DNA of 64,000 nucleotides, taken from contig NC_134469.1 in NCBI RefSeq assembly GCF_964194025.1, forward strand, positions 6,510,001 through 6,574,000. Direction: 5' to 3'. Positions 1-64,000 of the stretch are shown piece by piece; position 1 is the first letter of the stretch, and every line of letters begins with the position of its first letter. The translations under genes were made by a program, and so were the position numbers. The DNA is from Convolutriloba macropyga (lineage: Eukaryota). The notes under the pieces were generated by a model. That model had not been told where the DNA came from and searched no databases. It worked only from the letters and a program-made list of their open reading frames with translations.

Positions 1-261
1 TTCTCCTGCCTATACCTACCTACCTTTAGAGGTCAATTGTCATACCATGGAGTTGGTTTGCGTCGCAAATAGGGGTATAAACAGGCTAGTTAGCTATAAT
101 AAGCTGTAAACAATAAGGTGCATATAATTTGCAAACTAGCGCAAATTCTGGTTCTTTTGCCCGCGCAGAAAAAAAATGGCAGAGAAAAATGCGAAAGCAG
201 AGAAAAAAACGCACGCAAAGAAAAATATCATCATAGAGTATGTCCCTACCATCATTGTCAA

Positions 262-332
262 GCATCGGTGGTACAGTGGTAAAATTATCTCCTCCCACGT
301 GATAACCCATGGTTCGATTCCTAGCCGCTGCA
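262..332 (+). pseudogene. Degenerate tRNA-Gly copy with CCC anticodon (duplicate at 974-1044)
   Basis: Loop CTCCCAC; mismatches in the D, anticodon, T and acceptor stems. Confidence 0.8.
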
Positions 333-629
333 ACTTAGTATCTGCGCAGCAAAATTTTTTTCCCGCCCATACCTACCTACCTTTAGAGACCAATTGTGAT
401 AGCATGGAGTTGATTTGGGTCGCAAATGAGGGTATAAGCAGGCTAGCAAGCGGTAAACAAAAAGGAGCACATAAATTGCAAGAGACTAGCAGTATTATCG
501 GAAAATAGCAGAAAAAATGCTCACGCAGAGAAAAATACCCGCACGCAGACAAAAACGCTCATGCAGAGGAAAATGCGCACGGAGAGAAAAATATATGATA
601 ATAGAGTATCTCCCAACCAGTACTTTCAA

Positions 630-687
630 GCATCGGTGGCAGAGTGGTAGAATTTTCGTCACCCGGGTTCAATTCCCGGTCGATGCA
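630..687 (+). pseudogene. tRNA-Gly pseudogene lacking the anticodon loop (58 nt)
   Basis: ...AATTTTCGTC|ACCCGGGTTC...: 13 nt missing relative to consensus. Confidence 0.85.
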
Positions 688-1672
688 ACTTATTATCTGC
701 GCATCAAAAATTTTCTCCTGCCTATACCTACCTACCTTTAGAGGTCAATTGTCATACCATGGAGTTGGTTTGCGTCGCAAATAGGGGTATAAACAGGCTA
801 GTTAGCTATAATAAGCTGTAAACAATAAGGTGCATATAATTTGCAAACCAGCGCAAATTCTGGTTCTTTTGCCCGCGCAGAAAAAAATTGGCAGAGAAAA
901 ATGCGACAGCAGAGAAAAAAACGCACGCAAAGAAAAATATCATCATAGAGTATGTCCCTACCATCATTGTCAAGCATCGGTGGTACAGTGGTAAAATTAT
1001 CTCCTCCCACGTGATAACCCATGGTTCGATTCCTAGCCGCTGCAACTTAGTATCTGCGCAGCAAAATTTTTTTCCCGCCCATACCTACCTACCTTTAGAG
1101 ACCAATTGTGATAGCATGGAGTTGATTTGGGTCGCAAATGAGGGTATAAGCAGGCTAGCAAGCGGTAAACAAAAAGGAGCACATAAATTGCAAGAGACTA
1201 GCAGTATTATCGGAAAATAGCAGAAAAAAATGCTCACGCAGAGAAAAATACCCGCACGCAGACAAAAACGCTCATGCAGAGGAAAATGCGCACGGAGAAA
1301 AAAATATATGATAATAGAGTCTCTCCCAACCAGTACTTTCAAGCATCGGTGGCAGAGTGGTAGAAATTTTGTCTGCCAAACGAAAGACCCGGGTTCGCGT
1401 CCCAGCCGATGCAACTTATCTGCGCATCAGAACTTTTTTCCCGCCCAAAACTACCTTCACAGACCAATTGTCAAAGCATGGCAATTGGGCGTATAAGCAG
1501 GCTAGAAAGCTATATCAAGCGGTAAACAATAGGGTGCATATAATTTGCTAACCAGTGCAAATTCTGATTCTTTTGCCCGCGCAGAATAAAATGACAAGAA
1601 AATTCGCACGCCAAAAAGCGTACGCAGAGAAAAATATATCAATATAGAGTATGTCCATCCCAGAACTTTCAA

Positions 1673-1743
1673 ACATCGGTGGTTCAGTGGCAGAAGTGCC
1701 GCCTGACAGGAGATAGACCCGGGTACGATTCCCGGCCGATGCA
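1673..1743 (+). pseudogene. Degenerate tRNA-Gly-derived copy with GAC anticodon (related copies near 2.6, 3.27, 4.29, 5.14 kb)
   Basis: ACATCGG...GCCGC CTGACAG GAGAT; broken anticodon stem, B box GGTACGATTCC. Confidence 0.8.
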
Positions 1744-2029
1744 ACATATTATCTGCGCATCAAGATTTTTCTCCCACCATACCTAACTTCAGAGACCAAC
1801 TGTCATAGCATGGCAAATGGGCGAATAAGCAGGCTAGTATGCTATATCAAGCAGTAAACAATAAGATACATATAATTTGCAAACCAGCGCAAATTCTGGT
1901 TCTGTTGCCCGCGCAGAAGAAAATGACAGAGAAAAATTTTCACGCAGAGAAAAGTGCGCACACAGAGGAAAAATGCGCACGCAGAGAAACATATATGATT
2001 ATAGAGTATGTCCCTACCAGTATTGTCAA

Positions 2030-2100
2030 GCATCGGTGGTTCAGAGGTAAAATTTTCGCCTGTAACGCGATAAACTCGGGTTCGATTTTCGGCCGATGTA
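2030..2100 (+). pseudogene. Degenerate tRNA-Gly-derived copy with GTA anticodon (duplicate at 3623)
   Basis: Loop CTGTAAC; several stem substitutions; 3' end CCGATGTA. Confidence 0.8.
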
Positions 2101-4862
2101 GCTTATTATATGCGCACGAAAAAAGCGCATATTATTATCAGAGAATAGCACAGAAAGATGCGCACGCAGAGAAAAATAAGCGCACGCAGACAAAGACGCG
2201 CACGCAGAGGAAAATGCGCACGCAGAGAAAAATATATGATTATAGAGTATGTCCCAACCAGTACCTTCAAGCATCGGTGGCAGAGTGGTAGAATTTTCGC
2301 CTGCCACGCGATAGACCCGGGTTCGATTCGCGGCCGATGCAACGTATTATCTGCGCATAAGAACTTTTTCCCGTCCAAAACTACCTTTAGAGACCAATAG
2401 TCATAGCATGGCAAACGGGCGTATAAGCAGGCTAGTAAGCTAAATCAAGCGGTAAACAATAAGGTGCGTATAATTTGCAGACCAGCGCAAATTCTGATTC
2501 TTTTGCCCGCGCAGAAGAAAATGACAGAGAAAAGTTCGCACGCCAAAAAGCGCAAGCAGAGAAAAATATATCAATATAGAGTATGTCCATCCCAGAACTT
2601 TCAAACATCGGTGGTTCAGTGGCAGAAGTGCCGCCTGACAGGAGATAGACCCGGGTACGATTCCCAGGCGAGGTAACTTATTATCTGCACACCATAAATG
2701 CGCATTTTATTATCAGAGAGTAGCAGAGAAAAATGCGCATGCAGAGAAAAACGCGCACGCAGACAAAACCTCGCACGCAGAGGAAAAAGCGCACGCAGAG
2801 AAAAATATATGATCATAGAGTATGTCCCAACCATTACTTTCAAGCATAGGTGGCAGAGTGGTAGAATTTTCGCCTGCCACGCGATAGACTCGGGTTCGAG
2901 TCCCGTCCGATGCAACTTATTATCTGCACACGAAAAAGGCGCAAATTATTATCAGAGAATAGCAGAGAAAAACGCGCACGCAGACAAAAACGCGCACGCA
3001 GAGGAAAATGCGCACGCAGAAAAATGTATGATTATTGAGTATGTCCCTTACAAAAATTTCAAGCATTGGTGGTTCGGTGGTAGAATTGTCGCCTGCAAAG
3101 CGATAGACTTGGTATCGATTCCCCGCCGATGGCACTTATTACCTGCGCACGAAAAATGCGCAAATTATTATCAGAGAAAAGCAGAGAAAAACGCACATAA
3201 ATAGGAAAATGCGCACGCAAAAAAAAATATATGATTATAGAGTATGTCCATACCAGAACTTTCAAACATCGGTGGTTCAGTGGCAGAAGTGCCGCCTGAC
3301 AGGAGATAGACCCGGGTACGATTCCCGGCCGATGCAACATATTATCTGCGAATCAAGATTTTTCTCCCACCATACCTAACTTCAGAGACCAACTGTCATA
3401 GCATGGCAAATGGGCGAATAAGCAGGCTAGTATGCTATATCAAGCAGGAAACAATAAGATGCATATAATTTGCAAACCAGCGCAAATTCTGGTTCTGTTG
3501 CCCGCGCAGAAGAAAATGACAGAGAAAAATTTTCACGCAGAGAAAAGTGCGCACACAGAGGAAAAATGCGCACGCAGAGAAAAATATATGATTATAGAGT
3601 ATGTCCCTACCAGTATTGTCAAGCATCGGTGGTTCAGAGGTAAAATTTTCGCCTGTAACGCGATAAACTCGGGTTCGATTTTCGGCCGATGTAGCTTATT
3701 ATATGCGCACGAAAAAAGCGCATATTATTATCAGAGAATAGCACAGAAAGATGCGCACGCAGAGAAAAATAAGCGCACGCAGACAAAGACGCGCACGCAG
3801 ATGAAAATGCGCACCCAGAGAAAAATGAACTATTGAAGAGTATGTCCATACCAGTATTGTCAAGCATCGGTGGTTTAGTGGTAGAATTGTCGCCTGCCGC
3901 GCGATAGACCCGGGTTCGATTCACGGCGATGGAACTTATTTATGCGCACGAAAAAAGAGCATATTATTATCAGAGAATAGCAGAGAAAAACGCGCACGCA
4001 GACAAAACCACGCACGCAGAGGAAAATGCGCACGCAGAGAAAAATATATGATTATAGAGGAGGTCCCTACCAGTACTTTCAAGCATTGGTGGTTCAGTGG
4101 TAGAATTGTCGCCTGCAAAGCGATAGACTTGGCAGTGATTCCCCGCCGATGGCACTTATTACCTGCGCACGAAAAATGCGCAAATTTTTATCAGAGAATA
4201 GCAGAGAAAAACGCGCATAAATAGGAATATGCTCACGCAGAGAAAAATATATGATTATAGAGTATGTCCATACCAGAACTTTCAAACATCGGTGGTTCAG
4301 TGGCAGAAGTGCCGCCTGACAGGAGATAGACCCGGGTACGATTCCCGGGCGATGCAACATATTATCTGCGCATCAAGATTTTTCTCCCACCATACCTAAC
4401 TTCAGAGACCAACTGTCATAGCATGGCAAATGGGCGAATAAGCAGGCTAGTATGCTATATCAAGCAGGAAACAATAAGATGCATATAATTTGCAAACCAG
4501 CGCAAATTCTGGTTCTGTTGCCCGCGCAGAAGAAAATGACAGAGAAAAATTTTCACGCAGAGAAAAGTGCGCACAGAGGAAAAATGCGCACGCAGAGAAA
4601 AATATATGATTATAGAGTATGTCCCTACCAGTATTGTCAAGCATCGGTGGTTCAGAGGTAAAATTTTCGCCTATAACGCGTAAACTCGGGTTCGATTTTC
4701 GGCCGATGTAGCTTATTATATGCGCACGAAAAAAGCGCATTTTATTATCAGAGAATAGCAGAGAAAGATGCACACGCAGAGAAAAATAAGCGCACGCAGA
4801 CAAAGACGCGCACGCAGAGAAAAATATATGATTATAGAGTATGTCAAAACCAGTACTTTCAA

Positions 4863-4920
4863 GCATCGGTGGCAGAGTGGTAGAATTTTCGCCACCCGGG
4901 TTCGATTCGCGGCCGATGCA
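4863..4920 (+). pseudogene. tRNA-Gly pseudogene lacking the anticodon loop (58 nt)
   Basis: TTCGCC|ACCCGGG, the same 13-nt deletion as at 630. Confidence 0.85.
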
Positions 4921-7742
4921 ACATATTATCTGCGCATCAGAACTTTTTCCCGTCCAAAACTACCTTTAGAGACCAATAGTCATAGCATGGCAAACGGGCG
5001 TATAAGCAGGCTAGTAAGCTAAATCAAGCGGTAAACAATATGGTGCATATAATTTGCAGACCAGCGCAAATTCTGATTCTTTTGCCCGCGCAAATAGAAA
5101 AATATATCAATATAGAGTATGTCCATCCCAGAACTTTCAAACATCGGTGGTTCAGTGGCAGAAGTGCCGCCTGACAGGAGATAGACCCGGGTACGATTCC
5201 CGGCCGATGCAACTCTTTATCTGCGCATCAAGATTTTTTCCCCACCATACCTAACTTCAGAGACCAACTGTCATAGCATGGCAAATGGTCGAATAAGCAG
5301 GCTAGTAAGCTATATCAAGCAGTAAACAATAAGATGCATATAATTTGCAAACCAGCACAAATTCTGGTTCTGCTGCCCGCGCAGAAGAAAATGAGAGAGA
5401 AAAATTTTCACGCAGAGAAAAATGCGCACACAGAGGAAAAATGCGCACGCAGAGACAAATATATGATTATAGAGTATGTCCCTACCAAAATTTTCAAACC
5501 TCCGTGGTTGAGTGATAGAATTGCCGCCTGCCACGCGATAGACTCGGGTTCGAGTCCCGTCCGATGCAACTTATTATCTGCGCACGAAAAATGCGCAAAT
5601 TATTATCAGAGAATAGCAGAGAAAAACGCGCACGAAGACAAAAACGCGCACACAGAGGAAAATGCGCACGCAGAAAAATGTATGATTTTTGAGTATGTCC
5701 CTACCAAAAATTTCAAGCATTGGTGGTTCAGTGGTAAAATTGTCGCCTGCAAAGCGATAGACTTGGTATCGATTCCCCGCCGATGGCACTTATTACCTGC
5801 GCACGAAATGCGCAAATTATTATCAGAGAATATCAGAGAAAAGCGCGCATAAATAGGAAAATGCGCAAGCAGAGAAAAATATATGATTATAGAGTATGTC
5901 CATACCAGTATTGTCAAGCATCGGTGGTTCAGTGGTAGAATTGTCGACTGCCACGCGATAGACCCGGGTTCGATTCACGGCGATGCAACTTATTTATGCG
6001 CACTAAAAAAGAGCATATTATTATCAGAGAATAGCAGAGAAAAACGCGCACGCAGACAAAACCACGCGCGCAGAGGAAAATGCGCACGCAGAGAAAAATA
6101 TATGATTATAGAGTATGTCCATACCAGTATTCTCAAGCATCGGTGGTTCAGTGGTAAAATTTTCGCCTGCCACGCAATAGACCCGGGTTCGATTCCGGGC
6201 CGCGCACGAAGAAAGCGCATATTATTATCAGAGAACAGCAGAGAAAAACGCGGACGCAGACAAAACCACGCACGCAGAGGAAAATGCGCACGCAGAGAAA
6301 AATATATGATTATAGAGGAGGTCCCCACCAGTACTTTCAAGCATCGGAGGTTCAGTGGTAGAATTGTCGCCTGCCACGCGCTACACCCGGTTTTGATAGA
6401 CCCGGCCGATTCAACTTATTATCTGCGCATCAAAGCTTTTCTCTCGCCCATACCTACCTTTAGAGACCAATTGTCATGGCATGGCAAATGGGCGTATAAG
6501 CAGGATAGTAAGCTATACCAGGCGGTAAACAATAAGGTACATATAATTTGCAAACCAGCGCAAATTCTGATTCTTTTGCCCGCGCAGAAGAAAATGACAG
6601 AGACAAATTCGCGCGCAAAAAAGCGCACCCAAAGAAAATGATATCAATATAGAGTATTTCCATAAAAGAATTTTCAAACATCGGTGGTTAAGTGGTAGAA
6701 TTGCCTCCTGCAACGCGATAGACTCGGGTTCGATTCCGGGCCGATGCAATTTAATATCTGCGCACGAAAAATTCGCAAATTATTATCAGAGAATAGCAGA
6801 GAAAAACGCGCACGCAGACAAAAACTCGCACGCAGAGCAAAATGCGCACGCAGAGAAAAATATGATTATAGAGTATGTCCCTACGATTATTGTCAAGCAT
6901 CGGTGGTTCAGTGGTAGAATTGTCGCCTGCTACGCGATACACCCGTGTTCGATTCCCGCACGATGTAACTTAATATCTGCGCACGAAAAATGCGCAAATT
7001 ATTATCAGAGAATAGCAGAGAAAAACGCGCACGCAGAGGAAAATGCGCACGCAGAGAAAAATACATGATTGTAGAGTATGTCCCTACGAGTATTGTCAGG
7101 CATCGGTGGTTCAGTCGTAGAATTGTCGCCTGCCACGCGATAGACTCGGGTTCGATTCCAGGCCGATGCAACTTGTTATCTGCGCACGAAAAATGCGCAA
7201 ATTATTATCAGAATAGCAGGAAAAAACGCGCACGCAGTCGAAAACGCGCACGCAGAGAAAAAAGCGCACGCAGACAAAAATATATGATCATAGAGTGTGT
7301 CCCTACGAATATTGTCAAGCATCGGTGGTTCAGTGGGAGAATTGTCCCCTGAAAAGCGATAGACCCGTGTTCGATTTCCGGCCGATGGAACTTAAAATCT
7401 GAGCACGAAAAATGCGGAAATTATTATCAGAGAATAGCAGAGAAAAACGCGCATGCAGACAAAAACACGCACGCAGGGGAAACTGCGCAAGCAGAGAAAA
7501 ATATGTCCCTGCGAGTATTGTCAAGCATCGGTGATTCAGTGGTAGAATTGTCGCCTGCCAAGCGATAGACCCGGGTTCGATACCCCCGATGAAACTTATT
7601 ATCTGAGCACGAAAAATGCGCAAATTATTATCAGAGAATAGCAGAGAAAAATACGCACGCAGGCAACAACGCGCACGCAGAGGAAAATGCGCACGCAGAA
7701 AAAACGTATGATTATTGAGTATGTCCCTACCAGTAATTTCAA

Positions 7743-7813
7743 GCATTGGTGGTTCAGTGGTAGCATTGTTGCCTACCACGCGATAGACTCGGGTTCGATT
7801 CCCCGCCAATGCA
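7743..7813 (+). pseudogene. tRNA-Gly(ACC)-like copy (representative of 7 copies)
   Basis: Loop CTACCAC; acceptor GCATTGG/CCAATGC fully paired; D- and T-stem mismatches. Confidence 0.8.
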
Positions 7814-9043
7814 ACCTATTATCTGCGCACCAAAAAATGCGCATATTATTACCAGAGAATAAGAGAGAAAAACGCGCACGCAGACAACCACGCACGCAGA
7901 GCAAAATGCGCACGCAGAGAAAAATATATGATTACAGAGGAGGTCCCTACCAGTACTTACAAGCATCGGTGGTTCAGTCGTAGAATTGTCGCCTGCCACG
8001 CGATAGACTCGGGTTCGATGCCAGGCCGATGCAACTTGTTATCTGCGCACAAAAAATGCGCAAATTATTATCAGAATAGCAGAAAAAAACGCGCACGCAG
8101 ACGAAAACCCGCACGCAGAGGAAAAAGCGCACGCAGACAAAAACATAAGATTATAGAGTATGTCCCTACGATTATTGTCAAGCATCGGTGGTTCAGTGGT
8201 AGAATTGTCGCCTGAAAAGCGATAGACCCGTGTTCGATTCCCAGCCGATGGAACTTAAAATCTGAGCACGAAAAATGCGGAAATTATTATCAGAGAATAG
8301 CAGAGAAAAACGCGCATGCAGACAAAAACACGCACGCAGGGGAAACTGCGCAAGCAGAGAAAAATATGTCCCTGCGAGTATTGTGAAGCATCGGTGATTC
8401 AGTGGTAGAATTGTCGCCTGCCAAGCGATAGACCCGGGTTCGATACCCCCGATGAAACTTATTATCTGCGCACGAAAAATGCGCAAATTATTATCAGAGA
8501 ATAGCAGAGAAAAATACGCACGCAGGCAACAACGCGCACGCAGAGGAAAATGCGCACGCAGAAAAAACGTATGATTATTGAGTATGTCCCTACCAGTAAT
8601 TTCAAGCATTGGTGGTTCAGTGGTAGCATTGTTGCCTACCACGCGATAGACTCGGGTTCGATTCCCCGCCAATGCAACCTATTATCTGCGCACCAAAAAA
8701 TGCGCATAATATTACCAGAGAATAAGAGAGAAAAACGCGCACGCAGACAACCACGCACGCAGAGCAAAATGCGCACGCAGAGAAAAATATATGATTACAG
8801 AGGAGGTCCCTACCAGTACTTACAAGCATCGGTGGTTCAGTCGTAGAATTGTCGCCTGCCACGCGATAGACTCGGGTTCGATGCCAGGCCGATGCAACTT
8901 GTTATCTGCGCACAAAAAATGCGCAAATTATTATCAGAATAGCAGAAAAAACGCGCACGCATACGAAAACGCTCACGCAGAGGAAAAAGCGCACGCAGAC
9001 AAAAACATAAGATTATAGAGTATGTCCCTACGATTATTGTCAA

Positions 9044-9114
9044 GCATCGGTGGTTCAGTGGTAGAATTGTCGCCTGAAAAGCGATAGACCCGTGTTCGAT
9101 TCCCGGCCGATGGA
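9044..9114 (+). pseudogene. tRNA-Gly-derived copy with GAA anticodon (representative of 6 copies)
   Basis: GTCGC CTGAAAA GCGAT; G1:G72 mismatch (CCGATGGA) and a T-stem mismatch (CCGTG). Confidence 0.8.
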
Positions 9115-12100
9115 ACTTAAAATCTGAGCACGAAAAATGAGGAAATTATTATCAGAGAATAGCAGAGAAAAACGCGCATGCAGACAAAAACACGCACGCA
9201 GGGGAAACTGCGCAAGCAGAGAAAAATGTGTCCCTGCGAGTATTGTCAAGCATCGGTGATTCAGTGGTAGAATTGTCGCCTGCCAAGCGATAGACCCGGG
9301 TTCGATACCCCCGATGAAACTTATAATCTGCGCACGAAAAATGCGCAAATTATTATCAGAGAATAGCAGAGAAAAATACGCACGCAGGCAACAACGCGCA
9401 CGCAGAGGAAAATGCGCACGCAGAAAAAACGTATGATTATTGAGTATGTCCCTACCAGTAATTTCAAGCATTGGTGGTTCAGTGGTAGCATTGTTGCCTA
9501 CCACGCGATAGACTCGGGTTCGATTCCCCGCCAATGCAACCTATTATCTGCGCACCAAAAAATGCGCATATTATTACCAGAGAATAAGAGAGAAAAACGC
9601 GCACGCAGACAACCACGCACGCAGAGCAAAATGCGCACGCAGAGAAAAATATATGATTACAGAGGAGGTCCCTACCAGTACTTACAAGCATCGGTGGTTC
9701 AGTCGTAGAATTGTCGCCTGCCACGCGATAGACTCGGGTTCGATGCCAGGCCGATGCAACTTGTTATCTGCGCACAAAAAATGCGCAAATTATTATCAGA
9801 ATAGCAGAAAAAAACGCGCACGCAGACGAAAACCCGCACGCAGAGGAAAAAGCGCACGCAGACAAAAACATAAGATTATAGAGTATGTCCCTACGATTAT
9901 TGTCAAGCATCGGTGGTTCAGTGGTAGAATTGTCGCCTGAAAAGCGATAGACCCGTGTTCGATTCCCGGCCGATGGAACTTAAAATCTGAGCACGAAAAA
10001 TGCGGAAATTATTATCAGAGAATAGCAGAGAAAAACGCGCATGCAGACAAAAACACGCACGCAGGGGAAACTGCGCAAGCAGAGAAAAATATGTCCCTGC
10101 GAGTATTGTGAAGCATCGGTGATTCAGTGGTAGAATTGTCGCCTGCCAAGCGATAGACCCGGGTTCGATACCCCCGATGAAACTTATTATCTGCGCACGA
10201 AAAATGCGCAAATTATTATCAGAGAATAGCAGAGAAAAATACGCACGCAGGCAACAACGCGCACGCAGAGGAAAATGCGCACGCAGAAAAAACGTATGAT
10301 TATTGAGTATGTCCCTACCAGTAATTTCAAGCATTGGTGGTTCAGTGGTAGCATTGTTGCCTACCACGCGATAGACTCGGGTTCGATTCCCCGCCAATGC
10401 AACCTATTATCTGCGCACCAAAAAATGCGCATAATATTACCAGAGAATAAGAGAGAAAAACGCGCACGCAGACAACCACGCACGCAGAGCAAAATGCGCA
10501 CGCAGAGAAAAATATATGATTACAGAGGAGGTCCCTACCAGTACTTACAAGCATCGGTGGTTCAGTCGTAGAATTGTCGCCTGCCACGCGATAGACTCGG
10601 GTTCGATGCCAGGCCGATGCAACTTGTTATCTGCGCACAAAAAATGCGCAAATTATTATCAGAATAGCAGAAAAAACGCGCACGCATACGAAAACGCTCA
10701 CGCAGAGGAAAAAGCGCACGCAGACAAAAACATAAGATTATAGAGTATGTCCCTACGATTATTGTCAAGCATCGGTGGTTCAGTGGTAGAATTGTCGCCT
10801 GAAAAGCGATAGACCCGTGTTCGATTCCCGGCCGATGGAACTTAAAATCTGAGCACGAAAAATGCGGAAATTATTATCAGAGAATAGCAGAGAAAAACGC
10901 GCATGCAGACAAAAACACGCACGCAGGGGAAACTGCGCAAGCAGAGAAAAATGTGTCCCTGCGAGTATTGTCAAGCATCGGTGATTCAGTGGTAGAATTG
11001 TCGCCTGCCAAGCGATAGACCCGGGTTCGATACCCCCGATGAAACTTATAATCTGCGCACGAAAAATGCGCAAATTATTATCAGAGAATAGCAGAGAAAA
11101 ATACGCACGCAGGCAACAACGCGCACGCAGAGGAAAATGCGCACGCAGAAAAAACGTATGATTATTGAGTATGTCCCTACCAGTAATTTCAAGCATTGGT
11201 GGTTCAGTGGTAGCATTGTTGCCTACCACGCGATAGACTCGGGTTCGATTCCCCGCCAATGCAACCTATTATCTGCGCACCAAAAAATGCGCATATTATT
11301 ACCAGAGAATAAGAGAGAAAAACGCGCACGCAGACAACCACGCACGCAGAGCAAAATGCGCACGCAGAGAAAAATATATGATTCCAGAGGAGGTCCCTAC
11401 CAGTACTTACAAGCATCGGTGATTCAGTCGTAGAATTGTCGCCTGCCACGCGATAGACTCGGGTTCGATGCCAGGCCGATGCAACTTGTTATCTGCGCAC
11501 AAAAAATGCGCAAATTATTATCAGAATAGCAGAAAAAACGCGCACGCATACGAAAACGCTCACGCAGAGGAAAAAGCGCACGCAGACAAAAACATAAGAT
11601 TATAGAGTATGTCCCTACGATTATTGTCAAGCATCGGTGGTTCAGTGGTAGAATTGTCGCCTGAAAAGCGATAGACCCGTGTTCGATTCCCGGCCGATGG
11701 AACTTAAAATCTGAGCACGAAAAATGCGGAAATTATTATCAGAGAATAGCAGAGAAAAACGCGCATGCAGACAAAAACACGCACGCAGGGGAAACTGCGC
11801 AAGCAGAGAAAAATGTGTCCCTGCGAGTATTGTCAAGCATCGGTGATTCAGTGGTAGAATTGTCGCCTGCCAAGCGATAGACCCGGGTTCGATACCCCCG
11901 ATGAAACTTATAATCTGCGCACGAAAAATGCGCAAATTATTATCAGAGAATAGCAGAGAAAAATACGCACGCAGGCAACAACGCGCACGCAGAGGAAAAT
12001 GCGCACGCAGAAAAAACGTATGATTATTGAGTATGTCCCTACCAGTAATTTCAAGCATTGGTGGTTCAGTGGTAGCATTGTTGCCTACCACGCGATAGAC

Positions 12101-15100
12101 TCGGGTTCGATTCCCCGCCAATGCAACCTATTATCTGCGCACCAAAAAATGCGCATATTATTACCAGAGAATAAGAGAGAAAAACGCGCACGCAGACAAC
12201 CACGCACGCAGAGCAAAATGCGCACGCAGAGAAAAATATATGATTCCAGAGGAGGTCCCTACCAGTACTTACAAGCATCGGTGATTCAGTCGTAGAATTG
12301 TCGCCTGCCACGCGATAGACTCGGGTTCGATGCCAGGCCGATGCAACTTGTTATCTGCGCACAAAAAATGCGCAAATTATTATCAGAATAGCAGAAAAAA
12401 ACGCGCACGCAGACGAAAACGCGCACGCAGAGGAAAAAGCGCACGCAGACAAAAACATAAGATTATAGAGTATGTCCCTACGTTTATTGTCAAGCATCGG
12501 TGGTTCAGTGGTAGAATTGTCGCCTGCCAAGCGATAGACACGTGTTCGATTCCCGCCCGATGGAACTTAATATCTGAGCACAAAAAATGCGGAAATTATT
12601 AGCAGAGAAAAACGCGCATGCAGACAAAAACACGCACGCAGGGAAAACTGCGCACGCAGAGAAAAATATGTCCCTGCGATTATTGTCAAGCATCGGTGGT
12701 TCAGTGGTAGCATTGTCGCCTGCCAAGTGATAGACCCGGGTTCGATACCCCGGATGCAACTTATTATCTGCGCACGAAAAATGCGCAAATTATTATCAGA
12801 GAATAGCAGATAAAAATGAGCACGCAGAGAAAAAAATATGATTGTAGAGTATGTCCCTATCAGTAATTTCAAGCATTGGTGGTTCAGTGGTAGCATTGTT
12901 GCCTACCACGTGATAGACTCGGGTTCGATTCCCCGCCAATGCAACTTATTATCTGCGCACCAAAAAATGCGCATATTATTATCAGAGAATAGCAGATAAA
13001 AACGCGCACGCAGACAAAACCACGCACGCAGAGCAAAATGCGCAGGCAGAGAAAAATATATGATTACAAGGGAGGTCCCTACCAGTACTTTCAAGCATCG
13101 GTGGTTCAGTGGTAGATCTGTCGCCTGCCACGCGATAGAACCGGGTTCGCGATAGACCCGGCCGATGCAATCTATTATCTGCGCATCAAAGCTTTTCTCC
13201 CACCCATACCCTACCTTTAGAGACCAATTGTCATAGCATGGCAAACAAGCGTATAAGCAGGCTAGAAGGATATATCAAGCGGTAAACAATAAGGGCCATA
13301 TAATTTGCAAAACAGCCCAAATTCTGATTCTTTTGCCCACGCAGAAAATGACAGAGAAAAATTCGCATGCAAAAAAGCGCACCCAGAGAAATATATCAAA
13401 AAAGAGTATGTCCCACAAAGTATCGTCAGGCATCAGTGGTTTAGTGGTAGAATTGTCTCCTGCCACGCGATAAACCCGGGTTCGATTCCCGGCAAATGCC
13501 ACTTATTATCTGCGCACAAAAAGTGCGCAAATTATTATCAGAGAATGGCAGAGAAAAACGCGCACGCAGACAAAACGCGCACGCAGAGGAAAATGCGCAC
13601 GCAGAGGAAAATGCGCACGCAGAGAAAAATATATCAATATAAAGTATGTCCCTACAAGTTTTGTCAAGCATCGGTGGTTGAGTGGTAGAATTGTCGCCTG
13701 CCACGCGATAGAACCTGGTTCTATTCCCGGCTGATGCAACTTATTATCTGCGCACAAAAACTGCGCAAAATTATTATGAAAGAATACCAGAGAAAAATGC
13801 GCAAACAGAGGAAAAATGCGCACGCAGAGAAAAATATATGATTATAGAGTATGTCCTTACCAGTATTGCCAAGCATCAGTGGTTCAAAGGTAGAATTGTC
13901 GACTGCCACGCGATAGACCCGGGTTCGATTCCTGGCCAATGCTACTTATTAACTGCGCACAAAAAATGCGCAAATTATTATCAGAGAATAGCAGAGGAAA
14001 ACGCGCACGCAGACAAAAACTCGCACGCAGACAAAAAAGCGCACGCAGAGGAAAATGCGCACGCAGAGAAAAATATATAATTATAGAGTATGTCCCTACA
14101 AGTTTTGTCAAGCATCGGTGGTTGAGTGGTAAAATTGTCGCCTGCCAGGCGATAGAACCGGGTTCTATTCCCGGCTGATGCAACTTATTATCTGCGCACA
14201 AAAACTGCGCAAAATTATTATGAAAGAATAGCAGAGAAAAATGCGGACACACAGGAAAAATGCGCACGCAGAGAAAAATATATGATTATAGAGTATGTCC
14301 CTACGAGTATTTTCAAGCATCAGTGGTTTAGTGGTAGAATTGCCGCCTAGAACTCGATAGACCCATGTTCGATTCCCGGCCGATGCAACTTATTATCTGC
14401 GGACGAAAAATGCGCAAATTATTATCAGAGAATAGCAGAGAAAAATGCGCACGCAGAGAAAAACGCGCACGCAAAGAAAAATATATGATTAGAGAGGATG
14501 TCCCTACCAGTACTTTCAAGCATCGGTGATTCCGTGGTAAATTTGTTGCCTGCCACGCGATATACCCGTGTTCGCATCCCGCCCGATGCAACTTAATATC
14601 TGCGCACAAAAAGTGCGCAAATTATTATCACAGAATAGCAGAAAAACGCGCACGCAGAGGAAAATGCGCACGCAGAGAAAAATATATGATTACAGAGTAT
14701 GTCCCTACGAGTATTGTCAAGCATCGGTGGTTAAGTGGTAGAATTGTCACCTGCCACGCGATAGACCCGGGCTCGATTTCCGCCCGCTGCAACTTAATAT
14801 CTGCGCACAAAAACTGCGCAAAATTATTATGACAGAATACCAGAGAAAAATGCGCACACAGAGGAAAAATGCGCACGCAGAGAAAAATATATCAATATAA
14901 AGTATGTCCCTACAAGTTTGGTCAAGTATCGGTGGTTCAGTGGTAGAATTGTCGCCTGCCACGCGATAGACCCGGGTTCGATTCCCGGCCCATGTAACTT
15001 ATTATCTGCGCACGATAAATGCGCAAATTATTATCAGAGAAAGGCAGAGAAAAACGCGCACGCAGACAAAACGCGCACGCAGAGGAAAATGCGCACGCAG

Positions 15101-16643
15101 AGGAAAATGCGCACGCAGAGAAAAATATATCAATATAAAGTATGTCCCTACAAGTTTTGTCAAGCATCGGTGGTTGAGTGGTAGAATTGTCGCCTGCCAC
15201 GCGATAGAACCTGGTTCTATTCGCAGCTGATGCAACTTATTATCTGCGCACAAAAACTGCGCAAAATTATTATGACAGAATACCAGAGAAAAATGCGCAC
15301 ACAGAGGAAAAATGCGCACGCAGAGAAAAATATATGATTATAGAGTATGTCCCTACGAGTATTTTCAAGCATCAGTGGTTCAGTGGTAGAATTGCCGCCT
15401 AGAACTCGATAGACCCATGTTCGAGTCCCGGCCGATGCAACTTATTATCTGCGCACGAAAAATGCGCAAATTATTATCAGAGAAAATGCGCACGCAGAGA
15501 AAAACGCGCACGCAGAGGAAAATGCGCACGCAAAGAAAAATATATGATTAGGATTAGAGAGGATGTCCCTACCAGTACTTTCAAGCATCGGTGATTCCGT
15601 GGTAAAATTGTCGCCTGCCACGCGATACACCCGTGTTCGCTTCCCGCCCGATGCAACTTAATATCTGCGCACAAAAAGTGCGCAAAATATTATCAGAGAA
15701 TAGCAGAAAAACGCGCACCCAGACAAAACGCGCACGCAGAGGAAAATGCGCACGCAGAGAAAAATATATGACTACAGAGTATGTCCCTACGAGTATTGTC
15801 AAGCATCGGTGGTTCAGTGGTAGAATTGTCGCCTGCCACGCGATAGACCCGGGCTCGATTCCCGGCCAATGCCACTTATTATCTGCGCATTAAAAATGCG
15901 CAAATTATTATCAGAGAATAGCAGAGAAAAACGCGCACGCAGACAAAACTCGCACGCAGAGTAAATGCGCACGCAGAGAAAAACATATGATTATAGAGTA
16001 TGTCCCTACAAATTTTGTCAGGCATCGGTGGTTGAGTGGTAAAATTGTCGCCTGCCAGGCGACAGAACCGGGTTCTATTCCCGGCTGATGCAACTTATTA
16101 TCTGCGCACAAAAATTGCGCAAAACAATTATGAAAGAAAAGCAGAGAAAAATGCGGACACAGAGGAAAAATGCGCACGCAGAGAATATATGATTATAGAG
16201 AATGTCCCTACGAGTATTGTCAAGCATCAGTGGTTCATTGGTAAAATTGTCGCCTGCCAAGCGATAGATCAGGGTTCGATTCCCGGCCGATGCAAAATAA
16301 TATCTGCGCACAAAAAATGCGAAAATTATTATCAGAGAATAGCAGAAAAACGCGCACCCAGACAAAAATGCGCACGCAGAGAAAAATTTATGATTACAGA
16401 GTATGTCCCTACGAGTATTGTCAAGTATCGGTGGTTCAGTGGTAGAATTGTCGCCTGCCACGCGATAGACCCGGGTTCGATTCCCGGCCCATGTAACTTA
16501 TTATCTGCGCACGATAAATGCGCATATTATTACCAGAGAATAGCAGAGAAAAACGCGCACGCAGACAAAACCGCGCACTCAGAGGAAAATGCGCAAGCAA
16601 AGAGAAATATGATTAGAGAGGATGTCCCTACCAGTACTTTCAA

Positions 16644-16716
16644 GCATCGGTGGTTCAGTGGTAAAGTTGTCGCCTGCCACGCGATAGACCCGGGTTCGAT
16701 AGACCCGGCCGATGCA
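16644..16716 (+). pseudogene. 73-nt tRNA-Gly variant with duplicated GATAGACCCGG (T-loop/B box disrupted), followed by the long spacer
   Basis: GCGATAGACCCGGGTTCGATAGACCCGGCCGATGCA. The same class occurs at 17811, ~19.4, ~20.5, 21521, 41862, 43436, 43992, ~44.75 and ~46.2 kb. Confidence 0.88.
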
Positions 16717-16977
16717 ATTATTATCTGCGCATCAAAGCTTTTCTCCCGCCCATACCTACCTTTAGAGACCAATTGTCATAGCATGGCAAATGGGCGTATA
16801 AGCAGGCTAGTAATCTATATCAAGCCGTAAACAATAAGGGCCATATAATTTGCCAACCAGCGCAAATTCTGATTCTTTCGCCCGCGCAGACAAAAATGAC
16901 AGAGAAAAATTCGCACGCAAAAAAGTGCACCCAGAGAAATATATCAATATAGAGTATGTCCCTACCAGTATTGTCAG
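16717..16977 (+). repeat. Representative long spacer (~260 bp) of the ~334-bp unit
   Basis: ATCAAAGCTTTTCTCCCGCCCATACCTACCTTTAGAGACCAATTGTCATAGCATGGCAAATGGGCGTATAAGCAGGCTAG.... Copies lie in 0-6.6 kb, at 13.2, 16.7-21.8 and 41.9-49.3 kb. Confidence 0.92.
16739..16742 (+). terminator. Putative Pol III oligo-T terminator at the start of the long spacer (equivalents at 13193, 17907, 41958, 42490, 49047)
   Basis: TTTT ~23 nt downstream of the tRNA 3' end. T4 is the minimal metazoan Pol III terminator. Confidence 0.6.
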
Positions 16978-17127
16978 GAATCGGTGGTTGAGTGGTAGAA
17001 TTGTCGCCTGCCACAAGATAGACCCGGGTTCATTTCCCGGCCAATGCAACTTATTATCTGCGCACGAAAAATGCGCAAATCATTATCAGAGAATAGCAAA
17101 GAAAAACGGGCCCCGAGGAAAATGCGC

Positions 17128-17165
17128 ACTCTATAATCATACTCTATAATCATATATTTTTCTCT
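17128..17165. other. Local 25-bp inversion of the leader plus a 13-bp duplication
   Basis: 17141-17165 ACTCTATAATCATATATTTTTCTCT is the reverse complement of the standard AGAGAAAAATATATGATTATAGAGT. ACTCTATAATCAT is repeated at 17128-17140. Confidence 0.92.
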
Positions 17166-20100
17166 ATGTCCCTACCAGTTTTGTCAAGCATCGGTTGTTC
17201 AGTGGTAGAATTGTCAACTGACACGCGATAGACCCGGGTTCGATTCCCGTCTGATGTAATTTATTATCTGCGCAAGAAAAATGCGCAAATTATTATCAGA
17301 GAATAGCAGAGAAAAACGCGCACGCAGAGAAAAATATATAATTATGAGTATGTCCCTACGCGTATTGTCAAGCATCGGCGGTTCAGTGGTCGACTTGTCG
17401 TCTGCCACGCGATACAACCGTGTTCGATTCCCGGCCGATGCAACTTAATATCTGCGCACAATAAATGCGCAAATTATTATCAGAGAATAGAGAAAAACGC
17501 GCACGCAGATGAAAATGCGTACGCAGAGAAAAAAATATGATTATAGAGTATGACCCTACGAGTATTGTCAAGCATCGGTGGTTCAGTGGTAGAATTGTCG
17601 CCCGCCACGCGATAGAACCGGGTTCGATTCCCGGACGAGGTATATTATTATCTGCGCACGATAAATGCGCATATTATTATCAGAGAGTAGCAGAGAAAAA
17701 TGCGCATGCAGAGAAAAACGCGCACGCAGACAAAACCTCGCACGCAGAGGAAAATGCGCACGCAAAGAAAAATATATGATTAGAGAGGATGTCCCTAACA
17801 GTACTTTCAAGCATCGGTGGTTCAGTGGTAAAATTGTCGCCTGCCACGCGATAGACCCGGGTTCGATAGACCCGGCCGATGCAACTTATTATCTGCGCAT
17901 CAAAGCTTTTCTCCCGCCCATACCTACCTTTAGAGACCAATTGTCATAGCATGGCAAATGGGCGTATAAGCACGCTAGTAAGCTATATCAAGCGGTAAAC
18001 AATAAGGGCCATATAATTTGCCAACCAGCTCAAATTCTGATTCTTTTGCCCGCGCAGACGAAAATGACAGAGAAAAATTCGCACCCAGAGAAATATATCA
18101 AAATAGAGTATGTCCCTACCAGTGTTGTCAAGCATCGGTTTTTCAGTGGTAGAATTGTCGCCTGCCACGCGACAGACTCGGGTTCGATTTCCGGCCGATG
18201 TAACTTATTATCTGCGCACGAAAAATGCGCAAATCATTATCAGAGAATAGCAGAGAAAAACGCGCACGCAGAGGAAAATGCGCACTCAGGAGAAAAATAT
18301 ATGATAATAGTGTCCCTGCCAATTTTGTCAAGCATCGGTTTTTCAGTGGTTAGAATTGTCGCCTGCCACGCGATAGACCCGGGTTCGATTCCCGGCCAAT
18401 GCAACTTACTATCTGCGCACGAAAAATGCGCAAATCATTATCAGAGAAACGCAGAGAAAAACGCGCACGCAGAGGAAAATGCGCACTCAGGAGAAAAATA
18501 TATGATAATAGTGTCCCTGCCAATTTTGTCAAGCATCGGTTTTTCAGTGGTTAGAATTGTCGCCTGCCACGCGATAGACCCGGGTTCGATTCCCGGCCAA
18601 TGCAACTTACTATCTGCGCACGAAAAATGCGCAAATCATTATCAGAGAATAGCAGAGAAAAACGCGCCGCAGAGGAAAATGCGCACTCAGAGAAAAATAT
18701 ATGATTATAGAGTATGTCCCTATCAGTTTTGTCAAGCATCGGTTGTTCAGTGGTAGAATTGTCGCCTGCCACGCGATAGACCCGGGTTCGATTCCCGGCT
18801 GATGTAACTTATTATCTGCGCACGAAAAATGCGCAAATAATTATCAGAGAATAGCAGAGAAAAACGCGCACGCAGAGAAAAATATATGATTATGAGTATG
18901 TCCCTACGCGTATTGTCAAGCATCGGTGGTTCAGTGGTCGAATTGTCGTCTGCCACGCGATACAACCGTGTTCGATTCCCGGACAATGCAACTTATTATC
19001 TGCGCACGAAAAAAGCGCAAATTATTATCAGAGAATAGAAAAAAACGCGCACGCAGATGAAAATGCTTACGCAGAGAAAAAAATATGATTATAGAGTATG
19101 ACCCTACGAGTATTGTCAAGCATCGGTGGTTAAGTGGTAGAATTGTCGCCTGCCACGCGAAAGACCCGGGTTCGATTCCCAGACGAGGTAACTTATTATC
19201 TGCACACGATAAATGCGCATATTATTATCAGAGAGTAGCAGAGAAAAATGCGCATGCAGAGAAAAACTCGCACGCAGACAAAACCGCGCACGCAGAGGAA
19301 AATGCGCACGCAAAGAAAAATATATGATTAGAGAGGATGTCCCTACCAGTACTTTCAAGCATCGGTGGTTCAGTGGTAAAATTGTTGCCTGCCACGCGAT
19401 AGACCCGGGTTCGATAGACCCGGCCGATGCAACGTATTATCTGCGCATCAAAGCTTTTCTCCCGCCCATACCTACCTTTAGAGACCAATTGTCATAGCAT
19501 GGCAAATGGGCGTATAAGCAGGCTAGTAAGCTATATCAAGCGGTAAACAATAAGGGCCATATAGTTTGCCAACCAGCGCAAATTCTGATTCTTTTGCCCG
19601 CGCAGACGAAAATGACGGAGAAAAATTCGCACGCAAGAAAGCGCACCCAGAGAAATATATCAAAATAGAGTATGTCCGTACCAGTATTGTCAGGAATCGG
19701 TGGTTGAGTGGTAGAATTGTCGCCTGCCACAAGATAGACCCGGGATCGATTCCCGGCCAATGCAACTTATTATCTGCGCACGAAAAATGCGCAAATCATT
19801 ATCAGAGAATAGCAGAGAAAAACGCGCACGCAGAGGAAAATGCGCACTCAGGAGAAAAATATATGATAATAGTGTCCCTACCAATTTTGTCAAGCATCGG
19901 TTTTTCAGTGGCAGAATTGTCGCCTGCCACGCGATAGACTCGGGTTCGATTCCCGGCCGATTTAACTTATTATCTGCGCACGAAAAATGCGCAAATTATC
20001 AGAGAATAGCAGGAAAAACGCGCACGCAGAAAAAAATATATGATTATAGAGTATGTCCCTACGCGTATTGTCAAGCATCGGTGGTTCAGTGGTAGAAATG

Positions 20101-22313
20101 TCGTCTGCAACGCGATACACCCGTGTTCGATTCCCGGCCGATGCAACTTAATATCTGCACACAACAAATGCGCGAATTATTATCAGAGAATAGCAGAGCA
20201 AAACGCGCACGCAGAGGAAAATGCGCACTAAGAGAAAAATATATGATTATAGAGTATGTCCCTTCCAGTCTTGTCAAGCATCGGTGGTTCAGTGGCAGAA
20301 TTGTCGCCTTCCACGAGCTAGACCCGGGTTCGATTCCCGGCCGATGCAACTTATTATCTGCGCATGATAAATGCGCATATTATTATCAGAGAATAGCAGA
20401 GAAAAATGCGCACGCAGAGAAAAACGAGCACGCAGACAAAACCGCGCACGCAGAGCAAAATGCTCACGCAAAGAAAAAATATGATTAGAGAGGATGTCCC
20501 TACCAGTACTTTCAAGCATCGGTGGTTCAGAGGTAAAATTGTCGCCTGCCACGCGATAGACACGGGTTTGATAGACCCGGCCGATGCAACTTATTATCTG
20601 CGCATCAAAGCTTCTCTCCCGCCCATACCTACCCTTAGAGACCAATTGTCATAGCATGGCAAATGGGCCTATAAGCAGGCTAGTAAGCTATATCAAGCGG
20701 TAAACGATAAGGGCCACCTAATTTGCAAACCAGCGCAAATTCTAATTCTTTTGCCCGCGCAGAAGAAAATGACAGAGAAAAATTCGCACGCAAAAAAGCG
20801 CACCAAGAGAAATAAATCAATATAGAGTTTGTCCCTACCAGTATTGTCAGGCATTGGTGGCTAAGTGGTAGAATTGTCGACTGCCACAAGATAGACCCGG
20901 GTTCCGTTCCCGTCCGACGAAACTTATTATCTGCGCACGAAAAATGCGCAAATTATTATCAGAGAATAGCAGAGAAAAATGCGCACGCAGAGAAAAACGC
21001 GCACGTAGACAAAAACGGGCACGCATAGCAAAATGCGCACGCAGAGAAAAATTTATGATTATAGAGTAAGTCCCTACCAGGTTTGTCAAGCATCGGTGGT
21101 TCAGTGGTAAAATTATCACCTGCCACGCGATAGACCCGGGTTCGACTCCCGGCCCATGCAACTTATTATCTGCGCACGAATTATTATCAGAGAATAGCAG
21201 AGAAAAACGCGCACAAAGAGCAAAATGCGCACGCAGAGAAAAATATATGATTATAGAGTATGTCCCTACGATTATTGTCAAGCATCGGTGGTTCAGTGGT
21301 AGAATTGTCGCCTGCCACGCGATAGACCAGGGTTCGATTCCCGGCCGATGCAACTTATTATCTGCGCACGATAAATGCGCATATTATTATCAGAGAATAG
21401 CAGATAAAAATGCGCACGCAGAGAAAAACCCGCACGCAGACAAAACCGCGCACGCAGAGGAAAATGCTCACGCAAAGAAAAATATATGATTAGAGAGGAT
21501 GTCCCCACCAGTACTTTCAAGCATCGGTGGTTCAGTGGTAAAAATGTCGCCTGCCATGCGATAGACCCGGGTTCGATAGACCCGGCCGATGCAACTTATT
21601 ATCTGCGCATCAAAGCTTTTCTCCCGCCATACCAACCTCTAGAGACCAATTGTCATAGAATGGCAAATGGGCGTATAAGCAGTCTAGTAAGCTATATCAA
21701 GCGGTAAACGATAAGGGCCACCTAATTTGCAAACCAGCGCAAATTCTAATTCTTTTGCCCGCGCAGAAGAAAATGGCAGAGAAAAATTCGCATGCAAAAA
21801 AGCGCACCAAGAGAAATATATCAAAATAGAGTATGTCCCTACCAGTATTTTCAGGCATCGGTGGTTCAGTGGTAGAATTGTCGACTGCCACAAGCTAGAC
21901 CCGGGTTCGATTCCCGGGCAATGAAACTTATTATCTGCGCACGAAAAATGCGCAAATTATTATCAGAGAATAGCAGAGAAAAACGCGCACGCAGACAAAA
22001 ACGCGCAAGCAGATGAAAATGCGCACCCAGAGAAAAATGAACTATTGAAGAGTATGTCCCTACCAGTTTGTCAAGCATCGGTGGTTCAGTGGTAGAATTG
22101 TCGCCTGCCACGCGATAGACCCGGGTTCGATTCCCGTCCGATGCAACTTATTATCTGCGCACGAAAAATGCGCAAATTATTATCAGAGAATAGCAGAGAA
22201 AGATGCGCACGCAGATAAAAACGCGCACGTAGACAAAAACGGGCACGCATAGGAAAATGCGCACGCAGAGAAAAATATATCATTATAGAGTAGGTCCCTA
22301 CCACGTTTGTCAA

Positions 22314-22384
22314 GCATCGGTGGTTCAGTGGTAGAATTGTCGCCTGCCACGCGATAGACCCGGGTTCGATTCCCGGCCGATGCA
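22314..22384 (+). tRNA. tRNA-Gly(GCC), array-consensus copy
   Basis: Cloverleaf: GCATCGG/CCGATGC, GTTC/GAAT, GTCGC/GCGAT with loop CTGCCAC, CCGGG/CCCGG with loop TTCGATT, discriminator A. Confidence 0.8.
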
Positions 22385-23094
22385 ACTTAATATTTGCGCA
22401 CGAAAAATTCGCAAATTATTATCAGAGAATAGCAGAGAAAAACACGCACAAAGAGGATAATACGCACGCAGAGAAAAATATATGATTATAGAGTATGTCC
22501 TTACGATTAATGTCAAGCATCGGTGGTTCAGTGGTAGAATTGTCGCCTGCCACGTGATAGACCCGGGTTCGATTCCCGTCCGATGCAACTTATTATCTGC
22601 TCACGAAAAATGCGCAAATTATTATCAGAGAATAGCAGAGAAAAATGCGCACGCAGATAAAGACGCGCACGTAGACAAAAACGCGCACGCAGACAAAACC
22701 GTGCACGCAAAGGAAAATGCGCATGCAAAGAAAAATATATGATTAGAGAGGATGTCCCTACCAGTGCTTTCAAGCACCGGTGGTTCAGTGGTAGGATTGT
22801 CGCCTGCAACGCGATAGACCCGGGTTCGACTCCCGGCCGATGCAACTTATTATCTGCGCACGATAAATGCGCAAATTATTATCAGAGAAAAGCAGAGAAA
22901 AACGCGCACAAAGAAGAAAATGCGCACGCAGAGAAAAATATATGATTATAGAATATGTCCCTACGATTATTGTCAAGCATCGGTTGTTCAGTGGTAGAAT
23001 TGTCGCCTGCCACGCGATAGACCCGGGTTCGATTCCCCTCCGATGCAACTTATTATCTGTGCACGAAAAATGCGCAAATTATTATCAGAGAATA

Positions 23095-23215
23095 GCAGAG
23101 AAAAATGCGCACGCAGATAAAAACGCGCACGTAGACAAAAACGCGCACGTAGACAAAAACGCGCACGCAGACAAAAACGGGCACGCATAGGAAAATGCGC
23201 ACGCAGAGAAAAATA
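23095..23215 (+). repeat. 18-bp spacer minisatellite GCAGA(G/C)AAAAA(C/T)GCGCAC, expanded example in a 275-bp unit
   Basis: Successive GCAGAGAAAAATGCGCAC / GCAGATAAAAACGCGCAC / GTAGACAAAAACGCGCAC x2 / GCAGACAAAAACGGGCAC / GCATAGGAAAATGCGCAC. Confidence 0.92.
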
Positions 23216-23251
23216 TATGATTATAGAGTAGGTCCCTACCACGTTTGTCAA

Positions 23252-23322
23252 GCATCGGTGGTTCAGTGGTAGAATTGTCGCCTGCCACGCGATAGACCCG
23301 GGTTCGATTCCCGGCCGATGCA
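23252..23322 (+). tRNA. tRNA-Gly(GCC), array-consensus copy
   Basis: Identical to the 71-nt consensus. Confidence 0.8.
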
Positions 23323-23690
23323 ACTTATTATTTGCGCACGAAAAATTCGCAAATTATTATCAGAGAATAGCAGAGAAAAACACGCACAAAGAGGATAATA
23401 CGCACGCAGAGAAAAATATATGATTATAGAGTATGTCCTTACGATTATTGTCAAGCATCGGTGGTTCAGTGGTAGAATTGTCGCCTACCACGCGATAGAC
23501 CTGGGTTCGATTCCCCGATGCAACTTATTATCTGCGCACGATAAATGCGCATATTATTATCAGAGAATAGCAGAGAAAAATGCACACGCAGAGAAAAACG
23601 CGCACGCAGACAAAACCGCGCACGCAAAGGAAAATGCGCATGCAAAGAAAAATATATGATTAGAGAGGATGTCCCTACCAGTGCTTTCAA

Positions 23691-23761
23691 GCATCGGTGG
23701 TTCAGTGGTAGGATTGTCGCCTGCAACGCGATAGACCCGGGTTCGACTCCCGGCCGATGCA
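23691..23761 (+). tRNA. Gly-scaffold tRNA-like gene with GCA (Cys) anticodon, representative
   Basis: All stems pair (D stem GTTC/GGAT with G:U), loop CTGCAAC, T loop TTCGACT. Related copies at 22774, 25016, 32586, 33917, 35212, 36078, 38396, 40980. Confidence 0.6.
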
Positions 23762-23892
23762 ACTTATTATCTGCGCACGATAAATGCGCAAATTATTATC
23801 AGAGAAAAGCAGAGAAAAACGCGCACAAAGAAGAAAATGCGCACGCAGAGAAAATATATGATTATAGAGTATGTCCCTACGATTTTTCTCAA

Positions 23893-23963
23893 GCATCGGT
23901 GGTTCAGTGGTAGAATTGTCGCCTGCCACGCGATAGACCCGGGTTCGATTCCCGGCCGATGCA
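23893..23963 (+). tRNA. tRNA-Gly(GCC), array-consensus copy
   Basis: Identical to consensus. Confidence 0.8.
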
Positions 23964-24131
23964 ACTTATTATCTGCGCACGATAAATGCGCAAATTATTA
24001 TCAGAGAATAGCAGATAAAAATGCGCACGCAGAGAAAAACCCGCACGCAGACAAAACCGCGCACGCAGAGGAAAATGCTCACGCAAAGAAAAATATATGA
24101 TTAGAGAGGATGTCCCCACCAGTACTTTCAA

Positions 24132-24202
24132 GCATCGGTGGTTCAGTGGTAGAATTGTCGCCTTCCACGCGATAGACCCGGGTTCGATTCCCGGCCGATG
24201 CA
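24132..24202 (+). tRNA. tRNA-Gly(TCC) produced by a single anticodon change
   Basis: Consensus except for loop CTTCCAC. Confidence 0.7.
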
Positions 24203-24334
24203 ACTTATTATTTGCGCACGAAAAATTCGCAAATTATTATCAGAGAATAGCAGAGAAAAACACGCACAAAGAGGATAATACGCACGCAGAGAAAAATGTA
24301 TGATTATAGAGTATGTCCTTACGATTATTGTCAA

Positions 24335-24405
24335 GCATCGGTGGTTCAGTGGTAGAATTGTCGCCTGCCACGCGATAGACCCGGGTTCGATTCCCGGCCG
24401 ATGCA
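24335..24405 (+). tRNA. tRNA-Gly(GCC), array-consensus copy
   Basis: Identical to consensus. Confidence 0.8.
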
Positions 24406-24573
24406 ACTTATTATCTGCGCACGATAAATGCGCATATTATTATCAGAGAATAGCAGATAAAAATGCGCACGCAGAGAAAAACCCGCACGCAGACAAAACC
24501 GCGCACGCAGAGGAAAATGCTCACGCAAAGAAAAATATATGATTAGAGAGGATGTCCCCACCAGTACTTTCAA

Positions 24574-24644
24574 GCATCGGTGGTTCAGTGGTAGAATTGT
24601 CGCCTTCCACGCGATAGACCCGGGTTCGATTCCCGGCCGATGCA
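24574..24644 (+). tRNA. tRNA-Gly(TCC), second copy
   Basis: Consensus except for loop CTTCCAC; 442 bp from the first copy. Confidence 0.7.
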
Positions 24645-25457
24645 ACTTATTATTTGCGCACGAAAAATTCGCAAATTATTATCAGAGAATAGCAGAGAAA
24701 AACACGCACAAAGAGGATAATACGCACGCAGAGAAAAATGTATGATTATAGAGTATGTCCTTACGATTATTGTCAAGCATCGGTGGTTCAGTGGTAGAAT
24801 TGTCGCCTGCCACGCGATAGACCTGGGTTCGATTCCCGGCCGATGCAACTTATTATCTGCGCACGAAAAATGCGCATATTATTATCAGAGAATAGCAGAG
24901 AAAAATGCACACGCAGAGAAAAACGCGCACGCAGACAAAACCGCGCACGCAGAGGAAAATGCACATGCAAAGAAAAATATATGATTAGAGAGGATGTCCC
25001 CACCAGTGCTTTCAAGCATCGGTGGTTCAGTGGTAGGATTGTCGCCTGCAACGCAATAGACCTGGGTTCGACTCCCGGCCGATGCAACTTATTATCTGCG
25101 CACGATAAATGCGCAAATTATTATCAGAGAAAAGCAGAGAAAAACGCTCACAAAGAAGAAAATGCGCACGCAGAGAAAAATATATGATTATAGAGTATGT
25201 CCCTACGATTTTTCTCAAGCATCGGTGGTTCAGTGGTAGAATTGTCGCCTGCCACGCGATAGACCTGGGTTCGATTCCCGGCCGATGCAACTTATTATCT
25301 GCGCACGAAAAATGCGCATATTATTATCAGAGAATAGCAGAGAAAAATGCACACGCAGAGAAAAACGCGCACGCAGACAAAACCGCGCACGCAGAGGAAA
25401 ATGCGCATGCAAAGAAAAATATATGATTATAGAGTATGTCCCTACGATTTTTCTCAA

Positions 25458-25528
25458 GCATCGGTGGTTCAGTGGTAGAATTGTCGCCTGCCACGCGATA
25501 GACCCGGGTTCGATTCCCGGCCGATGCA
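25458..25528 (+). tRNA. tRNA-Gly(GCC), array-consensus copy
   Basis: Identical to consensus. Confidence 0.8.
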
Positions 25529-27063
25529 ACTTATTATCTGCGCACGATAAATGCGCATATTATTATCAGAGAATAGCTGAGAAAAATGCGCACGCAGAGA
25601 AAAACGCGCACGCAGACAAAACCGCTCACGCAGAGGAAAATGTGCACGCAAAGAAAAATATATAATTAGAGAGGATGTCCCTACCAGTACTTTCAAGCAT
25701 CGGTGGTTGAGTGGTAGAATTGTCGCCTGCAACGCGATAGACCCGGGTTCGACTCCCGGCCGATGCAACTTATTATCTGCGCACGATAAATGCGCAAATT
25801 ATTATCAGAGAAAAGCAGAGAAAAACGCGCACAAAGAAAAAAACGCGCACAAAGAGGAAAATAAATGATTATAGAGTTTGTCCCTACGATTATTGTCAAG
25901 CATCAGTGGTTCAGAGGTAGAATTGTCGCCTGCCACGCGATAGGCCCGGGTTCGATTCCCGGCCGATGCAACTTATTATCTGCCTACGATAATTGCGCAT
26001 ATTATTATCAGAGAATAGCAGTGAAAAATGCGCACGCAGAGAAAAACTAGCACGTAGACAAAAACGCGCACGCAGACAAAACCGCGCACGCATAGGAAAA
26101 TGCGCACGCAGAGAAAATTATATGATGATAAAGTAGGTCCCTACCAGGTTTGTCAAGCATCGGTGGTTCAGTGGTAGAATTGTCGCCTGCCACGCGATAG
26201 ACCAGGGTTCGATTCCCGTCCGATGAAACTTATTATCTGCGCACGATAAATGCGCATATTATTATCAGAGAATAGCTGAGAAAAATGCGCACGCAGAGAA
26301 AAACGCGCACGCAGACAAAACCGCTCACGCAGAGGAAAATGTGCACGCAAAGAAAAATATATAATTAGAGAGGATGTCCCTACCAGTACTTTCAAGCATC
26401 GGTGGTTGAGTGGTAGAATTGTCGCCTGCCACGCGATAGACCCGGGTTCGATTCCCGGCCGATGCAACTTATTATCTGCGCACGATAAATGCGCATATTA
26501 TTATCAGAGAATAGCAGAGAAAAACGCGCACAAAGAGGAAAATAAATGATTATAGAGTTTGTCCCTACGATTATTGTCAAGCATCAGTGGTTCAGAGGTA
26601 GAATTGTCGCCTGCCACGCGATAGGCCCGGGTTCGATTCCCGGCCGATGCAGCTTATTATCTGCCTACGATAATTGCGCATATTATTATCAGAGAATAGC
26701 AGCGAAAAATGCGCACGCAGAGAAAAACTAGCACGTAGACAAAAACGCGCACGCAGACAAAACCGCGCACGCATAGGAAAATGCGCACGCAGAGAAAATT
26801 ATATGATGATAAAGTAGGTCCCTACCAGGTTTGTCAAGCATCGGTGGTTCAGTGGTAGAATTGTCGCCTGCCACGCGATAGACCAGGGTTCGATTCCCGT
26901 CCGATGAAACTTATTATCTGCGCACGAAAAATACGCAAATTATTATCAGAGAATAGCAGAAAAATGCGCACGCAGAGAAAAACTCGCACGTAGACAAAAA
27001 CGCGCACGCAGACAAAAACGGGCACGCATAGGAAAATGCGCACGCAGAGAAAATATATATGAT

Positions 27064-27069
27064 TATAGA
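27064..27069 (+). promoter_or_regulatory. TATA-like element (TATAGA) at -30 from the tRNA 5' end, representative of most units
   Basis: GATTATAGAG begins 33 nt upstream of the tRNA, preceded by AAAATATAT. The position fits a TFIIIB-binding region. Confidence 0.45.
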
Positions 27070-27100
27070 GTAGGTCCCTACAAGGTTTGTCAAGCATCGG

Positions 27101-27111
27101 TGGTTCAGTGG
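27101..27111 (+). promoter_or_regulatory. Pol III type-2 A box (representative)
   Basis: TGGTTCAGTGG at tRNA positions 8-18. Confidence 0.85.
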
Positions 27112-27142
27112 TAGAATTGTCGCCTGCCACGCGATAGACCCG

Positions 27143-27153
27143 GGTTCGATTCC
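27143..27153 (+). promoter_or_regulatory. Pol III type-2 B box (representative)
   Basis: GGTTCGATTCC matches the B-box consensus GGTTCGANTCC. Confidence 0.9.
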
Positions 27154-27169
27154 CGGCCGATGCAACTTA

Positions 27170-27173
27170 TTTT
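27170..27173 (+). terminator. T4 Pol III terminator created by an A>T change in TTATTATC
   Basis: ACTTATTTTCT here versus the usual ACTTATTATCT. Confidence 0.55.
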
Positions 27174-30100
27174 CTGCGCACGAAAAATGCGCAAACTATT
27201 ATCAGAGAATAGCAGAGAAAAACGCGCACAAAGAGGAAAATGCGCACGCCGAGAAAAATATATGGTTATAGAATATGTCCCTACGATTATTGTCAAGCAT
27301 CGGTTGTTCAGTGGTAGAATTGTCGCCTGCCACGCGATAGACCCGGGTTCGATTCCCGTCCGATGCAACTTATTATCTGCGCACGAAAAATGCGCAAATT
27401 ATTATCAGAGAATAGCAGAGAAAAATGCGCACGCAGAGAAACGCGCACGTAGACAAAAACGCGCACGCAGACAAAAACGGGCACGCATAGGTAAATGCGC
27501 ACGCAGAGAAAAATATATGATTATAGAGTAGGTCCCTACCACGTTTGTCAAGCATCGGTGGTTCAGTGGTAGAGTTGTCGCCTGCCACGCGATAGACCCG
27601 GGTTCGATTCCCGGCCGATGCACCTTATTATTTGCGCACGAAAAATTCGCAAATTATTATCAGAGAATAGCAGAGAAAAACACGCACAAAGAGGATAATA
27701 CGCACGCAGAGAAAAATATATGATTATAGAGTATGTCCTTACAATTATTGTCAAGCATCGGTGGTTCAGTGGTAGAATTGTCGCCTGCCACGCGATAGAC
27801 CTGGGTTCGATTCCCGGCCGATGCAACTTATTATCTGGGCACGATAAATGCGCATATTATTATCAGAGAATAGCAGAGAAAAATGCACACGCAGAGAAAA
27901 ACGCGCACGCAGACAAAACCGCGCACGCAGAGGAAAATGCGCATGCAAAGAAAAATATATGATTATAGAGTATGTCCCTACGATTATTCTCAAGCATCGG
28001 TGGTTCAGTGGTAGAATTGTCGCCTGCCACGCGATAGACCCGGGTTCGATTCCCGGCCGATGCAACTTATTATCTGCGCACGATAAATGCGCAAATTATT
28101 ATCAGAGAAAAGCAGAGAAAAACGCGCACAAAGAAGAAAATGCGCACGCAGAGAAAAATATATGATTATAGAGTATGTCTCTACGATTATTCTCAAGCAT
28201 CGGTGGTTCAGTGGTAGAATTGTCGCCTGCCACGCGATAGACCCGGGTTCGATTCCCGGCCGATGCAACTTATTATCTGCGCACGATAAATGCGCATATT
28301 ATTATCAGAGAATAGCTGAGAAAAATGCGCACGCAGACAAAACCGCTCACGCAGAGGAAAATGTGCACGCAAAGAAAAATATATAATTAGAGAGGATGTA
28401 CCTACCAGTACTTTCAAGCATCGGTGGTTGAGTGGTAGAATTGTCGCCTGCCACGCGATAGACCCGGGTTCGATTCCCGGCCGATGCAACTTATTATCTG
28501 CGCACCATAAATGCGCATATTATTGTCAGAGAATAGCAGAGAAAAACGCGCACAAAGAAAATATATGATTATAGAGTTTGTCCCTACGATTATTGTCAGG
28601 CATCAGTGGTTCAGAGGTAGAATTGTCGCCTGCCACGCGATAGACCCTGGTTCGATTCCCGCCCGATACAACTTATTATCTGCCTACGACAAATGCGCAT
28701 ATTATTATCAGAGAATAGCAGCGAAAAATGCGCACGCAGAGAAAAACGTGCACGCAGACAAAACCGCGCACGCATAGGAAAATGCGCACTCAGAGAAAAA
28801 TATATGATCATAAAGTAGGTCCCTACCAGGTTTGTCAAGCATCGGTGGTTCAGTGGTAGAATTGTCGCCTGCCACGCGTTAGACCCGGGTTCGATGCCCG
28901 GCCGATGCAACTTATTATCTGCGCACGATAAATGCGCATATTATTATCAGAGAATAGCTGAGAAAAATGCGCACGCAGACAAAACCACTCACGCAGAGGA
29001 AAATGTAAACGCAAAGAAAAATATGATTGGAGAGGATGTCCCTACCAGTACTTTCAAGCATCGGTGGTTGAGTGGTAGAATTGTCGCCTGCCACGCGATA
29101 GACCCGGGTTCGATTCCTGTCCGATGCAACTTATTATCTGCGCACGAAAAATGCGCAAATTATTATCAGAGAATAGCAGAGAAAAATGCGCACGCAGAGA
29201 AGCGCGCACGTAGACAAAAACGCGCACGCAGACAAAAACGGGCACGCATAGGTAATTGCGCACGCAGAGAAAAAAATATGATTATAGAGTAGGTCCCTAA
29301 CGGTTTTGTCAAACATCGTTGGTTCAGTGGTAGAGTTGTCGCCTGCCACGCGATAGACCCGGGTTCGATTCCCGGCCGATGCAACTTATTATCTGCGCAC
29401 GATAAATGCGCATATTATTATCAGAGAATAGCTGAGAAAAATGCGCACAAAGAAGAAAATGCGCACGCAGAGAAAAATATATGATTATAGAGTATGTCCC
29501 TACGATTATTCTCAAGCATCGGTGGTTCAGTGGTAGAATTGTCGCCTGCCACGCGATAGACCCGGGTTCAATTCCCGGCCGATGCAACTTATTATCTGCG
29601 CACGATAAATGCGCAAATTATTATCAGAGAAAAGCAGAGAAAAACGCGCACAAAGAAGAAAATGCGCACGCAGAGAAAAATATATGATTATAGAGTATGT
29701 CTCTACGATTATTCTCAAGCATCGGTGGTTCAGTGGTAGAATTGTCGCCTGCCACGCGATAGACCCGGGTTCGATTCCCGGCCGATGCAACTTATTATCT
29801 GCGCACGATAAATGCGCATATTATTATCAGAGAATAGCTGAGAAAAATGCGCACGCAGACAAAACCGCTCACGCAGAGGAAAATGTGCACGCAAAGAAAA
29901 ATATATAATTAGAGAGGATGTCCCTACCAGTACTTTCAAGCATCGGTGGTTGAGTGGTAGAATTGTCGCCTGCCACGCGATAGACCCGGGTTCGATTCCC
30001 GGCCGATGCAACTTATTATCTGCGCACCATAAATGCGCATATTATTGTCAGAGAATAGCAGAGAAAAACGCGCACAAAGAAGAAAATATATGATTATAGA

Positions 30101-33100
30101 GTTTGTCCCTACGATTATTGTCAAGCATCAGTGGTTCAGAGGTAGAATTGTCGCCTGCCACGCGATAGACCCTGGTTCGATTCCCGCCCGATGCAACTTA
30201 TTATCTTCCTACGACAAATGCGCATATTATTATCAGAGAATAGCAGCGAAAAATGCGCACGCAGAGAAAAACGTGCACGCAGACAAAACCGCGCACGCAT
30301 AGGAAAATGCGCACGCAGAGAAAAATATATGATTATAGAGTATGTCCCTACGATTATTCTCAAGCATCGGTGGTTCAGTGGTAGAATTGTCGCCTGCCAC
30401 GCGATAGACCCGGGTTCAATTCCCGGCCGATGCAACTTATTATCTGCGCACGATAAATGCGCAAATTATTATCAGAGAAAAGCAGAGAAAAACGCGCACA
30501 AAGAAGAAAATGCGCACGCAGAGAAAAATATATGATTATAGAGTATGTCTCTACGATTATTCTCAAGCATCGGTGGTTCAGTGGTAGAATTGTCGTCTGC
30601 CACGCGATAGACCCGGGTTCGATTCCCGGCCGATGCAACTTATTATCTGCGCACGATAAATGCGCATATTATTATCAGAGAATAGCTGAGAAAAATGCGC
30701 ACGCAGACAAAACCGCTCACGCAGAGGAAAATGTGCACGCAAAGAAAAATATATAATTAGAGAGGATGTCCCTACCAGTACTTTCAAGCATCGGTGGTTC
30801 AGTGGTAGAATTGTCGCCTGCCACGCGATAGACCCGGGTTCGATTCCCGGCCGATGCAACTTATTATCTGCGCACCATAAATGCGCATATTATTGTCAGA
30901 GAATAGCAGAGAAAAACGCGCACAAAGAAGAAAATATATGATTATAGAGTTTGTCCCTACGATTATTGTCAAGCATCAGTGGTTCAGAGGTAGAATTGTC
31001 GCCTGCCACGCGATAGACCCTGGTTCGATTCCCGCCCGATGCAACTTATTATCTGCCTACGACAAATGCGCATATTATTATCAGAGAATAGCAGCTAAAA
31101 ATGCGCACGCAGAGAAAAACGTGCACGCAGACAAAACCGCGCACGCATAGGAAAATGCGCACTCAGAGAAAAATATATGATGATAAAGTAGGTCCCTACC
31201 AGGTTTGTCAAGCATCGGTGGTTCAGTGGTAGAATTGTCGCCTGCCACGCGATAGACCCGGGTTCGATGCCCGGCCGATGCAACTTATTATCTGCGCACG
31301 ATAAATGCGCATATTATTATCAGAGAATAGCTGAGAAAAATGCGCACACAGACAAAACCACTCACGCAGAGGAAAATGTAAACGCAAAGAAAAATATGAT
31401 TGGAGAGGATGTCCCTACCAGTACTTTCAAGCATCGGTGGTTGAGTGGTAGAATTGTCGCCTGCCACGCGATAGACCCGGGTTCGATTCCCGTCCGATGC
31501 AACTTATTATCTGCGCACGAAAAATGCGCAAATTATTATCAGAGAATAGCAGAGAAAAATGCGCACGCAGAGAAGCGCGCACGTAGACAAAAACGCGCAC
31601 GCAGACAAAAACGGGCACGCATAGGTAATTGCGCACGCAGAGATAAATATATGATTATAGAGTATGTCCCTACGATTATTCTCAAGCATCGGTGGTTCAG
31701 TGGTAGAATTGTCGCCTGCCACGCGATAGACCCGGGTTCGATTCCCGGCCGATGCAACTTATTATCTGCGCACGATAAATGCGCATATTATAATCAGAGA
31801 ATAGCTGAGAAAAATGCGCACGCAGACAAAACCACTCACGCAGAGGAAAATGTAAACGCAAAGAAAAATATATGATTGGAGAGGATGTCCCTACCAGTAC
31901 TTTCAAGCATCGGTGGTTGAGTGGTAGAATTGTCGCCTGCCACGCGATAGACCCGGGTTCGATTCCCGTCCGATGCAACTTATTATCTGCGCACGAAAAA
32001 TGCGCAAATTATTATCAGAGAATAGCAGAGAAAAATGCGCACGCAGAGAAACGCGCACGCAGACAAAAACGGGCACGCATAGGTAAATGCGGACGCAGAG
32101 AAAAATATATGATTATAGAGTAGGTCCCTACCACGTTTGTCAAGCATCGGTGGTTCAGTGGTAGAATTGTCGTCTGCCACGCGATAGACCCGGGTTCGAT
32201 TCCCGGCCGATGCAACTTATTATTTGCGCACGAAAAATTCGCAAATTATTATCAGAGAATAGCAGAGAAAAACACGCACAAAGAGGATAAAACGCACGCA
32301 GAGAAAAATATATGATTATAGAGTATGTCCTTACGATTACTGTCAAGCATCGGTGGTTCAGTGGTAGAATTGTCGCCTGCCACGCGATAGACCTGGGTTC
32401 GATTCCCGGCCGATGCAACTTATTATCTGCGCACGATAAATGCGCATATTATTATCAGAGAATAGCAGAGAAAAATGCACACGCAGAGACAAACGCGCAC
32501 GCAGACAAAACCGCGCACGCAGAGGAAAATGCGCATGCAAAGAAAAATATATGATTAGAGAGGGTGTCCTTACCAGTGCTTTCAAGCATCGGTGGTTCAG
32601 TGGTAGGATTGTCGCCTGCAACGCGATAGACCCGGGTTCGACTCCCGGCCGATGCAACTTATTATCTGCGCACGATAAATGCGCAAATTATTATCAGAGA
32701 AAAGCAGAGAAAAACGCGCACAAAGAAGAAAATGCGCACGCAGAGAAAAATATATGATTATACAGTTTGTCCCTACGATTTTTGTCAAGCATCGGTGGTT
32801 CAGTGGTAGAATTGTCGCCTGCCACGCGATAGACCCGGGTTCGATTCCCGGCCGATGCAACTTATTATCTGCGCACGATAAATGCGCATATTATTATCAG
32901 AGAATAGCTGAGAAAAATGCGCACGCAGAGAAAAACGTGCACGCAGACAAAACCGCGCACGCATAGGAAAATGCGCACGCAGAGAAAAATATATGATGAT
33001 AAAGTAGGTCCCTACCAGGTTTGTCAAGCATCGTTGGTTCAGTGGTAGAATTGTCGCCTGCCACGCGATAGACCCGGGTTCGATTCCCGGCCGATGCAAC

Positions 33101-33269
33101 TTATTATCTGCGCACGATAAATGCGCATATTATTATCAGAGAATAGCTGAGAAAAATGCGCACGCAGACAAAACCGCGCACGCATAGGAAAATGCGCACG
33201 CAGAGAAAAATATATGATGATAAAGTAGGTCCCTACCAGGTTTGTCAAGCATCGGTGGTTCAGTGGTAG

Positions 33270-35880
33270 AATTGTCGCCTGCCACGCGATAGACCCGGGT
33301 TCGATTCCCGTCCGATGCAACTTATTATCTGCGCACGAAAATGCGCAAATTATTATCAGAGAATAGCAGAGAAAAATGCGCACGCAGAGAAACGCGCACG
33401 CAGACAAAAACGGGCACGCATAGGTAAATGCGCACGCAGAGAAAAATATATGATCATAGAGTAGGTCCCTACCACGTTTGTCAAGCATCGGTGGTTCAGT
33501 GGTAGAATTGTCGCCTGCCACGCGATAGACCCGGGTTCGATTCCCGGCCGATGCAACTTAATATTTGCGCACGAAAAATTCGCAAATTATTATCAGAGAA
33601 AAACACGCACAAAGAGGATAAAACGCACGCAGAGAAAAATATATGATTATAGAGTATGTCCTTACGATTATTGTCAAGCGTCGGTGGTTCAGTGGTAGAA
33701 TTGTCGCCTGCCACGCGATAGACCTGGGTTCGATTCCCGGCCGATGCAACTTATTATCTGCGCACGATAAATGCGCATATTATTATCAGAGAATAGCCGA
33801 GAAAAATGCACAAGCAGAGAAAAACGCGCACGCAGACAAAACCGCGCACGCATAGGAAAATGCGCATGCAAAGAAAAATATATGATTAGAGAGGGTGTCA
33901 TTACCAGTGCTTTCAAGCATCGGTGGTTCAGTGGTAGGATTGTCGCCTGCAACGCGATAGACCCGAGTTCGACTCCCGGCCGATGCAACTTATTATCTGC
34001 GCACGATGAATGCGCAAATTATTATCAGAGAAAAGCAGAGAAAAATGCGCACAAAGAAGAAAATGCGCACGCAGAGAAAAATATATGATTATAGAGTATG
34101 TCCCTACGATTATTCTCAAGCATCGGTGGTTCAGTGGTAGAATTGTCGCCTGCCACGCGATAGACCCGGGTTCGATTCCCGGCCGATGCAACTTATTATC
34201 TGCGCACGATAAATGCGCATATTATTATCAGAGAATAGCTGAGAAAAATGCGCACGCAGACAAAACCGCTCACGCAGAGGAAAATGTGCACGCAAAGAAA
34301 AATATATAATTAGAGAGGATGTCCCTACCAGTACTTTCAAGCATCGGTGGTTGAGTGGTAGAACTGTCGCCTGCCACGCGATAGACCCGGGTTCGATTCC
34401 CGGCCGATGCAACTGATTATTTGCGCACGAAAAATTCGCAAATTATTATCAGAGAATAGCAGAGAAAAACACGCACAAAGAGGATAAAACGCACGCAGAG
34501 AAAAATATATGATTATAGAGTAGGTCCCTACCACGTTTGTCAAGGATCGGTGGTTCAGTGGTAGAATTGTCGCCTGCCACGCGATAGACCCGGGTTCGAT
34601 TCCCGTCCGATGCAACTTATTATCTGCGCACGAAAATGCGCAAATTATTATCAGAGAATAGCAGAGAAAAATGCGCACGCAGAGAAACGCGCACGCAGAC
34701 AAAAACGGGCACGCATAGGTAAATGCGCACGCAGAGAAAAATATATGATCATAGAGTAGGTCCCTACCACGTTTGTCAAGCATCGGTGGTTCAGTGGTAG
34801 AATTGTCGCCTGCCACGCGATAGACCCGGGTTCGATTCCCGGCCGATGCAACTTAATATTTGCGCACGAAAATTTCGCAAATTATTATCAGAGAAAAACA
34901 CGCACAAAGAGGATAAAACGCACGCAGAGAAAAATATATGATTATAGAGTATGTCCTTACGATTATTGTCAAGCGTCGGTGGTTCAGTGGTAGAATTGTC
35001 GCCTGCCACGCGATAGACCTGGGTTCGATTCCCGGCCGATGCAACTTATTATCTGCGCACGATAAATGCGCATATTATTATCAGAGAATAGCCGAGAAAA
35101 ATGCACAAGCAGAGAAAAACGCGCACGCAGACAAAACCGCGCACGCATAGGAAAATGCGCATGCAAAGAAAAATATATGATTAGAGAGGGTGTCCTTACC
35201 AGTGCTTTCAAGCATCGGTGGTTCAGTGGTAGGATTGTCGCCTGCAACGCGATAGACCCGAGTTCGACTCCCGGCCGATGCAACTTATTATCTGCGCACG
35301 ATGAATGCGCAAATTATTATCAGAGAAAAGCAGAGAAAAATGCGCACAAAGAAGAAAATGCGCACGCAGAGAAAAATATATGATTATAGAGTATGTCCCT
35401 ACGATTATTCTCAAGCATCGGTGGTTCAGTGGTAGAATTGTCGCCTGCCACGCGATAGACCCGGGTTCGATTCCCGGCCGATGCAACTTATTATCTGCGC
35501 ACGATAAATGCGCATATTATTATCAGAGAATAGCTGAGAAAAATGCGCACGCAGACAAAACCGCTCACGCAGAGGAAAATGTGCACGCAAAGAAAAATAT
35601 ATAATTAGAGAGGATGTCCCTACCAGTACTTTCAAGCATCGGTGGTTGAGTGGTAGAACTGTCGCCTGCCACGCGATAGACCCGGGTTCGATTCCCGGCC
35701 GATGCAACTGATTATTTGCGCACGAAAAATTCGCAAATTATTATCAGAGAATAGCAGAGAAAAACACGCACAAAGAGGATAAAACGCACGCAGAGAAAAA
35801 TATATGATTATAGAGTAGGTCCCTACCACGTTTGTCAAGGATCGGTGGTTCAGTGGTAGAATTGTCGCCTGCCACGCGAT
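33270..35880 (+). repeat. 1295-bp tandem duplication (6 units)
   Basis: Diagnostic variants recur at +1295 (tRNA 33917/35212; ORFs 33356/34651 and 34131/35426). Confidence 0.88.
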
Positions 35881-38800
35881 AGACCTGGGTTCGATTCCCG
35901 GCCGATGCAACTTATTATCTGCGCACGATAAATGCGCATTTTATTATCAGAGAATAGCCGAGAAAAATGCACACGCAGAGAAAAACGCGCATGCAGACAA
36001 AACCGCGCACGCAGAGGAAAATGCGCATGCAAAGAAAAATATATGATTAGAGAGGGTGTCCTTACCAGTGCTTTCAAGCATCGGTGGTTCAGTGGTAGGA
36101 TTGTCGCCTGCAACGCGATAGACCCGGGTTCGACTCCCGGCCGATGCAACTTATTATCTGCGCACGATGAATGCGCAAATTATTATCAGAGAAAAGCAGA
36201 GAAAAACGCGCACAAAGAAGAAAATGCGCACGCAGAGAAAAATATATGATTATAGAGTATGTCCCTACGATTATTCTCAAGCATCGGTGGTTTAGTGGTA
36301 GAATTGTCGCCTGCCACGCGATAGACCCGGGTTCGATTCCCGGCCGATGCAACTTATTATCTGCGCACGATAAATGCGCATATTATTATCAGAGAATAGC
36401 TGAGAAAAATGCGCACGCAGACAAAACCGCTCACGCAGAGGAAAATGTGCACGCAAAGAAAAATATATAATTAGAGAGGATGTCCCTACCAGTACTTTCA
36501 AGCATCGGTGGTTGAGTGGTAGAATTGTCGCCTGCCACCCGATAGACCCGGGTTCGATTACCGGCCGATGCAACTTATTATCTGCGCATATTATTGTCAG
36601 AGAATAGCAGAGAAAAACGCGCACAAAGAAGAAAATATATGATTATAGAGTTTGTCCCTACGATTATTGTCAAGCATCAGTGGTTCAGAGGTAGAATTGT
36701 CGCCTGCCACGGGATAGACCCTGGTTCGATTCCCGCCCGATGCAACTTATTATCTGCCTACGACAAATGCGCATATTATTATCAGAGAATAGCAGCGAAA
36801 AATGCGCACGCAGAGAAAAACGTGCACGCAGACAAAACCGCGCACGCATAGGAAAATGCGCACGCAGAGAAAAATATATGATGATAAAGTAGGTCCCTAC
36901 CAGGTTTGTCAAGCATCGGTGGTTCAGTGGTAGAATTGTCGCCTGCCACGCGATAGACCCGGGTTCGATTCCCGGCCGATGCAACTTATTATCTGCGCAC
37001 GATAAATGCGCATATTATTATCAGAGAATAGCTGAGAAAAATGCGCACGCAGACAAAACCACTCACGCAGAGGAAAATGTAAACGCAAAGAAAAATATAT
37101 GATTGGAGAGGATGTCCCTACCAGTACTTTCAAGCATCGGTGGTTGAGTGGTTGAATTGTCGCCTGCAACGCGATAGACCCGGGTTCGATTCCCGGCCGA
37201 TGCAACTTATTATCTGCGCACGATAAATGCGCATATTATTATCAGAGAATAGCTGAGAAAAACGCGCACAAAGAGCAAAATATATGATCATAGAGTAGGT
37301 CCCTACCACGTTTGTCAAGCATCGGTGGTTCAGTGGTAGAATTGTCGCCTGCCACGCGATAGACCCGGGTTCGATTCCCGGCCGATGCAACTTAATATTT
37401 GCGCACGAAAAATTCGCAAATTATTATCAGAGAAAAACACGCACAAAGAGGATAAAACGCACGCAGAGAAAAATATATGATTATAGAGTATGTCCTTACG
37501 ATTATTGTCAAGCGTCGGTGGTTCAGTGGTAGAATTGTCGCCTGCCACGCGATAGACCTGGGTTCGATTCCCGGCCGATGCAACTTATTATCTGCGCACG
37601 ATAAATGCGCATATTATTATCAGAGAATAGCCGAGAAAAATGCACAAGCAGAGAAAAACGCGCACGCAGACAAAACCGCGCACGCATAGGAAAATGCGCA
37701 TGCAAAGAAAAATATATGATTAGAGAGGGTGTCCTTACCAGTGCTTTCAAGCATCGGTGGTTCAGTGGTAGGATTGTCGCCTGCAGCGCGATAGACCCGA
37801 GTTCGACTCCCGGCCGATGCAACTTATTATCTGCGCACGATGAATGCGCAAATTATTATCAGAGAAAAGCAGAGAAAAATGCGCACAAAGAAGAAAATGC
37901 GCACGCAGAGAAAAATATATGATTATAGAGTATGTCCCTACGATTATTCTCAAGCATCGGTGGTTCAGTGGTAGAACTGTCGCCTGCCACGCGATAGACC
38001 CGGGTTCGATTCCCGGCCGATGCAACTTATTATTTGCGCACGAAAAATTCGCAAATTATTATCAGAGAATAGCAGAGAAAAACACGCACAAAGAGGATAA
38101 AACGCACGCAGAGAAAAATATATGATTATAGAGTAGGTCCCTACCACGTTTGTCAAGGATCGGTGGTTCAGTGGTAGAATTGTCGCCTGCCACGCGATAG
38201 ACCTGGGTTCGATTCCCGGCCGATGCAACTTATTATCTGCGCACGATAAATGCGCATTTTATTATCAGAGAATAGCCGAGAAAAAAGCACACGCAGAGAA
38301 AAACGCGCATGCAGACAAAACCGCGCACGCAGAGGAAAATGCGCATGCAAAGAAAAATATATGATTAGAGAGGGTGTCCTTACCAGTGCTTTCAAGCATC
38401 GTTGGTTCAGTGGTAGGATTGTCGCCTGCAACGCGATAGACCCGGGTTCGACTCCCGGCCGATGCAACTTATTATCTGCGCACGATGAATGCGCAAATTA
38501 TTATCAGAGAAAAGCAGAGAAAAACGCGCACAAAGAAGAAAATGCGCACGCAGAGAAAAATATATGATTATAGAGTATGTCCCTACGATTATTCTCAAGC
38601 ATCGGTGGTTTAGTGGTAGAATTGTCGCCTGCCACGCGATAGACCCGGGTTCGATTTCCGGCCGATGCAACTTATTATCTGCGCACGATAAATGCGCATA
38701 TTATTATCAGAGAATAGCTGAGAAAAATGCGCACGCAGACAAAACCGCTCACGCAGAGGAAAATGTGCACGCAAAGAAAAATATATAATTAGAGAGGATG

Positions 38801-39610
38801 TCCCTACCAGTACTTTCAAGCATCGGTGGTTGAGTGGTAGAATTGTCGCCTGCCACGCGATAGACCCGGGTTCGATTACCGGCCGATGCAACTTATTATC
38901 TGCGCATATTATTGTCAGAGAATAGCAGAGAAAAACGCGCACAAAGAAGAAAATATATGATTATAGAGTTTGTCCCTACGATTATTGTCAAGCATCAGTG
39001 GTCCAGAGGTAGAATTGTCGCCTGCCACGCGATAGACCCTGGTTCGATTCCCGCCCGATGCAACTTATTATCTGCCTACGACAAATGCGCATATTATTAT
39101 CAGAGAATAGCAGCGAAAAATGCGCACGCAGAGAAAAACGTGCACGCAGACAAAACCGCGCACGCATAGGAAAATGCGCACGCAGAGAAAAATATATGAT
39201 GATAAAGTAGGTCCCTACCAGGTTTGTCAAGCATCGGTGGTTCAGTGGTAGAATTGTCGCCTGCCACGCGATAGACCCGGGTTCGATTCCCGGCCGATGC
39301 AAGTTATTATCTGCGCACGATAAATGCGCATATTATTATCAGAGAATAGCTGAGAAAAATGCGCACGCAGACAAAACCACTCACGCAGAGGAAAATGTAA
39401 ACGCAAAGAAAAATATATGATTGGAGAGGATGTCCCTACCAGTACTTTCAAGCATCGGTGGTTGAGTGGTTGAATTGTCGCCTGCAACGCGATAGACCCG
39501 GGTTCGATTCCCGGCCGATGCAACTTATTATCTGCGCACGATAAATGCGCATATTATTATCAGAGAATAGCTGAGAAAAACGCGCACAAAGAGCAAAATA
39601 TATGATTATA
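35700..39610 (+). repeat. ~1.6-kb block repeated at +2318
   Basis: tRNA 36078/38396; ORFs 35850/38168, 36292/38610, 36924/39242; shared 13-bp deletion at ~36585/~38903. Confidence 0.85.
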
Positions 39611-42600
39611 GAGTTTGTCCCTACAATTATTGTCAAGCATCAGTGGATCAGAGGTAGAATTGTCGCCTGCCACTCGATAGACCCGGGTTCGTTTCCCGCC
39701 CGATGCAACTTATTATCTGCGCACGATAAATGCGCATATTATTATCAGAGAATAGCAGCGAAAAATGCGCACGCAGAGAAAAACGCGCACGCAGACAAAA
39801 CCGCGCACGCATAGGAAAATGCGCACGCAGAGAAAAATATATGATGATAAAGTAGGTCCCTACCAGGTTTGTCAAGCATCGGTGGTTCAGTGGTAGAATT
39901 GTCGCCTGCCACGCGATAGACCAGGGTTCGATTCCCGCCCGATGCAACTTATTATCTGCGCACGAAAAATGCGCAAATTATTATCAGATTAGCAGAGAAA
40001 AACGCGCACAAAGAGGAAAATAGATGATTATAGAGTTTGTCCCTACGATTATTGTCAAGTATCAGTGGTTCAGAGGTAGAATTGTCGCCTGCCACGCGAT
40101 AGACCCGGGTTCGAGTCCCGCCCGATGAAACTTATTATCTGCGCACGATAAATGCGCATATTATTATCAGAGAAAAGCAGCGAAAAATGTGCACGCAGAG
40201 AAAAACGCGCACGCAGACAAAACCGCGCACGCAGAGGAAAATGCGCACGCAAAGAAAAATATATGATTAGAGAGGATGTCCATACCAGTACTTTCAAGCA
40301 TCGGTGGTTCAGTGGTAAAAATTGTCACCTGCCACGCGATAGACCCGGTTTCGATTCCCGGCCGATGCAACTTATTATCTGCGCACGATAAATGCGCATA
40401 TTATTATCAGAGAATAGCAGCGAAAAATGTGCACGCAGAGAAAAACGCGCACGCAGACAAAAACGGGCACGCATAGGTAAATGCGCACGCAGAGAAAAAT
40501 ATATGATTATAGAGTAGGTCCCTACCACGTTTGTCAAGCATCGGTGGTTCAGTGGTAGAATTGTCGCCTGCCACGCGATAGACTCGGGTTCGATTCCCGG
40601 CCGATGCAACTTATTATTTGCGCACGACAAATTCGCAAATTATTATCAGAGAATAGCAGAGAAAAACACGCACAAAGAGGATAAAACGCACGCAGAGAAA
40701 AATATATGATTATAGAGTATGTCCTTACGATTATTGTCAAGCATCGGTGGTTCAGTGGTAGAATTGTCGCCTGCCACGCGATAGACCTGGGTTCAATTCT
40801 CGGCCGATGCAACTTATTATCTGCGCACGAAAAATGCGCATATTATTATCAGAGAATAGCAGAGAAAAATGCACACGCAGAGAAAAACGCGCACGCAGAC
40901 AAAACCGCGCACGCAGAGGAAAATGCGCATGCAAAGAAAAATATATGATTAGAGAGTGTGTCCTTACCAGTGCTTTCAAGCATCGGTGGTTCAGTGGTAG
41001 GATTGTCGCCTGCAACGCGATAGACCCGGGTTCGACTCCCGGCCGATGCAACTTATTATCTGCGCACGATAAATGCGCAAATTATTATCAGAGAAAAGCT
41101 GAGAAAAATGCGCACGCAGACAAAACCGCTCACGCAGAGGAAAATGTGCACGCAAAGAAAAATACATAATTAGAGAGGATGTCCCTACCAGTACTTTCAA
41201 GCATCGGTGGTTGAGTGGTAGAATTGTCGTCTGCCACGCGATAGACCCGGGTTCGATTCCCGGCCGATGCAACTTATTATCTGCGCACGATAAATGCGCA
41301 TATTATTGTCAGAGAATAGCAGAGAAAAATGCGCACGCAGAGAAAAACGTGCACGCAGACAAAACCGCGCACGCATAGGAAAATACGCACGCAGAGAAAA
41401 ATATATGATGATAAAGTAGGTCCCTACCAGGTTTGTCAAGCATCGGTGGTTCAGTGGTAGAATTGTCTCCTGCCACGCGATAGACCAGGGTTCGATTCCC
41501 GCCCGATGCAACTTATTATCTGCGCACGAAAAATGCGCAAATTATTATCAGATTAGCAGAGAAAAACGCGCACAAAGAGGAAAATATATGATTATAGAGT
41601 TTGTCCCTACGATTATTGTCAAGCATCAGTGGTTCAGAGGTAGAATTGTCGCCTGCCACGCGATAGACCCGGGTTCGAGTCCCGCCCGATGCAACTTATT
41701 ATCTGCGCACGATAAATGCGCATATTATTATCAGAGAATAGCAGCGAAAAATGTGCACGCAGAGAAAAACGCACACGCAGACAAAACCGCGCACGCAGAG
41801 GAAAATGCGCACGCAAAGAAAAATATATGATTAGAGAGGATGTCCATACCAGTACTTTCAAGCATCGGTGGTTCAGTGGTAAAATTGTCGCCTGCCACGC
41901 GATAGACCCGGGTTCGATAGACCCGGCCGATGCAACGTATTATCTGCGCATCAAAGCTTTTCTCCCGCCCATACCTACCTTTAGAGACCAATTGTCATAG
42001 CATGGCAAATGGGCGCATAAGCAGGCTAGCAAGCTATATCAAGCGGTAAACAATAAGGGCCATATAATTTGCAAACCAGCGCAAATTCTGATTCTTTTGC
42101 CCGCGCAGAAAATGACAGAGAAAAATTCGCAGGCAAAAAAGCGTACCCAGAGAAATATATCAATATAGAGCATGTCCCTACCACTATTGTCATGCATCGA
42201 TGGTTCAGTGGTAGAATTGTCGCCTGCCACAATATAGACCCGTGTTCGATTCCCGGCCAAGGGCACTTGCTATCTGCGCACGAAAACAGCGCAACTTATT
42301 ATCATAGAATAGCAGAGAAAAACGCGCACGCACACAAAAACGTGCAACCAGAGAAAAATATATGATTATAGAGTATGTCCCTATCAGTTTTGTCAAGCAT
42401 CGGTGGTTCAGTGGTAGAATTATTGCCTGCCACTCGATAGACCCGGGTTCGATTCCCAGCCGATGCAACTTATTATCTGCGCATCAAAATTTTTCTCCCG
42501 CCCATACCTACCTTTAGAGACCAATTGTCATAGCATGGCAAATTGGCGTATAAGCAGGCTAGTAAGCTATATCAAGCGGTAAACAATAAGGCGCATATAA

Positions 42601-45600
42601 TTTGCAAACCAGCGTAAAATCTGGTTCTTTTGCCCGAGCAGAAGAAAGAGACAGAGAAAAAATCGCACGCAGAGAAAAAAGCGCACGCAGAAAAACATAT
42701 ATCAGTATAGAGTATGTCCCTAACAGTATTGTCAAGCATCGGTGGTTCAGTGGTACAATTTTTGCCTGCCACGCGATAGACCCGGGTTCGATTCCCGGCC
42801 GATGCAACTTATTATCTGCGCTCGAAAAATGCGCAAATTATTGTCAGAGAATAGCCGAGACAAATGCGCACGCAGAGAAAAACGCGCACGCAGACAAAAA
42901 AATCGCACGCAGACAAAAACGGGCACGCATAGGCAAATGCGCACGCAGAGAAAAATATATGATGATAGAGTAGGTCCCTACCAGGTTTTTCAAGCATCGG
43001 TGGTTCAGTGGTAGAATTGTCGCCTGACACGCAATAGACCAGGGTTCGATTCCCGCACGATGCAACTTATTATCTGCGCACGAAAAATGCGCAAATTATT
43101 ATCAGAGATTAGCAGAGAAAAACTCACACGAAGAGGAAAATGCGCACGCAGAGAAAAATATATGATTATAGAGTTTGTCCCTACGATTATTGTCAAGCAT
43201 CAGTGGTTCAGAGGTAGAATTGTCGCCTGCCACGCGATAGACCCGGGTTCGGTTCCCGCCAGATGCAACTTATTATCTGCGCACGATAAATGCGCATATT
43301 ATTATCAGAAAATAGCAGCAAAAAATGCGCACGCAGAGAAAAACGCGCACGCAGACAAAACCGCGCACGCAGAGGAAAATGCGCACGCAAAGAAAAATAT
43401 ATGATTAGAGAGGATGTCCATAACAGTACTTTCAAGCATCGGTGGTTCAGTGGTAAAATTGTCGCCTGCCACGCGATAGACCCGGGTTCGATAGACCCGG
43501 CCGATGCAACTTATTATCTGCGCATCAACGCTTTTCTCCCGCCCATACCTACCTTTAGAGACCAATTATCATAGCATGGCAAATGGGCGCATAAGCAGGC
43601 TAGCAAGCTATATCAAGCGGTAAACAATAAGGGCCATATAATTTGCAAACCAGCGCAAATTCTGATTCTTTTGCCCGCACAGAAGAAAATGAAAGAGAAA
43701 AATTCGCACGCAAAAAACCGCACCCAGAGAAATATATCAATACAGAGTATGTCCCTACCACTATTTTCATGCATCGATGGTTCAGTGGTAGAATTGTCGC
43801 CTGCCACAATATAGACCCGTGTTCGATTCCCGGCCAAGGGCACTTGCTATCTGCGCACGAAAACAGCGCAACTTATTATCATAGAATAGCAGAGAAAAAC
43901 GCGCACGCAGACAAAACCGCGCACGCAGAGGAAAATGCGCACGCAAAGAAAAATATATGATTAGAGAGGATGTCCATAACAGTACTTTCAAGCATCGGTG
44001 GTTCAGTGGTAAAATTGTCGCCTGCCACGCGATAGACCCGGGTTCGATAGACCCGGCCGATGCAACTTATTATCTGCGCATCAACGCTTTTCTCCCGCCC
44101 ATACCTACCTTTAGAGACCAATTATCATAGCATGGCAAATGGGCGCATAAGCAGGCTAGCAAGCTATATCAAGCGGTAAACAATAAGGGCCATATAATTT
44201 GCAAACCAGCGCAAATTCTGATTCTTTTGCCCGCACAGAAGAAAATGAAAGAGAAAAATTCGCACGCAAAAAAAGCGCACCCAGAGAAATATATCAATAT
44301 AGAGTATGTCCTTACCATTATTGTCCTGCATCGATGATTCAGTGGTAGAATTGTCGCCTGCCACAATATAGACCCGTGTTCCACACCCGGGCAAGGCCAC
44401 TTGCTATCTGCGCACGAAAAAAGCTCAACTTATTATCATAGAATAGCAGAGAAAAACGCGCACGCAGACGAAAACGTGCACGCAGAGGAAAATGCGCACG
44501 CAGAGAAAAATATATGATTGTAGAGTATGTCCCTATCAGCTTTGTCAAGCATCGGTGGTTCAGTGGTAGAATTGTCGCCTGCCACGCGATAGACCCGGGT
44601 TCGATTCCCGGCTGATGCAACTTATTATCTGCGCACAAAAACTGCGCAAAATTATTGTCAAAGAATAGCAGAGAAAAATGCGCGCACAGAGGAAAAATGC
44701 GCACGCAGAGAAAAATATATGACTATAGAGTATGTCCCTACGATTATTGTCAAGCATCAGTGGTTTAGAGGTAGAATTGTCTCCTGCCACGCGATAGACC
44801 CGGGTTCGATAGACCCGGCCGATTCAACTTATTATCTGCGCATCAAAGCTTTTCTCCCGCCCATACCTACCTTTAGAGACAAATTGTCATAGCATGGCAA
44901 ATGGGCGTATAAGCAGGCTAGCAAGCTATATCAAGCGGTAAACAATAAGGGCCATATAATTTGCAAACCAGCGCAAATTCTGATTCTTTTGCCCGCGCAG
45001 AAGAAAATGACAGAGAAAAATTCGCACGCAAAAAAGCGCACCCAGAGAAATATATCAATATAGAGTATGTCCCTACCACTATTGCCCTGCATCGATGGTT
45101 CAGTGGTAGAATTGTCGCCTGCCACAATATAGACCCGTGTTCGATTCCCGGCCAAGGCCGCTTACTATCTGCGCACGAAAAGACAGCAACTTATTCGCAG
45201 AGAATAGCAGAGAAAAACGCGCACGCAGACGAAAACGTGCACGCAGAGGAAAATGAGAACGCAGAGAAAAATATATGATTATAGAGTATGTCCCTACGAT
45301 TATTCTCAAGCATCGGTGGTTCAGTGGTAGAATTGTCGCCTGCCACGCGATAGACCCGGGTTCGATTCCCGGCCGATGCAACTTATTATCTCCGCACAGA
45401 AACTGCGCAAATAATTATCAGAGAATAGCAGAGAAAAATGCGCACGCAGAGAAAAACGCGCACGTAGACAAAAACGCGCACGCAGACAAAAACGGGCACG
45501 CATAGGAAAATGCGCACGCAGAGAAAAATATATGATCATAGAGTAGGTCCCTACCAGGATTGTCAAGCATCGGTGGTTCAGTGGTAGAATTGTCGCCTGC

Positions 45601-48600
45601 CACGCGATAGACCCGGGTTCGATTCCAGCCCGATGCAACTTATTATCTGCGCACGAAAAATGCGCAAATTATTATCAGAGAATAGCAGAGAAAAATGCGC
45701 ACGCAGAGAAAAACGCGCACGCAGACAAAAACGGGCACGCATAGGAAAATTCGCACACAGAGAAAAATATATGATGATAGAGTAGGTCCCTACCAGGTTT
45801 GTCAATCATCGGTGATTCAGTGGTAGAATTGTCGCCTGACACGCGATAGACCAGGGTTCGATTCCAGCCCGATGCAACTTATTATCTGCGCACGAAAAAT
45901 GCGCAAGCAGAGAAAAACGCGCACAAAGAGGAAAATGCGCACGCAGAGAAAAATATATGATTATAGAGTTTGTCCCTACGATTATTGTCAAGCATCAGTG
46001 GTTCAGAGGTAGAATTGTCGCCTGCCACGCGATAGACCCGGGTTCGGTTCCCGCCCGATGGAACTTATTATCTGCGCACGATAAATGCGCATATTATTAT
46101 CAGAGAATAGCAGCAAAAAATGCGCACGCAGAAAAACGCGCACGCAGACAAAACCGCGCACGCAGAGGAAAATGCGCACGCAAAGAAAAATATATGATTA
46201 GAGAGGATGTCCATACCAGTACTTTCAAGCATCGGTGGTTCAGTGGTAAAATTGTCGCCTGCCACGCGATAGACACGGATTCGATAGACCCGGCCGATGC
46301 AAATTATTATCTGCACATCAAAGCTTTTCTCCAGCCCATACCTACCTTTAGAGACCAATTGTCATAGCATGGCAAATGGGCGCATAAGCAGGCTAGCAAG
46401 CTATATCAAGCGGTAAACAATAGGGGCCATATAATTTGCAAACCAGCGCAAATTCTGATTCTTTTGCCAGCGCAGAAGAAAATGACAGAGAAAAATTCGC
46501 ACGCAAAAAAGCGCACCCAGAGAAATATATCAATATAGAGTATGTCCCTACCACTATTGTCATGCATCGATGGTTCAGTGGTAGAATTGTCGCCTGCCAC
46601 AATATAGACCCGTGTTCGATTCCCGGCCAAGGCCACTTACTATCTGCGCACGAAAAAAGCGCAACTTATTATCAGAGAATAGCAGAGAAAAACGTGCACG
46701 CAGACGAAAACCTGCACACAGAGGAAAATGCGCACGCAGAGAAAAATATATGATTATAGAGTATGTCCCTATCAGTTTTGTCAAGCATCGGTGGTTTAGT
46801 GGTTGAATTGTCGCCTGCCACGCGATAGACACGGGTTCGATTCCCGGCTGATGCAACTTATTATCTGCGCACAAAAACTGCGCAAAATTATTGTCAAAGA
46901 ATAGCAGAGAAAAATGCGCACACAGAGGAAAAATGCGCACGCAGAGAAAAATATATGATTATAGAGTATGTCCCTACGATTTTTGTCAAACATCAGTGGT
47001 TCAGAGGTAGAACTGTCGCCTGCCACGCGATAGACCCGGGTTTGATTCCCGGCTGATGCAACTTATTATCTCCGCATCAAAGCTTTTCTCCCGCCCATAC
47101 CTACCTTTAGAGACCAATTGTCATAGCATGGCAAACGGGCGCATAAGCAGGCTAGCAAGCTATATCAAGCGGTAAACAATAAGGGCCATATAATTTGCAA
47201 ACCAGCGCAAACTCTGATTCTTTTGCCCGCGCAGAAGAAAATGACAGAGAAAAATTCGCACGCAAAAAAAGCGCACCCAGAGAAATATATCAATATAGAG
47301 TATGTCCTTACCATTATTGTCCTGCATCGATGATTCAGTGGTAGAATTGTCGCCTGCCACAATATAGACCCGTGTTCGATCCCGGCCAAGGCCACTTACT
47401 ATCTGCGCACGAAAAAAGAGCCACTTATTATCAGAGAATAGCAGAGAAAAACGCGTACGCAGACGAAAACGTGCACGCAGAGAAAAATGCGCACGCAGAG
47501 AAAAATATATGATTATAGAGTATGTCCCTATCAGTTTTGTCAAGCATCGGTGGCTCAGTGGAAGAATTGTCGCCTGCCACGCGATAGACCCGGGTTAGAT
47601 TCCCGGTTGATGGAACTTATTATCTGCGCACAAAAACTGCGCAAAATTATTGTCAAAGAATAGCAGAGAAAAATGCGCACACAGAGGAAAAATGCGCACG
47701 CAGAGAAAAATATATGATTATAGAGAAGGTCCCTTCAAGTTTTGTCAAGCATCGGTGGTTGAGTAGTAGAATTGTCGCCTGCCACGCGATAGACCCGTGT
47801 TCGATTCACGGCCGATGCAACTTATTATCTGCGCACGAAAAATGCGCAAATTATTATCAGAAAATAGCAGAAAAAAACGCGCACAAAGAGGAAAAAGTGC
47901 ACGCAGAGAAAAATATATGATCATAGAGTATGTACATACCAATATTATCAAGCATCGGTGGTTCAGTGGTAGAATTGTCGCCTGCCACGCGATAGACCCG
48001 GGTTCGATTCCCGGCCGATACAACTGATTATCTGAGCACGAAAAATGCGCAAATTATTATCAGAGAATAGCAGAGAAAAACGCGCACGCAGAGAAAAATA
48101 TATGATTATAGAGTAGGTCTTTTCCAGTTTTGTCAAGCATCGGTGGTTCAGCAGTAGAAATGTCGCCTGCCACGCAATAGACCCGTGTTCGATTCACGGC
48201 CGATGCAACTTATTATCTGCGCACGAAAAATGCGCAAATTTTTATCAGAAAATAGCAGAAAAAAAACGCGAACAAAGAGGAAAAAGCGCACGAAGAGAAA
48301 AATATATGATCATAGAGTATGTCCATACCAGTATTGTCAAGCTTCGGTGGTTCAGTAGTAGAATTGTCGCCTGCCACGCGATAGACCCGTGTTCGATTCA
48401 CGGCCGATGCAACTTATTATCTGCGCACGAAAAATGCGCAAATTATTATCAAAAAATAGCAGAAAAAAAACGCGCACAAAGAGGAAAAAGCGCACGCAGA
48501 GAAAAATATATGATCATAGAGTATGTCCATACCAGTATTGTCAAGCATCGGTGGTTCAGTGGTAGAATTGACGCCTGCCACGAGATAGACCCGGGTTCGA

Positions 48601-48952
48601 TTTCCGGCCCATGCAACTTATTATCTGCGCAAGAAAAATGCGCAAATTATTATCAGAAAATAGCAGAAAAAAACGCGCACAAAGAGGAAAAAGCGCACGC
48701 AGAGAAAAATATATGATCATGGGGTATGTCCCTACGAGTATTGTCAAGCATCGGTGGTTCAGTGGCACAATTGTCTCCTGCCACGCGATAGACCCGGGTT
48801 CGATTCCCGGCTGATGCAACTTATTATCTGCTCACAAAAATTGCGCAAAATTATTGTCAAAGAATAGGAGAGAAAAATGCGCACACAGAGGAAAAATGCG
48901 CACGCAGAGAAAAATATATGAGGATAGAGTATGTCCCTACGATTATTGTTAA

Positions 48953-49023
48953 GCATCAGTGGTTCAGAGGTAGAATTGTCGCCTGCCACGCGATAGACCC
49001 GGGTTCGATTCCCGGCTGATGCA
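48953..49023 (+). tRNA. tRNA-Gly(GCC) variant with compensated acceptor stem and downstream terminator
   Basis: GCATCAG/CTGATGC fully paired, other stems intact, TTTT at 49047-49050. Confidence 0.7.
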
Positions 49024-49708
49024 ACTTATTATCTGCGCATCAAAGCTTTTCTCCTACCCATACCTACCTTTAGAGATCAATTGTCATAGCATGGCAAATG
49101 GGCGCATAAGCAGGCTAGCAAGCTATATCAAGCGGTAAACAATAAGGGCCATATAATTTGCAAACCAGCGCAAATTCTGATTCTTTTGCCCGCGCAGAAG
49201 AAAATGACAGAGAAAAATTCGCACGCAAAAAAGCGCACCCAGAGAAATATATCAATATAGAGTATGTCCCTACCACTATTGTCCTGCATCGATGGTTCAG
49301 TGGTAGAATTGTCGCCTGCCACAATATAGACCCGTGTTCGATTCCCAGCCACGGCCACTTACTATCTGCGCACGAAAAAAGAGCAACTTATTATCAGAGA
49401 ATAACAGAGAAAAACGCGTACGCAGACGAAAACGTGCACGCAGAGGAAAATGCGCACGCAGAGAAAAATATATGATTATAGAGTATGTCCCTATCAGTTT
49501 TGTCAAGCATCGGTGGTTCAGTGGAAGAATTGTCGCGTGCCACGCGATAGACCCGGGTTGGATTCCCGGCTGATGCAACTTATTCTCTGCGCACGAAAAA
49601 TGCGAAAATTATTATCAGAAAATAGCAGAAAAAACGCGCACAAAGAGGAAAAAGCGCACGCAGAGAAAAATATATGATGATAGAGTATGTCCATACCAAT
49701 GTTATCAA

Positions 49709-49779
49709 GCATCGGTGGTTCAGTGGTAGAATTGTCGCCTACCACGCGATAGACCCGGGTTCGATTCCCGGCCGATGCA
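49709..49779 (+). tRNA. tRNA-Gly(ACC)-like gene with intact cloverleaf
   Basis: Consensus except for loop CTACCAC. Confidence 0.65.
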
Positions 49780-52229
49780 ACTGATTATCTGAGGACGAAA
49801 AATGCGCAAATTATTGTCAGAGAATAGCAGAGAAAAACGCGCACGCAGAGAAAAATATATGATTATAGAGTAGGTCCTTTCCAGTTTTGTCAAGCATCGG
49901 TGGTTCAGTAGTAGAATTGTTGCCTGCCACGCAATAGACCCGTGTTCGATTCACGGCCGATGCAACTTATTATCTGAGCACGAAAAATGCGCAAATTATT
50001 ATCAGAAAATAGCAGAAAAAAAACGCGAACAAAGAGGAAAAAGCGCACGAAGAGAAAAATATATGATCATAGAGTATGTCCATACCAGTTATGTCAAGCT
50101 TCGGTGGTTCAGTAGTAGAACTGTCGCCTGCCACGCGATAGACCCGTGTTCGATTCACGGCCGATGCAACTTATTATCTGCGCACAAAAAATGCGCAAAT
50201 TATTATCAGAAAATAGCAGAAAAAAACGCACACAAAGAGGAAAAAGCGCACGCAGAGAAAAATATATGATCATAGAGTATGTCCATACCAGTATTGTCAA
50301 GCATCGGTGGTTCAGTGGTAGAATTGACGCCTACCACGAGATAGACCCGGGTTCGATTTCCGGCCCATGGAACTTATTATCTGCGCACGAAAAATGCGCA
50401 AATTATTATCAGAAAATAGCAGAAAAAAACGCGCACAAAGAGGAAAAAGCGCACGCAGAGAAAAAAATATGATCATAGAGTATCTCCCTACGAGTATTGT
50501 CAAGCATCGGTGGTTCAGTGGTACAATTGTCGCCTGCCACGCGATAGACCCGTGTTCGATTACCGGCCGATGCAATTTAATATCTGCGCACGAAAATTGC
50601 GCAAATTATTATCAGAGAATAGCAGAGAAAAACGCGCACGCAGACGAACACGCACGCAGACAAAAACGCGCACGCAGAGAAAAATATATGATTATAGAGT
50701 ATGTCCCTACGAGTAATGTCAAGCATCGGTGGTTCAGTGGTATAAGTCTCGCCTGCCACGCGATAGACCCGGGTTCGATTCTTAGCCGATGCAACTGATT
50801 ATCTGCGCACGAAAAATGCGCAACTTATTATCAGAGAATAGCAGAGAAAAATGCGCACAGAGAAAAATGCGCAAATTATTATCAGAGAATAGCAGAGAAA
50901 AATGAGCACAAAGAGGAAAATGCGCACGCAGAGAAAAATATGATTATAGAGTATGTCCATACCAGTATTGTCAAGCTTCGGTGGTTCAGTGGTAGAAGTG
51001 TCGCCTGCCACGCGATAGACCCGGGTTCGATTCCCGGCCGATGCAACTGATTATCTGCGCACGAAAAATGCGCAAATTATTATCAGAGAATAGAAGAGAA
51101 AAATGCGCACATAGAGGAAAATGCGCAAGCAGAGAAAAATATATGATTATACAGTATGTCCATACCAGTATTGTCTAGCATCGGTGGTTCAGTGGTAGAA
51201 TTGTAGCCTGCCAGGCGATAGACCCGGGTTGGATTCCCGGCCGATGCAACTTATTATCTGCGCACGAAAAATTCGCAAATTATTATCAGAGAATAGCAGA
51301 GAAAAATTCGCACAGAGAGGAAAATGCGCAAGCAGAGAAAAATATATGATTATACAATATGTCCATACCAGTTTTGTCTAGCATCGGTGGTTCAGTGGTA
51401 GAATTGTCGCCTGCCACGCGATAGACCCGCGTTCGATTCCCGGCCGATGCAATTTATTATCTGCGCACGAAAAATGCGCAAATTATTATCACAGAATAGC
51501 AGAGAAAAATGGGCACGCAGAGAAAAACGCACAAGCAGACAAAAACGGGCACGCAGAGAAATGCGCAAGCAGAGAAAAAAATATGATTATAGAGTAGGTC
51601 CATAACAGTTTTGTCAAGCATCGTTGGTTCAGTGGTAGAGTTGTCGCCTGCCAAGCGATAGACACGGGTTCGATTCCCGGCCGATGCAACTTATTATCTG
51701 CGCACAAAAATGCGCAAATTATTATCACAGAATAGCAGAGAAAAACGCGCACAAAGAGGAAAATGCGCACGCAGAGAAAAGTATATGATTATACAGTATG
51801 TCCATACGAGTATTGTCAAGCTTCGGTGGTTCAGTGGTAGAATTGTCGCCTGCAACAAGACAGACCCGGGTTCGATTCCCGGACAATGCCACTTGATATC
51901 TTCGCACGAAAAATGCGGAAAATATCAGATAATAGCAGAGAAAAACGCGCACGCAGAGGAAAATGCGCACGCAGAGAAAAATATATGATTATACTGTATG
52001 TCCCTTCCAGTATTGCCAAGCATCGGTGGTTCAGTGGTAGAATTGTCGCCTGACACGCGATATATCCGGGTTCGATTCCCGGCCGGTGCAACTTTTTATC
52101 TGCGCTCGAAAAATGCGCAAATTATTATTATCACAGAATAGCAGAGAAAAATGCGCTCGCAGAGAAAAACGCGCACGCAGACAAAAACGCACAAGCAGAC
52201 AAAAACGGGCACGCAGAGAAATGCGCAAG

Positions 52230-55200
52230 CAGAGAAAAAAATATGATTGTAGAGTAGGTCCCTAACAGTTTTGTCAAGCATCGTTGGTTCACTGGTAGGG
52301 TTGTCGCCTGCCAAGCGATAGACACGGTTTCCATTCCCGGCCGATGCAACTTATTATCTGCGCACAAAAAATGCGCAAATTATTATCAGAGAATAGCAGA
52401 GAAAAACGCGCACGCAGACAAAAACGCACACGCAGACAAAAACGGGCACGCAGAGAAAAACGCGCACAAAGAGGAAAATGCGCACGCAGAGAAAAGTATA
52501 TGATTATACAGTATGTCCATACGAGTATTGCCAAGCTTCGGTGGTTTAGTGGTAGAATTGTCGCCTGCCACGCGATAGACACGGGTTCGATTCCAGGCTG
52601 ATGCAACTTATTATCCGCGCACAAAAACTGCGCAAAATTATTGTCAAAGAATAGCAGAGAAAAATGCGCACACAGAGGAAAAATGCGCACGACAAATATA
52701 TGATTATAGAGTATGTCCCTTCCAGTATTGCCAAGCATCGGTGGTTCAGTGGTAGAATTTTCGCCTGCCACGCGATAGATCCGGGTTCGATTCCCGCCCG
52801 ATGGAACTTATTATTTGCGCTCAAAAAATGCGCAAATTATTATCAGAGAATAGCAGAGATAAATGCGCACGCAGAGAAAGACGCGCACGCAGACAAAAAC
52901 GCACACGCAGACAAAAACGGGCACGCAGAGAAAAATGCGCACGCAGAGAAAAAAATGTGATTATAGAGTAGGTCCCTAACAGTTTTGTCAAGCATCGTTG
53001 GTTCAGTGTAGAGTTGTCGCCTGCCAAGCGATAGACACGGGTTCGATTCCCGGCCGATGCAACTTATTATCTGCGCACAAAAAATGCGCAAATTATTATC
53101 ACAGAATAGCAGAGAAAAACGCGCACAAAGAGGAAAATGCGCACGCAGAGAAAAGTATATGATTATACAGTATGTCCATACGAGTATTGTCAAGCTTCGG
53201 TGGTTCAGTGGTAGAATTGTCGCCTGCCACGCGATAGAACCGGATTCGATTCCCGGCTGATGCAACTTATTTTCGGCGCACAAAAACTGCGCAAAATTAT
53301 TGTCAAAGAATAGCAGAGAAAAATGCGCACACAGAGGAAAAATGCGCACGAAAAATATATGATTATAGAGTATGTCCCTTCCAGTATTGCCAAGCATCGG
53401 TGGTTCAGTGGTAGAATTTTCGCCTGCCACGCGATAGATCCGGGTTCGATTCCCGGCCGATGGAACTTATTATCTGCGCTCAAAAAATGCGCAAATTATT
53501 ATCAGAGAATAGCAGAGAAAAATGCGCACGCAGACAAAAACGCACACGCAGACAAAAACGGGCACGCCGAGAAAAACGCGCAGGCAGACAAAAACGCACA
53601 AGCAGACAAAAACGGGCACGCAGAGAAATGCGCAAGCAGAGAAAAAATATGATTATAGAGTAGGTCCCTAACGGTTTTGTCAAACATCGTTGGTTCAGTG
53701 GTAGAGTTGTCGCCTGCCAAGCGATAGACACGGGTTCGATTCCCGGCCGATGCAACTTATTATCTGCGCACAAAAAATGCGCAAATTATTATCACAGAAT
53801 AGCAGAGAAAAACGCGCACAAAGAGGAAAATGCGCACGCAGAGAAAAGTATATGATTATACAGTATGTCCATACGAGTATTATCAAGCTTCGGTGGTTCA
53901 GCGGTAGAATTGTCGCCTGCCACGCGATAGACCCGGGTTCGATTTCCGGCTGATGCAACTTATTATTGGCGCACAAAAACTGCGCAAAATTATTGTCAAA
54001 GAATAGCAGAGAAAAATGCGCACACAGAGGAAAAATGCGCACGAAAAATATATGATTATAGAGTATGTCCCTTCCAGTATTGCCAAGCATCGGTGGTTCA
54101 GTGGTAGAATTTTCGCCTGCCACGCGATAGATCCGGGTTCGATTCCCGCCCGATGGAACTTATTATTTGCGCTCAAAAAATGCGCAAATTATTATCAGAG
54201 AATAGCAGAGATAAATGCGCACGCAGAGAAAGACGCGCACGCAGACAAAAACGCACACGCAGACAAAAACGGGCACGCAGAGAAAAATGCGCACGCAGAG
54301 AAAAAAATGTGATTATAGAGTAGGTCCCTAACAGTTTTGTCAAGCATCGTTGGTTCACTGGTAGGGTTGTCGCCTGCCAAGCGATAGACACGGTTTCCAT
54401 TCCCGGCCGATGCAACTTATTATCTGCGCACAAAAAATGCGCAAATTATTATCAGAGAATAGCAAAGAAAAACGCGCACGCAGACAAAAACCCACACGCA
54501 GACAAAAACGGGCACGCAGAGAAAAACGCGCACAAAGAGGAAAATGCGCACGCAGAGAAAAGTATATGATTATACAGTATGTCCATACGAGTATTGCCAA
54601 GCTTCGGTGGTTTAGTGGTAGAATTGTCGCCTGCCACGCGATAGACACGGGTTCGATTCCAGGCTGATGCAACTTATTATCCGCGCACAAAAACTGCGCA
54701 AAATTATTGTCAAAGAATAGCAGAGAAAAATGCGCACACAGAGGAAAAATGCGCACGACAAATATATGATTATAGAGTATGTCCCTTCCAGTATTGCCAA
54801 GCATCGGTGGTTCAGTGGTAGAATTTTCGCCTGCCACGCGATAGATCCGGGTTCGATTCCCGCCCGATGGAACTTATTATTTGCGCTCAAAAAATGCGCA
54901 AATTATTATCAGAGAATAGCAGAGATAAATGCGCACGCAGAGAAAGACGCGCACGCAGACAAAAACGCACACGCAGACAAAAACGGGCACGCAGAGAAAA
55001 ATGCGCACGCAGAGAAAAAAATGTGATTATAGAGTAGGTCCCTAACAGTTTTGTCAAGCATCGTTGGTTCAGTGTAGAGTTGTCGCCTGCCAAGCGATAG
55101 ACACGGGTTCGATTCCCGGCCGATGCAACTTATTATCTGCGCACAAAAAATGCGCAAATTATTATCACAGAATAGCAGAGAAAAACGCGCACAAAGAGGA

Positions 55201-56200
55201 AAATGCGCACGCAGAGAAAAGTATATGATTATACAGTATGTCCATACGAGTATTGTCAAGCTTCGGTGGTTCAGTGGTAGAATTGTCGCCTGCCACGCGA
55301 TAGACCCGGATTCGATTCCCGGCTGATGCAACTTATTTTCGGCGCACAAAAACTGCGCAAAATTATTGTCAAAGAATAGCAGAGAAAAATGCGCACACAG
55401 AGGAAAAATGCGCACGAAAAATATATGATTATAGAGTATGTCCCTTCCAGTATTGCCAAGCATCGGTGGTTCAGTGGTAGAATTTTCGCCTGCCACGCGA
55501 TAGATCCGGGTTCGATTCCCGGCCGATGGAACTTATTATCTGCGCTCAAAAAATGCGCAAATTATTATCAGAGAATAGCAGAGAAAAATGCGCACGCAGA
55601 CAAAAACGCACACGCAGACAAAAACGGGCACGCCGAGAAAAACGCGCAGGCAGACAAAAACGCACAAGCAGACAAAAACGGGCACGCAGAGAAATGCGCA
55701 AGCAGAGAAAAAAATATGATTATAGAGTAGGTCCCTAACGGTTTTGTCAAACATCGTTGGTTCAGTGGTAGAGTTGTCGCCTGCCAAGCGATAGACACGG
55801 GTTCGATTCCCGGCCGATGCAACTTATTATCTGCGCACAAAAAATGCGCAAATTATTATCACAGAATAGCAGAGAAAAACGCGCACAAAGAGGAAAATGC
55901 GCACGCAGAGAAAAGTATATGATTATACAGTATGTCCATACGAGTATTATCAAGCTTCGGTGGTTCAGCGGTAGAATTGTCGCCTGCCACGCGATAGACC
56001 CGGGTTCGATTTCCGGCTGATGCAACTTATTATTGGCGCACAAAAACTGCGCAAAATTATTGTCAAAGAATAGCAGAGAAAAATGCGCACACAGAGGAAA
56101 AATGCGCACGAAAAATATATGATTATAGAGTATGTCCCTTCCAGTATTGCCAAGCATCGGTGGTTCAGTGGTAGAATTGTCGCCTGCCACGCGATAGATC
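52230..56200 (+). repeat. 2066-bp tandem duplication
   Basis: ORFs 52289/54355, 52843/54909, 53695/55762; the shared 1-nt deletion CAGTGTAGAG occurs at ~53005 and ~55071. Confidence 0.9.
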
Positions 56201-56369
56201 CGGGTTCGATTCCCGTCCGATGCAAATTTTTATCTGCGCTTGAAAAATGCGCAAATTATTATCAGAGAATAGCAGAGAAAAACGCGCACGCAGACAAAAA
56301 CGCACACGCAGACAAAAACGGGCACGCAGAGAAAAATGCGCACGCAGAGAAAAAATATGATTGTAGAGT

Positions 56370-56418
56370 ATTGTCGCCTGCCACGCGATAGACCCGAGTT
56401 CGATTCCCGGCCGATACA
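56370..56418 (+). pseudogene. 3'-half tRNA-Gly fragment (part of leader and 5' half deleted)
   Basis: GAGTA|TTGTCGCCTGCCAC: the leader is fused to the anticodon arm. Confidence 0.88.
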
Positions 56419-58599
56419 ACTTATTATCTGCCCACGAAAAATTCGCAAATTATTATCAGAGAAAGGCAGAGAAAAATGCGCACGCAGAGAAAAACGCGCA
56501 CGCAGAGGAAAATGCGCACGCAGAAAAAACGTATGGTTATTGAGTATGTCCCCACCAGTAATTTCAAGCATTGGTGGTTCAGTGGTAGAATTGTCGCCTG
56601 CCACGCGATAGACCCGGGTTCGATTCCCGGCCGATGCAACTGATTATCTGCGCACGAAAAATGCGCAAATTATTATCAGAGAATAGCAGAGAAAAAGGCG
56701 CACAAAGAGGAAAATGCGCACGCAGAGAAAAATATGATTATAGAGTATGTCCATACCAGCATTGTCAAGCTTCGGTTGTTCAGTGGTAGAAGTGTCACCT
56801 GCCACGCGATAGACCCGGGTTCGATTCCCGGCCGAGTAACTGATTATCTGCGCACAAAAAATGCGCAAATTATTATCAGAGAATAGCAGAGAAAAATGCG
56901 CACGCAGAGAAAAAAATATGATTGTAGAGTATGTCCCTATCAGTATTGTCAAGCATCGGTGGTTCAGTGTTAGAATTGTCGCCTGCCATGCGATAGACCC
57001 GAGTTCGATTCCGGCCAACGCAACTTATTATCTGCGCACGAAAAATGCGCAAATTATTATCAGAGAATAGCAGAGAAAAATGAGCACAAAGAGGAAAATG
57101 CGCACGCAGAGAAAAATATGATTATAGAGTATGTCCATACCAGCATTGTCAAGCTTCGGTGGTTCAGTGGTAGAAGTGTCACCTGCCACGCGATAGACCC
57201 GGGTTCGATTCCCGGCCGAGTAACTGATTATCTGCGCACAAAAAATGCGCAAATTATTATCAGAGAATAGCAGAGAAAAATGCGCACAGAGAGAAAAAAA
57301 TATGATTGTAGAGTATGTCCCTATCAGCATTGTCAAGCTTCGGTGGTTAAGTGGTAGAAGTGTCACTTGCCACGCGATAGACCCGGGTTCGATTCCCGGC
57401 CGATGCAACTGATTATCTGCGCACAAAAAATGCGCAAATTATTATCAGAGAATAGCAGAGAAAAATGCGCACAAAGAGGAAAATGCGCACGCAGAGAAAA
57501 ATATGATTATAGAGTATGTCCATACCAGCATTGTCAAGCTTCGGTGGTTCAGTGGTAGAAGTGTCACCTGCCACGCGATAGACCCGGGTTCGATTCCCGG
57601 CCGAGTAACTGATTATCTGCGCACAAAAAATGCGCAAATTATTATCAGAGAATAGCAGAGAAAAATGCGCACAGAGAGAAAAAAATATGATTGTAGAGTA
57701 TGTCCCTATCAGCATTGTCAAGCTTCGGTGGTTAAGTGGTAGAAGTGTCACTTGCCACGCGATAGACCCGGGTTCGATTCCCGGCCGATGCAACTGATTA
57801 TCTGCGCGCAAAAAATGCGCAAATTATTATCAGAGAATAGCAGAGAAAAATGCGCAAGCAGAGAAAAAAATATGATTATAGAGTAGGTCCCTAACAGTTT
57901 TGTCAAGCATCGTTGGTTCAGTGGTAGAGTTGTCGCCTGCCAAGCGATAGACACGGGTTCGATTACCGGCCGATGCAACTTATTATCTGCGCACAAAAAA
58001 TGCGCAAATTATTATCACAGAATAGCAGAGAAAAACGCGCACAAAGAGGAAAATGCGCACGCAGAGAAAAGTATATGATTATACAGTATGTCCATACGAG
58101 TATTATCAAGCTTCGGTGGTTAAGTGGTAGAAGTGTCACTTGCCACGCGATAGACCCGGGTTCGATTCCCGGCTGATGCAACTTATTATCGGCGCACAAA
58201 AACAGCGCAAAATTATTGTCAAAGAATAGCAGAGAAAAATGCGCACACAGAGGAAAAATGCGCACGAAAAATATATGATTATAGAGTATGTCCCTTCCAG
58301 TATTGCCAAGCATCGGTGGTTCAGTGGTAGAATTGTCGCCTGCCACGCGATAGATCCGGGTTCGATTCCCGGCCGATGCAACTGATTATCTGCGCACGAA
58401 AAATGCGCAAATTATTATCAGAGAAAGGCAGAGAAAAATGCGCACGCAGAGAAAAACGCGCACGCAGAGGAAAATGCGCACGCAGAAAAAACGTATGGTT
58501 ATTGAGTATGTCCCCACCAGTAATTTCAAGCATTGGTGGTTCAGTGGTAGAATTGTCGCCTGCCACGCGATAGACCCGGGTTCGATCCACGGCCGATGC

Positions 58600-60130
58600 A
58601 ACTGATTATCTGCGCACGAAAAATGCGCAAATTATTATCAGAGAATAGCAGAGAAAAAGGCGCACAAAGAGGAAAATGCGCACGCAGAGAAAAATATGAT
58701 TATAGAGTATGTCCATACCAGCATTGTCAAGCTTCGGTGGTTCAGTGGTAGAAGTGTCACCTGCCACGCGATAGACCCGGGTTCGATTCCCGGCCGAGTA
58801 ACTGATTATCTGCGCACAAAAAATGCGCAAATTATTATCAGAGAATAGCAGAGAAAAATGCGCACGCAGAGAAAAAAATATGATTGTAGAGTATGTCCCT
58901 ATCAGTATTGTCAAGCATCGGTGGTTCAGTGTTAGAATTGTCGCCTGCCATGCGATAGACCCGAGTTCGATTCCGGCCAACGCAACTTATTATCTGCGCA
59001 CGAAAAATGCGCAAATTATTATAAGAGAATAGCAGAGAAAAATGCGCACAAAGAGGAAAATGCGCACGCAGAGAAAAATATGATTATAGAGTATGTCCAT
59101 ACCAGCATTGTCAAGCTTCGGTGGTTCAGTGGTAGAAGTGTCACCTGCCACGCGATAGACCCGGGTTCGATTCCCGGCCGAGTAACTGATTATCTGCGCA
59201 CAAAAAATGCGCAAATTATTATCAGAGAATAGCAGAGAAAAATGCGCACGCAGAGAAAAAAATATGATTGTAGAGTATGTCCCTATCAGTATTGTCAAGC
59301 ATCGGTGGTTCAGTGTTAGAATTGTCGCCTGCCATGCGATAGACCCGAGTTCGATTCCGGCCAACGCAACTTATTATCTGCGCACGAAAAATGCGCAAAT
59401 TATTATCAGAGAATAGCAGAGAAAAATGCGCACAAAGAGGAAAATGCGCACGCAGAGAAAAATATGATTATAGAGTATGTCCATACCAGCATTGTCAAGC
59501 TTCGGTGGTTCAGTGGTAGAAGTGTCACCTGCCACGCGATAGACCCGGGTTCGATTCCCGGCCGAGTAACTGATTATCTGCGCACAAAAAATGCGCAAAT
59601 TATTATCAGAGAATAGCAGAGAAAAATGCGCACAGAGAGAAAAAAATATGATTGTAGAGTATGTCCCTATCAGCATTGTCAAGCTTCGGTGGTTAAGTGT
59701 TAGAATTGTCGCCTGTCATGCGATAGACCCGAGTTCGATTCCGGCCAACGCAACTTATTATCTGCGCACGAAAAATGCGCAAATTATTATCAGAGAATAG
59801 CAGAGAAAAATGCGCACAAAGAGGAAAATGCGCACGCAGAGAAAAATATGATTATAGAGTATGTCCATACCAGCATTGTCAAGCTTCGGTGGTTCAGTGG
59901 TAGAAGTGTCACCTGCCACGCGATAGACCCGGGTTCGATTCCCGGCCGAGTAACTGATTATCTGCGCACAAAAAATGCGCAAATTATTATCAGAGAATAG
60001 CAGAGAAAAATGCGCACAGAGAGAAAAAAATATGATTTTAGAGTATGTCCCTATCAGCATTGTCAAGCTTCGGTGGTTAAGTGGTAGAAGTGTCACTTGA
60101 CACGCGATAGACCCGGGTTCGATTCCCGGC
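58600..60130 (+). repeat. 384-bp dimeric higher-order repeat (related 385-bp run at ~56.7-57.8 kb)
   Basis: ORFs at 58606, 58990, 59374, 59758. GCTTCGG...CCGAGTA and GTGTTAGA...CCAACGCA tRNA variants alternate. Confidence 0.88.
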
Positions 60131-60654
60131 CGATGCAACTGATTATCTGCGCACAAAAAATGCGCAAATTATTATCAGAGAATAGCAGAGAAAAATGCGC
60201 AAGCAGAGAAAAAAATATGATTATAGAGTAGGTCCCTAACAGTTTTGTCAAGCATCGTTGGTTCAGTGGTAGAGTTGTCGCCTGCCAAGCGATAGACACG
60301 GGTTCGATTACCGGCCGATGCAACTTATTATCTGCGCACAAAAAATGCGCAAATTATTATCACAGAATAGCAGAGAAAAACGCGCACAAAGAGGAAAATG
60401 CGCACGCAGAGAAAAGTATATGATTATACAGTATGTCCATACGATTATTATCAAGCTTCGGTGGTTAAGTGGTAGAAGTGTCACTTGCCACGCGATAGAC
60501 CCGGGTTCGATTCCCGGCTGATGCAACTTATTATCGGCGCACAAAAACAGCGCAAAATTATTGCCAAAGAATAGCAGAGAAAAATGCGCACACAGAGGAA
60601 AAATGCGCACGAAAAATATATGATTATAGAGTATGTCCCTTCCAGTATTGCCAA

Positions 60655-60725
60655 GCATCGGTGGTTCAGTGGTAGAATTGTCGCCTGCCACGCGATAGAT
60701 CCGGGTTCGATTCCCGGCCGATGCA
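60655..60725 (+). tRNA. tRNA-Gly(GCC) (variable loop AGAT) followed by T5
   Basis: One change from consensus; TTTTT at 60728-60732. Confidence 0.72.
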
Positions 60726-62743
60726 AATTTTTATCTGCGCTCGAAAAATGCGCAAATTATTATCAGAGAATAGCAGAGAAAAACGCGCACGCAGACAAAA
60801 ACGCACACGCAGACAAAAACGGGCACGCAGAGAAAAATGCGCACGCAGAGAAAAAAATATGATTGTAGAGTATGTCCCTACCAGTATTGTCAAGCATCGG
60901 TGGTTCAGTGTTAGAATTGTCGCCTGCCACGCGATAGACCCGAGTTCGATTCCCGGCCGATACAACTTATTATCTGCGCACGAAAAATGCGCAAATTGTT
61001 ATCAGAGAAAGGCAGAGAAAAATGCGCACGCAGAGAAAAACGCGCACGCAGAGGAAAATGCGCACGCAGAAAAAACGTATGGTTATTGAGTATGTCCCCA
61101 CCAGTAATTTCAAGCATTGGTGGTTCAGTGTTAGAATTGTCGCCTGCCATGCGATAGACCCGAGTTCGATTCCAGCCAACGCAACTTATTATCTGCGCAC
61201 GAAAAATGCGCAAATTATTATCAGAGAATAGCAGAGAAAAATGCGCACAAAGAGGAAAATGCGCACGCAGAGAAAAATATGATTATAGAGTATGTCCATA
61301 CCAGCATTGTCAAGCTTCGGTGGTTCAGTGGTAGAAGTGTCACCTGCCACGCGATAGACCCGGGTTCGATTCCCGGCCGAGTAACTGATTATCTGCGCAC
61401 AAAAAATGCGCAAATTATTATCAGAGAATAGCAGAGAAAAATGCGCACAGAGAGAAAAAAAATATGATTTTAGAGTATGTCCCTATCAGCATTGTCAAGC
61501 TTCGGTGGTTAAGTGGTAGAAGTGTCACTTGCCACGCGATAGACCCGGGTTCGATTCCCGGCCGATGCAATTGATTATCTGCGCACAAAAAATGCGCAAA
61601 TTATTATCAGAGAATAGCAGAGAAAAATGCGCAAGCAGAGAAAAAAATATGATTATAGAGTAGGTCCCTAACAGTTTTGTCAAGCATCGTTGGTTCAGTG
61701 GTAGAGTTGTCGCCTGCCAAGCGATAGACACGGGTTCGATTACCGGCCGATGCAACTTATTATCTGCGCACAAAAAATGCGCAAATTGTTATCACAGAAT
61801 AGCAGAGAAAAACGCGCACAAAGAGGAAAATGCGCACGCAGAGAAAAGTATATGATTATACAGTATGTCCATACGAGTATTATCAAGCTTCGGTGGTTAA
61901 GTGGTAGAAGTGTCACTTGCCACGCGATAGACCCGGGTTCGATTCGCGGCTGATGCAACTTATTATCGGCGCACAAAAACAGAGCAAAATTATTGTCAAA
62001 GAATAGCAGAGAAAAATGCGCACACAGAGGAAAAATGCGCACGAAAAATATATGATTATAGAGTATGTCCCTTCCAGTATTGCCAAGCATCGGTGGTTCA
62101 GTGGTAGAATTGTCGCCTGCCACGCGATAGATCCAGTTTCGATTCCCGGCCGATGCAAATTTTTATCTGCGCTCGAAAAATGCGCAAATTATTATCAGAG
62201 AATAGCAGAGAAAAACGCGCACGCAGACAAAAACGCACACGCAGACAAAAACGGGCACGCAGAGAAAAATGCGCACGCAGAGAAAAAAATATGATTGTAG
62301 AGTATGTCCCTACCAGTATTGTCAAGCATCGGTGGTTCAGTGTTAGAATTGTCGCCTGCCACGCGATAGACCCGAGTTCGATTCCCGGCCGATACAACTT
62401 ATTATCTGCGCACGAAAAATGCGCAAATTATTATCAGAGAAAGGCAGAGAAAAATGCGCACGCAGAGAAAAACGCGCACGCAGAGGAAAATGCGCACGCA
62501 GAAAAAACGTATGGTTATTGAGTATGTCCCCACCAGTAATTTCAAGCATTGGTGGTTCAGTGTTAGAATTGTCGCCTGCCATGCGATAGACCCCAGTTCG
62601 ATTCCGGCCAACGCAACTTATTATCTGCGCACGAAAAATGCGCAAATTATTATCAGAGAATAGCAGAGAAAAATGCGCACAAAGAGGAAAAATGCGCACG
62701 AAAAATATATGATTATAGAGTATGTCCCTTCCAGTATTGCCAA

Positions 62744-62814
62744 GCATCGGTGGTTCAGTGGTAGAATTGTCGCCTGCCACGCGATAGATCCGGGTTCGAT
62801 TCCCGGCCGATGCA
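62744..62814 (+). tRNA. tRNA-Gly(GCC) (variable loop AGAT) followed by T5
   Basis: Same variant as 60655; TTTTT at 62817-62821. Confidence 0.72.
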
Positions 62815-64000
62815 AATTTTTATCTGCGCTCGAAAAATGCGCAAATTATTATCAGAGAACAGCAGAGAAAAACGCGCACGCAGACAAAAACGCACACGCA
62901 GACAAAAACGGGCACGCAGAGAAAATGCGCACGCAGAGAAAAAAATATGATTGTAGAGTATGTCCCTACCAGTATTGTCAAGCATCGGTGGTTCAGTGTT
63001 AGAATTGTCGCCTGCCACGCGATAGACCCGAGTTCGATTCCCGGCCGATACAACTTATTATCTGCGCACGAAAAATGCGCAAATTATTATCAGAGAAAGG
63101 CAGAGAAAAATGCGCACACAGAGAAAAACGCGCACGCAGAGGAAAATGCGCACGCAGAAAAAACGTATGGTTATTGAGTATGTCCCTACCAGTATTGTCA
63201 AGCATCGGTGGTTCAGTGTTAGAATTGTCGCCTGCCACGCGATAGACCCGAGTTCGATTCCCGGCCGATACAACTTATTATCTGCGCACGAAAAATGCGC
63301 AAATTATTATCAGAGAAAGGCAGAGAAAAATGCGCACGCAGAGAAAAACGCGCACGCAGAGGAAAATGCGCACGCAGAAAAAACGTATGGTTATTGAGTA
63401 TGTCCCCACCAGTAATTTCAAGCATTGGTGGTTCAGTGGTAGAATTGTCGCCTGCCACGCGATAGACCCGGTTTCGATTCCCGGCCGATGCAACTGATTA
63501 TCTGCGCACGAAAAATGCGCAAATTATTATCAGAGAATAGCAGAGAAAAATGCGCACAAAGAGGAAAATGCGCACGCAGAGAAAAATATGATTATAGAGT
63601 ATGTCCATACCAGCATTGTCAAGCTTCGGTGGTTCAGTGGTAGAAGTGTCACCTGCCACGCGATAGACCCGGGTTCGATTCCCGGCCGATGCAACTGATT
63701 ATCTGCGCACAAAAAATGCGCAAATTATTATCAGAGAATAGCAGAGAAAAATGCGCACGCAGAGAAAAAAAATATGATTGTAGAGTATGTCCTTATCAGT
63801 ATTGTCAAGCAACGGTGGTTCAGTGTTAGAATTATCGCCTGCCATGCGATAGACCCGAGTTCGATTCCGGCCAACGCAACTTATTATCTGCGCACGAAAA
63901 ATGCGCAAATTATTATCAGAGAATAGCAGAGAAAAATGCTCACAGAGAGGAAAATGCGCAAGCAGAGAAAAATATATGATTATACAGTATGTCCATACCA

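What the first reader, a model, noticed from the sequence alone, without database searches (positions are those of the whole stretch)
1..64000. A >64-kb satellite whose monomer is a complete, foldable tRNA-Gly gene
Seen: roughly 280-300 same-orientation units (estimate). Each has a full 71-nt tRNA-Gly body, and many keep perfect A/B boxes and cloverleaf. Known: tRNA-derived SINEs and satellites usually lose the cloverleaf. Tandem tRNA arrays with short repeats in the spacers have precedent in Entamoeba, and tRNA clusters occur in several animals. Inference: this lies between a gene family and satellite DNA. It could be a Gly-tRNA dosage amplifier (relevant to Gly-rich products such as silk, collagen or cuticle), a dense TFIIIC/condensin platform, or a centromeric/subtelomeric repeat.
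Basis: partly seen in the sequence, partly recalled or inferred. Interest (0 to 1): 0.85.

Follow-up and report, generated by a model that had tools for sequence, protein, structure and literature searches.

The report
Satellite DNA built from a glycine tRNA gene
The whole 64-kb window is one unbroken head-to-tail array of 282 copies of a glycine tRNA gene plus a short spacer, but most copies are broken and mutate almost as fast as the spacer, so it is mainly a tRNA-derived satellite, a kind of repeat already known in other animals.

Summary
The window contains 282 same-strand tRNA-Gly(GCC)-derived units with nothing inserted between them, and the array runs off both ends. Units are 185-257 bp, or about 335-357 bp in 24 long units. 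Unit length steps by an 18-bp spacer subrepeat.

The consensus body is a genuine tRNA. An identical 71-nt gene sits alone, with a T5 terminator, beside a Nup93 gene on an unrelated public eukaryotic contig.

The array behaves like satellite DNA:
- Adjacent units are about 86% identical, while higher-order-repeat partners are 93-100% identical.
- Only 44 of 282 units (16%) keep an intact Gly-GCC cloverleaf, and 92 units are exact copies of already defective bodies.
- 59 units have mutated anticodons.
- Only 38 units have TTTT within 40 nt downstream; the dominant short unit lacks the terminator segment.
- Mutation events per site are 7.2 in the body against 7.9 in the flanks. Stems, B box and anticodon evolve at the flank rate, with no compensatory changes.
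- A weak deficit remains: 0.81 after matching for base composition, mostly in the A box and loops, and 0.57 in the youngest domain (22-41 kb).

Verdict: a mostly decaying tRNA-derived satellite, a new member of a known kind. A minority of live copies is not excluded.

The parts
1..64000 (+). Uninterrupted head-to-tail array of 282 tRNA-Gly(GCC)-derived units. tRNA bodies make up 31% of the bases. The array continues beyond both window ends.
22314..22384 (+). Example of an intact consensus tRNA-Gly(GCC) body: 71 nt, 67.9 bits against Rfam tRNA, all 21 stem pairs present.
22314..22516 (+). Example short unit of 203 bp. It consists of the tRNA, a 3' trailer with no T4 run, 18-bp subrepeats, then a TATA-like block and a CAA just before the next tRNA.
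22276..22290 (+). TATA-like block at -38 to -24 relative to the tRNA at 22314. It recurs in the unit consensus.
   Evidence: sequence reading; function inferred
48953..49285 (+). Example long unit of 333 bp with an intact tRNA. It carries an extra segment of about 130-150 bp that starts with a T4 run about 23 nt after the tRNA. That segment matches no Rfam family and has no significant fold (z = -1.1).
23095..23213 (+). Example run of the 18-bp spacer subrepeat (6.6 copies). The number of copies per spacer ranges from 0 to 6 and sets the unit length (185, 203, 221, 239 or 257 bp). There are about 675 copies in the window.
1..6896 (+). Oldest-looking domain: 25 units, none intact, a mean of 4.4 broken pairs, and 17 with non-GCC anticodons. 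It is rich in long units that keep the T4 run.
7100..12274 (+). An 863-bp, four-unit higher-order repeat present 6 times. The four units are GCC with 1 broken pair, GAA, GCC with an indel, and ACC. All four are defective and copies are 97-100% identical.
22075..41270 (+). Youngest and most intact domain: 88 units, 36 of them intact. It is built of 442-bp dimers (239+203) and larger higher-order repeats, and holds 14 of the 19 GCA-anticodon units. Only 3 units have T4 within 40 nt. Body mutation events are 0.57 of the base-matched expectation.
52535..56352 (+). A 2066-bp, nine-unit higher-order repeat whose two copies are 99.9% identical.
56769..60066 (+). A 384-bp dimer higher-order repeat (184+200 bp) made of defective units, each with 3-4 broken pairs and a 1-nt indel. 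A longer repeat of about 2345 bp is overlaid on it.

Best explanation
This is a satellite DNA derived from a genuine nuclear tRNA-Gly(GCC) gene.

Proposed history (inferred from the sequence):
- One gene, with its upstream TATA-like flank and a downstream segment holding the T-run terminator, was duplicated in tandem. This gave the long unit of about 335-357 bp.
- A derivative lacking about 130-150 bp, including the terminator, became the dominant short unit.
- Slippage of an 18-bp spacer subrepeat produced the length classes of 185 to 257 bp.
- The array then grew and turned over by unequal crossing-over or segmental duplication of multi-unit blocks (higher-order repeats), regardless of whether the tRNA in a unit still worked.

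Shown here:
- Most units are now pseudogenes that accumulate substitutions at nearly the spacer rate.
- The youngest block (22-41 kb) still holds most of the 44 intact copies.

Inferred: the intact copies are there because the block is young, with ectopic conversion between units possibly helping. Translation probably does not depend on them.

Roughly half the units keep consensus A and B boxes, so Pol III and TFIIIC could bind if the chromatin allows. No strong selection maintains that ability.
For: Array structure:
- 282 same-strand units with no interruption.
- Adjacent units are 86% identical while higher-order-repeat partners are 93-100% identical. Repeat periods include 863, 1295, 2066, 384 and 442 bp.

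Decay of the tRNA bodies:
- 44 of 282 are intact and 20 equal the consensus.
- 59 have non-GCC anticodons: GCA 19, GAC 10, ACC 10, GAA 6 and others, including two units where the anticodon is deleted.
- 53 carry indels.

Amplification after inactivation:
- 92 units are exact duplicates of already defective bodies.
- Whole higher-order repeats consist only of defective units.

Rate tests:
- Fitch events per site are 7.21 in the body and 7.92 in the flanks (p=0.83).
- Nearest-neighbour divergence is 0.0266 in the body and 0.0320 in the flanks.
- Singleton variants per site are 0.52 in the body and 0.43 in the flanks.
- Observed over expected, matched for base: stems 0.92, B box 0.89, anticodon 1.01.
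- Stem pairing is no better than in column shuffles: 0.890 against 0.888, with 13 compensated double changes against 9.9 expected.

Terminators:
- TTTT lies within 40 nt downstream in 23 of 24 long units but in only 15 of 257 short units.
- From an intact unit, the median distance to the next TTTT is about 1.2 kb.
- Single-copy genes with the same or nearly the same body carry T5 at +3 and at +1. One of them lies beside a Nup93/Nic96 gene.
Against: - After matching for base composition the body has 19% fewer events than the flanks (P=0.003). The deficit is concentrated in non-stem positions (0.62), the A box (0.59) and universally invariant tRNA sites (0.54).
- In the 22-41 kb domain the body is at 0.57 of expectation (p=0.027).
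- This could reflect weak selection on a subset of copies or on the internal promoter. It could also come from ectopic conversion, which favours the most homogeneous segment, or from sequence-context effects on mutation.
- Lack of a T4 run does not prevent production of tRNA, because read-through transcripts could be processed by RNase P and RNase Z.
- Expression, chromatin state and chromosomal position were not testable.
Confidence: 0.75

Rival explanations
1. Live tRNA-Gly gene cluster acting as a dosage amplifier. The intact copies, mainly at 22-41 kb, would be transcribed by Pol III. Because terminators are missing, transcription might run through several units, with RNase P and RNase Z cutting out the tRNAs. 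These copies would add materially to the tRNA-Gly(GCC) pool. The decayed domains would be older, dead margins.
For: - 44 intact copies share a body identical to a bona fide single-copy gene elsewhere.
- The unit consensus has a TATA-like block at about -30 and a conserved CAA at -3 to -1.
- Body events in the central domain are 0.57 of expectation.
- Changes are fewer than expected in the A box and at invariant sites.
Against: - Even in the central domain only 36 of 88 units are intact. 14 units there carry GCA anticodons in otherwise good bodies, and these would be useless or harmful if expressed.
- Stems and anticodon evolve at the flank rate and there is no compensatory change.
- Only 3 of 88 units in that domain have T4 within 40 nt.
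- Defective units are amplified as readily as intact ones.
Confidence: 0.15
2. Structural chromosomal element. The array would serve as a TFIIIC, condensin or cohesin loading platform, a chromatin boundary, or a centromeric or subtelomeric repeat. In this reading tRNA function does not matter but protein binding does.
For: - Unit length is close to one nucleosome repeat.
- The higher-order-repeat architecture resembles that of centromeric satellites.
- 140 of 282 units keep consensus A and B boxes.
- The A box has fewer changes than expected, 0.59.
- Entamoeba provides a precedent for tRNA arrays with short repeats in the spacers (PMC2652664).
Against: - The B box, the high-affinity TFIIIC site, changes at the flank rate (0.89, P=0.29). 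Only 154 of 282 units fit GGTTCGANTCC.
- No positional information is available, because the window lies entirely inside the array.
Confidence: 0.07
3. Satellite derived from a SINE. The unit would be a tRNA-headed SINE, or part of one, that became tandemly repeated, as described for Squam SINEs in reptiles.
For: - The unit begins with a tRNA-related head carrying A and B boxes.
- An anonymous segment and a tail of simple repeats follow it.
- Earlier notes on this genome report many tRNA-like Pol III units inside mobile elements (unchecked).
Against: - The head is a complete 71-nt tRNA, including the 3' acceptor strand and discriminator base. It is 100% identical to a single-copy gene elsewhere.
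- The long, apparently ancestral unit has a T4 terminator about 23 nt after the tRNA. That would truncate a SINE transcript before its body.
- No LINE-like tail was recognised, and the spacer of the long units matches no Rfam family.
Confidence: 0.03

Closest known systems
Amphibian tandem repeat families with a tRNA-like sequence: newt PolIII/TAN (about 360 nt), Rana/polIII (about 250 nt), Xenopus OAX / satellite I, and Hydromantes Hy/polIII (about 200 nt), as summarised in PMC10702118
   Same: - Head-to-tail arrays of units a few hundred bp long, each containing a tRNA-related Pol III promoter segment.
- The unit sizes (200-360 nt) match those found here.
- PolIII/TAN is capable of transcription in vitro, according to the paper.
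   Different: - In those families the tRNA part is only tRNA-like. Rana/polIII shows 64% similarity over 64 nt, and Hy/polIII lacks a B box.
- Here the consensus monomer is a complete tRNA, 100% identical to a functional-looking single-copy gene, and 16% of the copies are still intact.
- The host here is an invertebrate, called a probable acoel in earlier notes that I did not check.
Large tRNA-gene (tDNA) clusters of animals, for example Nematostella (more than 17,000 tDNAs, 89% clustered) and zebrafish (about 20,000, 65% clustered), from PMC2888827
   Same: - Very many tRNA genes and pseudogenes packed less than 1 kb apart.
- Adjacent copies mostly lie in parallel orientation.
- Turnover is rapid and specific to each lineage.
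   Different: - The paper reports mostly heterogeneous pairs (different amino acids) in Nematostella and zebrafish.
- This array comes from a single isoacceptor. It has a regular short period, spacer subrepeats and a clear higher-order-repeat structure.
Entamoeba tRNA gene arrays (PMC2652664)
   Same: - Tandem array units containing tRNA genes.
- Complex short tandem repeats lie between the genes.
- The arrays make up a sizeable part of the DNA.
   Different: - In Entamoeba the arrays hold almost all the tRNA genes of the genome, with up to 5 different tRNAs per unit and sometimes 5S RNA, so they must be functional.
- Here there is one tRNA type, 84% of copies are defective, and the same tRNA occurs as an ordinary single gene in other eukaryotic DNA.
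Arabidopsis chromosome 1 pre-tRNA array of 27 three-gene units, 81 genes in all (PMC2886086)
   Same: A high-copy tRNA gene array expanded by local duplication.
   Different: - The Arabidopsis array is much smaller.
- It has three genes per unit.
- I know this paper only from its abstract, which says nothing about pseudogenes or about loss of terminators.

Membership tests
Satellite DNA with higher-order repeats | Long head-to-tail array of a short non-coding monomer | tested here: met
   282 units of 172-369 bp fill 64 kb without interruption, all on one strand. The ORFs in the array are artefacts of the repeats and carry no Pfam domain.
Satellite DNA with higher-order repeats | Neighbouring monomers are diverged, while multi-monomer blocks are nearly identical | tested here: met
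   Adjacent units are 85.7% identical and higher-order-repeat partners are 93-100% identical. Repeat periods are 384, 442, 863, 1295 and 2066 bp.
Satellite DNA with higher-order repeats | Monomer sequence not held by selection for a gene product | tested here: met
   - Body to flank event ratio is 0.91, or 0.81 when matched for base composition.
- Stems, anticodon and B box evolve at the flank rate.
- There is no compensatory signal.
- 92 units are copies of defective bodies.
- A weak residual deficit remains in loops and the A box, so the feature is largely but not absolutely met.
Satellite DNA with higher-order repeats | Heterochromatic, centromeric or telomeric location | not testable with these tools
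   The window lies wholly inside the array. No assembly context or chromatin data are available.
Functional tandem tRNA gene cluster | Most copies fold into a canonical cloverleaf with the correct anticodon | tested here: not met
   44 of 282 units are intact Gly-GCC, 227 of 282 have at least one broken pair, 59 have other anticodons or none, and 53 carry indels.
Functional tandem tRNA gene cluster | Pol III terminator (T4 or longer) shortly after each gene | tested here: not met
   TTTT lies within 40 nt in 38 of 282 units, and in 4 of the 44 intact ones. Single-copy genes with the same or nearly the same body have T5 at +1 and +3.
Functional tandem tRNA gene cluster | Purifying selection on the tRNA body relative to the spacer | tested here: inconclusive
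   Overall observed over expected is 0.81 (P=0.003), and 0.57 in the 22-41 kb domain (p=0.027). Stems are at 0.92, the anticodon at 1.01, and there is no covariation.
Functional tandem tRNA gene cluster | Transcription and mature tRNA output | not testable with these tools
   No RNA or ChIP data are available.
tRNA-derived SINE or SINE-derived satellite | tRNA-related head with A and B boxes, followed by a body, a LINE-derived 3' region and a tail that are all transcribed together | tested here: not met
   The head is a complete tRNA. Long units have a T4 run about 23 nt after it, which would stop Pol III before the rest of the unit. No LINE-like region was recognised.
tRNA-derived SINE or SINE-derived satellite | Dispersed copies flanked by target-site duplications | not testable with these tools
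   Only this window of the genome can be read. Scans with a 43-nt piece of the tRNA body found two single tRNA genes in the metagenome collection and nothing in the viral collection. This probe detects the tRNA body only, not the spacer.
Entamoeba-type tRNA arrays | Short tandem repeats in the spacers between arrayed tRNA genes | tested here: met
   The 18-bp subrepeat occurs 0-6 times per spacer, about 675 copies in all.
Entamoeba-type tRNA arrays | The arrays are the genome's main source of functional tRNA genes | not tested
The high fraction of pseudogenes argues against it.

The most novel reading that the evidence does not exclude
The 19-kb central domain (22-41 kb) would be a live Pol III unit without terminators. 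Polymerase starting at any of the units that keep A and B boxes would run on for about a kilobase or more through several units. It would make polycistronic tRNA-spacer transcripts that are cut into tRNA-Gly and A-rich spacer RNAs. The satellite would then be both a tRNA-Gly source and a dense Pol III/TFIIIC domain, kept partly intact by weak selection or by conversion.
Probability: 0.15. Interest if true: 0.6.

Novelty: new member of a known kind. Interest (0 to 1): 0.32.

Why it matters
The array captures the passage from gene to satellite in a single locus. One end of the window holds old, decayed long units that still carry the terminator. The middle holds a young block lacking the terminator segment, in which 41% of copies are still perfect tRNAs.

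The practical lesson concerns annotation. tRNA finders report about 260 tRNA genes here, including apparent Cys, Val, Phe, Ser, Tyr and Asp tRNAs. Most are pseudogenes built on a Gly scaffold. Counting them would distort estimates of tRNA gene number, isoacceptor supply and codon adaptation for this genome.

If part of the array proved to be transcribed, it would be a natural test case for Pol III read-through and for the effect of dense TFIIIC sites on chromatin.

Tried and rejected
- A fuzzy-regex scan for units timed out. I replaced it with nhmmer.
- I scanned the long-unit region (window 1-2300, which contains the extra ~130-150-bp segment) against Rfam in E-value mode, looking for a second small-RNA gene such as a spliced-leader RNA, 5S or snRNA. 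Only tRNA hits and sub-threshold noise appeared. Folding one whole long unit gave z = -1.1, which is not significant.
- I looked for protein-coding potential. Fifty-five ORFs of 120 aa or more exist, but they repeat with the higher-order-repeat period. Three were tested and had no Pfam family above cut-off.
- I checked for CpG decay as a sign of methylation-driven erosion. CpG observed over expected is 1.37, so there is no depletion. CpG columns vary only about 1.3 times more than other columns.
- I tested whether T4 runs are specifically avoided on the sense strand. The count of 165 is close to my own composition-based estimate of about 134, so I reject special avoidance.
- I tested whether the two public contigs that carry the same tRNA share flanks with the array, which would point to a source locus. 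Only the tRNA body matches. A resemblance between the upstream region of L001 and the 18-mer is therefore best treated as chance.
- A scan of viral contigs with the 43-nt piece of the tRNA body found nothing.
- Literature searches for the same array in acoel genome papers found nothing relevant. The identity of the organism remains unverified.

Full report
**Observation**

The window has no N bases and is one continuous tandem array.
- ARAGORN tRNAs, all on the + strand.
- Rfam's tRNA model gives 264 hits at or above its gathering score.
- nhmmer with the array consensus finds 282 + strand units and only one chance-level minus-strand hit.
- Spacing between unit starts ranges from 172 to 369 bp, so nothing is inserted. 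The array runs off both ends of the window.
- tRNA bodies make up 31% of the bases.

**Anatomy of the unit**

The dominant short unit has five parts: the 71-nt tRNA body, a 3' trailer with no T4 run, a variable number of 18-bp subrepeats, a TATA-like block at about -38 to -24, and a conserved CAA at -3 to -1.
- The number of subrepeats per spacer is 0-6 and explains the length classes of 185, 203, 221, 239 and 257 bp.
- Twenty-four long units of 321-369 bp carry an extra segment of about 130-150 bp directly after the trailer. It begins with a T4 run about 23 nt after the tRNA.
- The long-unit region (window 1-2300) gave no Rfam match other than tRNA, and a whole long unit has no significant fold.
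- Long units dominate the most decayed part of the window, at 1-7 kb. The simplest reading, which is an inference, is that the long unit is ancestral and the short unit is a deletion derivative that lost the terminator.

**The consensus is a real tRNA**

The consensus body (for example window:22314-22384) scores 67.9 bits. I scanned public metagenome contigs with a 43-nt piece of the tRNA body and found two single genes.
- L001 carries a 71/71 identical tRNA-Gly(GCC) followed by T5 at +3.
- L002 carries a copy with two differences, which form one compensated acceptor pair, followed by T5 at +1.
- L001 also encodes a Nup93/Nic96 protein (E = 6.5e-102), so it is eukaryotic.
- Neither contig shares any flanking sequence with the array.

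The array therefore derives from an ordinary isodecoder, and genuine genes of this type have a terminator right after the gene.

**State of the copies**

| Property | Units (of 282) |
|---|---|
| Body equal to the consensus | 20 |
| All 21 stem pairs present | 55 |
| Fully intact Gly-GCC (no broken pair, no indel, invariant sites correct) | 44 |
| Carry indels | 53 |
| Anticodon other than GCC (GCA 19, GAC 10, ACC 10, GAA 6, TCC 3, others; two deleted) | 59 |
| Both boxes fit the general A- and B-box consensus | 140 |
| TTTT within 40 nt downstream | 38 |

- TTTT within 40 nt is present in 23 of 24 long units but only 15 of 257 short ones, and in 4 of the 44 intact units.
- From an intact unit the next TTTT lies a median of about 1.2 kb away.

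**Satellite dynamics**

Adjacent units are 85.7% identical, while units one higher-order-repeat period apart are 93-100% identical. The clear domains are these:
- 1-6.9 kb: old, none intact, a mean of 4.4 broken pairs.
- 7.1-12.3 kb: an 863-bp four-unit repeat present 6 times, made only of defective units.
- 22-41.3 kb: the youngest domain, with 36 of 88 units intact, built of 442-bp dimers and larger repeats.
- 52.5-56.4 kb: a 2066-bp repeat whose copies are 99.9% identical.
- 56.8-60 kb: a 384-bp dimer repeat of defective units.

Ninety-two units are exact copies of already defective bodies. Amplification therefore proceeds regardless of whether the tRNA is intact.

I aligned positions -70 to +50 around all units and built a tree from the alignment. 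Fitch parsimony on that tree gave these results:
- Body 7.21 events per site, flanks 7.92 (Mann-Whitney p=0.83).
- Nearest-neighbour pairs differ at 0.0266 in the body and 0.0320 in the flanks. Singleton variants per site are 0.52 in the body and 0.43 in the flanks.

G and C sites mutate faster here and the body is GC-rich, so I matched each body site to flank sites with the same base:

| Region | Observed / expected | P |
|---|---|---|
| Whole body | 0.81 | 0.003 |
| Stems | 0.92 | 0.21 |
| B box | 0.89 | 0.29 |
| Anticodon | 1.01 | not significant |
| Non-stem positions | 0.62 | 0.0003 |
| A box | 0.59 | 0.006 |
| Invariant tRNA sites | 0.54 | 0.002 |

- Stem pairing (0.890) equals the column-shuffle expectation (0.888). 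There are 13 compensated double changes against 9.9 expected, and 352 changes that break a pair.
- By domain, the body-to-flank ratio ranges from 0.57 at 22-41 kb (p=0.027) to 1.20 at 52-64 kb.

A working tRNA gene family would protect stems and anticodon above all, and this one does not. The small residual deficit has three possible sources:
- weak constraint on a minority of copies or on the A box;
- conversion that favours the most homogeneous segment;
- sequence-context effects on mutation.

**Interpretation**

The best explanation (about 0.75) is a tRNA-Gly-derived satellite that expands and turns over by unequal exchange of multi-unit blocks. Most copies are pseudogenes. The young central block still looks gene-like mainly because it is young.

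The rivals are:
- a partly live tRNA-Gly cluster, possibly transcribed as read-through polycistrons (0.15);
- a structural TFIIIC or centromere-type element (0.07), for which the unprotected B box is a negative indication;
- a SINE-derived satellite (0.03), which is contradicted by the complete tRNA and by the terminator right after it in long units.

Transcription, chromatin state and chromosomal position could not be tested.

**Comparison with what is known**

- Tandem repeat families containing a tRNA-like sequence have been described in amphibians: newt PolIII/TAN (about 360 nt), Rana/polIII (about 250 nt), Xenopus OAX / satellite I, and Hy/polIII (about 200 nt) (PMC10702118).
- Very large, fast-evolving tRNA-gene clusters are documented in Nematostella and zebrafish (PMC2888827).
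- Entamoeba has tRNA arrays with short tandem repeats in the spacers (PMC2652664).
- What is particular here is the completeness of the tRNA in the consensus monomer, the clean higher-order-repeat structure, and the takeover by a derivative without a terminator.
- It is a new member of a known kind.

**Context from earlier notes of this scan (not checked by me)**

- The genome is from a marine animal, called a probable acoel (s1-234590).
- It also holds a 47-kb amplified snoRNA gene cluster (s1-210990) and another array of tRNA-like units (s1-225542). Tandem amplification of small-RNA genes may therefore be a habit of this genome.
- Notes on my own window point out the distinct isodecoder (s1-214680), the GCA subfamily (s1-214722) and the 'anticodon library' (s1-214681).
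- My tests show that the isodecoder is an ordinary one found elsewhere. They also show that anticodon changes occur at the neutral rate (observed over expected 1.01).

Noticed in passing
window 22774-41050 (for example 23691-23761 and 32586-32656): 19 units in the window carry a GCA (Cys) anticodon, 14 of them in this stretch, in a Gly body that is otherwise intact or nearly so. They spread as part of the higher-order repeats. Across the array the anticodon changes at the flank rate (observed over expected 1.01), so this looks like neutral drift followed by amplification. It does not look like a selected new tRNA.
   Followed up: partly
window -20 to -4 upstream of each tRNA (for example 22294-22310): The stretch just upstream of the tRNA start is the most variable part of the unit, at 9.35 events per site against 7.2 in the body and 3.0 for the CAA at -3 to -1. 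Raised variation next to tRNA genes has been linked to transcription-associated mutagenesis (from my own knowledge, not checked in a paper here). I did not test whether that applies here.
   Followed up: no
L001:1626-1696 (minus strand) with L001:178-1407: A public eukaryotic contig carries a single tRNA-Gly(GCC) gene identical to the array consensus. It has a TATA-like element at about -30 and T5 at +3, and lies next to, or within an intron of, a Nup93/Nic96 gene.
   Followed up: partly
whole window: There is strong strand asymmetry: A 33.5% against T 21.4%, and 2361 AAAA against 165 TTTT on the tRNA-sense strand. The cause is the A-rich 18-bp subrepeat, which also contains the palindromic hexamer TGCGCA. 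I did not test whether the subrepeat is a protein-binding site.
   Followed up: no
whole window: CpG observed over expected is 1.37 and GpC is 1.59, so there is no CpG depletion. This suggests little or no long-term cytosine methylation of the array.
   Followed up: partly

What the first reader, a model, noticed from the sequence alone, without database searches (positions are those of the whole stretch)
21850..41960. Terminator-less tRNA cassettes: possible natural polycistronic tRNA-spacer processing array
Seen: the standard unit continues ...GATGCA ACTTATTATCTGCGCAC with no T4, and the + strand spacer is T-poor. A T-run right after the tRNA occurs regularly only in the long unit, which is absent from ~21.85 to ~41.95 kb. 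Scattered T4-5 runs do occur (e.g. ~23883, ~25449, 27170, ~29304, ~32779, ~35939). Known: Pol III needs >=T4 to stop. RNase P and RNase Z cut at tRNA folds, which engineered polycistronic tRNA-Gly-gRNA cassettes exploit. Inference: transcripts would read through several units and be cut into tRNAs plus 114-204-nt spacer RNAs, with tRNAs acting as punctuation in a repeat-spacer array.
Basis: inference. Interest (0 to 1): 0.8.

Follow-up and report, generated by a model that had tools for sequence, protein, structure and literature searches.

The report
tRNA-Gly gene array lacking canonical terminators
A young block of about 90 head-to-tail glycine-tRNA gene copies in an animal genome has lost the usual stop signal for its RNA polymerase and keeps only weak substitutes, so some run-on into the next copy is plausible, but no RNA data exist and nothing suggests the spacers are useful RNAs.

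Summary
Window 21850-41960 holds 91 same-strand tRNA-Gly-GCC units. 89 of them have no T>=4 within 32 nt of the tRNA end, and only 9 T>=4 runs occur in 20 kb. The next T4 lies a median of 1240 nt away (maximum 3492 nt, up to 16 tRNAs crossed). Spacers form an 18-nt ladder from 114 to 204 nt.

As a control, 12 of 14 dispersed, sequence-identical tRNA-Gly-GCC genes in the same genome carry T4-7 within 9 nt.

"Terminator-less" overstates it:
- Every spacer carries 1-3 TTATT motifs, which give about 32% termination with human Pol III in vitro.
- One motif sits 2 nt after the tRNA, and one sits just after a 6-bp hairpin.
- Most units keep their own A and B boxes and an upstream TATA-like element.

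The short unit appears derived from a longer ancestral unit that had T4-7 at +21 to +24; that form survives at the array edges. Recent mutations hit tRNA bodies about as often as spacers, new T4 runs arise at roughly the neutral rate, and an anticodon-mutant subfamily was co-amplified. This is satellite-like evolution.

Spacers are a low-complexity minisatellite with no special fold and no Rfam match. The only public runs found look like DNA, so transcription is untested.

Verdict: a real, modestly interesting variant of known tandem tRNA-gene arrays. Leaky run-on is plausible; a functional repeat-spacer RNA system is unsupported. First-stage notes list other tRNA-like arrays elsewhere in this genome.

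The parts
1..64000 (+). Part of an ~83-kb head-to-tail array of tRNA-Gly-GCC-derived units (G000:C2, about 6.498-6.581 Mb). The window holds 257 tRNAs, all on the + strand.
21850..41960 (+). Central, youngest block: 91 short units of 182-275 bp arranged as an alternating two-subfamily higher-order repeat. 19 tRNAs are identical to the dispersed canonical gene and 56 differ by 2 mismatches or fewer. 89 of 91 lack T>=4 within 32 nt.
23893..23963 (+). Representative tRNA-Gly-GCC, identical to the dispersed canonical copies (67.9 bits), with exact A box (TGGTTCAGTGG) and B box (GGTTCGATTCC).
23964..23980 (+). Conserved 17-nt trailer ACTTATTATCTGCGCAC, as conserved as the tRNA itself. It contains the first weak T-tract, TTATTAT, starting 2 nt after the tRNA.
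23974..23992 (+). Predicted 6-bp hairpin (TGCGCA, 7-nt loop, TGCGCA; -8 kcal/mol). Present in 63 of 86 spacers and ending 1-3 nt before the second TTATT.
23995..24001 (+). Second weak T-tract TTATTAT, at +32 in 80 of 90 spacers.
24011..24094 (+). 18-nt minisatellite (consensus GCAGAGAAAAAYGCGCAC, about 1-6 copies per spacer). It produces the 18-nt ladder of spacer lengths and the A-run/T-run strand asymmetry.
23855..23869 (+). TATA-like element TATATGATTATAGAG at -38 to -24 of the next tRNA. A TATA[TA] match lies upstream of 81 of 91 units, and the element is better conserved than its surroundings.
23883..23887 (+). One of the few new T5 runs, lying 6 nt upstream of the next tRNA. The same variant occurs at 25209 and 25448, and a similar one at 32779.
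41862..41961 (+). Right boundary: a long unit with a 73-nt tRNA whose T arm and B box are damaged (GGTTCGATAGACCCGG), followed by the trailer and T4 at 41958-41961. The ~200-nt segment that the short unit lacks comes next.
21521..21620 (+). Left boundary: the same long-unit type, with a 73-nt damaged tRNA and T4 at 21617-21620.

Best explanation
This is a satellite-like tandem array of tRNA-Gly-GCC gene units in an animal genome. It evolves by unequal crossing-over, which gives the higher-order repeats, and by slippage of an internal 18-bp minisatellite.

The ancestral ~355-bp unit carried T4-7 at +21 to +24. A derived short unit lost the ~200-nt segment that begins with that T-run, and it was then amplified into the central block.

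The short units are not truly terminator-less. Each keeps its own internal promoter, an upstream TATA-like element and a conserved trailer. Each has two or three weak TTATT tracts, one right after the acceptor stem and one right after a small hairpin.

If the array is transcribed, the inferred picture is this. Pol III would start in each unit. Termination would be leaky: a large share of transcripts would end at the TTATT tracts and the rest would run into the next one or two units. That would give some di- or trimeric precursors, which RNase P and RNase Z would resolve. The A-rich spacers would be released as by-products, not functional RNAs.

Shown: the anatomy, the missing T4, the derived status of the short unit and the near-neutral recent evolution. 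Inferred: transcription, the efficiency of the weak terminators and the processing.
For: - Missing T4 against controls: searches compared.
- The long unit with T4-7 is shared by both array edges and by the interspersed long units, and the short unit diverges exactly at +17.
- Higher-order repeat with 97-98% identical like-for-like copies.
- TTATT occurs in all 90 spacers, at +3 in 81, +32 in 80 and -10 in 31.
- A hairpin precedes the second tract in 63 of 86 spacers; only 0.3% of shuffles fold as well.
- T2AT2 gives 32% termination (PMC3141230).
- RNA helices enhance weak T-tracts (PMC9278858).
- A and B boxes are both exact in 46 of 91 units, and a TATA-like match lies upstream of 81 of 91.
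- The trailer and the tRNA are equally conserved: 0.035 and 0.036 non-consensus, against 0.13 upstream.
- Rare variants occur at 0.0115 per site in tRNA against 0.014-0.018 in flanks, p=0.06.
- 4.6 new T4 runs are expected neutrally and 8 are seen, in about 5 sequence contexts.
- 13 units with a Cys anticodon were co-amplified.
- Spacers are unstructured and match no RNA family.
Against: - No RNA evidence of any kind exists; the runs found look like DNA.
- The termination figures come from human Pol III in vitro at low UTP, and from yeast for the hairpin effect. The efficiency in this animal is unknown.
- The dispersed genes of this genome use T4-7, which suggests TTATT alone is not the preferred signal.
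- The array could be fully silent, which would make the transcription part of the account moot.
- The equal conservation of trailer and tRNA could reflect young age and homogenisation rather than function.
Confidence: 0.5

Rival explanations
1. The block is a transcriptionally silent tRNA-derived satellite or pseudogene array. It was amplified neutrally and is packed in repressive chromatin, like most copies of the Arabidopsis SYY cluster. Loss of the terminator was tolerated because nothing is transcribed, and the dispersed genes supply tRNA-Gly-GCC.
For: - Recent mutations hit tRNA bodies nearly as often as spacers.
- Only 46 of 91 units keep both boxes exact.
- 13 of 91 carry a Cys anticodon in a Gly body and were still amplified.
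- T4 runs arise at the neutral rate.
- At least 14 dispersed identical genes with proper terminators exist.
- Clustered tDNAs are silenced in most tissues in Arabidopsis (PMC12308677).
Against: - 19 units are identical to the canonical gene and 54 score 60 bits or more.
- The TATA-like element and the trailer are conserved.
- No excess of CpG transitions, which heavy methylation would leave, is seen.
- The SYY cluster itself is reactivated in specific cells, so silence need not be complete.
Confidence: 0.3
2. One reading: long obligate polycistronic Pol III transcripts span several units. tRNAs serve as punctuation for RNase P and RNase Z, releasing a ladder of 114-204-nt spacer RNAs that are the point of the array.
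For: - There is no T>=4 for a median of 1240 nt, and 73% of units have three or more tRNAs before the next T4.
- Engineered tRNA-Gly/gRNA arrays are transcribed and processed this way (PMC4982333).
Against: - There are weak terminators in every spacer.
- Every unit has its own promoter.
- The spacers are a low-complexity minisatellite of variable copy number with no fold signal or family match.
- There is no selection against T4 creation.
- The terminator-free unit is a derived deletion form.
- No RNA evidence exists.
Confidence: 0.08
3. The array is transcribed by Pol II as a long non-coding or small-RNA precursor, with the tRNA folds processed out secondarily.
For: The + strand has almost no AATAAA (2 in 20 kb) and no Pol III stops, so any polymerase could run long.
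Against: No Pol II promoter, exon structure or coding potential was found. There is no RNA evidence. The idea is purely permissive.
Confidence: 0.05

Closest known systems
Human tRNA genes with non-canonical Pol III terminators (Orioli et al. 2011, PMC3141230)
   Same: The tRNA genes lack T>=4 within 50 bp. Degenerate T-rich motifs, including T2AT2, terminate partly and allow read-through pre-tRNAs with long 3' trailers.
   Different: The human genes are dispersed and a backup T4 follows within tens to hundreds of bp. Here the next T4 lies up to 3.5 kb away, with up to 16 further tRNA genes in between. Termination was not measured here.
Entamoeba tRNA gene arrays with inter-genic short tandem repeats (Tawari et al. 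2008, PMC2652664)
   Same: Tandemly arrayed units carry tRNA genes separated by polymorphic short tandem repeats, and it is unknown whether all copies are transcribed.
   Different: Entamoeba units hold up to 5 different tRNAs and make up nearly the whole tRNA complement. Here there is a single isoacceptor, dispersed canonical copies also exist, and the array arose independently in an animal.
Arabidopsis SYY (Ser-Tyr-Tyr) tandem tDNA cluster (PMC12308677)
   Same: A large tandem array of redundant tRNA genes sits beside dispersed copies. It is largely silent but functional and is switched on in particular cells.
   Different: It is a plant cluster with three genes per unit. Loss of terminators is not reported as a feature there. 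The expression state is unknown here.
Dimeric tRNA genes of yeasts and synthetic polycistronic tRNA-gRNA (PTG) genes (PMC4982333; yeast cases and Xie et al. 2015 from my own knowledge)
   Same: Consecutive tRNAs have no canonical terminator between them and are resolved by RNase P and RNase Z. The synthetic systems also use tRNA-Gly.
   Different: Those have one promoter for the whole unit and short or designed spacers. Here every unit has its own promoter and weak stops, and no precursor has been shown.
tRF-1 / 3'-trailer fragments (from my own knowledge)
   Same: RNA released downstream of the RNase Z cut of a pre-tRNA is what a 'spacer RNA' would be.
   Different: tRF-1 fragments are about 15-30 nt and end at the T-run. 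The hypothetical products here would be 114-204 nt and end at the next RNase P site.

Membership tests
Eukaryotic type-2 Pol III tRNA gene | Cloverleaf scoring above the family threshold | tested here: met
   All 91 exceed the Rfam gathering score and 54 reach 60 bits or more. 19 are identical to the dispersed canonical gene.
Eukaryotic type-2 Pol III tRNA gene | Internal A box and B box | tested here: met
   A box exact in 63, B box exact in 67 and both exact in 46 of 91 units.
Eukaryotic type-2 Pol III tRNA gene | T>=4 terminator shortly after the 3' end | tested here: not met
   89 of 91 have none within 32 nt, and the median distance is 1240 nt. 12 of 14 dispersed copies have one within 9 nt.
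Eukaryotic type-2 Pol III tRNA gene | Evidence of transcription or a mature product from these copies | not testable with these tools
   Two run searches returned only DNA-like contig sets.
Non-canonical Pol III terminator (Orioli type) | Degenerate T-rich motif (T2VT2, T3VT and similar) within 50 bp of the tRNA end | tested here: met
   TTATT lies at +3 in 81 and at +32 in 80 of 90 spacers, and every spacer has at least one.
Non-canonical Pol III terminator (Orioli type) | Measured termination at the motif | not testable with these tools
   Only the human in vitro value is available: 32% for T2AT2.
Tandem tDNA array with short-tandem-repeat spacers (Entamoeba or SYY type) | Head-to-tail units each carrying tRNA gene(s) | tested here: met
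Tandem tDNA array with short-tandem-repeat spacers (Entamoeba or SYY type) | Short tandem repeats of variable copy number between the genes | tested here: met
   An 18-nt repeat at about 1-6 copies per spacer, giving the 114-204 nt ladder.
Tandem tDNA array with short-tandem-repeat spacers (Entamoeba or SYY type) | Several different tRNAs per unit | tested here: not met
   There is a single Gly-GCC body. Other anticodons are point mutants of it.
Polycistronic tRNA transcription unit (yeast dimeric genes, PTG) | No terminator between consecutive tRNAs | tested here: inconclusive
   There is no T>=4, but 1-3 weak TTATT tracts lie in each spacer.
Polycistronic tRNA transcription unit (yeast dimeric genes, PTG) | Downstream tRNAs depend on one upstream promoter | tested here: not met
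   Units carry their own A and B boxes and a TATA-like element.
Polycistronic tRNA transcription unit (yeast dimeric genes, PTG) | A precursor RNA containing two or more tRNAs is detected | not testable with these tools
   No RNA runs were found.
   The spacers are copies of one minisatellite-bearing sequence, with no fold signal.

The most novel reading that the evidence does not exclude
The array is actively transcribed by Pol III and read-through is the rule. Multi-tRNA precursors are cut by RNase P and RNase Z, and discrete A-rich spacer RNAs in an 18-nt ladder from 114 to 204 nt accumulate. This would be a natural counterpart, in an animal nucleus, of engineered polycistronic tRNA-Gly cassettes.
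Probability: 0.08. Interest if true: 0.75.

Novelty: new variant of a known kind. Interest (0 to 1): 0.4.

Why it matters
Tandem tRNA-gene arrays and tRNA genes with weak terminators are each known. A block of about 90 high-scoring tRNA genes with no canonical stop for kilobases combines the two.

It is a natural test bed for three questions:
- How far does Pol III runs when only T2AT2 tracts and small hairpins are available?
- What happens when an elongating Pol III meets the next gene's TFIIIB/TFIIIC complex?
- Are such arrays expressed or silenced?

If the array is transcribed, it would show natural multi-tRNA Pol III precursors in an animal. If it is silent, it is a clean example of a gene family turning into satellite DNA after losing a regulatory element.

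Tried and rejected
- RNA evidence. Two run searches, one on a 3-kb stretch and one on a 172-nt spacer with both junctions, returned six runs of one study with no record of kind. The four runs I laid hold 0.64-1.4 Gb of contigs, with longest records of 36-87 kb. That is roughly genome size and looks like whole-genome DNA. They confirm that the array exists in at least 3 samples, but they say nothing about RNA.
- Known RNA in the spacer. Rfam gave only tRNA hits, at E<=0.1 on 21400-24000 and at gathering score on the whole block.
- Structured spacer RNA. Three whole spacers fold no better than shuffles, with z-scores of -1.2, +0.4 and +0.5.
- Coding potential. ORFs in the array are repeat read-throughs, and no Pfam family reached its curated cut-off in the array or its flanks.
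- Methylation decay as a sign of silencing. No clear excess of CpG transitions was found.
- Selection to keep the + strand free of T4. Observed and neutral numbers are similar.
- Assembly artefact. Rejected, because the independent DNA contigs match at 95-100%. The only N gap lies 2.6 kb outside the array.
- Literature search for this same array or organism. Nothing specific was found.
- Organism identity. It is coded by the tools and I did not pursue it.


Full report
**What is there**

The window is G000:C2:6510001-6574000 of a 1.18-Gb genome; an earlier follow-up note of this scan calls it an animal genome. Background DNA is about 33-35% G+C. ARAGORN finds 257 tRNAs in the window, all on the + strand, and most are Gly-GCC. 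The array runs from about C2:6.498 Mb to 6.581 Mb. DNA beyond it holds no tRNAs, and no Pfam family reached its curated cut-off there. The only N gap lies 2.6 kb outside the array.

The tRNA body is an animal-type tRNA-Gly-GCC. Fourteen dispersed genes on other chromosomes are identical or nearly identical to the array consensus. The consensus is therefore this organism's real tRNA-Gly-GCC.

**Checking the observation**

In 21850-41960 there are 91 tRNAs.
- 19 are identical to the canonical gene and 56 differ by 2 mismatches or fewer.
- All 91 pass the Rfam gathering score, and 54 reach 60 bits or more.
- The 12-nt trailer ACTTATTATCTG follows 72 of them.
- Only 9 T>=4 runs start in the block, against 387 A>=4 runs.
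- 89 of 91 tRNAs have no T>=4 within 32 nt.
- The next T4 lies a median of 1240 nt and at most 3492 nt downstream.
- On average 5.7 further tRNAs are crossed before it, and at most 16. 90% of units have at least one tRNA before the next T4, and 73% have at least three.
- Spacer lengths 114, 132, 150, 168, 186 and 204 cover 69 of 90 spacers. They track the copy number of an 18-nt repeat with consensus GCAGAGAAAAAYGCGCAC.
- Background DNA has 114-165 T>=4 runs per 10 kb.

**Is it more than chance?**

Compositionally, no. The units are copies of each other, so the absence is one inherited state, and a 200-nt unit without T4 is not unlikely.

The meaningful control is functional. Of 14 dispersed tRNA-Gly-GCC genes, 12 with the same sequence and 2 differing at one or two positions, 12 have T4-7 within 9 nt of the 3' end. 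The other two have T3AT2 or T3 there. Other tRNA genes sampled in this genome (Ala, Arg, Gly, one His) also have T4 within 1-5 nt. This organism normally uses canonical Pol III terminators, and the array units lack them.

**Origin of the terminator-free unit**

At both ends of the array, and in scattered long units, the same trailer continues into T4-7 at +21 to +24. A ~200-nt segment follows the T-run. The short unit shares the first 16-17 nt of the trailer, then diverges and lacks that whole segment.

Array edges usually keep older variants, and the last unit on the right edge has the long form. I therefore infer that the long unit is ancestral, and that the short unit arose by loss of the terminator-bearing segment and was then amplified.

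The central block is a two-subfamily higher-order repeat. Like-for-like copies are up to 97-98% identical, which points to recent amplification. The eight long units nearest the block carry a 73-nt tRNA with a damaged T arm and B box.

**The units are not truly terminator-less**

Orioli et al. showed that human Pol III terminates partly at degenerate T-rich motifs. T2AT2 gave 32% termination in vitro, and such genes also produce read-through pre-tRNAs (PMC3141230).

- All 90 spacers of the block carry TTATT: at +3 in 81, at +32 in 80, and at -10 of the next tRNA in 31. There are 201 motifs in total.
- The first tract starts 2 nt after the acceptor stem.
- The second tract is preceded, 1-3 nt away, by a 6-bp hairpin in 63 of 86 spacers. 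The median energy is -7.8 kcal/mol, and only 0.3% of shuffles fold as well.
- In yeast, an RNA helix next to a weak T-tract turns it into a moderately efficient terminator (PMC9278858).

Borrowing the human figure for TTATT alone gives these estimates:
- the mean chance of reaching the next tRNA is about 0.38;
- the chance of including a third tRNA is about 0.15, and a fourth about 0.06;
- a primary transcript would hold about 1.6 tRNAs on average.

These numbers are an inference from another species and from in vitro conditions at low UTP.

**Each unit looks self-sufficient**

A and B boxes are exact in 63 and 67 of 91 units, and both are exact in 46. A TATA-like match lies upstream of 81 of 91.

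The fraction of non-consensus bases per region is as follows:

| Region | Non-consensus fraction |
|---|---|
| tRNA | 0.036 |
| Trailer, +1 to +17 | 0.035 |
| TATA-like region | 0.076 |
| Upstream overall | 0.13 |
| +18 to +55 | 0.094 |

The trailer with its TTATTAT is thus as well kept as the tRNA. This fits a past functional role or recent homogenisation.

**Signs of near-neutral, satellite-like evolution**

- Rare variants (in 2 units or fewer) fall on tRNA bodies at 0.0115 per site-unit, against 0.014-0.018 in the flanks (p=0.06).
- Older shared variants are fewer in the tRNA: 30% of sites against 52% in the flanks (p=0.004).
- There are 650 single-substitution opportunities to create a T>=4 in the spacers. 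At the measured X>T rates, 4.6 events are expected and 8 runs in about 5 contexts are seen. T4 is therefore neither purged nor favoured.
- Thirteen units have a Cys anticodon (GCA) in a Gly body and were amplified with the repeat.
- CpG transitions show no clear excess.

**The spacers as RNAs**

- They are low-complexity: A 40%, T 21%.
- Whole spacers fold no better than shuffles, with z-scores of -1.2, +0.4 and +0.5.
- They match no Rfam family.
- ORFs across the repeat are artefacts.

The comparison with a repeat-spacer array is therefore superficial. The spacers are variants of one sequence, and their length ladder is minisatellite slippage.

**RNA evidence**

None could be obtained. Both run searches returned only runs of one study with no record of kind. 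The four runs I laid hold 0.64-1.4 Gb of contigs, with longest records of 36-87 kb. That is about genome size, so I read them as whole-genome DNA. They confirm the array in at least three samples, at high word depth, and they show junctions consistent with copy-number variants. They do not bear on transcription.

**Comparison with what is known**

- Large tDNA clusters have arisen many times in eukaryotes (PMC2888827).
- Entamoeba has arrays with short tandem repeats between the genes, and the transcription status of the copies is unknown (PMC2652664).
- The Arabidopsis SYY cluster is silent in most tissues and reactivated in root-cap cells (PMC12308677).
- Engineered tRNA-Gly/gRNA arrays show that Pol III can make, and cells can process, tRNA-punctuated transcripts (PMC4982333).

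This locus combines a tandem tDNA array with loss of the canonical terminator. It is a new variant of known kinds.

**Verdict**

Of the interpretation, some read-through is plausible, but long obligate polycistrons and functional spacer RNAs are unsupported, and the anatomy argues against them in part.

My best account is a recently amplified, satellite-like tRNA-Gly array with leaky, non-canonical termination (confidence 0.5). Complete silence is the main rival (0.3).

Noticed in passing
window 22774-41050 (13 units, e.g. 22774-22844 and 23691-23761): A subfamily with a Cys anticodon (GCA) in an otherwise Gly-type body recurs at regular places in the higher-order repeat. Two units have TCC and one has ACC. 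If these were expressed and charged with Gly they would misread Cys codons.
   Followed up: partly
window 6600-13000: A very regular four-unit higher-order repeat of about 863 bp, with anticodons GAA, GCC, ACC, GCC and spacers of 134, 147, 149 and 148 nt, repeated six times. The 'Phe' GAA unit is a point-mutant Gly body.
   Followed up: no
L021 and L022 (G000:C15:46666001-46686000, minus strand): A second tRNA cluster. Seven tRNA-His-GTG copies and one Asn-type copy have their first T4 at +48, and an eighth His copy has it at +60, with TTA at +1 in most of these copies (GTA in one). The interleaved Ala, Arg and Gly genes have T4 at +1 to +3. Distant terminators are therefore not unique to the Gly array.
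   Followed up: no
window, -4 to -1 of the tRNAs; L001-L014: TCAA lies immediately upstream of 220 of 257 array tRNAs, and CAA or TCAA also precedes most dispersed Gly-GCC genes. This may be a conserved start-site or leader motif, reminiscent of the CAA motif of plant tRNA genes (the plant comparison is from my own knowledge).
   Followed up: no
window 21850-41960: Rare variants are rich in transversions: 105 transversions against 53 transitions outside CpG. That is unusual for animal DNA. It could reflect assembly or long-read errors in repeats, or a particular mutational process.
   Followed up: no
window 40779-42463: All four DNA runs contain a contig joining 40779 to 42463, skipping 1683 bp. 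This is either a structural variant in other individuals or another array copy with that junction.
   Followed up: no
window 16644-16716, 17811-17883, 19359-19431, 21521-21593, 41862-41934, 43436-43508, 43992-44064, 44754-44826: These 73-nt tRNA variants have a damaged T arm and B box (GGTTCGATAGACCCGG). All eight of them are followed by the long-unit trailer with T4 at about +24.
   Followed up: partly
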